Positions 1 to 64,000 of a stretch of 64,000 nt of DNA are shown in pieces (position 1 is the first letter of the stretch; every line of letters starts with the position of its first letter). The notes below the pieces were generated by a model. That model made no database searches. It was not told where the DNA came from and saw nothing but the letters and a program-made list of their open reading frames with translations. The stretch comes from Octopus sinensis (taxonomy: Eukaryota). The stretch covers positions 3,100,001-3,164,000 of the forward strand of contig NC_043019.1 of the NCBI RefSeq assembly GCF_006345805.1. Reading direction: 5' to 3'. Position numbers and translations under genes: made by a program.

Positions 1-46
1 GAATGATGAATTTCTGAAAGTACATGTGCATTTTATGTATGAGCAT

Positions 47-80
<34 letters not shown>

Positions 81-129
81 GCAATAATAAATCTCTGAAC
101 GAGATGTAAACAGTAACTGCACGACAATG

Positions 130-234
130 TAAGGTATACTGGCCATCTCAATATGGCTAACCACTAATGGCTAACCAATATGGCTAACACCTACCCTTAG
201 TGGTTAGCCATATTGAGATGGTTAGTATACCTTA
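130..234. mobile_element. Short TA-flanked foldback/MITE-like hairpin
   Basis: 38-bp arms: taaggtatactggccatctcaatatggctaaccactaa (130-167) versus the reverse complement of 197-234, with 2 mismatches and a 29-nt spacer. Confidence 0.6.
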
Positions 235-307
235 TATATATATATATATATATAAAATGCACATACATGTGTGTGTGTGTATATATATAAATACACACAC
301 ACACATA

Positions 308-511
308 TACTCTTTTACTTGTTTCAGTCATTTGACAGTGGCCATGCTGGAGCACCACCTTTAGTCAAGCACATCGACCCCAGGACTTATTCTTTGTAAG
401 CCTAGTACTTATTCTATCGGTCTCTTTTGCCGAACAGGGACGTAAACAAACCAGCATTGGTTGTCAAGCGATGTTGGGGGAAGAAACACAGACACACAAA
501 CATATACACAC

Positions 512-558
<47 letters not shown>

Positions 559-638
559 TATGATGGGTTTATTTCAGTTTCCATCTACCAAATCCACTCA
601 CAAGGCCTCGGTTGGCCTGAGGCTATAGTAGAAGATGC
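308..638 (-). mobile_element. tRNA-derived SINE family A (octopus-type), head truncated
   Basis: Same body and tail as the full copies at 9247-9652 and 58561-58990 (tactcttttacttgtttcagtc...ccatgctggagcacc...gccgaac...). Confidence 0.85.
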
Positions 639-694
639 ATATACATATATATATATACACACATATACATACATACATTTATATATATACACAC

Positions 695-737
<43 letters not shown>

Positions 738-2270
738 CACAAAATATACACATAAGTGTAGTAGAGCAATTGGTCCTTTAAAAGAGAGAAGATATTAACT
801 ACATGCATGTGTGCGTATGCATGGGTGTGTTCATGTGCGTCTCATTCTATCATGTCTTTGCATGAAATGCTTCAAGCAAAAGAAGAAATACATTGAAAAT
901 ACACTCAAATATCATATTTCATTCAATGTTTTTGAAGCAAATAAATAAAAAACCCTTAGATGCACGAAAATACTTCAACAATATGTTAGCAGCCATATAT
1001 ACTTCATATTATAAATTTATTTTAATATTGTATAATAATATTCATTTGTAATGTTTACGTTTAAGTGTATATATATATCTGTACTTATATTTTATTGTTC
1101 TTTAGTATATGCATTGTGGAAAGAATATGTAGATATATTTTTGTCTGTTTGAGCCATACGTATACATATATGTATATATGTATGAATATACTTATGTATA
1201 TTTGTTTACATATGTTAGTCTATCTATACCTATGATTATATGTATATAGTGATATGCTTAGCATGTGCATGTCTACATAGTTTATCTCTCCCTTTTTACT
1301 TTCCGTGTGTGAACTAACGTATACGTGTGTATACATGCAAGTAACCTACCATGGTTTCCTACTTTTGTCCTTTTCTTTTATTGATTTTTCCCCTTCAGTA
1401 CACCAACTTTCCATCTTTGACGACATACTTACATAAATGAGATTATAAACTGCTGTAGTGTCTACAGCAATTTGAGTATGCTGATAATGAAATGAAACTG
1501 CACCCTATTTATATCACTAAGGTAATTGGTGAGAAAGGCATGCCATTTGTTCTTTACCAATTCAACTCTCCACTCTCACATTTATTGTATTTTTCCCCCG
1601 ACAAGCCTGGTTGTCTTTGATTTCTCCTCTACAGTAGACAATCTTCCACAACAAAGTTGTGTGTACCCAACAGTCATAGCTTTACATAAGATACATCCAA
1701 TGAGCTTTTGAAACAACTATAGTATTCAAGAATCTCTTGCCTCTTTTACTTACAGACTATATCACATAATATGCAATGTTTGTTACCTTCTAAATGGAAT
1801 TATACAGCACCTATCATCTAATTACAATTTTCTCTCTACTCTCAATATGAAATGAAATGTATATGAAGCATTGACGAATAAGTTTTCTTGAACAATTATT
1901 GAGTCATGTATTTTCTTGACAAGAGACTAGCAAATGATGTATTACCAAATATATTATAATTATTGTATGTGATATATATATATATATATGTGAACATATA
2001 AGTATACATACACATACAATATACATAAATTTATACTTACATAAACATGTCTATACACACACACACATATATATATACATATAGGCTGTGTTTTCCAAAA
2101 TGGAGGCGAACACCTTTCCCCACGTGATTGGCTTGAAAAATTACTAAGACACTAGGATATTTTCCTACTTTTCTTAACATGAAACAAATGGTAGCCCTAA
2201 TTCACAAATAAAGAAATCATATCCACCAATGCGTTGTTGAGCACTCATTTTCATCATTCACCATTTATCC

Positions 2271-2329
<59 letters not shown>

Positions 2330-3049
2330 TATATATACATATATATATGTATATATAAATACATACATAAATAGCTATCTATCTATATACAAATTACAAA
2401 CCCCTTCAAGTAGATGGCCATGCTCAATTTGTAGAAAAGATGTAGGTGGACACTACATAAAATGCAACCATTATTGCTTATAAATCATGAATGGTATATT
2501 GCACTATATTTCAAAAGTAGGAGAAATGGAGAGAGAGCTTGTGTGAATTGGATGCATATGAGCAGAGAGAAATATAATAAAAGAAACAGAATAATATTGA
2601 AAGTGACAAGTAGTGGTAGGGTGATGGTGATGATAATAATAGTTACATGGTGATAACTGCTAAATACAAATATGTTTACACACACACACACTCACATATA
2701 TATATATTTTGTTCATGACACATACAAGTAGGATAAACTTCACAAGCAATTGGTGGGGGCAGGTTAGATAGATAGATAGACAGACAGACAGATAGATATA
2801 TGGACAAGTGTGTGTGTATTTATAGAGACATAGGGACAGATACACAATGTCTCTCTGCAAAACAAGACTATGTAATCACTGACCATTCCTCTGTTCTCTA
2901 GTACCCATTAAACCTGTTTCTTATAGACACAGTACTAATGAAAGCCCTTCATTTGGATATAAGCCTGCAGTTTCTTATTAGTTTTTTATATACAGAAAAT
3001 TTAAATAGATGTTGATCTTTTCTCCACTTTAGATAAGACCTTTACCATT

Positions 3050-4155
3050 GGGTAGCTGACCTCTGGAAAAAAGCAAGTGAATGGCAAAAGCAGTGGAAAG
3101 TCACTTTTACAACCCATTCCAGTCATGGCCGACCACCTTGGAAATTAAAAGAAATGAAAGGCTGATATGTTCCAAGGAAGAGATGGAAAGTAGAGTAGCA
3201 GCAGTACACTGTGGCACAGGAAGAAATATTCCATTGAAAGACTGTCTCTTCCTATTGCTAGTTCTCAAACCTCACACTATTTTTAACATGGCAGATTTCA
3301 CTTTTAATGAAGTTAGGGCAGAGGTGGTGAAAGTTTAGGTAGGGTGTGTTTCAGGAGAATCTGGCTCATACAGAATTTATGAATACAGTCCACTGCTGCT
3401 GAGAAGAATAGCTAGACTTTTACATTTGATCAGGATGAAGCAGTAGTCATGCTGAGTCTAGACACTTGCTGCAGGCTGTTTTATCCCAAAAGAAGAAAAC
3501 TCAGGAGATCTTAACCCATTTCAAGAGTTCTCAAATAAGATGTCAACAAAAATTTTTTAGTCCACCATTGCCAAAAAAATTAATGGCATACACACTGGCC
3601 AATGAGTGCATCTAAATGAGTGTCCAAAATGGGAAAGTCCTAGGATAGACTGGATCCCTTGAACATGCATCACCAATCAGTCACATTATTAAGGAGACAA
3701 AGTGGAATAACAAGACTCAATTGTATGGTTAGATCTCACCAAAGCCTACCTACATATGCCCCACCAGCTAATCCAGAGTGCACTGGAGAGTAATAGTTGA
3801 GCTCATAAAGTCACATAGGGATTTAATAAAGGTGAAATTTAAGGTAGGGAATTTCCTTACCAAATGGCAGAGACTGGAAAAGGCATTATGGCAGGGTGCA
3901 CAATATCCAGCACTAGGAGAAGGCTAATATATGTGGACAAAATCCTAATAGAAACTGCCAAACGAACAGGCTTTCAGGGAGTTATGACCAACAAACAAAA
4001 GCTATCACTATCCAAGAAGACAGATTCCTAAGAGGTGACAAGGCTCCTAAGGTAAAAGCAGAAGCAGGGGACCAGTTTTCTACTTGGCATTAGACTGGGA
4101 GATGCAAATGAACCTGAAAGGTAGACTCATCTTCCCAGAGGAAGTGACAGTAATA
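3050..4155 (+). mobile_element. Degenerate non-LTR retrotransposon remnant, Hero/NeSL-like (RT plus restriction-like endonuclease region)
   Basis: Broken translation retains FYNPF...KRNERLICSKEEME, FTFNEVRAEVVK, FIPKEENS, WLDLTKAY..PHQLI, KWQRLEK-GIMAGCTIS and DWEMQMNLKGRLIFPEEV, matching Hero-clade motifs as I know them. Many stops and deletions. Confidence 0.65.
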
Positions 4156-4169
4156 TCACTCTGACTAGA

Positions 4170-6087
4170 CATGTTTCTGCTATGCAGGAGTATAAAACAT
4201 GCATCATGTTTGAAATGTTTGAATTTCCCTGACTCTTTTTGTTATATATGTGAGTGTTTTACAGTACCAAGTCAAAGAATGAACATTAGTGACATTGTAA
4301 AAAGATCCTACTTGGATTACTTGAAGATTAAACTGGGTGATCAGGATAAATAGTGGGTCCTGCACAATGTATGTAAACCCTATGTCAAAAATCTACTCCA
4401 ATGAACAAAGGGCACAAGGAAACAACTAACATTTGACATTCCTATGATATGGTGAGAGTCTTGTAAATAATTGCTACTTTTGTCACACAGAACATGACAG
4501 AAAATAAGGTACCAAAATCTGGATTCAGCAATTCATCCAGTGCTTCACTCAGATGAAATACCAGTACTCGTTTTCAAGGATCTACCTTCACTGCAAGGTG
4601 AAAGTCATGTATGTGAAGTAGATATAAATCATGACCATGACAGTGATATAGACTTTGTAGAAACGTCAACCAAAGAATGTGAAAACTTCAACCAGGCAGA
4701 ACTTAATGATTTAGTTAGAGATCTAGGACTGTCAAAAGAGTTATCAGAACTGTTAACTTCTAAGCTTAAAGAGAAGAATTTGTTGCAGAAAGTAACAAAT
4801 GTGACTTTTTATCAGAACAAAGAAGATCTCTTGGCATTCTCTACAACTGGAAAAGATTTTGTTTACTGTTGTGACATGGTGGAACTGTTAAACATGATGG
4901 GTATTGAACAGTATGTTTCTAGTGAATGGAGAGTCTATAGATAGTTCAAAGAAGAGTCCAAAATGTGTATTAGTCTATAATGGAAACTTGTTTGATGTGC
5001 TTCCTATTGGTCAGTCTGTACACTTAAAAGAGAATTGTGATTACATAAAAGTTGTATTAGATTTACTTAAGTATGACGAACACAAATGGGTCATATGTGT
5101 GGATCTAAAAATGATCAACTTTTTATTAGGCCAACAAGGAAAGTATACAAAATATCCGTGTTTCCTATGTTTATGGGTTAGCCAAGCAAGGGACAAACGT
5201 TGGGAACAGAAACTCTGGCCAGTTAGGAAACGTTTGACTGTTGGAGAGAATATCATACACCAACCATTTGTTTAGCAAGAGAAAAATCATCTTTCCACAC
5301 CTTCATATTTAACTAGGACTAATGAAGTAATCTGTCAAAGCTCTTAATGTGGAAGGTAACTGTTTCAAATTCATATGTACAACATTTCCTGGCTTAAGAT
5401 ATTATAAAATAACAGATGGTGTTTTTGATGGGCCACAAACCAGAAAGTTAACAAAATACCAGAATTTCTGAAGCTTGATGGCTGATATAGAAAAAAAAAC
5501 AAGGGATTCATTTGTGACTGTTGTGAAAGGATTTTGGAGGGAGTGAAAAGGCTGAAAACTACTAAGATTTGATAGCTTTCATCTTTTAGGCTGCAACAGG
5601 AGCGTAAAGCTTCATTTCCTCAATAGCCACCTCGATGAATTTCCTGTTAAATTCAGAGACGTGAGCATGGTGAGCATTTTCATCAAACAATGAAGATTAT
5701 GGAGGAGAGATATCAAGGCCCATGGAAAACACATGATGACAGACTACTGGTGGAGTATTCAAAGAGACTGTGTAGACATGGAATACTCCACATGCTCTCG
5801 CAAGCAGAAATTTGTTCCATGAATATGAAGGTATATGTATGATAGTTTGTGCTTTATCCATCATATTAGAAAATTAACACTGTGTATTTAGTAAAAGGTG
5901 ATGTTATCTTACATTTCATATTCTATTGACATTTATAACTTATGGTTTTAAGCTATAAAACTTAGTAACCTATCCTGACCAAGTAAATTATTTATACAGT
6001 ACATCATAAAATAGGGGTGTGCTATAGAATGAAAACCTGATGTGTTAGGAAAAAATGAATGGTCAGCAAAAAGTGTGTTGACTAGTG
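4170..6087 (+). mobile_element. Decayed DNA transposon, CMC/Chapaev3-like transposase pseudogene
   Basis: ORF fragments FCYIC...KLGDQDK, FNQAELNDLVRDLGLSKELSELL, IDSSKKS, ICVDLKMINFLLGQQGKYTKYPCFLCLW, then LH, HFLNSH, GEHFHQ and DYWWSIQRD. The right terminus ...tgttgactagtg (CAC...GTG type) is followed by tta. A matching left TIR was not found. Confidence 0.65.
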
Positions 6088-7803
6088 TTATAATTTATAT
6101 TCATATGTAAATGGAAAGAATCTGTATCCAATATATAATTTTAGTAATTAACTTTAAATACTCTTTCATGCTATAAAGAAGTTCATTTTATACAATAGTT
6201 TATATCTTAGCAGTAGCTGGATCTGGTGATTGTGTTCTAGGAGCTGGGAAGAGAATAATGCTTTTTATTATGTAAACAAGTGGGAAGGTTATAAATTTAG
6301 GGACAGATAACTTATAAGTATTTCAATTCCAAATAAAGAAAGTAGGTTTGTTTAATTCCGGAAATGTTCAATTTCAAATATTGATAAAGGAAGTTTGATA
6401 AAAAAGATAATGTAAAATTATTCTAATTGCATTTTACATATGTATTGACCGACCTCTAACTGAAATAATGCGTGAATGAAAATTTCTTCATAGATAATGG
6501 CATTTTACTTACTGTTATTTGGTTATACACTCATATACTTTTCAGATTGTATTGTTTTATAATAGAGCTTTAATACATCATAGAATACTTTTTACATATC
6601 TCCAGTAAAGGGAATTGTATTTATAGAGTTGTCTACAATGTTAATGGTCATATGTATTCTAAGTATAAATAAATTGAACATTTTGTTCTAGTTTTGGTAT
6701 CATTTAGTGAGATAATTTTATTTACACAATTTTATAAAGTTGTAATATTACATCAATCCAAACAATTAATAGCAATCCATAAAGATGTGGAATAATTGAG
6801 TTTTCTTTTTTACTAATCATCAGCATCTGGTAAATATACAAATGCTTTTATTTAGAAAAGCCTACAGCTTTTATATACATATTTTGTACATAATATTCTA
6901 TAATACTAACTTTATCATGATGTAATAATGAATGATTAATGAGAGAAAGAGCACTAAAATATGAGTGTTACTTAACATATAAGTAGTAATTAAGGAAATA
7001 CAAGGCAGCATCCATCATTGAATAAATATATTTTGCTTATTATACAATGTAGTGTTAGAGGAAAATGTGTAGCTTTGATAAAGAGTGGATGATGCCATAG
7101 ATTTTAAAGCCAATAAAATAAAAATACTGCATGATTGAGAAAGCCACAATGAATGGAATAAAATAGAGAAAGCCAGAAGGAAGTAAATGGAAAATAAAAC
7201 AGAACAGAATTAAGAATCATTTTGGAGTTTGAATGCTTTAAGAAATAATGAAAGGAAATGTTGAAAATTTCATACATATACCTAGATCTGAACATACATA
7301 CATACACACATGCACACGCACACACACACAAAATACCTTTTTATTATTGATTTTAGTCAGATCACCAAAATAAACAATTACTAATTTTTGTTGCAGCCGT
7401 AGGATAGATGCAGCTAATTATATTGATCCTTGTACTTCACTGGTATTTATTTTATTGTCCACAGAATAAAGAAAGACAAAGTCAACACATAATGTTATTA
7501 GCTGAGTTATTGTGATACTAGGCTGTTATTTCAAAAATAGTCAAAATTCTGAACACTTTGTTACGCATTTGTTACTTGTAGGCTTTATGTCACTTGTTCA
7601 TAATTATTTTTCTAGCCATCTTCAAAGAATATTTTATTGTTCTCCAGCCCATGCAGTTTTAGAATTGATATTGTTCTTCAACAGACTATGACAACTTTAA
7701 GATTTAATTACACTGAAACATATGGATATTAGCATAAATAAATTGTACATAAAACAAAATAATTTAATTCAAAATATGATAGAGAATAACTTTTTGATTT
7801 ATC

Positions 7804-8120
7804 ATTACTCTCTTTACTACTCTTTTACTTGTTTCAGTCCTTTAACTGTGGCCATGCTGGAGCACTGCCTTTAGTCGACAAATCGACCCCGGGACTTATT
7901 CTTTGTAAGCCCAGTACTTATTCTATCGCTCTCTTATGCCGAACCGCTAAGTGACGGGGACGTAAACACACCAGCATCGGTTGTCAAGCAATGCTAGGGG
8001 AACAAACACAGACACACAAACATGTACACACACACACACACATACATACATACATATATATATACATATATACGACGGGCTTCTTTAAGTTTCCGTCTAC
8101 CAAATCCACTCACAAGGCTT
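7804..8120 (-). mobile_element. SINE family A, head truncated
   Basis: Body and tail match the other family A copies. Confidence 0.85.
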
Positions 8121-9246
8121 TATAGATATACATATATATTTGTATATATATATATATATATATATATGGCAACAATCATGAGTCATTTCAGTAAGTTTTC
8201 TTGGCAATGGCTTTTCTCATGTAACGAGGATGCAGCTGTCATATATATACATATATATATAGATATATAGATATACATATATGTGCGTGTGTGCATGTAT
8301 ATATATATATATACACAAACACATATGTATATCTATATATCTATATATATATGCAACTTATAAGGGCATGAACCACATAGTGATACTGAACCCAAGACCT
8401 TCTGCTTGCAAAGCAACACTCATAGCTGCGCACACACACACAAATAAAGCATAGGTCAGAAGATGTGAGAGGTGAAGATAAATTCATTTATCCATATGCT
8501 TCCTCTATGACTGCAGCTGTTGCATAACCCTTTTCACATACTATCAATTTCAGTATGCAAAGCATTATACATACAGGATTTCATCAATATGTATGTTCAA
8601 AAATTAATGCAAATAAAGAAAGCTAATTCATCAGAGTATTTGATCATGGTTACATCTATGATTCAACTCTGAATATCATACAAAATTCACCCTATACAAT
8701 TACAATGTATGGAGAGTCAAAACTGGACATAATTGCATTGATTTGGCCAGTAAAAGGACAAAACAGAGGAAAAACATTCTGCAATGTTATTTATTACAGA
8801 AGAATTTCACATACAAAAACCCTCAGATCAATTAAGTAAAAGTGCTAGATAGAAATTAAGCACCCTTGATTTAAGCAAAAAAACAAGAAATTGTAGTGTA
8901 CAATGCTGGGGATATATATTGATGCAAGCACATATATATATATGTTTTGCATACTGAAATTAATAATATGTGAAAATGGTTTCAAAATGGCCATAATCAT
9001 ATGAAGTCTAGTTTCACTTCTCACACCTTTTTGACTTTATGCTTTATATACTCCTCATTGAAAAATTACATTACGTTATGATACAATGCAATTTACTGCT
9101 ACGTAGACGAATAGCCAATTCTGAATGAGGAAAATACTGTAATAGCCACATGATTCTCTAAATCCATATTTTATACTACTCTTTTATGTAAACAGACACG
9201 CACGCACACACACACACACACATATATATATACTATCTCTCTCTCT

Positions 9247-9652
9247 CTCTTTTACTTGTTTCAGTCATTTGACTGCAGCCATGCTGGAGCACCACCTTTA
9301 GTCGAGCAAATTGACCCCAGGACTTATTCTTTGTAAGCCTAGTACTTATTTTATCGGTCTCTGTTGCTGAACCGCTAAGTTACGGGAACGTAAACACACC
9401 AGCATCGGTTGTCAAGCGATGTTGGGGGGACAAACACAGATACTTAAACATATACACACATATACATATATATATATATACATATATACGACGGGTTTCT
9501 TTCAGTTTCCGTCTACCAAATCCACTCACAAGGCTTTGGTCGGCCCGGGGCTATAGTAGAAGACACTTGCCCAAGGTGCCACACAGTGGGTATGAACCCG
9601 GAACCATGTGGTTGGTGAGCAAGCTACTTACCACACAGCCACTCCTGTACCT
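9247..9652 (-). mobile_element. SINE family A, full length
   Basis: Minus-strand head with A-box-like TGGCTGTGTGG and B-box-like GGTTCATACCC, then ggcaccttgggcaagtg core, an internal (TA/CA)n tract and an aagtaaaagag tail. Confidence 0.88.
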
Positions 9653-9691
9653 ATAGATTTTGTACCAAAAGTGATGCAAGAACATATGACA

Positions 9692-11287
9692 TACAGAGTT
9701 GTTCCAAAACTAATGAAAAAGTGAGCATCACTTTTTTTATAAACTGACATTGACCTTTCAACTCTTATTCAATACAAATGTACTACTCTATATTAGTTCC
9801 ATTCATGCCATCATTGAGTCCAACTTCCAAATCCACTTTGAAAAAAATTTTGGAGTGCACTATACAATATAATTCTTCACAGCCACTTCCACCATGTCTG
9901 AGTTATCAAATTATAGTCTCTGAAGACTCCTTCACTTTATTGAACAGGTGGATGTTTGAGGCCAGATTTGCACTGCATAATAAATAGAGGACTGCTGAGA
10001 AGTCCCTTTTGCTGGTTACTTGAATTTTCACCAAAGATGTGTGTGGTCATGTACTGTAATTGTGAATGTGGATCATTTTCAGATTCTTGTTTGTTCTCTT
10101 TCTTCTAATAATTTCTCTAAGCTTTTTGAGTATCTCAGTGCATCCACTCACTGTTTAGGGTACAGCCACATTCCCAAAATCAATGATATTTTTGTTGTCC
10201 CCCTCAAACTATCACCATGACTTTCTGTACAGATTGCAAAATCAAAATCAAACTCGATCAACATCAATGGAAGTTGCAGCTGTGATACCAGTGCCAGTGG
10301 TACGTAAGAGAACCATCCGAACGTGGCCGTTGCCAGCGCTGCCCCAACTGGCTTCGTGCCAGTGGCACGTAAAAAGCACCATCCGATCGTGGCCGTTGCC
10401 AGCCTCGCCTGGCCCCCATGCCAGTGGCACATAAAAAGCACCATCCGATCGTCGCCATTTGCCAGCCACATCTGGCACCTGTGCCAGTGGCACGTAAAAG
10501 CACCCACTACACTCATGGAGTGGTTGGCATTAGGAAGGGCATCCAGCTGTAGAAACATTGCCAGATCAGACTGGGCCTAGTGCAGCCTTCTGACTTCCCA
10601 GACCCCAGTTGAACCGTCCAACCCATGCTAGCATGGAAAGCGGACGCTAAATGATGATGATGATGATGATGATTGCCAGCTCTTGAACTTCTAAAACATT
10701 GCAGAAGAAATTTGGATGCCATTCTATGGACTGGCCCTTCATTTCTCGATCATAAAGATACACCCACATCCCATCCTCCATCACCATATCAGAAAAACAA
10801 GTCTTCATAGCTTCAAATACTCCCAGCAGATCTCCATCCTTCTCTATGACAAATTAGGTATCAAGTTCTGTGGAACCAACTTTGTACACACTTTACGATA
10901 TTCCACCTCTTCTATTATCTTCTGTAATACATTGACCAAAGTCTTGTTGTGCAGCAAGTTCATGGATGTGTCTGCATGAATGAATTTATTGCAGTGATTG
11001 CAGTTGATGGATGCATTGCTTTTTTGCAATGTTGGAGTCTCTTTCTTTAAATTTCTTCATTCATTTGTGCACATTGCTCTTATCAATGATGTTATCTCCA
11101 TAAACAACCTGCACCTTCCCTCTTCTAGAACTTAATTACAGTACATTGCTTCAGTTTGTAATCCACTTTTTTTTTACCTACTATGAAGACTGAGGAAAAA
11201 CACTCTAACATGTAAAGTTTGAATGCCCTATGTCAGTCAACAAAAAAGTTATCCCACTTTTGTATTAATTTTCGTACAACCCTTGTG
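9692..11287 (-). mobile_element. Decayed Tc1/mariner (mariner-type) transposon interrupted by a SINE
   Basis: Minus-strand fragments EYRKVCTKLVPQNL...RRMEICWEYL, ILKKLREIIRRKR, HNYST*PHTS (HDNARPH-like) and SANLASNIHLF (YSPDLAP-like). Degenerate TIRs: tacagagttgttccaaaactaatg at 9692 versus the reverse complement at ~11265-11287. Confidence 0.7.
10291..10673 (+). mobile_element. SINE family B with (TGA)n tail and a tandemly repeated 5' unit
   Basis: Three ~62-65-bp gtggcacgtaaaaagcaccatccgatcgtggccgttgccagc units, then tggttggcattaggaagggcatccagctgtagaaac...gcatggaaagcggacgctaaatgatgatga. Confidence 0.85.
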
Positions 11288-11489
11288 TGTGCGTGTGTGT
11301 AGGATGCCATGATAGATCGTTAGCTACTACACGCATTTTTTTCTCTCCTTGTTTTTTTCTGTGTATCTTTCTGTCGAAGAACGCAGGCTTGAAACGTAAA
11401 AGACTTTTTCTATTCCTGAGCGCTATACTAATACATTTGTTTGTTTGTACTCCACCTGCCTTCGTCTTTTGTTTATTTACGTAAACTTT

Positions 11490-11542
<53 letters not shown>

Positions 11543-12082
11543 TTCATGAGCTGTAAGGAAAATGTGCAGCTAACAGAGATAACAGACATCCCTATTTCAC
11601 AAAAAAGAAAGAAAGCCAAAAAAAAAAAAGACTTGCTTTTGCTTTTCATGAGAACAATAAAATATGTACCAGATGAAGTACTGGGGTTGATATAATCAAC
11701 TTCAAACACCCAAAAAATATTTACTTGAGCATAGTCACAGTCTGCTAACTGAAACCAATAAAACAGGTAGTAAATGAGATAGCTTCTACATAGGACTGAA
11801 GAAGTATCTAATTAACATGTATTTAACATTAAAAAATCCAACTAAAAAAACGAAACGAAAGCACTAAGTCACCATAACCTATCAGCTCCATATGTAGTCA
11901 CTTTATAATTTTATATTCAACCTGTTGACACAAATTGTTTATTTTGGTTTTGCTGAATAAATAAATAAACATCAGTAACTTATTCTCACTTAACAATTAC
12001 ATATGCATCAATTTTCAGGAAAATTATTTTATGCTAGCATGCTCAATCATTTTAGTTCAAAGATTTGAATAGAGTATCTTAC

Positions 12083-12163
12083 CAGTAGTTTCTGTTGAAA
12101 CAATAACGGTTGGGAAAAAGGGAGGAGGTGGAGGAGGGGATATTATAATAGGTGGAGGTAAAG
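12083..12163 (-). CDS. 81-nt Pro-rich exon ([27 protein letters not shown]) of the vWA gene
   Basis: Acceptor ...attcttgtccacag, donor G|gtaagatact, phase 1-1, open, and same composition as the other stalk exons. Confidence 0.75.
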
Positions 12164-14618
12164 CTGTGGACAAGAATACAGATAATCTTTTAATGGCTGG
12201 GTTTTTAGAATAATGTATATGTTAATTCACTTCCTATTTCACTGAAGTTGAATATTTATATTTTAGGCAAATCAGTTTTCTTTGAATGACTAATTAAATA
12301 TTAAAGTTATTTCAAATGAATGTTTAAAAACAAAAACAAACAAACAAAAAATTTACTTCAGAAAATTTATGACTAATTGGGAAGATAAACTAAATGGTAA
12401 TCTTTCAAACATAGCTATCACAAACTTTAAACCTAATGTCCAATGACAAATTATATATTATTCTGATTCAACAGTTAATCTGATAACAACCTCGAGAGTG
12501 TTCAGCTTCATTGTACATATTACGATACAGCATAGTAGCTCCCTTAATATCCTTCTTATTTACAAACAGTATTTATTTTTTCTATTTTGAAGTGTTTTTT
12601 TCTTATATCTGCATTGTCCAATTATTGACTGAGTGAAACTAATAAAAAGACAATGTAACTTAATATGTCTCACAAAAAAAAGAATCTTTAAATTTTCAAT
12701 ATTGTTATATTCAGAAGTAAAATGTTACATTCATCACATTTTAATAATTAATTTTAATCTCTCAGATATTGCCATAATTGCATTTCACAGTTGTATATAA
12801 ATGCATCAAACTGTTGTGTATAAATCTAGAGAAAGCAAGACGCAAAACTAAGTTTATAAGAAAACATCATCAACAGCTTAAGTTTATATCTAGATAACAG
12901 CTTTGATTCTCTACAAAGGAAAAAACAACATAAGGCTAAATATTGTAAAAAAAACCTTAGCTTCATTTGTTAGCTTGCCTAATTCCACATATGGAATACT
13001 ACTTACAATAAAGTAACATCCTATATAGGGATAAAACCACAACTGGTTATAGTACGGAAGTGTATGACTAGGCAGACTGAAGATGTCATAGAAAGAAAAC
13101 AGACATTTACAATGATTTATCATTAACATCACTAAATAACAATTAAATGACAGACACAACAATCAAATTTCATCAAAACAAGAAACAAATTAAATGTAAA
13201 CAAATATATATACATACATATACATATCTATTTTCACACATATATATGTATGTATGAATATATGTATGTATATATGTATACATATATATACATGCAGATA
13301 TATACATATATATACTATTAGGGAGTAAATCCAAACTTACAGGGAAAAATTAGATTTAGGATTAAATCTAATTTTACAGTATAAATATATATATTAAATT
13401 AGAGATAAAAATTAGAGATAAAACCACTATTAGGCAAATTAGGCATAATAGTGATTTTATCTCTAATTTAATATATATATGTATATATGCAATGCATAAT
13501 TATTTTTACAATCACACATAGATCTATATATATCTTTACATACACATATATGCAAACACACATATCTATATATATACACACACATTTAACATCATTAAAA
13601 ACAATTAAAAACAAACAAAAACAATCTTAATTTATCAAAGCAAGTGAAAAATTAGATGTAAACAAACAGTCCAGCAGAACAAGAGTTGGCTATAGCTTGA
13701 GTGAGTAATAAAGAGACAAAAGGTTGACAGTGATTATGAGTGTCAAGGCTTCATTTTTATAAGACGCTGCATGTTACAAGATAAGAATAGACCTCTGTAG
13801 CAGTTTTGTGGATTTGGTAGCTGGTTGACCATTAATGCATGTGGTGCTAACAAGCATGTGTAATGAAGCAATAACTGTGTGCTGCAGGTGAGCAAAGGTA
13901 TTATCAACCTTGCCGATATCTACTCAGAGACCTATGCAAAGTTTTCAGCAAACTGTCACCCTTCTCGACAAAATCAAGGAGATCTTGTGCAAATGAAACC
14001 TGAGTGTCTTTTTGGTAGCTGAAAGCAGTTTTAGTACAAAATTGGCAGACACATGTCCGATACCCATATCTTCAGTGATAATGGACTGTAATTAATTTGC
14101 ACATCCTCTAATAACACAAGGATGGTGATTTGATGAATTTCCCTCGCAGCTGTGTGCACGTCTGCAATGCGGTTCTCCAAGGAAGTTCATCAATATCGAC
14201 ATTTTTCCAGTCGCACACTTCCCTCCATAAAATTTCTGCAACTTTGAGTAGTCCTCTGGGCAGGTATTTCCATGAAAACTTTTTGTCATGGCTAATGCAA
14301 TGATCAAATGTTATACACCTTCCTTCCAAGCACTGTTGTATTATATATACATATATATATCCTTTCAAGCACTGCTATATTTTATATATCATCATCATTT
14401 AGCGTCCGCTTTCCATGCTAGCATGGGTTGGACGGTTCAACTGGGGTCTGTGAAGCTCGAAGGCTTCGTCAGGCCCAGTCAGATCTGGCAGTGTTTCTAC
14501 GGCTGGATGCCCTTCCTAACACCAACCACTCCGTGAGTGTAGTGGGTGCTTTTTACGTGCCACCTGCACAGGTGCCAGACAGAGCTGGCAAACGGCCACG
14601 AACGGATGGTGCTTTTAC

Positions 14619-14659
<41 letters not shown>

Positions 14660-15312
14660 TATATACATACATATATTTATATACACATATACATATATCT
14701 ATATACATGTACACCTACTACAGATTTGGTTGCCTAAGCAGCGGAAGCTACCAACTACTTTTGGTTTTCCCCCTGGCATGTGATGGAAGCTGTTTTCTGT
14801 ACATGTTTGGAGTGTATTGCCCCTGTGCCACACACAAAAATTACCTTCCCAGTTACATTATATATATATATATATACATTCTTTTACTTGTTTCAGTCAT
14901 TTGACTGTGGTCATACTGGAGCATCACTTTAAGCCGAGTAAATGAATCCCAGGACTTATTTTTTGTAAGCCTAGTACTTAATCTATCGGTCTCTTTTGCC
15001 GAACAGGTAAATTACGGGTACGTAAACACTCCAACTTCAGTTGTCAAGCGATGTTGGGGGGACAAACAAACACACACATACACATATATAAACATATACA
15101 CACACATACATACATACATATATATATATATATCTTTATAAGAATTTATCAAGTAGTTAGCGTGAAAAATCTCATAAGAGGAAAAAACCATCAATTTTTC
15201 TCTGATATGTATTTATATTATATAGAGGGCATTACTATACATAAATGCCACAATCTAGGACTTTAAGAGTCCTAGTATGTGGCATTTATGTATAGTAATG
15301 CCCTCTATATAA

Positions 15313-15347
<35 letters not shown>

Positions 15348-15496
15348 TACATACGTCTACCAAATCTACTCACAAGGCTTTGGTCGGCCTGAAGCTATAG
15401 TAGAAGACACTTGCTCAAGATGCCATGCAGTGGGACAGAACCCGGAACTGTGTGGTTGGTAAGCAAGCTACTTATGACACAACCACACCTGCATAC

Positions 15497-15558
<62 letters not shown>

Positions 15559-18500
15559 CATGTATATATTTTATATATAATATATATTGCATGTATATAA
15601 GTTCTTCCGAAGGTCTGGTAAGCAATAAAATAGACAAGACTCTACCTATTTCAGGTAAATGACTCTGCTTGATAAGTAAGAAAAGTGTAACCAGGAATTA
15701 TACATGGTGTACCCATTACAAGCTACGGACACACAAGAGGTGAAATGGAATTACAGGAAAATTAAAATAGAAAGTAGTGTTTGTACAGAATGCTCTTTTG
15801 GATGTGCACTGTCAGTGTAAATGTAAGACACAGTGCCAGTATTGACAGAAAAGTTAGGTATAAGAGGAATTAGACAAAGTATGCAAGAGAGAGAAGACTG
15901 TGCTGGTTTGGTCATGAGATGCATATAGATGTAGACAGTTGCATAAAGAAATGCCAATCACTTAAAGTGGATGGAAGACATGGGATGAAGTATTGAAAGC
16001 TGATCTCAAGATGCTGTGCTTTACAGAGGAGATGACAAAGGACTGAGATAAGAAGTCCCACCCACTACAGCCAACATGTGATCCTAAACCACCATAGCAA
16101 TGTAGAGTTCTGCCCCATCTCCTATCTCTCTGCTCCATTAAGTATTTCCCTTACATTTCATTGTAACATTCATCACTTCTCTATCAATGGTACTTCTCTG
16201 CTGCTGTAATCACCTGAGACCAATATAGACCCCTCGTTTTTTTTATTAACTTCTTCCCTACCTCCAGAACCACTTCCGTTTATCATTATCTTCCATGCCC
16301 ACTATTTCCACCAATTACCTCCGATCATGACCCATCCAATCGTGGCCGTTTGCCAGCCTCGTCTGGCACCTGTGCAGGTGGCACGTAAAAAGCACCCACT
16401 ACACTCATGGAGTGGTAGGCGTTAGGAAGGGCATCCAGCTGTAGAAACACTGCCGGATCAGACTGGGCCTGGCACAGCCTACTGGCTTCCCAGACCCCAG
16501 TTGAACCGTCCAACCCATGCTAGCATGGAAAACGGACGTTAAACGATGATGATGATGATGACCTCCATTTTGTGCCTTCAGCCATTGCTTTATCCCCTCT
16601 CCACCCTTAACACTTCTATCTCCTGTCACTCACACTGTTCTCATGTATCTACTATAGCCCCCATTCCTGAGCCACTCCTACCTACATCTCTCACTAACAC
16701 TTACTACAGTCACCTCTACCCCATCTTTCCTCATACTCTTATGAAACTTCCCTATCTATCCCCTCCAGCTCACTTGCTCTATCTAATCATTTGTACTATC
16801 ACTTTAAATATTTTCAGACATGTCCCACACCCGCACCGTATCTTGAGGGTATATCTCAATACATTTCTTCCACCAACTCTTTCTGTGTCTCTCTATCTTT
16901 CTAATGCTTTCTCTCTCTCCCTCTCAGTCTCAATCATTCTCTCCTCTTTCTCTCCTTTCTTTTCCAAATGAGGTAGCCTTGTATCTTCTCAATGGCTTGA
17001 CACCTATCTTTAACATTCTATTATACTTCAACTTCTCATCATCTGGCCAAAGCTATTGCCCTCAATACAACATGGTGACCCCACAAGTGCTGGTGCCACA
17101 TAAAAAGCACACAATACACTCTAAAAAGTGGTTGGCATTAGAAAGGACATTCAGCTGTAGAAACCATACCAAAGCAAACAACAAAGATTACTGCAGTCCT
17201 TTGACTTGCTGTCTCCTGTCAAACTGTCCAATCCATGCCAGCATGGAAAATAGCTATTAAATGATGATGATGTATGCGTGTGTGTATTATTACATAATCA
17301 CCAGACATACATTCTTTCACACTGATATAATGTAGTATTTACTTTGTAGTAACTGTGAGTATGTAGAAGTCTAGCCCTGTAAAGACAAAATTGCTTACAA
17401 ATTGGGCATTTGGAGTATTATTGTTACTGGGATTTCCTATTCTTGAATTTCATTTTTTAAATTTTTTGTATGAATATTTCCTTCTTTCACATCAAAGATA
17501 TAATTCTCCATGAATTAAGTGCTTTGGAATTCTTTCATGTTCCACATGAACTATACAGTCTACTCTCTCTTCCTGTGTGTGGGTGAACAGACAGACAGAT
17601 AGACAGACAAATAAGGTTAGGGCATTGCATTCATGATCTTACTATTGTGGTTTCAATTGCTAGACTATCTGCATTGTGTGTTCTGAGCATAACACTTCAT
17701 TTTACATTGCTCCAGTCCATTCAGTTGTAAATGAGTAACCCTTCACTTGAATGCAGCAACAATGCAAAGAAGTGCATTGTGACCAGCAGTATATAACAAC
17801 ATCCAACAGTCTAGTCAAAATACAGGGAGATAGATAGATATAAAATAGACACATCAACATGCATATTCTTACATGTATTTTCATAAACATACAAGCAAAC
17901 AAATGTATACATAAACAAAATATATGGACACAAACATTATAGCAAACAGTGCTAGTGAATATATAGTGATGAGCATGTACACACATATAGTTACATTAAT
18001 GCAGAATTAAATACATATACCTATGAACATATATAGTTAGAAAAATAACAACAAATAAAGTGTATAGACAGAAATATAGATCAAGATATACAGATGTACT
18101 CATGCCAACAAAAATCTACATACAACTAAAATATCAACAGGAAAACACAAAAATATCTTGGTTGCCCCTCACCCAATTAATATCTGATTTTAACACTTGT
18201 ATTAGATTGAACTTTTGCATTTCCAAGGATCCTAAAATGGTTAGGTGATTATAAAATTATATATAGAGAGAATATAAGCATGCTCAAATTTATTACTCTT
18301 TTATTTTGTAAATACTTGATTTTACTCAGTGCAGACTTATAAAATCTGTTTCAGCTAAAAATGTATGTATTCTAGATAAAAAATAAATTAAAATATATAT
18401 TATTCTATTATCTATTAAACCTTTATAGTGAGTTCTGATGGGTTGAAGCAAACTCATTATAAATATGCCTGAGATTCAATTTATATGCAAATAGAATTTG

Positions 18501-19630
18501 AGGAAAGAATCTGTCATATCTTCTCTAAACTGTCATTGTAATCCAATATAAGAAACTTTGTTTTTTGTAACATTTCTCGAGTTCAAACTATGCACTGATC
18601 AGCAGCTCTGAGAAGAGAATAAATGTCATAACATCTCTAAAAATATTTCTTCAATCCTATATAAGAAACAATTATTTATCAATATTACAATAGTTTAAAG
18701 TTATGCACAAAACAACAGTTTTAAAACTGTTATTAGATGTCTTGTTTACATGCTTTATGATTTTTAGTAGAATTATACTGTTTTTCAAATATCTTACCAG
18801 GTGTTGTTGGTTTACGAGTAGGAGGTATTGTCACTGTAGGTGGAATAGAAGGGGGTGCTGTTGAAAATATGAGAAATTGATGAAATGATATGAAATGTTA
18901 ATTTTCCAACTATGTTACTTATCAATAAGGAGATTAAAATGGTTTTAAAGTATAAGGATAAAACAATTCCCTCAGATTTAAATGTAATATAAATGAAGTG
19001 ATTTTATGGCACAAAAAACCCTACAGAATTTTTGGAACTTACTATAAGTATCAATATTAATTTTAACATGAAAATGACTAGCATTAAGTTTTCATTGAAT
19101 ATCAAACTACTGTTTTCTTCAGCTGCTAATGAAAAGGAAAATAGCATCATGCATAAACATCAACAAAATATAACAATAAAATGGAGAAATTAAAAAATAT
19201 AGACGATTAGAAGGCTTAAAACATGCATTTACCTTATATTATATTTAACCTCTCAAAATATAGTCATTTATTTGCATAATAATAATCATTTGCATAAGAA
19301 TGAAAAAAAGGAGGTTGGAATTTACAGAAAAAATACTATACCAGGAAAATTATTAAATATTCAAATGACACAAAAATAAAAAGTGACATTAATTTCCTAA
19401 ATAGAAAAGAGTGCTTATAGATAATAGATATACACAATTAATTCTAGACTCTTTTATTTTGGGATTATCCTATTTAGATCATAATTATACTGTGAGCCAC
19501 AATTATATTATGCAAGTTTTATAAATGAATTTTTAAACACTAATAATGAATTTTTAGTAATAAAATTTTGGATCACTTGATCCACAATTCTCTTAGCAAA
19601 GATCTATAATAAAATCTTAACAAAACAACA

Positions 19631-19716
<86 letters not shown>

Positions 19717-20303
19717 GTAGATAAGAAAGAACTGAGATTTAGTTGAATTAGGTACTTAAGTTGAAGCACCAAGTCTGTCCAGTATTATCCGCACCGCTCG
19801 AAGTAAGGTGAATAAAATCAAAATAAGCAACAGGATATCAAGAAGTGATGCAGTACAACTGTTTTAAGCAGCTCCATTTAATTCAATAATGCAATCATTA
19901 CATCAATTTAAATGCAGTGCTATCATCAGTTGCACAAATAAATACAATTTTAACCAGTTGGACACATTGATATAATTTTTCTCAAATACTTTAATGGAGC
20001 AAGAAACTGGAAGAAATCCTTTACAAGCTATGACCACAGCCGGCTCCAAGCCATTCTTAGAAGTCTAGTCTATTCTTAGCTACAATAGTGACAACATGAA
20101 TTTCTTCCATCTTCTTGCTCTGTTAAAGTATTTGAGAAAAATTATATTACTGTGTCCAGCTGGTTTAAATTCTGTTTATTTGTACAGCTGATGATAGCAC
20201 TGCATTTAAATTCATGCAATGACTGCATTGTTCAATTAAATGGAGCTGCTTGAAATAGTCATACTGCATCACTTCTTAATGTCCAGTTGCTTATTTTGAT
20301 TAT

Positions 20304-20348
<45 letters not shown>

Positions 20349-23300
20349 TAGACATAAGGATAAAAAAAATTTAGAAAGAATGTTGCAAGGTAATTGTTTA
20401 TATTTTTAAAGCTATCAAAAAATATATACAGAATATTTTAGCTGACAGTTAACAATGTGAATACCACAAAGAAGAGTGAAAGAAAACTAAACATATACCA
20501 AGACAAGGATGTAGTGAAATATAATAAAGGGTAAAAAATATTAGTTGTTGTAAAGAAATGAAACTTATTAGAAAAACTAATCACATACAGTGAAGGATAT
20601 GTTACAAAGTGGCATAAATTCAAAATAGTAAATTGCATAAGGTAGACAAATCAAATAATTTTACATATTTTAACAGTCAATTTACAGCAATTATGAATTA
20701 AAATGTATATACTACGTATTTAATATGTTGTTATCTATGTCTTTTATGCCTTTTCAAATATAGGTTTATATAATACTGATGGATATTTTTTCAGATATCT
20801 ATGTAAGAATAATTTTTTTTTAAATCTTCAATTTTATACTTTTGTTCACAAGCATATTTGCAAAGAATATCTTACCTGTAGGTATTGGTCGTCCTATGGA
20901 AAAAAATAAAAAAAAAGGAATATGAATTTAGAATTTAATTTTAAACAAAAACTACACATGTTACTACATTAAGGTGTGTGCGTATGTGTGTAAGTACATA
21001 CGTACATGTGTGTACATATTTGCACATACATGTGCACCTTGTTTGATGCTTGTGTACAAACAAAAATGCTACATGGTAGTACAAATGACCTTTAAAAGCT
21101 ATATAAGATAGGAGTGCTGTCAGTAAGGAGAGAGTTAGTATTAAGTACAGTAATGAATTTAAAGTACAGGTAAGAGTTCACTAGGGATTGGTTCTGAGTT
21201 CTGTCCTTTTCACCACTGTTCTCCAGGCCTTAACAGGAATTTAAGACCAGCTTGAGAAATATTATATGTGAGACCTTATTCTTATAGTGGAATTTATAGT
21301 GAAATTTGTAAAGAAATGCAAGGTTTTGAAGCAAAACCTGGAATTAAAGTGCTTTAAAGTTAAGTTTGCAATGACCTTAGTTCTAGTAAACAGGAAAGCA
21401 GACGAGACTCCAATTCCCCCAGGTAAATGTTCCTACTCAATATGTAAGAAGGAATTCAATATGAACACTGTGCAAACTATAGGCATACCAGAAGTGCAAT
21501 AGAATCATAGGAAGGTTAAAGGAGAAAGTAGCGTTTGTACGTGGAAGGTGTGTTGGAACAATGAACTCTAAGGACACATGGGAATTAAATTTTCAATTAT
21601 ATTTTTTTGGTTATTCTTTGTTTTTATTTATTTTCTAAAAATCGTTTTACTCTTTTCAGTCATTGGACTGTGGCCATGCTGGGACATTGTCTTGGTGTCC
21701 CAGCATGGCTGCAGTCCAATGATTGAAACAAGTAAAAAGATTTTTAGAAAATTTAAAAAAAAAACAAGAATAACCAAAATATTTAACTGGGGACAGGGGG
21801 TTATAAAAAAATTTCAAGAGATTTGGTTGTTATTTCTAGCATGTGGAGAGACCTTCTAAGCTTAAATTTATGCGCTGATTTAAAATCATTTAAAAAGATT
21901 CTGGGGTCAATACATTTGACTAATGACAACAATTAAAAAGAAAAAAGAACTGAAATATATCACAGAAGTGGTTTTGAGCAGGCTTAAAAAAATATTCTGG
22001 GCTTGAAAACATATTCTGCAAAAAAAAAAAATTATCTACAGTCATGGAAAAAGGGTAACTGCAAAAATGCAGAATTATTGGAGTAATGGGCATTCAAAAA
22101 TGTATGTATGTATAGAAATGCATGAATAAAGTCTTAAAGGTTTAACATTCAAATTAAGGAAGTGCAATGATAATGTTTAGCAGTTTAAAACTGCAAGTAG
22201 TGAAATGCTGAATTAGGTTGGCTTATTGTGAGAATCAAATATTGAGTGCTTCGCTAAAATCTGCCTGTGGTATGGGTTATTTCCCTTGGGTTGTTTAAAT
22301 AAAATATTAGTTATATGTAATAGATAGAAGGATCCATTGGAAGGGCCCTATTATCGATTTTTTTCAACAATCTAAGTATGTCACGAGGTTTCCAGACATG
22401 AGTTCTGCTCAGGTGTCAAATAAAATATAAAAGTGATATTATCTGCAAAAATTGGAAATTGGACACACAAAAATGAATATTCAAAGTAATCAAACATAGA
22501 CAATGAAATGGGTTAATGCCCGTGAGTATTAAAAAAAATTAGTTACACGAGGGAGATATAAAGGTCCCTTTCAGGAACCATATTACCGATTTCTTTCGAC
22601 AATCTAAGTATGTCATGAGGTTTCCAGACATAAGTTCTACTGACATGTCAAGTTTCATCAGAATCAATAAAACGATGTAGGAGTTAGCTGACAACACCAC
22701 AAACGCACAGCAATTTTCCACATGTATATAGCAATTATATAACTATATATATACAAACACATATATGTATACATATATACATACACACACACATGTATAA
22801 ATATATATATATATATACATACATACATATATTTTCACCATCATCATCACTGTTTAACATCTATTTCCCATGCTGGCATGGGTTGGATGTTTCGACTGGA
22901 CTGAGATCTGGAAAGCCAGAACACTGCACCACACTCCAGTCTGATCTGGTAATGTTTCTACAGCTGGATGCCCTTCCTAATGCGAACCACTCCGAGTGTA
23001 GTGGGTGCATTTTACATGCCACTGGCACAAGGGCCAGACAGGGCTGGCATCAACCATGATCACAGGGTGCTTTTAATGTCCCACCAAGACAAATGACTGT
23101 CAGGGCAAGAGGGCTAGCATCAACCATGTTCAGATGGTGCATTTTATGAGCCACCAGAGAGGAGACGACAGCTACAATTTAAATTTGATTGTCATTACAT
23201 TTCCTTTGATGTTGCTTTATTTCACTCAAAAAGTCTCCTCAAGTATGGCATGTCGCCCTACGATCCAAAGGTACCTTTAAAGTGGCTGGTTATGTGACAC

Positions 23301-26300
23301 TAGTGTATCTTACAGCTGTGATCTCACTATATTTGCAAGGTCGTCGAGGTCACAGCATATATACATACATATAAATATATACATATATATATATATTTAC
23401 ACATGTATATATACATATATATATATATATACATATATATACATATTTACACATGTATATATACATATATATATATATACATATATATACATATATCTAC
23501 AAATATACATATACATATATATATACATATATAAACACATATATATATACGAATACAAATACATATATATATATACATATATATATACATATACAAATAC
23601 ATATATATATATACATATACAAATACATATATATATACATATACAAATACATATATATACACATATTTCTATATACATATACATACATATATATATATAT
23701 ACATATATATATGCATATACATATTTATATATATACATACACATACACATATATATGTACATAAACATACATATATATGCAAACACAAATGTATATATAT
23801 CTATATATAAATATATATGTATATTATATATAAACATATATATATATACATACTGAGAATACATATATATATATACATATCAAGTGTATGAGAGGGATAA
23901 GATGGATGTCAGCATATACGTTTAATAAAATAGAATAAAGAGTTTGCATCTGTGTACAAAATCTACACACATGAACAATACACTTTACTGCACATTACTA
24001 TCTTCTCTGAATAGTGAGAATCACTGCTTGTAATAATTCTCTGAATGAAAACATATGGAAAATCTATACAACAATTCACACCTACTATCTTTATGTAGAA
24101 AGTAAATCCTTACTGGTTGTACATTGGCTATTAAAATCTTTGCTACACATTGATATCAAACGTGATGAGAATAAGATGGATGTCAGCATATACGTTTACT
24201 AAAAGGCAATAAAGGCTTTCTTAATGTCTCACCACCTCTCTTTGTCGTCATCTCAATTATAGGTGGCTGTCTAGTAGGTTCTGGTTGCCCTCCTTCCAAG
24301 GAAAAATAATCACAAAACTTAGTAATACTCCCATACATATCTATATTGAATGCAAGTGTAATGCTCTCTCACACTCCAACTATCAAGCACACACCTGTAC
24401 ATGAGTTTATCTATCTGACAATGAATCACTCACCCCACATTTGCACGTAAATAGAAGCATACTTATCTAGACGTAAATACACGTAAAAAAATGCATTTCA
24501 GCATATTGGAAAACATATGTATGTACATGCACATGTACATATATCTATACAGATATACGCCAATATACTGACAAGATATATACACATGTGAGTAAATGCA
24601 TACCTACACTGCAAATTATATATATATCTAGCTAGCCATTCATATATATATATGGATGTATGTATCTTTGTATTCATGTATAAACGTAGAGAAAACATAT
24701 ATGTTACAGGATAGTTATACAACAAATTGCCTATATAGGAAATAATGCATTAGGCCACACTTTCTCAGACTACATGCGTTGTCAGATTGACTTAAGCTTT
24801 TCACAAAAACATAAACTATGTACGAAATACACATCTCTTGAAAGTAGAGTAGGTTCTTGAAAATAACGCAATACAATATTCATTATCTCAAATTATATGA
24901 ATGAAATGTTAGAGTCTTTTCAAAACTATACAAGGAATATTATATGTTGAAAAGAAGAAATTGGTAAGATTTCAGTCGTTAAGTTTAATCAACGTCATTG
25001 GTGGTGGTAACAAATATAATTTCAAAGTATATAAATTAAGTTAGGAGCTGGTACATATCAACTTAAACGCTTATAATTAGTAAACGTATTATTGTAGACC
25101 ATTGCAAGTGGATTTTCTATAATATCCTGAAGTTCTACAAGCTTTCATCCAGTAATCAATGTTACATTCGACAACACAATTATAAACATTAGAAAAATTA
25201 TTGTAATTATGTCAAGTGTAGTTAAAATATATTAGGAAGGGCAATATGATTTAGATGTAGTAAAACATGAACTGTATATCACATTTGAAAGAAATAAGAA
25301 TATTGAGGAAGGAGAAGCAAATACCAACAGCATTAGTACATTAACAGCATTATTTTCATAAAGACACAAAGAAATGTTGTTTATCTAGTAACATATGGGT
25401 ATATTAGTAAGAGAGATTCGGAAGGAAACTTCCTACTCGATTATCACCATTTATAAAACATGTTATTTACTTATTCATAATTACTTCCACTTAACACAGC
25501 AATATCAAACATACAATCTTTCCATTAAGGGTGTGAGTCGTTGGAAATGAAGATAGACAACAGAAGGCAAAAAAGGTATGTTGCGTAAAACAATTCACAT
25601 TACGAGAGATTGTTAGCGTCGTTAGAAACGTCAATGGTAAATACTTGCACAAAACGTTAACTAAAGCTCAGACTTGAAAGTAACACAGTAGGAGATGGTG
25701 TTAAATATATCTTTGTAGAATAGCTGAGATTATATCATTGATTAGTAATGCTTTACAATACAACTTCGTTTTGTAATCACATGCTAATTGCTATACCTGG
25801 GCAATATTGCTCAAATATTCTTTCTTTCAGATTCGACAGTTCGTTGAAATCAGTCACAATAAACATGTTTTCGTCAACAGGTAATGAGGAAATCTGGCTC
25901 AATTCTGTAGTGTCACTGAGACCAATACCAATAGCATATATGTGGATGCCATCCTCTCTCACTTTCTTTGCTTCTGGAATAGTGTCGTAAGCATTGACGT
26001 TCGATACGCCGTCGGTGAGCAGAATGGCAATATTGGGAACGGACGGCCTGTCACCATTCTCTGTCGTGAACATTACTGTCCGCATGGTGTTAAGCCCGCC
26101 GTAAGTGTTTGTACTGCCGTAAACATATGGAATTTGGAGGACTGCATCGATTACTTCTTGCTTTGTTTGGAAAGCATTCAAATGGAATTGGATTTTCACG
26201 TCTGAACTGTAAAGGACTGCACCGATTCGAACATTGCCATTGTCAATGGAAGCAGCAGACACAAAATCAACAATGAAATTTAGCATTTTCTTGAAGTTTT

Positions 26301-29300
26301 CTTCTTGGACACTAGTTGATGAGTCCAAAATGAAGATGATGTCAGATTCTGTAGCACCACAATCACCTGGAAACATTAGGATAACTTATCACCTATCCAG
26401 TAATACACGGCCAACACATATATCTACAATACTATTTCAAAACTATTTCAATGACGCAAAGTTACAATTTACACTACATGCACTTATGCACAAAAACAGT
26501 TCCGAAAATACAAACATCTGAAAACTCACAAAACAAAACAAGATATTTCATAACAACTACCTCAAAACTGGTTCACAACAGAGTATCAACAATTGAAGAC
26601 GAAACATGACTGGAACTATTAGAACAACAACAAACAAATGTTATCACATACACTTCAACCGAAACGATGTCGAATCCTGCAGCGACAGTGTTGCATGGAA
26701 AATCGCGTTCCATATTGACAAAAGAAAACAAAAGAACACTCAAAGAAATTGAAAGAAATTGCAGGCATTCAACATCTAACATTCACTGGAACAAGCATCC
26801 GAACATTCGTTTGAAATTTCCATATTAGACAACTTGCGAAAACACTGAACGAGAAATACAAAACTCACATATATAGCAAAGACAATTGTCTAAAAATCAA
26901 TACACATATAGACAAAAGCACTGAGTTTCTCTGATAACCAACATAATTCTCGGCAATAACAATAACCTATAACATGTAAACATGTACGCCCACCAACAAC
27001 ATGAACACATACAAATCTACAACACTCTATTAACAAAGAATATGTTGAGCAGTACAAGAGCCTTACCCTTTGTTGGTAATGTAATGGCAGGTGCTGGAGT
27101 TTTCTCCGCAACTGCGAGAAATAAGATTAACATTTACTGTTCCATGTACAAACATCTGTTGTCAAGTCTTCTTTCTACACACACACACACAAACAATACA
27201 CTTTACTCCACATTACTATCTTCTCTCAATGAATAGTGAGAATCACTGCTTGTAATAATTCTCTGAATGAAAACATATGGAAAATCTATACAACAATTCA
27301 CACCTACTATCTTTATGTAGAAAGTAAATCCTTACTGGTTGTACATTGGCTATTAAAATCTTTGCTACACATTGATATCAAACGTGATGAGAATAAGATG
27401 GATGTCAGCATATACGTTTACTAAAAGGCAATAAAGGCTTTCTTAATGTCTCACCTCTCTTTGTCGTCATCTCAATTATAGGTGGCTGTCTAGTAGGTTC
27501 TGGTTGCCCTCCTTCCAAGGAAAAATAATCACAAAACTTAGTAATACTCCCATATATATCTATATTGAATGCAAGTGTAATGCTCTCTCACACTCCAACT
27601 ATCAAGCACACACCTGTACATGAGTTTATCTATCTGACAATGAATCACTCACCCCACATTTGCACGTAAATAGAAGCATACTTATCTAGACGTAAATACA
27701 CGTAAAAAAATGCACTTCAGCATATTGGAAAACATATGTATGCACATGCACATGTACATATATCTATACAGATATACGCCAATATACTGACAAGATATGT
27801 ACACATGTGAGTACATGCATACCAACACTGCAAATTATATATATATCTAGCTAGCCATTCATATATATATATGGATGTATGTATCTTTGTATTCATGTAT
27901 AAACGTAGAGAAAACATATATATTACACGATAGGTATACAACAAGTTGCCTGTATAGGAAATAATGCATTACGCCACACTTTCTCAGACTACATGCGTTG
28001 TCAGATTGAATTAAGCTTTTCACAAATACATAAACTATGTACGAAATACACATCTCTTGAAAGTAGAGTAGGTTCTTGAAAATAACGCAATACAATATTC
28101 ATTATCTCAAATTATATGAATGAAATGTTAGAGTCTTTTCAAAACTATACAAGGAATATTATATGTTAGATAAGAAGAAATTGGTAAGATTTCAGTCGTT
28201 AAGTTTAATCATTAGAAAATCATTGTAATTATGTCAAGTGTAGTTAAAATATATTAGGAAGGGCAATATGATTTAGATGTAGTAAAAATATGAACTGTAT
28301 ATCACATTTGAAAGAAATAAGAATATTGAGGAAGGAGAAGCAAATACCAACAGCATTAGTACATTAACAGCATTATTTTCATAAAGACACAAAGAAATGT
28401 TGTTTATCTAGTAACATATGGGTATATTAGTAAGAGAGATTCGGAAGGAAACTTCCTACTCGATTATCACCATTTATAAAACATGTTATTTACTTATTCA
28501 TAATTACTTCCACTTAACACAGCAATATCAAACATACAATCTCTCCATTAAGGGTGTGAGTCGTTGGAAATGAAGATAGACAACAGAAGGCAACGAAAGG
28601 TATGTTGCGTAAAACAATTCACATTACGAGAGATTGTTAGCGTCGTTAGAAACGTCAATGGTAAATACTTGCACAAAACGTTAACTAAAGCTCAGACTTG
28701 AAAGTAACACAGTAGGAGATGGTGTTAAATATATCTTTGTAGAATAGCTGAGATTATATCATTGATTAGTAATGCTTTACAATACAACTTCGTTTTGTAA
28801 TCACATGCTAATTGCTATACCTGGGCAATATTGCTCAAATATTCTTTCTTTCAGATTCGACAGTTCGTTGAAGTCAGTCACAATAAACATGTTTTCGTCA
28901 ACAGGTAATGAGGAAATCTGGCTCAATTCTGTAGTGTCACTGAGACCAATACCAATAGCATATATGTGGATGCCATCCTCTCTCACTTTCTTTGCTTCTG
29001 GAATAGTGTCGTAAGCATTGACGTTCGATACGCCGTCGGTGAGCAGAATGGCAATATTGGGAACGGACGGCCTGTCACCATTCTCTGTCGTGAACATTAC
29101 TGTCCGCATGGTGTTAAGCCCGCCGTAAGTGTTTGTACTGCCGTAAACATATGGAATTTGGAGGACTGCATCGATTACTTCTTGCTTTGTTTGGAAAGCA
29201 TTCAAATGGAATTGGATTTTCACGTCTGAACTGTAAAGGACTGCACCGATTCGAACATTGCCATTGTCAATGGAAGCAGCAGACACAAAATCAACAATGA

Positions 29301-32300
29301 AATTTAGCATTTTCTTGAAGTTTTCTTCTTGGACACTAGTTGATGAGTCCAAAATGAAGATGATGTCAGATTCTGTAGCACCACAATCACCTGGAGAACA
29401 TTAGGATAACTTATCACCTATCCAGTAATACACGGCCAACACATATATCTACAATACTATTTCAAAACTTTTTCAATGACGCAAAGTTACAATTTTACAC
29501 TACATGTACTTATGCACAAAAACAGTTCCGAAAATACAAACATCTGAAAACTCACAAAACAAAACAAGATATTTCATCACAACTACCTCAAAACTGGTTC
29601 ACAACAGAGTATCAACAATTGAAGACGAAACATGACAGGAACTACAGAACAACAACAAACAAATGTTATCACATACACTTTAACCGAAACGATGTCGACA
29701 CATGCAGCGACAGTGTTGCATGGAAAATCGCGTTCCATATTGACAAAAGAAAACAAAAGAACACTCAATTATATACGAAGAAATTGCAGGCATTCAACAT
29801 CTAACATTCACTGGAACAAGCATCCGAACATTCGTTTCAAATTTCCATATTAGACAACTTGCGAAAACACTGAACGAGAAATACAAAACTCACATATATA
29901 GCAAAGACAAATGTCTAAAAATCAATACACATATAGACAAAAGCACTGAGTTTCTCTGATAACCAACATAATTCTCATCAATAACAATACCCTATAACAT
30001 GTAAACGTGTACGCCCACCAACAACATGAACACATACAAATCTACAACACTCTATTAACAAAGAATATGTTGAGCAGTACGAGAGCCTTACCCTTTGTTG
30101 GTAATGTAATGGCAGGTGCGGAGTTTTCTCCACAACTGCGAGAAATAAATTAACATTTACTGTTCCATGTACAAACATCTGTTGTCAAGTCTTCTTTCTA
30201 CACACACACACAAACAATACACTTTACTCCACATTACTATCTTCTCTCAATGAATAGTGAGAATCACTGCTTGTAATAATTCTCTGAATGAAAACATATG
30301 GAAAATCTATACAACAATTCACACCTACTATCTTTATGTAGAAAGTAAATCCTTACTGGTTGTACATTGGCTATTAAAATCTTTGCTACACATTGATATC
30401 AAACGTGATGAGAATAAGATGGATGTCAGCATATACGTTTACTAAAAGGCAATAAAGGCTTTCTTAATGTCTCACCTCTCTTTGTCGTCATCTCAATTAT
30501 AGGTGGCTGTCTAGTAGGTTCTGGTTGCCCTCCTTCCAAGGAAAAATAATCACAAAACTTAGTAATACTCCCATATATATCTATATTGAATGCAAGTGTA
30601 ATGCTCTCTCACACTCCAACTATCAAGCACACACCTGTACATGAGTTTATCTATCTGACAATGAATCACTCACCCCACATTTGCACGTAAATAGAAGCAT
30701 ACTTATCTAGACGTAAATACACGTAAAAAAATGCACTTCAGCATATTGGAAAACATATGTATGCACATGCACATATATCTATACAGATATACGCCAATAT
30801 ACTGACAAGATATGTACACATGTGAGTACATGCATACCAACACTGCAAATTATATATATATCTAGCTAGCCATTCATATATATATATGGATGTATGTATC
30901 TTTGTATTCATGTATAAACGTAGAGAAAACATATATATTACACGATAGGTATACAACAAGTTGCCTGTATAGGAAATAATGCATTACGCCACACTTTCTC
31001 AGACTACATGCGTTGTCAGATTGAATTAAGCTTTTCACAAATACATAAACTATGTACGAAATACACATCTCTTGAAAGTAGAGTAGGTTCTTGAAAATAA
31101 CGCAATACAATATTCATTATCTCAAATTATATGAATGAAATGTTAGAGTCTTTTCAAAACTATACAAGGAATATTATATGTTAGATAAGAAGAAATTGGT
31201 AAGATTTCAGTCGTTAAGTTTAATCATTAGAAAAATCATTGTAATTATGTCAAGTGTAGTTAAAATATATTAGGAAGGGCAATAGGATTTAGATGTAGTA
31301 AAAATATGAACTGTATATCACATTTGAAAGAAATAAGAATATTGAGGAAGGAGAAGCAAATACCAACAGCATTAGTACATTAACAGCATTATTTTCATAA
31401 AGACACAAAGAAATGTTGTTTATCTAGTAACATATGGGTATATTAGTAAGAGAGATTCGGAAGGAAACTTCCTACTCGATTATCACCATTTATAAAACAT
31501 GTTATTTACTTATTCATAATTACTTCCACTTAACACAGCAATATCAAACATACAATCTCTCCATTAAGGGTGTGAGTCGTTGGAAATGAAGATAGACAAC
31601 AGAAGGCAACGAAAGGTATGTTGCGAAAAACAATTCACATTACGAGAGATTGTTAGCGTCGTTAGAAACGTCAATGGTAAATACTTGCACAAAACGTTAA
31701 CTAAAGCTCAGACTTGAAAGTAACACAGTAGGAGATGGTGTTAAATATATCTTTGTAGAATAGCTGAGATTATATCATTGATTAGTAATGCTTTACAATA
31801 CAACTTCGTTTTGTAATCACATGCTAATTGCTATACCTGGGCAATATTGCTCAAATATTTTTTCTTTCAGATTCGACAGTTCGTTGAAGTCAGTCACAAT
31901 AAACATGTTTTCGTCAACAGGTAATGAGGAAATCTGGCTCAATTCTGTAGTGTCACTGAGACCAATACCAATAGCATATATGTGGATGCCATCCTCTCTC
32001 ACTTTCTTTGCTTCTGGAATAGTGTCGTAAGCATTGACGTTCGATACGCCGTCGGTGAGCAGAATGGCAATATTGGGAACGGACGGCCTGTCACCATTCT
32101 CTGTCGTGAACATTACTGTCCGCATGGTGTTAAGCCCGCCGTAAGTGTTTGTACTGCCGTAAACATATGGAATTTGGAGGACTGCATCGATTACTTCTTG
32201 CTTTGTTTGGAAAGCATTCAAATGGAATTGGATTTTCACGTCTGAACTGTAAAGGACTGCACCGATTCGAACATTGCCATTGTCAATGGAAGCAGCAGAC

Positions 32301-35300
32301 ACAAAATCAACAATGAAATTTAGCATTTTCTTGAAGTTTTCTTCTTGGACACTAGTTGATGAGTCCAAAATGAAGATGATGTCAGATTCTGTAGCACCAC
32401 AATCACCTGGAGAACATTAGGATAACTTATCACCTATCCAGTAATACACGGCCAACACATATATCTACAATACTATTTCAAAACTTTTTCAATGACGCAA
32501 AGTTACAATTTTACACTACATGTACTTATGCACAAAAACAGTTCCGAAAATACAAACATCTGAAAACTCACAAAACAAAACAAGATATTTCATCACAACT
32601 ACCTCAAAACTGGTTCACAACAGAGTATCAACAATTGAAGACGAAACATGACAGGAACTACCAGAACAACAACAAACAAATGTTATCACATACACTTTAA
32701 CCGAAACGATGTCGACACATGCAGCGACAGTGTTGCATGGAAAATCGCGTTCCATATTGACAAAAGAAAACAAAAGAACACTCAATTATATACGAAGAAA
32801 TTGCAGGCATTCAACATCTAACATTCACTGGAAGAAGCATCCGAACATTCGTTTCAAATTTCCATATTAGACAACTTGCGAAAACACTGAACGAGAAATA
32901 CAAAACTCACATATATAGCAAAGACAATTGTCTAAAAATCAATACACATATAGACAAAAGCACTGAGTTTCTCTGATAACCAACATAATTCTCGGCAATA
33001 ACAATACCCTATAACATGTAAACGTGTACGCCCACCAACAACATGAACACATACAAATCTACAACACTCTATTAACAAAGAATATGTTGAGCAGTACGAG
33101 AGCCTTACCCTTTGTTGGTAATGTAATGGCAGGTGCTGGAGTTTTCTCCACAACTGCGAGAAATAAAATTAACATTTACTGTTCCATGTACAAACATCTG
33201 TTGTCAAGTCTTCTTTCTACACACACACACAAACAATACACTTTACTCCACATTACTATCTTCTCTCAATGAATAGTGAGAATCACTGCTTGTAATAATT
33301 CTCTGAATGAAAACATATGGAAAATCTATACAACAATTCACACCTACTATCTTTATGTAGAAAGTAAATCCTTACTGGTTGTACATTGGCTATTAAAATC
33401 TTTGCTACACATTGATATCAAACGTGATGAGAATAAGATGGATGTCAGCATATACGTTTACTAAAAGGCAATAAAGGCTTTCTTAATGTCTCACCTCTCT
33501 TTGTCGTCATCTCAATTATAGGTGGCTGTCTAGTAGGTTCTGGTTGCCCTCCTTCCAAGGAAAAATAATCACAAAACTTAGTAATACTCCCATATATATC
33601 TATATTGAATGCAAGTGTAATGCTCTCTCACACTCCAACTATCAAGCACACACCTGTACATGAGTTTATCTATCTGACAATGAATCACTCACCCCACATT
33701 TGCACGTAAATAGAAGCATACTTATCTAGACGTAAATACACGTAAAAAATGCATTTCAGCATATTGGAAAACATATGTATGCACATGCACATATATCTAT
33801 ACAGATATACGCCAATATACTGACAAGATATATACACATGTGAGTACATGCATACCAACACTGCAAATTATATATATATCTAGCTAGCCATTCATATATA
33901 TATATGGATGTATGTATCTTTGTATTCATGTATAAACGTAGAGAAAACATATATATTACACGATAGGTATACAACAAGTTGCCTGTATAGGAAATAATGC
34001 ATTACGCCACACTTTCTCAGACTACATGCGTTGTCAGATTGAATTAAGCTTTTCACAAATACATAAACTATGTACGAAATACACATCTCTTGAAAGTAGA
34101 GTAGGTTCTTGAAAATAACGCAATACAATATTCATTATGTCAAATTATATGAATGAAATGTTAGAGTCTTTTCAAAACTATACAAGGAATATTATATGTT
34201 AGATAAGAAGAAATTGGTAAGATTTCAGTCGTTAAGTTTAATCATTAGAAAAATCATTGCAATTATGTCAAGTGTAGTTAAAATATATTAGGAAGGGCAA
34301 TAGGATTTAGATGTAGTAAAAATATGAACTGTATATCACATTTGAAAGAAATAAGAATATTGAGGAAGGAGAAGCAAATACCAACAGCATTAGTACATTA
34401 ACAGCATTATTTTCATAAAGACACAAAGAAATGTTGTTTATCTAGTAACATATGGGTATATTAGTAAGAGAGATTCGGAAGGAAACTTCCTACTCGATTA
34501 TCACCATTTATAAAACATGTTATTTACTTATTCATAATTACTTCCACTTAACACAGCAATATCAAACATACAATCTCTCCATTAAGGGTGTGAGTCGTTG
34601 GAAATGAAGATAGACAACAGAAGGCAACGAAAGGTATGTTGCGAAAAACAATTCACATTACGAGAGATTGTTAGCGTCGTTAGAAACGTCAATGGTAAAT
34701 ACTTGCACAAAACGTTAACTAAAGCTCAGACTTGAAAGTAACACAGTAGGAGATGGTGTTAAATATATCTTTGTAGAATAGCTGAGATTATATCATTGAT
34801 TAGTAATGCTTTACAATACAACTTCGTTTTGTAATCACATGCTAATTGCTATACCTGGGCAATATTGCTCAAATATTTTTTCTTTCAGATTCGACAGTTC
34901 GTTGAAGTCAGTCACAATAAACATGTTTTCGTCAACAGGTAATGAGGAAATCTGGCTCAATTCTGTAGTGTCACTGAGACCAATACCAATAGCATATATG
35001 TGGATGCCATCCTCTCTCACTTTCTTTGCTTCTGGAATAGTGTCGTAAGCATTGACGTTCGATACGCCGTCGGTGAGCAGAATGGCAATATTGGGAACGG
35101 ACGGCCTGTCACCATTCTCTGTCGTGAACATTACTGTCCGCATGGTGTTAAGCCCGCCGTAAGTGTTTGTACTGCCGTAAACATATGGAATTTGGAGGAC
35201 TGCATCGATTACTTCTTGCTTTGTTTGGAAAGCATTCAAATGGAATTGGATTTTCACGTCTGAACTGTAAAGGACTGCACCGATTCGAACATTGCCATTG

Positions 35301-38300
35301 TCAATGGAAGCAGCAGACACAAAATCAACAATGAAATTTAGCATTTTCTTGAAGTTTTCTTCTTGGACACTAGTTGATGAGTCCAAAATGAAGATGATGT
35401 CAGATTCTGTAGCACCACAATCACCTGGAGAACATTAGGATAACTTATCACCTATCCAGTAATACACGGCCAACACATATATCTACAATACTATTTCAAA
35501 ACTTTTTCAATGACGCAAAGTTACAATTTTACACTACATGTACTTATGCACAAAAACAGTTCCGAAAATACAAACATCTGAAAACTCACAAAACAAAACA
35601 AGATATTTCATCACAACTACCTCAAAACTGGTTCACAACAGAGTATCAACAATTGAAGACGAAACATGACAGGAACTACCAGAACAACAACAAACAAATG
35701 TTATCACATACACTTTAACCGAAACGATGTCGAACCTGCAGCGACAGTGTTGCATGGAAAATCGCGTTCCATATTGACAAAAGAAAACAAAAGAACACTC
35801 AATTATATACAAAGAAATTGCAGGCATTCAACATCTAACATTCACTGGAACAAGCATCCGAACATTCGTTTCAAATTTCCATATTAGACAACTTGCGAAA
35901 ACACTGAACGAGAAATACAAAACTCACATATATAGCAAAGACAAATGTCTAAAAATCAATACACATATAGACAAAAGCACTGAGTTTCTCTGATAACCAA
36001 CATAATTCTCGGCAATAACAATAACCTATAACATGTAAACGTGTACGCCCACCAACAACATGAACACATACAAATCTACAACACTCTATTAACAAAGAAT
36101 ATGTTGAGCAGTACGAGAGCCTTACCCTTTGTTGGTAATGTAATGGCAGGTGCCGGAGTTTTCTCCACAACTGCGAGAAACAAAATTAACATTTACTGTT
36201 CCATGTACAAACATCTGTTGTCAAGTCTTCTTTCTACACACACACACAAACAATACACTTTACTCCACATTACTATCTTCTCTCAATGAATAGTGAGAAT
36301 CACTGCTTGTAATAATTCTCTGAATGAAAACATATGGAAAATCTATACAACAATTCACACCTACTATCTTTATGTAGAAAGTAAATCCTTACTGGTTGTA
36401 CATTGGCTATTAAAATCTTTGCTACACATTGATATCAAACGTGATGAGAATAAGATGGATGTCAGCATATACGTTTACTAAAAGGCAATAAAGGCTTTCT
36501 TAATGTCTCACCTCTCTTTGTCGTCATCTCAATTATAGGTGGCTGTCTAGTAGGTTCTGGTTGCCCTCCTTCCAAGGAAAAATAATCACAAAACTTAGTA
36601 ATACTCCCATATATATCTATATTGAATGCAAGTGTAATGCTCTCTCACACTCCAACTATCAAGCACACACCTGTACATGAGTTTATCTATCTGACAATGA
36701 ATCACTCACCCCACATTTGCACGTAAATAGAAGCATACTTATCTAGACGTAAATACACGTAAAAAAATGCAATTCAGCATATTGGAAAATGTATGTATGC
36801 ACATGCACATGTACATATATCTATACAGATATACGCCAATATACTGACAAGATATATACACATGTGAGTACATGCATACCAACACTGCAAATTATATATA
36901 TATCTATCTAGCTATTTATATATATATGGATGTATGTATCTTTGTATTCATGTATAAATGTAGAGAAAACATATATGTTACACGATAGGTATACAACAAG
37001 TTGCCTGTATAGGAAATAATGCATTACGCCACACTTTCTCAGACTACATGCGTTGTCAGATTGAATTAAGCTTTTCACAAATACATAAACTATGTACGAA
37101 ATACACATCTCTTGAAAGTAGAGTAGGTTCTTGAAAATAACGCAATACAATATTCATTATCTCAAATTATATGAATGAAATGTTAGAGTCTTTTCAAAAC
37201 TATACAAGGAATATTATATGTTAGATAAGAAGAAATTGGTAAGATTTCAGTCGTTAAGTTTAATCAACGTCATTAGTAGTGGAAACAAAACTAATTTCAA
37301 AGTATATAAATTAAGATAGGAGCTGGTACATATCAACTTAAACGCTTATAATTAGTAAACGTATTATTGTAGACCATTGCAAGTGGATTTTCTATAATAT
37401 CCTGAAGTTCTACAAGCTTTCATCCAGTAATCAATGTTACATTCGACAACACAATTATAAACATTAGAAAAATCATTGTAATTATGTCAAGTGTAGTTAA
37501 AATATATTAGGAAGGGCAATATGATTTAGATGTAGTAAAAACATGAACTGTATATCACATTTGAAAGAAATAAGAATATTGAGGAAGGAGAAGCAAATAC
37601 CAACAGCATTAGTACATTAACAGCATTATTTTCATAAAGACACAAAGAAATGTTGTTTATCTAGTAACATATGGGTATATTAGTAAGAGAGATTCGGAAG
37701 GAAACTTCCTACTCGATTATCACCATTTATAAAACATGTTATTTACTTATTCATAATTACTTCCACTTAACACAGCAATATCAAACATACAATCTTTCCA
37801 TTAAGGGTGTGAGTCGTTGGAAATGAAGATAGACAACAGAAGGCAACAAAAGGTATGTTGCTAAAAACAATTCACATTACGAGAGATTGTTAGTGTCGTT
37901 AGAAACGTCAATGGTAAATACTTGCACAAAACGTTAACTGAAGCTCAGACTTGAAAGTAACACAGTAGGGGATGGTGTTAAATATATCTTTGTAGAATAG
38001 CTGAGATTATATCATTGATTAGTAATGCTTTACAATACAACTTCGTTTTGTAATCACATGCTAATTGCTATACCTGGGCAATATTGCTCAAATATTCTTT
38101 CTTTCAGATTCGACAGTTCGTTGAAGTCAGTCACAATAAACATTTTTCGTCAACAGGTAATGAGGAAATCTGGCTCAATTCTGTAGTGTCACTGAGACCA
38201 ATACCAATAGCATATATGTGGATGCCATCCTCTCTCACTTTCTTTGCTTCTGGAATAGTGTCGTAAGCATTGACGTTCGATACGCCGTCGGTGAGCAGAA

Positions 38301-41300
38301 TGGCAATATTGGGAACGGACGGCCTGTCACCATTCTCTGTCGTGAACATTACTGTCCGCATGGTGTTAAGCCCGCCGTAAGTGTTTGTACTGCCGTAAAC
38401 ATATGGAATTTGGAGGACTGCATCGATTACTTCTTGCTTTGTTTGGAAAGCATTCAAATGGAATTGGATTTTCACGTCTGAACTGTAAAGGACTGCACCG
38501 ATTCGAACATTGCCATTGTCAATGGAAGCAGCAGACACAAAATCAACAATGAAATTTAGCATTTTCTTGAAGTTTTCTTCTTGGACACTAGTTGATGAGT
38601 CCAAAATGAAGATGATGTCAGATTCTGTAGCACCACAATCACCTGGAGAACATTAGGATAACTTATCACCTATCCAGTAATACACGGCCAACACATATAT
38701 CTACAATACTATTTCAAAACTTTTTCAATGACGCAAAGTTACAATTTTACACTACATGTACTTATGCACAAAAACAGTTCCGAAAATACAAACATCTGAA
38801 AACTCACAAAACAAAACAAGATATTTCATCACAACTACCTCAAAACTGGTTCACAACAGAGTATCAACAATTGAAGACGAAACATGACAGGAACTATCAG
38901 AACAACAACAAACAAATGTTATCACATACACTTTAACCGAAACGATGTCGAATCCTGCAGCGACAGTGTTGCATGGAAAATCGCGTTCCATATTGACAAA
39001 AGAAAACAAAAGAACACTCAATTATATACAAAGAAATTGCAGGCATTCAACATCTAACATTCACTGGAACAAGCATCCGAACATTCGTTTCAAATTTCCA
39101 TATTAGACAACTTGCGAAAACACTGAACGAGAAATACAAAACTCACATATATAGCAAAGACAAATGTCTAAAAATCAATACACATATAGACAAAAGCACT
39201 GAGTTTCTCTGATAACCAACATAATTCTCGGCAATAACAATAACCTATAACATGTAAACGTGTACGCCCACCAACAACATGAACACATACAAATCTACAA
39301 CACTCTATTAACAAAGAATATGTTGAGCAGTACGAGAGCCTTACCCTTTGTTGGTAATGTAATGGCAGGTGCGGAGTTTTCTCCACAACTGCGAGAAAAA
39401 ATTAACATTTACTGTTCCATGTACAAACATCTGTTGTCAAGTCTTCTTTCTACACACACACACACACACAAACAATACACTTTACTCCACATTACTATCT
39501 TCTCTCAATGAATAGTGAGAATCACTGCTTGTAATAATTCTCTGAATGAAAACATATGGAAAATCTATACAACAATTCACACCTACTATCTTTATGTAGA
39601 AAGTAAATCCTTACTGGTTGTACATTGGCTATTAAAATCTTTGCTACACATTGATATCAAACGTGATGAGAATAAGATGGATGTCAGCATATACGTTTAC
39701 TAAAAGGCAATAAAGGGTTTCTTAATGTCTCACCTCTCTTTGTCGTCATCTCAATTATAGGTGGCTGTCTAGTAGGTTCTGGTTGCCCTCCTTCCAAGGA
39801 AAAATAATCACAAAACTTAGTAATACTCCCATATATATCTATATTGAATGCAAGTGTAATGCTCTCTCACACTCCAACTATCAAGCACACACCTGTACAT
39901 GAGTTTATCTATCTGACAATGAATCATCACCCCACATTTGCACGTAAATAGAAGCATACTTATCTAGACGTAAATACACGTAAAAAAATGCATTTCAGCA
40001 TATTGGAAAACATATGTATGCACATGCACATGTACATATATCTATACAGATATACGCCAATATACTGACAAGATATGTACACATGTGAGTACATGCATAC
40101 CAACACTGCAAATTATATATATATCTAGCTAGCCATTCATATATATATATGGATGTATGTATCTTTGTATTCATGTATAAACGTAGAGAAAACATATATA
40201 TTACACGATAGGTATACAACAAGTTGCCTGTATAGGAAATAATGCATTACGCCACACTTTCTCAGACTACATGCGTTGTCAGATTGAATTAAGCTTTTCA
40301 CAAATACATAAACTATGTACGAAATACACATCTCTTGAAAGTAGAGTAGGTTCTTGAAATAACGCAATACAATATTCATTATCTCAAATTATATGAATGA
40401 AATGTTAGAGTCTTTTCAAAACTATACAAGGAATATTATATGTTAGATAAGAAGAAATTGGTAAGATTTCAGTCGTTAAGTTTAATCATTAGAAAAATCA
40501 TTGTAATTATGTCAAGTGTAGTTAAAATATATTAGGAAGGGCAATATGATTTAGATGTAGTAAAAATATGAACTGTATATCACATTTGAAAGAAATAAGA
40601 ATATTGAGGAAGGAGAAGCAAATACCAACAGCATTAGTACATTAACAGCATTATTTTCATAAAGACACAAAGAAATGTTGTTTATCTAGTAACATATGGG
40701 TATATTAGTAAGAGAGATTCGGAAGGAAACTTCCTACTCGATTATCACCATTTATAAAACATGTTATTTACTTATTCATAATTACTTCCACTTAACACAG
40801 CAATATCAAACATACAATCTTTCCATTAAGGGTGTGAGTCGTTGGAAATGAAGATAGACAACAGAAGGCAACAAAAGGTATGTTGCGTAAAACAATTCAC
40901 ATTACGAGAGATTGTTAGCGTCGTTAGAAACGTCAATGGTAAATACTTGCACAAAACGTTAACTAAAGCTCAGACTTGAAAGTAACACAGTAGGAGATGG
41001 TGTTAAATATATCTTTGTAGAATAGCTGAGATTATATCATTGATTAGTAATGCTTTACAATACAACTTCGTTTTGTAATCACATGCTAATTGCTATACCT
41101 GGGCAATATTGCTCAAATATTCTTTCTTTCAGATTCGACAGTTCGTTGAAGTCAGTCACAATAAACATGTTTTCGTCAACAGGTAATGAGGAAATCTGGC
41201 TCAATTCTGTAGTGTCACTGAGACCAATACCAATAGCATATATGTGGATGCCATCCTCTCTCACTTTCTTTGCTTCTGGAATAGTGTCGTAAGCATTGAC

Positions 41301-44300
41301 GTTCGATACGCCGTCGGTGAGCAGAATGGCAATATTGGGAACGGACGGCCTGTCACCATTCTCTGTGTCGTGAACATTACTGTCCGCATGGTGTTAAGCC
41401 CGCCGTAAGTGTTTGTACTGCCGTAAACATATGGAATTTGGAGGACTGCATCGATTACTTCTTGCTTTGTTTGGAAAGCATTCAAATGGAATTGGATTTT
41501 CACGTCTGAACTGTAAAGGACTGCACCGATTCGAACATTGCCATTGTCAATGGAAGCAGCAGACACAAAATCAACAATGAAATTTAGCATTTTCTTGAAG
41601 TTTTCTTCTTGGACACTAGTTGATGAGTCCAAAATGAAGATGATGTCAGATTCTGTAGCACCACAATCACCTGGAGAACATTAGGATAACTTATCACCTA
41701 TCCAGTAATACACGGCCAACACATATATCTACAATACTATTTCAAAACTTTTTCAATGACGCAAAGTTACAATTTTACACTACATGTACTTATGCACAAA
41801 AACAGTTCCGAAAATACAAACATCTGAAAACTCACAAAACAAAACAAGATATTTCATCACAACTACCTCAAAACTGGTTCACAACAGAGTATCAACAATT
41901 GAAGACGAAACATGACAGGAACTACCAGAACAACAACAAACAAATGTTATCACATACACTTTAACCGAAACGATGTCGACACATGCAGCGACAGTGTTGC
42001 ATGGAAAATCGCGTTCCATATTGACAAAAGAAAACAAAAGAACACTCAATTATATACGAAGAAATTGCAGGCATTCAACATCTAACATTCACTGGAACAA
42101 GCATCCGAACATTCGTTTCAAATTTCCATATTAGACAACTTGCGAAAACACTGAACGAGAAATACAAAACTCACATATATAGCAAAGACAAATGTCTAAA
42201 AATCAATACACATATAGACAAAAGCACTGAGTTTCTCTGATAACCAACATAATTCTCATCAATAACAATACCCTATAACATGTAAACGTGTACGCCCACC
42301 AACAACATGAACACATACAAATCTACAACACTCTATTAACAAAGAATATGTTGAGCAGTACGAGAGCCTTACCCTTTGTTGGTAATGTAATGGCAGGTGC
42401 TGGAGTTTTCTCCACAACTGCGAGAAATAAAATTAACATTTACTGTTCCATGTACAAACATCTGTTGTCAAGTCTTCTTTCTACACACACACACAAACAA
42501 TACACTTTACTCCACATTACTATCTTCTCTCAATGAATAGTGAGAATCACTGCTTGTAATAATTCTCTGAATGAAAACATATGGAAAATCTATACAACAA
42601 TTCACACCTACTATCTTTATGTAGAAAGTAAATCCTTACTGGTTGTACATTGGCTATTAAAATCTTTGCTACACATTGATATCAAACGTGATGAGAATAA
42701 GATGGATGTCAGCATATACGTTTACTAAAAGGCAATAAAGGCTTTCTTAATGTCTCACCTCTCTTTGTCGTCATCTCAATTATAGGTGGCTGTCTAGTAG
42801 GTTCTGGTTGCCCTCCTTCCAAGGAAAAATAATCACAAAACTTAGTAATACTCCCATATATATCTATATTGAATGCAAGTGTAATGCTCTCTCACACTCC
42901 AACTATCAAGCACACACCTGTACATGAGTTTATCTATCTGACAATGAATCACTCACCCCACATTTGCACGTAAATAGAAGCATACTTATCTAGACGTAAA
43001 TACACGTAAAAAATGCATTTCAACATATTGGAAAACATATGTATGCACATGCACATGTACATATCTATACAGATATACGCCAATATACTGACAAGATATG
43101 TACACATGTGAGTACATGCATACCAACACTGCAAATTATATATATATCTAGCTAGCCATTCATATATATATGGATGTATGTATCTTTGTATTCATGTATA
43201 AACGTAGAGAAAACATATATATTACACGATAGGTATACAACAAGTTGCCTGTATAGGAAATAATGCATTACGCCACACTTTCTCAGACTACATGCGTTGT
43301 CAGATTGAATTAAGCTTTTCACAAATACATAAACTATGTACGAAATACACATCTCTTGAAAGTAGAGTAGGTTCTTGAAAATAACGCAATACAATATTCA
43401 TTATCTCAAATTATATGAATGAAATGTTAGAGTCTTTTCAAAACTATACAAGGAATATTATATGTTAGATAAGAAGAAATTGGTAAGATTTCAGTCGTTA
43501 AGTTTAATCATTAGAAAAATCATTGTAATTATGTCAAGTGTAGTTAAAATATATTAGGAAGGGCAATATGATTAGATGTAGTAAAAATATGAACTGTATA
43601 TCACATTTGAAAGAAATAAGAATATTGAGGAAGGAGAAGCAAATACCAACAGCATTAGTACATTAACAGCATTATTTTCATAAAGACACAAAGAAATGTT
43701 GTTTATCTAGTAACATATGGGTATATTAGTAAGAGAGATTCGGAAGGAAACTTCCTACTCGATTATCACCATTTATAAAACATGTTATTTACTTATTCAT
43801 AATTACTTCCACTTAACACAGCAATATCAAACATACAATCTCTCTCCATTAAGGGTGTGAGTCGTTGGAAATGAAGATAGACAACAGAAGGCAACGAAAG
43901 GTATGTTGCGTAAAACAATTCACATTACGAGAGATTGTTAGCGTCGTTAGAAACGTCAATGGTAAATACTTGCACAAAACGTTAACTAAAGCTCAGACTT
44001 GAAAGTAACACAGTAGGAGATGGTGTTAAATATATCTTTGTAGAATAGCTGAGATTATATCATTGATTAGTAATGCTTTACAATACAACTTCGTTTTGTA
44101 ATCACATGCTAATTGCTATACCTGGGCAATATTGCTCAAATATTCTTTCTTTCAGATTCGACAGTTCGTTGAAGTCAGTCACAATAAACATGTTTTCGTC
44201 AACAGGTAATGAGGAAATCTGGCTCAATTCTGTAGTGTCACTGAGACCAATACCAATAGCATATATGTGGATGCCATCCTCTCTCACTTTCTTTGCTTCT

Positions 44301-47300
44301 GGAATAGTGTCGTAAGCATTGACGTTCGATACGCCGTCGGTGAGCAGAATGGCAATATTGGGAACGGACGGCCTGTCACCATTCTCTGTCGTGAACATTA
44401 CTGTCCGCATGGTGTTAAGCCCGCCGTAAGTGTTTGTACTGCCGTAACATATGGAATTTGGAGGACTGCATCGATTACTTCTTGCTTTGTTTGGAAAGCA
44501 TTCAAATGGAATTGGATTTTCACGTCTGAACTGTAAAACTGCACCGATTCGAACATTGCCATTGTCAATGGAAGCAGCAGACACAAAATCAACAATGAAA
44601 TTTAGCATTTTCTTGAAGTTTTCTTCTTGGACACTAGTTGATGAGTCCAAAATGAAGATGATGTCAGATTCTGTAGCACCACAATCACCTGGAGAACATT
44701 AGGATAACTTATCACCTATCCAGTAATACACGGCCAACACATATATCTACAATACTATTTCAAAACTTTTTCAATGACGCAAAGTTACAATTTACACTAC
44801 ATGTACTTATGCACAAAAACAGTTCCGAAAATACAAACATCTGAAAACTCACAAAACAAAACAAGATATTTCATCACAACTACCTCAAAACTGGTTCACA
44901 ACAAGTATCAACAATTGAAGACGAAACATGACAGGAACTATCAGAACAACAACAAACAAATGTTATCACATACACTTTAACCGAAACGATGTCGACACAT
45001 GCAGCGACAGTGTTGCATGGAAAATCGCGTTCCATATTGACAAAAGAAAACAAAAGAACACTCAATTATATACAAAGAAATTGCAGGCATTCAACATCTA
45101 ACATTCACTGGAACAAGCATCCGAACATTCGTTTGAAATTTCCATATTAGACAACTTGCGAAAACACTGAACGAGAAATACAAAACTCACATATATAGCA
45201 AAGACAAATGTCTAAAAATCAATACACATATAGACAAAAGCACTGAGTTTCTCTGATAACCAACATAATTCTCGGCAATAACAATAACCTATAACATGTA
45301 AACGTGTACGCCCACCAACAACATGAACACATACAAATCTACAACACTCTATTAACAAAGAATATGTTGAGCAGTACGAGAGCCTTACCCTTTGTTGGTA
45401 ATGTAATGGCAGGTGCCGGAGTTTTCTCCACAACTGCGAGAAACAAAATTAACATTTACTGTTCCATGTACAAACATCTGTTGTCAAGTCTTCTTTCTAC
45501 ACACACACACAAACAATACACTTTACTCCACATTACTATCTTCTCTCAATGAATAGTGAGAATCACTGCTTGTAATAATTCTCTGAATGAAAACATATGG
45601 AAAATCTATACAACAATTCACACCTACTATCTTTATGTAGAAAGTAATCCTTACTGGTGTACATTGGCTATTAAAATCTTTGCTACACATTGATATCAAA
45701 CGTGATGAGAATAAGATGGATGTCAGCATATACGTTTACTAAAAGGCAATAAAGGCTTTCTTAATGTCTCACCTCTCTTTTCGTCATCTCAATTATAGGT
45801 GGCTGTCTAGTAGGTTCTGGTTGCCCTCCTTCCAAGGAAAAATAATCACAAAACTTAGTAATACTCTCCCATATATATCTATATTGAATGCAAGTGTAAT
45901 GCTCTCTCACACTCCAACTATCAAGCACACACCTGTACATGAGTTTATCTATCTGACAATGAATCACTCACCCCACATTTGCACGTAAATAGAAGCATAC
46001 TTATCTAGACGTAAATACACGTAAAAAATGCATTTCAGCATATTGGAAAACATATGTATGCACATGCACATATATCTATACAGATATACGCCACTATACT
46101 GACAAGATATATACACATGTGAGTACATGCATACCTACACTGCAAATTATATATATATCTAGCTAGCTATTCATATATATATATGGATGTATGTATCTTT
46201 GTATTCATGTATAAATGTAGAGAAAACATATATGTTACACGATTGGTATACAACAAGTTGCCTGTATAGGAAATAATGCATTACGCCACACTTTCTCAGA
46301 CTACATGCGTTGTCAGATTGAATTAAGCTTTTCACAAATACATAAACTATGTACGAAATACACATCTCTTGAAAGTAGAGTAGGTTCTTGAAAATAACGC
46401 AATACAATATTCATTATCTCAAATTATATGAATGAAATGTTAGAGTCTTTTCAAAACTATACAAGGAAAATATTATATGTTAAGTAACAAGAAGTGGTAA
46501 GATTTCAGATTCGTTCAGTTTAATCATTAGAAAAATCATTGTAATTATGTCAAGTGTAGTTAAAATATATTAGGAAGGGCAATATGATTTAGATGTAGTA
46601 AAAATATGAACTGTATATCACATTTGAAAGAAATAAGAATATTGAGGAAGGAGAAGCAAATACCACAGCATTAGTACATTAACAGCATTATTTTCATAAA
46701 GACACAAGAAATGTTGTTTATCTAGTAACATATGGGTATATTAGTAAGAGAGATTCGGAAGGAAACTTCCTACTCGATTATCACCATTTATAAAACATGT
46801 TATTTACTTATTCATAATTACTTCCACTTAACACAGCAATATCAACATACAATCTTTCCATTAAGGGTGTGAGTCGTTGGAAATGAAGATAGACAACAGA
46901 AGGCAACAAAAGGTATGTTGCGAAAACAATTCACATTACGAGAGATTGTTAGCGTCGTTAGAAACGTCAATGGTAAATACTTGCACAAAACGTTAACTAA
47001 AGCTCAGACTTGAAAGTAACACAGTAGGAGATGGTGTTAAATATATCTTTGTAGAATAGCTGAGATTATATCATTGATTAGTAATGCTTTACAATACAAC
47101 TTCGTTTTGTAATCACATGCTAATTGCTATACCTGGGCAATATTGCTCAAATATTTTTTCTTTCTTTCAGATTCGACAGTTCGTTGAAGTCAGTCACAAT
47201 AAACATGTTTTCGTCAACAGGTAATGAGGAATCTGGCTCAATTCTGTAGTGTCACTGAGACCAATACCAATAGCATATATGTGGATGCCATCCTCTCTCA

Positions 47301-50268
47301 CTTTCTTTGCTTCTGGAATAGTGTCGTAAGCATTGACGTTCGATACGCCGTCGGTGAGCAGAATGGCAATATTGGGAAGGACGGCCTGTCACCATTCTCT
47401 GTCGTGAACATTACTGTCCGCATGGTGTTAAGCCCGCCGTAAGTGTTTGTACTGCCGTAAACATATGGAATTTGGAGGACTGCATCGATTACTTCTTGCT
47501 TTGTTTGGAAAGCATTCAAATGGAATTGGATTTTCACGTCTGAACTGTAAAGGACTGCACCGATTCGAACATTGCCATTGTCAATGGAAGCAGCAGACAC
47601 AAAATCAACAATGAAATTTAGCATTTTCTTGAAGTTTTCTTCTTGGACACTAGTTGATGAGTCCAAAATGAAGATGATGTCAGATTCTGTAGCACCACAA
47701 TCACCTGGAGAACATTAGGATAACTTATCACCTATCCAGTAATACACGGCCAACACATATATCTACAATACTATTTCAAACTTTTTCAATGACGCAAAGT
47801 TACAATTTTACACTACATGTACTTATGCACAAAAACAGTTCCGAAATACAAACATCTGAAAACTCACAAAAACAAAACAAGATATTTCATCACAACTACC
47901 TCAAAACTGGTTCACAACAGAGTATCAACAATTGAAGACGAAACATGACAGGAACTATCAGAACAACACAAACAAATGTTATCACATACACTTTAACCGA
48001 AACGATGTCGAATCCTGCAGCGACAGTGTTGCATGGAAAATCGCGTTCCATATTGACAAAAGAAAACAAAAGAACACTCAATTATATACGAAGAAATTGC
48101 AGGCATTCAACATCTAACATTCACTGGAACAAGCATCCGAACATTCGTTTCAAATTTCCATATTAGACAACTTGCGAAAACACTGAACGAGAAATACAAA
48201 ACTCACATATATAGCAAAGACAAATGTCTAAAATCAATACACATATAGACAAAAGCACTGAGTTTCTCTGATAACCAACATAATTCTCGGCAATAACAAT
48301 AACCTATAACATGTAAACGTGTACGCCCACCAACAACATGAACACATACAAATCTACAACACTCTATTAACAAAGAATATGTTGAGCAGTACGAGAGCCT
48401 TACCCTTTGTTGGTAATGTAATGGCAGGTGCCGGAGTTTTCTCCACAACTGCGAGAAACAAAATTAACATTTACTGTTCCATGTACGAACATCTGTTGTC
48501 AAGTCTTCTTTCTACACACACACACACACACAAACAATACACTTTACTCCACGTTACTATCTTCTCTCAATGAATAGTGAGAATCACTGCTTGTAATAAT
48601 TCTCTGAATGAAAACATATGGAAAATCTATACAACAATTCACACCTACTATCTTTATGTAGAAAGTAAATCCTTACTGGTTGTACATTGGCTATTAAAAT
48701 CTTTGCTACACATTGATATCAAACGTGATGAGAATAGATGGATGTCAGCATATACGTTTACTAAAAGGCAATAAAGGCTTTCTTAATGTCTCACCTCTCT
48801 TTGTCGTCATCTCAATTATAGGTGGCTGTCTAGTAGGTTCTGGTTGCCCTCCTTCCAAGGAAAAATAATCACAAAACTTAGTAATACTCCCATATATATC
48901 TATATTGAATGCAAGTGTAATGCTCTCTCACACTCCAACTATCAAGCACACACCTGTACATGAGTTTATCTATCTGACAATGAATCACTCACCCCACATT
49001 TGCACGTAAATAGAAGCATACTTATCTAGACGTAAATACACGTAAAAATGCATTTCAGCATATAAAACATATGTATGCACATGCACATGTACATATATCT
49101 ATACAGATATACGCCAATATACTGACAAGATATATACACATGTGAGTAAATGCGTACCTACACTAGAACTTATATATATATCTAGCTAGCCATTCATATA
49201 TATATATATGGATGTATGTATCTTTGTATTCATGTATAAATGTAGAGAAAACATATATCTTACACGATTGGTATACAACAAGTTGCCTGTATAGGAAATA
49301 ATGCATTACGCCAGACTTTCTCAGACTAGATGCGTTGTCAGATTGAATTAAGCTTTTCACAAATACATAAACTATGTACGAAATACACATCTCTTGAAAG
49401 TAGAGTAGGTTCTTGAAAATAACGCAATACAATATTCATTATCTCAAATTATATGAATGAAATGTTAGAGTCTTTTCAAACTATACAAGGAATATTATAT
49501 GTTAGATAAGAAGAAATGTGGTAAGATTTCAGTCGTTAAGTTAAACATTAGAAAAAATCAATTGTAATTATTCAAGTGTAGTGAAAATATATAGAAGGGC
49601 AATTATGATGATTAGATTAGTAAATATGAACTGTATATCACATTTGAAAGAAATAAGAATATTGAGGAAGGAGAAGCAAATACCAACAGCATTAGTACAT
49701 TAACAGCATTATTTTTCATAAAGACACAAAGAAGGTTGTTTATCTAGTAACATATGGGTATATTAGTAAGAGAGATTCGGAAGGAAACTTCCTACTCGAT
49801 TATCACCATTTATAAACATTTATTTACTTATTCATAATTACTTACTTCCACTTACACAGCAATATCAAACATACAATCTCTCCATTAGGGTGGTGAGTCG
49901 TTGGAAATGAAGATAGACAACAGAAGGCAACGAAAGGTATGTTGCGAAAAACAATTCACATTACGAGAGATTGTTAGCGTCGTTAGAAACGTCAATGGTA
50001 ATACTTGCACAAAACGTTAACTGAAGCTCAGACTTGAAAGTAACACAGTAGGATGGTGTTAAATATATCTTTGTAGAATAGCTGAGATTATCATTGATTA
50101 GTAATGCTTTACAATACAACTTCGTTTTGTAATCACATGCTAATTGCTATACCTGGGCAATATTGCTCAAATATTTTTTTCTTTCAGATTCGACAGTTCG
50201 TTGAAGTCAGTCACATAAACATGTTTTCGTCAACAGGTAATGAGGAATATCTGGCTCAATTCTGTAGT
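12083..50268 (-). CDS. Spliced gene (partial; 5' end lost in or beyond the gap) encoding a giant tandem-vWA protein with Pro/Thr linkers and a Pro/Thr-rich C-terminal stalk; collagen VI/matrilin-like vWA domains, no collagen helix seen
   Basis: Exon chain in transcription order: [vWA exon, 45-nt linker exon] repeated, then vWA 25797-26366, 20876-20893, 18798-18857, 12083-12163. All have AG/GT boundaries and phase 1-1. The joined reading is ...[41 protein letters not shown]... and finally ...[56 protein letters not shown]. Confidence 0.85.
13690..14345 (-). mobile_element. Mariner transposase remnant (N-terminal half)
   Basis: Minus-strand [16 protein letters not shown] and [43 protein letters not shown] resemble the mariner HTH and WVP(K/H)LL region; frameshifted. 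Confidence 0.6.
14390..14619 (-). mobile_element. SINE family B
   Basis: Reverse complement of 10487-10673, beginning with catcatcat. Confidence 0.85.
14879..15496 (-). mobile_element. SINE family A carrying an internal insertion that includes a hairpin
   Basis: Tail half at 14879-15120 and head half at 15355-15496, separated by extra sequence inside the TA tract. Confidence 0.8.
15219..15311. repeat. 93-bp near-perfect palindrome
   Basis: 44-bp arms (tatatagagggcattactatacataaatgccacaatctaggact) with 2 mismatches and a 5-nt loop ttaag. Confidence 0.9.
15740..16045 (+). mobile_element. RTE-clade LINE 3' coding fragment
   Basis: [23 protein letters not shown]...[14 protein letters not shown]...EEMTKD resembles the RTE RRLRWxGHV C-terminal region. 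Confidence 0.65.
16330..16560 (+). mobile_element. SINE family B
   Basis: Matches 10440-10673 and ends in gatgatgatg. Confidence 0.85.
17085..17272 (+). mobile_element. SINE family B, diverged
   Basis: tggttggcattagaaaggacattcagctgtagaaac...gcatggaaaatagctattaaatgatgatga. Confidence 0.7.
18798..18857 (-). CDS. 60-nt Pro/Thr exon ([20 protein letters not shown])
   Basis: Acceptor ...ctcatattttcaacag, donor G|gtaagatatt, phase 1-1, open. Confidence 0.8.
19816..20301. mobile_element. Intronic foldback element with ~200-bp inverted arms
   Basis: 19816-20017 versus the reverse complement of 20100-20301 is colinear, roughly 85% identical by eye, with an ~82-bp spacer. Confidence 0.8.
20876..20893 (-). 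CDS. 18-nt microexon (GRPIPT)
   Basis: Long polypyrimidine acceptor ttccttttttttatttttttccatag, exon GACGACCAATACCTACAG, donor gtaagatattc; phase 1-1 and in frame with its neighbours. Confidence 0.7.
21060..21600 (+). mobile_element. RTE-clade reverse transcriptase fragment, degenerate
   Basis: [21 protein letters not shown] (GVHQGSVLSP-like), [16 protein letters not shown] and [12 protein letters not shown]. Confidence 0.6.
21654..21728. repeat. Hairpin made of two inverted SINE-A-like 3' ends
   Basis: 33-bp arms tttcagtcattggactgtggccatgctgggaca; the 3 mismatches are all G-T type; 9-nt loop. Confidence 0.8.
22349..22652. repeat. Pair of ~70-bp diverged direct repeats
   Basis: tattatcgattt...caatctaagtatgtca(c/t)gaggtttccagacat(g/a)agttct at ~22349-22420 and ~22581-22652. 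Confidence 0.6.
22839..23160 (-). mobile_element. SINE family B, diverged, with repeated 5' units
   Basis: catcatcatc...ccatgctggcatgggttgga...gctggatgcccttcctaatgc. Confidence 0.8.
23360..23880. repeat. Complex (TA)/(TACA)/(TACAAA) microsatellite
   Basis: Low-complexity tract that explains the YI/IY ORFs in the track. Confidence 0.95.
25797..26366 (-). CDS. vWA exon, copy 1 (most 3'), intact 570 nt
   Basis: [20 protein letters not shown]...GSTNT...ILLTDG...IYAIGIG...EQYCP, with MIDAS D-x-S-x-S, T and D. Acceptor gtttccag, donor gtatag. Confidence 0.93.
27067..27111 (-). CDS. 45-nt linker exon ([15 protein letters not shown])
   Basis: Acceptor ttatttctcgcag, donor gtaaggc, phase 1-1. Confidence 0.85.
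28821..29390 (-). CDS. vWA exon copy 2, intact 570 nt
   Basis: As copy 1; acceptor gttctccag. Confidence 0.92.
30092..30135 (-). CDS. Linker exon copy, 44 nt (1-bp deletion, probably a consensus error)
   Basis: gtgcggag here versus gtgccggag or gtgctggag in the intact copies. Confidence 0.7.
31837..32406 (-). CDS. vWA exon copy 3, intact 570 nt
   Basis: As copy 1; KEKIF variant. Confidence 0.92.
33109..33153 (-). CDS. Linker exon, 45 nt ([15 protein letters not shown])
   Basis: Same splice sites; intact. Confidence 0.85.
34855..35424 (-). CDS. vWA exon copy 4, intact 570 nt
   Basis: As copy 3 (KEKIF). Confidence 0.92.
36126..36170 (-). CDS. Linker exon, 45 nt
   Basis: Same splice sites; intact. 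Confidence 0.85.
38074..38642 (-). CDS. vWA exon copy 5, 569 nt (1-bp deletion)
   Basis: catttttcgt here versus catgttttcgt at ~38141, shifting the frame near the exon 3' end. Confidence 0.8.
39345..39388 (-). CDS. Linker exon copy, 44 nt (same 1-bp loss as 30092-30135)
   Basis: gtgcggag. Confidence 0.7.
41099..41670 (-). CDS. vWA exon copy 6, 572 nt (2-bp insertion)
   Basis: ctctgtgtcgtg here versus ctctgtcgtg at ~41361. Confidence 0.8.
42373..42417 (-). CDS. Linker exon, 45 nt
   Basis: Intact. Confidence 0.85.
44122..44688 (-). CDS. vWA exon copy 7, 567 nt (2-bp and 1-bp deletions, net in frame)
   Basis: ctgtaaaactgc versus ctgtaaaggactgc, and ccgtaacat versus ccgtaaacat. Confidence 0.8.
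45389..45433 (-). CDS. Linker exon, 45 nt
   Basis: Intact. Confidence 0.85.
47133..47704 (-). CDS. vWA exon copy 8, 572 nt (indels of +4, -1 and -1)
   Basis: Extra tttc, gaggaatct and gggaaggac relative to the other copies. Confidence 0.78.
48404..48448 (-). CDS. Linker exon, 45 nt
   Basis: Intact. Confidence 0.85.
50153..50268 (-). CDS. vWA exon copy 9, 3' part only (cut by the gap)
   Basis: Matches the last ~116 nt of the exon, with several small indels. Confidence 0.75.
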
Positions 50269-50368
50269 NNNNNNNNNNNNNNNNNNNNNNNNNNNNNNNN
50301 NNNNNNNNNNNNNNNNNNNNNNNNNNNNNNNNNNNNNNNNNNNNNNNNNNNNNNNNNNNNNNNNNNNN
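50269..50368. other. Assembly gap (100 N, placeholder length)
   Basis: Run of exactly 100 N; the sequence to the right is unrelated to the array. Confidence 0.99.
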
Positions 50369-51036
50369 AGATTTTCTCAGTTTGGGGTAATAACGGTGGT
50401 TAACTAATAAGAATAACAGAAAATGACAAAGTTGAAAAACCAACGAAATGTATTTGGGGAAAGTCTTATCAAATTTAAAGATTTTGGATGAGAAATTGAA
50501 CCCGAAAAGTTTGCTATAATTCGTGGCGGCCAAAACAGACACACCTCACCTGCTGGACTTGCACATTGAGTGAAATATGTAGGTATCTAGCAGATTAAAA
50601 CAGACGTCCTTAAGAGCCAGTGGCAGATATATCTTAGGAAGGTGATGGTTGACACGAGAATTAATCTTATAATGCTTGAATGAAAATTACACTCACAAAC
50701 TCTATACAGGATTGGTCATTGCCTGAACAAGCTAAGACAACAAGGAATAAAACAAACGGTTGGTACAAAGCAAAATTTCTGGTTTTCCATTGGCAGAAAT
50801 GCAACGAGAACGACTTCAATTGAATCCACTATTGAATTCACTATTTTCACCTCGTTCTGGTCTAACGACCTTCCATGTTTGTTTTCCTTCAGTTTCCTTG
50901 TATGCCTCCACTGTCCTGTTTTTGTTCCCAATTTTGACCCTCCATGAATCCAAAATTTTATTTTGGAAGTTATGGGAACAACTGTCTTCGAAGACTCATA
51001 TTGTCGTTGAACAATCGAAATGAGGAGTAGCTAGAC

Positions 51037-51236
51037 CAGTGCTTTTCAAACTTTTTGCTGGAGCAGAACCTCAAGGAAACATTCCACTGGCTCGAGGAAC
51101 CCCTGAGCAATAATTTAATAGTCTTATGCACACATATCTGCATAGGAGAATTAAAAATTACTGCCGATTTTGCAGTTTTGTAACTTCTTGCGGAACCCCT
51201 GGACTGTACTGGCGGAACCCTGGTTGAAAACCACTG
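51037..51236. mobile_element. 200-bp non-autonomous hAT element (MITE)
   Basis: Termini cagtgcttttcaa and ttgaaaaccactg; perfect 8-bp TSD agctagac at 51029-51036 and 51237-51244. Confidence 0.9.
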
Positions 51237-51379
51237 AGCTAGACAGTCGACAATTGATGAAGGGTCGTTCTTTGCGTTACCTGTCCTGTTTTCCATTTTC
51301 ACTCGTTGTTTGCGTATTTAAATCATTTGTTTTGGTACTTCATGTTGGTTACAGTTGGTGGCGTCCTATACTCATATAT

Positions 51380-52335
51380 GTATATATAGTGAGAGAGGAG
51401 AGAGAGAGAGAGAGAGACATATATATATATATATATATGCATATACTTATGCACACTACGAAATACACACCCACACACAGACACACCGACATTTATATAT
51501 ATATAGATGTATATATATGCACATATATATATATTAGTTAAATTATATATATATATATGTTTGTGTGTGTGTGTGTGTGTATGTATGTATATATCTATAT
51601 ACATGTGTGTGTGTGTGTGTGTGTATGTATATATTATATGTAGTAGAAATATGTTATAAAAAGAAAATGTAAAATATATAATATATATATGTGTATATAT
51701 ATATATATTATTATATATATATATGGGTACACATACACACATACGTATATATATATGTGTGTGTATATACACATAATATATACAAAAATATACATTTACG
51801 TATGTGTGTTTATACCCATCTATGCGTACTTATGGTTTGTAGGTTTTACATCCACTTACCCAAATATATCTTTATTTTCATATATTATACACACACACAT
51901 ACACACATGCACACACAAACATACATACATATATATATATTATTATATATATTTATATATGTATGTACTTACCTATACACATGTATGTATCTGTAAATAT
52001 ATATGACGCCTGAACCATTCTTTTCATATTCTAATGCAGGATTTAAAAGACATTGAATCAACAAAACGTAGAACAAAATCTGAAAGTGTTTCGTTTTGCA
52101 TAAATTTACATATAAAAATCTCAGACATTCTAAAGGAAATGAAAATAGTTATAGAAGTCTGTCACTCTCGCATCCCCTCTTTAACTCCCTATATCTTTTT
52201 TTTTCAGCTCTTTTCTCTTACTCTGCACGTACATACATACATCATATGTATGTATATATATATATTATATATATATATAACATATATATATATATATATA
52301 TACATATATATTTTATATATTATATATAGATATAT

Positions 52336-52373
<38 letters not shown>

Positions 52374-52392
52374 CACATTATATATATACATT

Positions 52393-52436
<44 letters not shown>

Positions 52437-52498
52437 ACATATGCATATATATTTATATGTCTTTCCCTCTCTCTCTCCTCTATATATATCTATATATA

Positions 52499-52534
<36 letters not shown>

Positions 52535-52581
52535 ATGTATGTATGTGTGTGTGTGAGTGTGTGTGTGTGTGTGTATGTATG

Positions 52582-52612
<31 letters not shown>

Positions 52613-53185
52613 TGTGTGTGTGTGGTGTTCTTTCTTTGTTTATCCCTCACCTCTTTCATTCAAACCAACGTCTGTATCTTTGTTTTAAAGAAAGGCACTT
52701 CTTCTGGTTTTGCTTTTTACTGGTTTCCCTTTTGTTTTCTTTCATTCTTTCATTCTTTTTTCTTTTTCTTTCTTTGTTTCTTTTTCCCCAATTTTATTCA
52801 CCTCTGCCCTCACACTTTCCCCGCTCATTCTCATATTTCCGCATTAACGTGCTCTCTTTATGCTTTTGTAACTGTTTTGTTCATTCTGACTCTCTCTATT
52901 GTCCTTTCTCTTGCTTACACACCAACTCACATACAAGCACACACACCCACGCAAACATGCACACATATGATTGTGTATGTGTATGTATGTATGCAAGCAT
53001 GTAAGTATGCGTATATATATATATATATATAATTGAAGGTTTTTATTCTCATGCTAGCCACTTGATAAGATCGATATTTAAATAAAGATCTTATCCTTAA
53101 AATATATAATGATAGATATATATATATATATATATCTATATATATTTCATAAATATATATTTATATGTATAATATTTATATATAT

Positions 53186-53222
<37 letters not shown>

Positions 53223-53289
53223 ATTTACATATATATACATTATTATATATATATATATATATATATACTATATATATATATAGTGAGAA

Positions 53290-53320
<31 letters not shown>

Positions 53321-53410
53321 CATACATACATACATACATACATACATACATACAAACATACATACATACATACATACATACATACATACATACATACATA
53401 CATACTTATA
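51380..53410. repeat. Compound microsatellite field: (TA)n, (GT)n, (GA)n, (GATA)n, (CATA)n
   Basis: Directly visible; explains the long low-complexity ORFs. Confidence 0.95.
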
Positions 53411-54292
53411 ATTATAGTGCCTCTGGCTACCTACATATCAAAGTTCCATATTAGACTCTAGGTATTTGAACTTTTTTTTTACACGTCGTGTCTGCAAATC
53501 GATACTAGCTCTGTCTTTTTGTTCATTATTGCTGTGGCTCGCTTTTTGATGTGATAGCTCTGAGTCAAATATAAACCACTGTCTTCTGATCTATTATTAA
53601 TATAAAGAATAGCTCAAGTTCAGAGAGAGACCATTGAAAATCACTCTGCTCATTCCTAGCTAATTTCGTTTTTAAATGTACTTCGAAAGAGAGAAAGTTG
53701 CAGGGATTTTTTTAATTATGGCTGTGCTTGGGATAGTGTATATGCTGGCATATTCTTCTTTTAAAGGAGTCTTCTATGAAGACAATGTATGATACACTAA
53801 TGCTGCCATCTTTTGTTTTAGTGGTTTGTTGCAAATACAGCAGCCTTCACTGGTTAGCCATGGGAAACGACAGTTCTTTTTGACGATTGCTTCCGTGATT
53901 AAGTAAGGAAATTATTCTTGTTACACGTAGGTGTTAGCTTTTGCATTGTTTTTATTGAATAAACAACGAGGTTTGTTGCCTTCGTGTTTATTGATTAAGA
54001 AATTATATGGTTTCTGCGCTCAGCAAAAAAACAAAAATTGTTCTTGCTGGAGGCTGGCTTGATCAGAACGTATCTTCTCTTTTTCTGGTGCATGGTTGTA
54101 TTTATTTATATATATATATATATTTCTTTTAAACTATATCTTGCTTTCAAGTGTCTAACTTCAGCTATTCCGTTTCTGAAATAATTACGCATGAGTGCCT
54201 GATTTTGCTTGTTTTCGGCCTCATGAAAGTGTTTCCATCAAATCATCGAAAGAGAGACTGTTTATGCGTCTGTTTATCTATCTATGGCTGTT

Positions 54293-54339
<47 letters not shown>

Positions 54340-54341
<2 letters not shown>

Positions 54342-55300
54342 GGCGCTGAGGTCACTTCTTGGAGACAACGAGTAACCATGTACTCCCGCCCCTCTCAGTC
54401 ATGGTCGAGTCGTCGGCGACTAAACCGGCTCCCCTCTTGGTTCACCTTGCTGGATCTTGGAGGAGGGTGTGAAGGGACCCATCAGAACTAAAAACAAGAT
54501 CTGTTCAAACAAGGGCACAGGAGTGCTGTCCCTGTCCCTCACCACACCAAACTAAGACCCCAGTGGTGTATCAAGCGGAGGAAGCTAGATCTCCGAACTC
54601 AACGATTGATTCTAGCGGAAGAGGGCGATATCAGACGGACTGGCAAGTAAGGCGCAAGTCTAATGACACTGGAGCCAGCGACACTCCGTTACAACCCATC
54701 TTCCGGACCTCGCATCTCACTCTAGGTTAGTGGTTTTCAACCAGGGTTCCGCCAGTACAGTCCAGGGGTTCCGCAAGAAGTTACAAAACTGTTAAAATCG
54801 GCAGTAATTTTTAATTCTCCTGTGCAGATATGTGTGCATAAGACTATAAAATTATTGCACAGGGGTTCCTCGAGCCAGTGGAATGTTTCCTTGGGGTTCC
54901 GCTCCAGCAAAAAGTTTGAAAAGCACTGATCTAGGTAGTGCCGTGGCAGAAGGATTTTGAGCCAAAGTGCCTTGACAAGGTGATCTCCACCTTAAACAAA
55001 CTCACGCCATTGGTTGGTTTCTTTTTGATCCAGCTCTTCCTTTCCCAAAGACTATGGGGTAAGGACGGTGGGAGCAGGTTTGGTGAAACCAGAAACTCAA
55101 TCCAGACTTGTATCTTGGCGGCAGATTCCAGATGGTCGCCTTCCTGGGATTTGGTGAGAACCCAGGGATTCGGTCCTACATCTGCGACTGGGCAGGCCTA
55201 TTTGGGGACACCGCTACTTACCCTGAATGGGGAAGGCCCTAGCTTGACCCAACAAAACGTTGGGTCAGGCAAACGTGCCTTGACTACAAATCCGTAACCT
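54340..55300. mobile_element. Unclassified GC-richer interspersed-repeat-like segment abutting a (CT)n tract and interrupted by a hAT MITE
   Basis: Sharp compositional shift, a (GA)n tail if read on the minus strand, no convincing ORF, and a 12-bp stem-loop at 55242-55270. Confidence 0.35.
54728..54928. mobile_element. Second copy of the hAT MITE, opposite orientation
   Basis: Reverse complement of 51037-51236; TSD ctctaggt/atctaggt (7 of 8). Confidence 0.88.
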
Positions 55301-56026
55301 CGCGGCGCATTAGAAAAATCAATTTTTTCAATTTTTAAAAAATTTCCATTAACTTTCTTAAACTTGGTTAAAATTGCATATACTTTATTTTAAAATATTC
55401 GTTGTATTATATATAACCTTTCTTTTCATATCAACTTTATAGCATAATAATTAATAATTATAATAATAATACAATCTTTTTATCATTTCAGTCACATTTC
55501 AGTCACCTACCCTTATTTATTCTCTCCTACTCTCCTTTCTCTGCTTGTTTACACACTCTCCCTCTCCTACATATATTCTCTTACCCTTTCTATCAGCCGT
55601 CCTCTCTTTATATATCTATATCTTTCTATCTGTCTGTCTGTCTCTTTCTCTCTGTCTTTCCCTCTGCCTTCTGCTTTCTTTTCTCTCTCCCACTTCCTCT
55701 TTCTATGTTTGTTTACTCTCTTTTCAACTTATTTTACTCTTACTTATCCCCTCCCACTCTCTTTCTGTCTATATTTGTTTACTCTCTCCCCTTTCTATCA
55801 GTCATCCCCTCTGTATCTCTCTCTCTCTCCCTTCTTCTTCTTCTTCTTCTTCTTCTTCTCCCACATCTGTTTGCTTTTCTTTCTCCTACTCGTCCTCTTT
55901 CTATGTTTGTTTATAGCCCATACTCCTACCACCACCAAAATTCGCGGTATACAGAAAAGTAATATAATGCGCTCCCTCTCTGAAATAGTAAAAGCATTCA
56001 CAAAAATTACTCTCTTTTTATATATA

Positions 56027-56072
<46 letters not shown>

Positions 56073-56086
56073 AATATATATTAATA

Positions 56087-56126
<40 letters not shown>

Positions 56127-56431
56127 TATATATATATATATATGTATATATAGTATTTTTTACGTATTTTTGTATTCTTATTCGTGTAACATAGTCCGTT
56201 TTCCGTCATTGTTTTGTATACATTCGAGCTTTCTTCCAAGGAATCTAATGCGCTTGGCTTAGATTTTTCCTTTGGGGCTGGCCAGGTCGGAGAATCTCAA
56301 GATTAATCAGCCGAAATTGCGAGGATGATCCGGTTCTTCACTGAAGATTGAAGGCTTCGAATGTCCCGTCTGTGTTTTTGTATCGTCTTCTAATGTTTTG
56401 CGTTCTGTCCCAGTCCCAGTTTGTATTTTTT

Positions 56432-56468
<37 letters not shown>

Positions 56469-57152
56469 TTTATATTATCATATGATTGAACGTCACGCAT
56501 TCTCTTCCAAGTTTAATAATTCTGATGCGCACTCTATACTATCTTGTTACTCTTTCGTATTTCTCTCTTTTTCTCTCTCTTAATCTTTTACCTCCACTTC
56601 TCACACTATTCTATCCTATTACTCTGTCACTCTCTCCCTCATTCCCCCACTTTGTTCACGTGGCTCCCACGTGACCATCGGCCATGTTTCTTTCTCTTTG
56701 TTGTAGCTGGAACAAAGAAGACGTGTTCCTGTTTGTCTCCTGTCCTAGCGTGATTCACGCGTTCGCCATCACAATCTCATTCAGGCTTAGCAGCGCTTCT
56801 TGTTTGTTTTCCCTGTCCTATTCGTGTTACCTATTTTGACCCTCTGCAAAATATCAAATCTTATTTAATTTGCTTTGCGCGAGGAGCTGTTTTATCGAAA
56901 GCCTATATTGTTGTTAAATGCTCGAAATACGAAACTAGAAAAACAGCCAACAACTGATAAAGGTGCGTTCTTTATGTTCTTTGTTTTGTTTTCCATTTGC
57001 GTCTCTCGTTGTTCGAAAGAATAGTTCATGTTCTATGCACTCGTGCTTCGTACTTTTTTGTCGTAACGTTTCAAGACGTCTGTTCCCCAATTACACACAC
57101 ATACATATATACGTACAATATATATATATATATTATATATATATATATATAT

Positions 57153-57183
<31 letters not shown>

Positions 57184-57186
<3 letters not shown>

Positions 57187-57386
57187 CCCTGTGAGTACCG
57201 CTGGCGATTTTGTTTCCCTCGTCGTCCCCTGTCTCGGGATCTTTCCTTCTATGTTTCCGACGAAGAGCTCCGCTCGAAACGTTAAACCCCTCCTTCTTTC
57301 CTTTTTCCTGAGCGTCCAATAATACTTTATTTGTTCCACGTCCTCGCGCTGTTGTATTTTTTGTGTTTTCTTGTTTGGATTAACTT
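57184..57386 (+). mobile_element. Short (TA)n-embedded element resembling a Penelope-like pseudo-LTR with a minimal hammerhead-like motif
   Basis: gttt-CCGACGA-a-gagc(tcc)gctc-GAAA-cgtt-aaac at 57253-57287, flanked by (TA)n on both sides. Confidence 0.5.
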
Positions 57387-57395
57387 TATATATAT

Positions 57396-57441
<46 letters not shown>

Positions 57442-57760
57442 ATATATATATATGATTTATTTATATATATATATATATTTATATATATAACGTATGTAAT
57501 ATGCATATATATAAATATACATATATATTGATACACTAAATAATTAATGGATATATATGTGTGTGTGTATGTGGTTAAAATGACCCTTTATATGTATATT
57601 ATATATATATATATTATATATATATATATGTATATATATATATGTATATATACATTACATCACACACAGACACACCACAGACACACACACGCAGAAGAAT
57701 GTTTTTCAGAATATTATCATATAACTTACGTATCTCTTAGTTTATTATAATTATTAATTC

Positions 57761-57793
<33 letters not shown>

Positions 57794-58008
57794 CCTCGTG
57801 CATTCTCTCTATTTCTGTTTCTCTTTCTTTCCCTCTCTCACTCTCTGTATATATATGTCTATGTGTGTACATGTGTACGATTATATACATATGTATTATA
57901 TAGGAATTCGTAAAGCTATATGTATAGATTATATTGTGAGTGTATATTATATAATAGTTACATGTCTGTGGTTGTGTAGTATATATGTATGTATGTATAT
58001 ATATATTA

Positions 58009-58040
<32 letters not shown>

Positions 58041-58560
58041 CAATATATATGTATATATATATAAATTTATATATATATATATATAAATTATATAATATAT
58101 ATATATATATATAAACATATACATATATATATATGTGGTTGTATGTATAAACACATACAGACACACACCATCCAACGTATCGCACACGCAAACAAACGTG
58201 TATTGTAAAAATACACCAACTATTTATCTTTCAGTTTATCTTCTTCTCTGTCAATATTTGGTGTCAAAATCCATTTAAAAGTTGTTTAGTTACTTTTGAC
58301 GCCAAAAAAGACGATGTTTTATCTCTGATGTCTGACGTAAGATAAAATTCAAACAAACAAATACTCAGTAAACAGAACAAATGGAACTTATTGTTGGAAC
58401 GACCCCCGACTATCTCTCTCGAATTTTGTCTTTCTTTCTCCGTTTCTATCCACGTTCCTTTCTTTTTCTGTCACTCACTTCATGCTTGTTTCTATCTATG
58501 TTAATGATTAACAGAAACCAATTTAAGTTTCATAAACAATTTTATTTTGCTATATGAACA

Positions 58561-58724
58561 GGCGTCGGAGTATCTGTGTGGTAAGTAGCTTGCTTACTAA
58601 CCACATGGTTGCGGGTTCAGTCCCACTGCGTAGCACCTCGGGCAAGTGTCTTCTATTATAGCACGGACTGACCAAACCCTTGCGAGTAGATTTGGTAGAC
58701 GGAAACTGAAAGAAGCCCGTCGTA

Positions 58725-58773
<49 letters not shown>

Positions 58774-58990
58774 ATATGTTTGTGTGTCTGTGTTTGTCCC
58801 TCCAATATCGCTTGACAACCGATGCTGGTGTGTTTACGTCTCCGTAACTTAGCGGTTCGGCAAAAGACCGATAGTATAAGTACTAGGCTTCCAAAGAATA
58901 AGTCCTGGGGTCGATTTGCTCGACTAAAGGCGGTGCTCCAGCATGGCTACAGTCAAATGACTGAAACAAGTAAAAGAGTAAAAAGAGAGT
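58561..58990 (+). mobile_element. SINE family A, full length
   Basis: tRNA-like head ggcgtcggagtatctgtgtggtaag...ggttcagtccc, internal (TA)n and an agtaaaagagtaaaa tail. Confidence 0.9.
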
Positions 58991-59529
58991 AAACAGATGA
59001 AAAACAAGCAAAAATACAAAGCTTTATTTTGAAATTGTGAGTTCAGTTTCTGTTGCCGAACCGCTAAGTTACGGGGACGTAAACACACCAGGATGGGGTG
59101 GGAACACAGACACACAATCAGCCAATGGTTTTCAAATTATGCCACAAAGTTCAGCAAAAGAGACCGATTTAATAAGTAATAGACTTACAAAGAATAAGTT
59201 CTGGAGTTTGATTTGTTCGACTAAAGTCAGAGCTCCAGCATGGCCGCAGTCAAATGACAGAAACCAATAAAAGAGCAAAAGAGTATTACTATTACTATTA
59301 TTATTATCGTTGTTATTATCATTCACACATCTTCCGTAATTCTCAAACAAGACTTTGGATAGTCTTGGCGTGTAGCAAAAGACACTACCCAAGGGACCAC
59401 AGAGCAGATCTGAACTCAATACCACGAAGATTCGTAGCAAGCTTCTTAACCACGCACCAATGCCTGTACAACGCCTGGGTTTGCTTTTACGTACGGAATG
59501 GCAGTCTACAAACTTTCGTTCACTTCGAA

Positions 59530-59785
59530 AGCTGTGTGGTAAGTTGCTTGCTTACCAACCACATGATTCTGGGTTCGGTCCCACTGCGTGGCACCTTGGG
59601 CAAGTGCCTTCTACTATAACTTGGGCCGACCAAACCTTGTGAGTGGATTTGGTTGACGGAAACTGAAAGAAGCCCGTCGTATATATTATATATATATATG
59701 ATTCTGTGTCTGTGTTCCAACCCCACCGTCACTTGTCAACCGATGCTGGTGAATTTACGTCCCCGTAACTTAGCGGTTCGGCAAC
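59530..59785 (+). mobile_element. SINE family A, 3'-truncated
   Basis: Head and body are present; it breaks after ggttcggca. Confidence 0.8.
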
Positions 59786-60312
59786 AGAAATTGAACTCAC
59801 GATAGCATGGCACCATGTCTCTTTCTCTTCTTCGAAAGCTAGCATTCAGAATAGAGGGAACTGGCTTCATAGTTCATAACGCTACTCAGTGAACGCTTAC
59901 CTTTGTCTTACCAGCAGATGAAAAGATAGAGAAGCCATTTATTATCTATAAGCAAGAGCATGAATGATGCAACTGGTTTTGTTTTACATAAGACTAGAAA
60001 TTTGCCGGTCGTGCATTAATATGTAGAGTTCCAACTTAGCGTAGGTTATGAATAAATATGTAGAAATATGTATACTGTGTTATTTGCATATGTATAAGAA
60101 ACCTGCGTATACTAAACATATGGAGATGTCTCTGTATACATACATACATACATACATACATTAATACGTTCATGCGTGCCCAGACATACCTGCATAATTA
60201 TGTATATGTTTGTATATACACACAACGACACATTAATCTCACTCCTTTCACTCTCTCTCTCTCTGTCGTATATACTCACATTTCGATGGATGTATACACG
60301 TATGTATACTGA

Positions 60313-60352
<40 letters not shown>

Positions 60353-60521
60353 TATATATATTATATATATATATAATATATATATAATATGTATATACAT
60401 ATATGCATGCATGCATATGTATACATACCACACACACATATGTTCATATGTATATATGTATTTATATCCATATATATATCCATTTCGATGGATGTATACA
60501 TGTATGTATACTGAGACATAT

Positions 60522-60563
<42 letters not shown>

Positions 60564-61139
60564 TTTTATATATATATATATATAACATGCATGCTTGCAA
60601 GTATACGCACACACACACATATGTTCATATGTATGTTATATATTATGTCCGTATATGTGTATGTGTGTACGTATGTATGTATGTGTGTATGTATGTATGT
60701 ATGTATGTATATATGCTTGTATGTATGTGTGTATGTGTACACATATATGGGCGTGTTTATCACAAGTCTGTAAATATATTCACACAGACACATGCACACA
60801 CACACACATACATATTTGTGTGCGAATGCGTGTTTATGCCTACCTATAGATATATTTGTACGTGCGTGTTTGTGCATGTGTGTGTGTGTGTGAGTGTAGG
60901 TGTGCGCCCGCACGTGTGCATAAGTATGTGTATTACAGATGAAGATAGATGTCCTACTACATGAACAACCAACATAAAACACTAAATGTTCGATAAAGTA
61001 TTATTTATTATCTTCTAGAATATCACTTATTCTGCAAAAATTCACCCGAGTCGTGTCAAAGAAGAATGTTTTATTAAAGACAAATAAGTTTTTCTTCTTT
61101 ATCGCACATACATCTGTATCTATTGCAATCATCAGCAAG

Positions 61140-62180
<1,041 letters not shown>

Positions 62181-62757
62181 TTTCTTTGTGGAATGATAAA
62201 AAAAACATGCAGACGAATGCATATCCACAACACCAAGAGTTGCAAATATGCATAACGCATAGAAAATAGCACTGCTAGGTAATGCACTGTTCATCTGTTT
62301 AGGTAGGGTACTGTCAATACAATGAAAATAAGAAAATTAAAATGAAACACTTGCACGTACCGAAGGCACGTAGAGAACTGCGCTCGGTAGTGCGTTGAAA
62401 GCACGAAACGTAAATATGACTACGGAATAATAATGATTATGGGTTACGGTGAGAATAATTATTTTATAAGTGCTGATATAAGCAATGCTACGCGTGCCAT
62501 ACAAGGAGATTACAAACGCGTGTAAACGTACATGCGTGTACATGTATCTAATCCTTTTTCTCTCTGTATATATATATATATATATATAATATATATATAT
62601 ATATATAATGTGAAATAGAAAGATGAATATCTTGTAGTAGATTAATCAAAAGTTTAACCGATACCTTAGTAGCAAAAATCACAGCAGTAAACAGCACGGT
62701 TGGAGGTACAACCATCTGGCGTTGCAACCGTGCGTTGGTGCGGATAATTGAAATTAA

Positions 62758-62951
62758 AACATTATTGGGAATTGAAGAAATGGAGCTGAACGCAGATTGA
62801 ACAGAAATCGTTTATTTCATTCTACACGTGTTTCGAAAGGCACAAATCGATTTTGGTAATTTGTGCCTTTCGAAACACGTGTAGAATGAAAATAAAACGA
62901 TTTCTGTTCAATCTGCGTTCAGCTCCATTTCTTCAATTCACCAATAATGTT
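62758..62951. mobile_element. Foldback element / long near-perfect hairpin
   Basis: ~90-bp arms (62758-62847 versus 62859-62951) differing mainly by three 1-nt indels; 11-nt loop cgattttggta. Confidence 0.9.
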
Positions 62952-62991
62952 ATATATATATATATATATAATATATTATATATATTATATA

Positions 62992-63216
62992 TTTCTTTTT
63001 GCCCACAAGGGGCTAAACATAGAGGGGACAAACAAGGACAGACAAAGGGATTAAGTCGATTACATCGACCCCAGTGCGAAACTGGTACTTTATCTATCGA
63101 CCCCGAAAGGATGAAAGGCAAAGTCGACCTCGGCGGAATTTGAACTCAGAACGTAACGACAGACGAAATACCGCAAAGCATTTCACCCGGCGCGCTAACG
63201 TTTCTGCCAGCTCGCC
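62992..63216 (-). mobile_element. tRNA-derived SINE family C (central domain resembles Nin/Deu)
   Basis: Minus strand ggcgagctggcagaaacgttag...gagttcaaattcc (B box)...gcctttcatcctttcggggtcgatagataaagtaccag. Confidence 0.75.
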
Positions 63217-63269
63217 TTATATATATATAATTGTGCGCGCGCTTTTGTGTGTGTGTATGTGTGTGTGTG

Positions 63270-63320
<51 letters not shown>

Positions 63321-63499
63321 TATATGTATGTATATGTTTGCATGTGAGTGTATGAATATATGAATAATCGCAGGTGGAAAAGGGATGAAGCGAGGGGAAG
63401 AGAAAATGGAACTTGCCACCAAGGAAAATCGCACTCAAAGAAAAGAAAGGCCAGTAGCGCCTGCAGAGAGCTTCTTTAAATACAGTCGCTGCATGCGAG

Positions 63500-64000
63500 A
63501 CTGCCGATCCCGAGTGGTCCTGTATATCTGCAGCAGATTCTTTGGGCAGCAGACTCGCGGTCGGAGAATCGCGGTTTCGATTCCCAGACAGGGCGTTGTG
63601 TGTGTTTATTGAGCGAAAAACACTTAAAGCTCCACGAGGCTCTGGCAGGGGGTGGTGGCGACCCCTGTTACACTCTTTCGCCCCAACTTTCTCAAACTCT
63701 TTCTTCCTGTTTCTTGTCCCCGACTTCCTACGCAACCGCTGAGCCTGGATGCGCATTCATCCATCCGTCGATGATGTCGGTGTCGGGGGTTGACCTGATT
63801 TTTTTCTGCGGGTCTTACGAATAGCAAAGGACAACGTTTCGGACTTCTCCCATCTTGCGAGCTCTGGGACGAAGACCGTTCGCTCAACAGCAAGTGCAAC
63901 AGCAACAGTAGCAGATGCTGCATCACCATCACTAACTGACACAAATTCTCCAGGCTCATACCCATGGTCTCATGACACCGATGGATGACTACCAGTACCA
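63500..64000 (+). mobile_element. Probable 5' end of a LINE (RTE-like) with a tRNA-like, SINE-shared 5' region; continues beyond the window
   Basis: B-box-like ggtttcgattccc at ~63574 followed by an S/T/A-rich frame (DNVSDFSHLASSGTKTVRSTASATATVADAASPSLTDTNSPGSYPWSHDTDG*). The class assignment is from recollection of octopus repeats and is unverified. Confidence 0.4.

Follow-up and report, generated by a model that had tools for sequence, protein, structure and literature searches.

A near-identical array of three-exon vWA cassettes, probably homogenised, in a putative giant secreted protein gene of Octopus sinensis

Tandem vWA domains are a feature of several extracellular proteins. The best matches of solved structure to the octopus domain described here are the N-terminal array of collagen VI alpha3 and the mussel byssal protein PTMP1, both of which have the MIDAS-type vWA fold and are extracellular, collagen- or matrix-binding proteins with vWA domains in tandem. 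In mammalian COL6A3, the ten N-terminal vWA domains are mutually diverged, unlike the octopus copies, while PTMP1 has two such domains only, as against a whole array in the octopus. In the matrilins, EGF repeats and a C-terminal coiled coil come after one or more vWA domains.

The original prediction for the octopus locus took strong divergence to be the normal state of tandem vWA domains, which is not general. In Haliotis rufescens LOC124110407 (XP_048237149.1), seven vWA domains are 100% identical, much like the near-identity in the octopus. The internal vWA copies of Sinanodonta woodiana ‘COL6A’ (KAL3854705.1) show a median identity of 94%, and the tandem vWA domains of a pipefish col6a3-like protein are 98-100% identical. 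The copies in the Argopecten irradians collagen alpha-4(VI)-like protein (XP_069108493.1) are, unlike those of the octopus, diverged (45-67%). The vWA domains of these three molluscan proteins are 52-56% identical to that of the octopus, with Cys at both ends and short P/T-rich spacers, and the abalone and unionid proteins combine a signal peptide with near-identical vWA domains and P/T linkers. However, the abalone protein also has 34 identical EGF units and a divergent C-terminal vWA domain, and the Sinanodonta protein has an SRCR module, none of which was seen in the octopus window. All three are uncharacterised predictions, and they resemble the octopus gene without established orthology. 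Another molluscan group, the Pif/BMSP shell-matrix proteins, joins vWA to chitin-binding (CBM14) and laminin-G modules (PMC11291548); no exon of the chitin-binding type was noticed in the octopus window.

With regard to gene architecture, the octopus locus can be compared with the kringle IV-2 repeat of human LPA, though kringles and vWA domains are unrelated families. There, near-identical copies of a cassette of a few kb, with several frame-preserving exons, follow one another head to tail, and the protein length depends on their number. Copy-number polymorphism is documented for LPA.

The octopus array is located on the minus strand of Octopus sinensis chromosome CM016881.1, and not in the orientation first described. 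It was analysed within a window of 64 kb, i.e., the whole stretch of DNA under study. TRF, with its maximum period of 500, is blind to a 3-kb period, and therefore self-BLAST of the window was used. The long diagonals within the array run at 97-99% identity, which bears out the predicted near-identical cassette of about 3 kb. The array comprises eight full units of ~3.02 kb, together with part of a ninth and a truncated unit at the 3' end. The unit lengths are 3016-3028 bp, with one exception of 3218 bp that carries an extra 192-bp segment. The layout is as follows.

23965..50268, minus strand: tandem array of three-exon cassettes, from U1 (3'-most, truncated) to U8, with the partial U9 at the gap; self-BLAST diagonals, unit lengths 3016-3218 bp
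50269..50368, no strand: 100-N assembly gap, which interrupts the ninth unit
24992..25183, with a second copy at 37267-37458, no strand: 192-bp intronic segment found only in U1 and U5 by self-comparison

The predicted ‘at least 9’ repeats correspond to the eight full units and the partial ninth, which has the cut vWA exon 50268..50153. But the array stops at the gap, and so the figure is a statement about the assembly and not a measured copy number. Self-comparison of the window found no match to the unit in the sequence past the gap. The divergence between units is 0.2-2%, with the edge unit U1 being the most divergent. The divergence matrix falls into clear sub-groups, and linker haplotypes are common to particular units. 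The 192-bp segment of U1 and U5 marks a 4-unit (12.3-kb) higher-order duplication.

Beyond the array, tblastn searches for vWA, EGF and SRCR exons with the unit and nine relatives found no further family exon, neither in the 24 kb of 3' flank nor in the 13.6 kb of 5' flank. Nor did the window yield a signal peptide, or a first or last exon of the gene. The flanks contain low-complexity ORFs only, which had no Pfam match, and ARAGORN found no tRNA.

Each unit has three exons, all phase 1-1. The vWA exon (570 nt when intact) and the 45-nt linker exon were present in the original prediction, and both were confirmed in eight copies with that phase; the 57-nt exon, present in nine copies, had been overlooked. 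The eight complete vWA exons have canonical AG/GT sites. The linkers encode the P/T-rich peptide [16 protein letters not shown], and the 57-nt exon encodes [19 protein letters not shown]. The latter is spliced into XP_029654099.2, an NCBI model that joins the same exon types on a paralogous scaffold and that implies a 60-nt version of this exon, as against the 57 nt given by a canonical AG acceptor. As all three exon types are symmetric, units splice in frame whatever their number and whether or not the mini-exons are included. The individual copies, all on the minus strand, are given below.

25797..26366, minus strand: vWA exon U1, 570 nt, intact
28821..29390, minus strand: vWA exon U2, 570 nt, intact
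31837..32406, minus strand: vWA exon U3, 570 nt, intact, KEKIF variant
34855..35424, minus strand: vWA exon U4, 570 nt, intact, KEKIF variant
38074..38642, minus strand: vWA exon U5, 569 nt, with a 1-bp deletion that shifts the frame near the 3' end
41099..41670, minus strand: vWA exon U6, 572 nt, frame shifted by a 2-bp ‘AC’ insertion
44122..44688, minus strand: vWA exon U7, 567 nt, with 2-bp and 1-bp deletions and ~30 codons out of frame
47133..47704, minus strand: vWA exon U8, 572 nt, with two 1-bp deletions and a 4-bp insertion
50153..50268, minus strand: ninth vWA exon, only its 3' 116 nt, indel-ridden and cut by the gap
27067..27111, minus strand: 45-nt P/T-rich linker exon, phase 1-1
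33109-33153, 36126-36170, 42373-42417, 45389-45433 and 48404-48448, minus strand: other intact 45-nt linkers
30092..30135 and 39345-39388, minus strand: 44-nt linker copies with a 1-bp deletion
27455..27511, minus strand: 57-nt exon, phase 1-1
24236-24292, 30476-30532, 33495-33551, 36512-36568, 39734-39790, 42759-42815 and 48795-48851, minus strand: other copies of the 57-nt exon
45773-45828, minus strand: copy of the 57-nt exon shortened to 56 nt by a 1-bp deletion

The identity of the large exon is clear, as had been predicted. It matches Pfam VWA (PF00092) with E = 6.5e-46 and 157 bits against a cut-off of 23.8, over profile positions 1-173 of 174. The octopus domain has Cys at both ends. 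The MIDAS motif DxSxS...T...D is intact, with D14, S16, S18, T85/T87 and D118 invariant or nearly so across 23 relatives, and the domains are predicted to be MIDAS-competent. An AlphaFold model (pLDDT 92) shows a confident Rossmann-like alpha/beta vWA fold; its TM-score to collagen VI alpha3 N2 and to mussel PTMP1 is 0.89-0.91 at a sequence identity of 31-32%. With its P/T-rich linkers, the product would resemble ‘beads on a string’; it is presumably secreted and may have a matrix or adhesive role.

RefSeq names the annotated fragments collagen alpha-1(XIV) chain, and what the octopus protein shares with collagen XIV is the vWA domain. The FACIT hallmarks FN3, TSPN and COL/NC are absent from the models and the window, and the name reflects nothing more than the similarity of the vWA domain. 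In the models P0010, P0067 and P0068, VWA and VWA_2 are the only domains, and exons for other domains were not found in the window. No collagenous Gly-X-Y, Kunitz or FN3 exon was recognised in the 64-kb window, beyond which the annotated gene continues. With the EGF-bearing abalone protein as the query, tblastn detected no EGF exon in the flanks within the window, which does not include the 3' part of the gene.

The existing annotation divides the locus. Two NCBI models that join exons in unit 8, XP_029650176.1 and XP_036368327.1, are fragments of 155 aa and 140 aa with a truncated reading of the U8 vWA exon. An annotated multi-vWA product of 4,624 aa begins inside the U7 vWA exon at ~44410 and extends outside the window; it has more than 40 VWA-type Pfam matches and requires ~22 vWA domains. 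Neither this model nor spliced transcripts were recovered from the protein libraries by word-indexed and exhaustive HMMER searches, and a junction-spanning protein query matched the two known fragments only. No description of the gene was found in searches of the literature on cephalopod vWA, octopus collagen or von Willebrand proteins and octopus proteomes, or in the supplements of an octopus skin-mucus proteome, where UniProt accessions were sought. The shared phase, the canonical splice sites and the NCBI models that join the exons support the prediction that the units are exons of one large, already poorly annotated multi-vWA gene and not independent genes. The array would probably be transcribed as a single gene. 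The contrary reading, that every unit is an independent single-domain vWA gene of a tandem family, draws on the confinement of the 155- and 140-aa models to unit 8, but is highly improbable and was rejected, because these models stop at an assembly frameshift and start at a Met inside the 57-nt exon, signal peptides and terminal exons of individual units are missing, every exon is in phase 1-1 between AG/GT sites, and in paralogous and heterologous models one vWA exon is spliced through mini-exons to the next.

The explanation that we consider probable is that the locus is a homogenised three-exon cassette array within the gene of a giant secreted beads-on-a-string vWA protein, that its exons are under purifying selection and that most of the distal indels are technical. 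On this explanation, the region would be the assembled block closest to the 5' end of a very large minus-strand gene of O. sinensis. Each ~3-kb unit would contribute symmetric exons of 570, 57 and 45 nt to a secreted product, in which repeated collagen-VI/PTMP1-type vWA domains are joined by short proline/threonine-rich spacers. Unequal crossing-over or gene conversion would keep the units nearly identical, with the protein under purifying selection.

Purifying selection acts on the array exons. Substitutions segregate at 3 of 671 exonic sites as against 68 of 2337 intronic sites (p = 4e-5) in the octopus array. This is a depletion of about 6-fold, which includes the distal units, and U5-U8 have no private exon substitution at all. 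The exon substitution divergence among units is 0.17%. The exon dN/dS is 0.24 against a paralogous array, whose related units sit on an unplaced scaffold, and below 0.07 against a decapodiform. Between the two octopus sub-arrays, exon dS is 0.08 and the flanking introns are only ~77% identical.

The decapodiform sequence is the ENA contig ERZ21867824, a label that rests only on a vWA domain 90% identical over 109 aa to a protein of Acanthosepion pharaonis. The suggested comparison with a cephalopod relative found the same cassette there: the 570-nt phase 1-1 exon with P/T mini-exons, including a positional counterpart of the 57-nt exon, in at least 8 tandem units. Five of its 570-nt exons are identical, and none is broken. 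Its exon copies are 0-1 nt apart (0 of 570 exon sites variable), while its introns vary at 99 of 1928 sites. Yet the octopus and decapodiform vWA proteins are only 73% identical, and the exon alone can be aligned between the species. These comparisons support homogenisation of the array by concerted evolution, as predicted, apparently in parallel in both of the cephalopod lineages and presumably through unequal crossing-over or gene conversion.

The reading frame is where the array departs most from what was first proposed. The few substitutions said to distinguish the copies (KERIF/KEKIF, GAT/GAC and linker A/V) do exist, but seven exons also carry frame-breaking indels: four of the eight vWA exons, two of the linkers and a single copy of the 57-nt exon. 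When the 25 array exons are joined (5,430 nt), the longest open stretches in the assembly as given are 535, 453 and 379 aa. The product of at least 1,640 aa is thus not open as assembled, and depends on treating the seven breaks as errors.

It may be proposed that the array is partly dead, that is, that the indels of units 5-9 are real, the distal half consists of pseudo-exons and the functional gene lies downstream, or that the block is decaying. We consider this unlikely, albeit the strongest of the alternatives. The four intact vWA exons are all proximal and the four broken ones (U5-U8) all distal, and the NCBI pipeline took the breaks as real, with split models and a 4,624-aa model that starts in unit 7. 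However, it was observed that exon substitutions remain depleted even in the distal units, and that the homologous decapodiform array is free of broken exons. Indel rates are alike in exons and introns (0.32% vs 0.46%), and among private events the ratio of indels to substitutions is 8:2 in exons vs 22:48 in introns (Fisher p = 0.005). The indels are mostly 1-bp changes in short homopolymers, and their density climbs steadily towards the gap: U3 and U4 have no private indel, U8 has 14-15, and the last 727 bp before the gap contain ~30 indel columns. The O. sinensis assembly is PacBio-based. Since the density rises towards the gap and the exons are depleted in substitutions and not in indels, the frame breaks of units 5-9 are for the most part probably errors in the long-read consensus beside the gap.

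Some of the breaks may nevertheless be real, as the exon indels of U5-U7 are in units with few intronic indels; U5 has its exon indel and no private intronic one. Likewise, the 1-bp deletion in the two 44-nt linkers looks inherited and not random. Both copies share it along with flanking variants, and it is therefore probably a genuine duplicated variant, an exception to the technical origin. The frame would be kept only by skipping these linkers, so that the deletion may be tolerated through exon skipping; one model, P0067, does leave the linker out.

A second alternative, which we regard as quite improbable, is that the array is an assembly artefact, over-expanded or mis-joined from haplotypes, with only one to a few real units. 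The array does adjoin a gap, related units are present on an unplaced scaffold, and the unit divergence of 0.2-2% is within the heterozygosity expected of an octopus. But the structured variants (the 192-bp segment of U1 and U5, the linker haplotypes and the divergence sub-groups) are unlike duplicate consensus copies. An independent assembly of another cephalopod also has its tandem units, and the annotated product could not be built without its ~22 domains. In addition, a gap inside an array signals collapse more often than expansion. Haplotig duplication was also judged unlikely, because the repeat shifts continuously in tandem, with structured variants among its units, and does not form two blocks flanking the gap.

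The homogenised array in a single gene thus remains our preferred reading. A wider proposal is that in molluscs as a family (octopus, decapodiform, abalone and unionid), one lineage of extracellular vWA proteins is kept as arrays of identical domains by ongoing exon-focused gene conversion or unequal crossing-over, with a copy number that is polymorphic within populations and tunes the length and mechanics of a matrix, mucus or adhesive polymer. The exons of these arrays vary less than would be expected from protein-level selection alone, as in the decapodiform and octopus sub-array figures, but we put the proposal forward tentatively, as possible and rather doubtful. It is plausible, by analogy with LPA KIV-2, that the length of the octopus protein is set by copy number.

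With its three phase 1-1 exons, 3.02-kb units and 97-99% identity, the octopus locus is a new instance of the homogenised arrays already known, with counterparts in molluscs and fish, and it leaves the current understanding of vWA proteins unchanged. It illustrates how assembly and annotation alike can fail on a repeat array: a single gene is now divided among models of 140, 155 and 4,624 aa, and it contains a gap and frameshifts that are probably consensus errors. The concerted evolution of an exon cassette is also seen cleanly here, with parallels in the octopus and decapodiform lineages of cephalopods and among other molluscs. The identical MIDAS-bearing domains could interest biomaterials work. 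Should the protein be plentiful in the matrix, mucus, cartilage or adhesive of a cephalopod, any polymorphism in its length could matter functionally.

Self-comparison of the window gave long off-diagonal matches of 97-99% identity across 23965-50268, at offsets that are multiples of ~3.02 kb, and the tandem array of a ~3-kb cassette in the original prediction is thus borne out. Tandem Repeats Finder did not see this array because its period limit was 500. All coding signal in the window lies on the minus strand, by both six-frame ORFs and tblastn. When unit borders are set from the start of one vWA exon to the start of the next, eight units (U1-U8) are obtained, each of 3016-3028 bp except for U5 (3218 bp) and the 3'-most, truncated U1 (2402 bp). 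The ninth unit is a 727-bp piece adjoining a gap, past which the sequence has no match to the vWA unit:

50269-50368, no strand, run of 100 N at which the array terminates

A 192-bp intronic segment is confined to U1 and U5, and a 13.3-kb self-match diagonal runs at offset 12,275; the array therefore shows a four-unit higher-order duplication. Large AT/ATAC/GT microsatellite blocks flank both array ends (23357-23880 and 51.3-53.4 kb), the 3' block lying 85 bp from the array edge.

The window also carries a dispersed SINE- or MITE-like repeat of 230-420 bp, with copies 82-92% identical, in which ARAGORN found no tRNA-like head. Its copies are as follows:

9237-9645, plus strand, copy
58567-58989, minus strand, copy
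305-522, 7811-8022 and 14869-15099, partial copies
5575-5980 of the unplaced O. sinensis scaffold VCDQ01009686.1 (L002), intronic copy in the paralogous vWA sub-array

A 494-bp stretch at 19812-20305 is 81% identical to its own reverse complement, forming a long imperfect palindrome. A GC-rich 62-bp tandem repeat (3.4 copies) lies at 10291-10504, and a long (AAT)n microsatellite at 61141-62180 is interleaved with a 253-bp unit (2.2 copies, 95% identity). The peptide motif LDALPN.NHS.SVVGAF, common to the ORFs at 10148-10558 (-) and 14428-14904 (+), suggests another dispersed element. Two adjacent or overlapping ORFs at 4540-5275 (+), of 134 and 123 aa and ordinary amino-acid composition, had no Pfam match and may be a decayed mobile-element gene.

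Each unit was predicted to hold a 570-nt vWA exon and a 45-nt linker exon, both of phase 1-1, and the exons found agree with this; the splice sites are tccag/GT (acceptor) and CCAG/gtatag (donor) for the vWA exon and cgcag/TTG..AAGG/gtaagg for the linker. A third exon, of 57 nt and also phase 1-1 (ggaag/GAGGG...AGAGAG/gtgaga), had been overlooked. The encoded peptide is [19 protein letters not shown]. The exon is found in 8/8 units, with one further copy in the truncated 3' unit:

24292..24236, minus strand, 57-nt exon of the truncated 3' unit (exon inventory)

The NCBI models begin at a Met within this exon. In XP_029654099.2, the model on the L002 scaffold, its counterpart is spliced between the vWA exon and the linker. 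This model implies a 60-nt mini-exon with a non-AG acceptor, while a canonical AG gives 57 nt. At L002 9740-9860, the model reads 'CPEGGQ...' at the junction of vWA exon and mini-exon and requires a TTGG/ acceptor; splicing at the canonical AG, which lies three bases further downstream, would yield 'CPGGQ...'. In a decapodiform contig, the counterpart has an AG acceptor at the matching relative position.

The copies were said to differ by only a few substitutions. The listed substitutions are real, but indels also separate the copies. The vWA exons of U5, U6, U7 and U8 measure 569, 572, 567 and 572 nt, two linker copies are 44 nt and one 57-nt exon copy is 56 nt. Joined together, the 25 exons come to 5,430 nt, in which no stretch stays open for more than 535 aa; the next longest are 453 and 379 aa. 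In comparisons among units, exons show one-sixth as many substitutions per site as introns (0.17% vs 1.00%), whereas indels are about equal (0.32% vs 0.46%). Private events comprise 2 substitutions and 8 indels in exons against 48 and 22 in introns (Fisher p = 0.005). U3 and U4 have no private indels, U8 has 14-15, and the final 727 bp before the gap hold ~30 indel columns; the majority of these are 1-bp changes in short homopolymers. The roughly equal indel rates, the skewed private events, the rise near the gap and an assembly made from PacBio reads and Hi-C, according to the title of Li et al. 2020 as cited in PMC11202624, argue that most indels in the array are technical. An exception is the 1-bp deletion common to the linkers at 30135..30092 and 39388..39345, which looks inherited because the two copies also have flanking variants in common. 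Since all exons are phase 1-1, omission of a 44-nt linker preserves the frame, and an isoform without the linker exists among the NCBI models (P0067).

The frameshift-truncated reading of unit 8 and XP_029650176.1 (collagen alpha-1(XIV) chain-like isoform X1, Octopus sinensis) have identical sequences. The locus that encodes the latter, on GCA_006345805.1 CM016881.1, is 100% identical to the window, in reverse orientation, across the 12,971 bp of compared overlap. The RefSeq name 'collagen XIV-like' rests solely on the vWA domain. A 4,624-residue product in the CM016881.1 record starts at ~44410 of the window, within the U7 vWA exon, extends toward lower coordinates, and is listed with eight VWA/VWA_2 Pfam hits and 38 more entries. 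Because only seven vWA exons remain between this start and the array end, and tblastn found no family exon in the 24 kb of the window past that end, the model must continue into more vWA cassettes outside the window. The L002 sub-array has the same three exons in units 94% identical to one another; against the window, its exons are ~97% and its introns ~77% identical. No account of this vWA locus turned up in literature searches.

Pfam VWA matches the domain end to end, as the proposed vWA identity implied, and the MIDAS residues and terminal cysteines are conserved among relatives. The predicted structure (pLDDT 92) superposes on collagen VI alpha3 N2 and mussel proximal thread matrix protein 1 (TM 0.89-0.91), both of which also match by sequence. 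The dN/dS between window and L002 exons is 0.24, octopus and decapodiform exons, whose synonymous sites are at or near saturation, give a dN of 0.16-0.17, and within the array 3/671 exon sites segregate for substitutions vs 68/2337 in introns. Together, these values indicate that the exons are constrained coding sequence.

The contig ERZ21867824:ctg99157l, termed decapodiform from the 90% identity of its vWA to an Acanthosepion pharaonis protein (109 aa), has the same cassette architecture. Its vWA exons (570 nt, phase 1-1, AG/GT sites) encode domains 73-77% identical to that of octopus. Its units are 2.5-2.9 kb and 96-99% identical, with a 36-nt P/T linker exon and the 57-nt exon counterpart in some units only. 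In DNA, the vWA exon alone aligns with octopus (71%); the introns do not. Six exon copies differ by 0-1 nt, while two others are 1 nt apart yet 98 nt from the first type, and no exon of this array is broken. Cassette make-up varies across 35607-64433 (L003-L005), where 2.82-2.88-kb units have both mini-exons and 2.51-2.56-kb units lack the 57-nt counterpart. Another vWA exon, apparently interrupted, lies 5.8 kb upstream and is more divergent (61-65% to octopus).

An exhaustive HMMER search showed that giant multi-vWA proteins are numerous. The closest relatives (52-56% identity) are Sinanodonta woodiana KAL3854705.1 (8 domains), Haliotis rufescens XP_048237149.1 (8) and Argopecten irradians XP_069108493.1 (6). 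Spacers are T/P-rich in Sinanodonta, whose protein also contains an SRCR domain, and read 'QFATTPLPPK' in Haliotis, whose protein (P0072) includes a signal peptide. Compared within each protein, vWA domains are 100% identical in abalone (seven domains), 94% (median) in Sinanodonta, 98-100% in a pipefish col6a3-like protein and 45-67% in Argopecten. Judged from these proteins, near-identical tandem vWA domains are recurrent, which weakens the rarity argument that such domains are normally strongly diverged. Beside its seven identical vWA units, the abalone protein carries 34 perfectly identical EGF units of 41 aa each; homogenisation in this gene thus extends to a second type of domain.

The proposed mechanism that holds the cassette array uniform is unequal crossing-over with gene conversion, acting under purifying selection. 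The most divergent unit is U1 at the array edge, as expected of arrays kept uniform in this way. Several anciently split lineages each show within-species identity at putative counterpart loci, so homogenisation that is still continuing is more parsimonious than simultaneous recent bursts of amplification. Exon uniformity exceeds what amino-acid constraint and neutral synonymous change would give: decapodiform type-A units have 0/570 variable exon sites vs 99/1928 in introns, and exon dS between the octopus sub-arrays (window vs L002) is 0.08 vs ~23% intron divergence. This excess may reflect exon-centred conversion. Overall, the original observation is partly confirmed and its interpretation partly supported.

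Octopus skin-mucus proteomes contain unspecified 'VWFA domain-containing' and 'cartilage matrix' proteins (PMC11431876), and accessions of this locus are absent from the supplements of that study. The simplest account of the locus would be a cassette-built gene for a giant secreted multi-vWA protein, whose putative role, from homology, is to serve as a polymer of matrix, mucus or adhesive that binds ligands in a metal-dependent manner.
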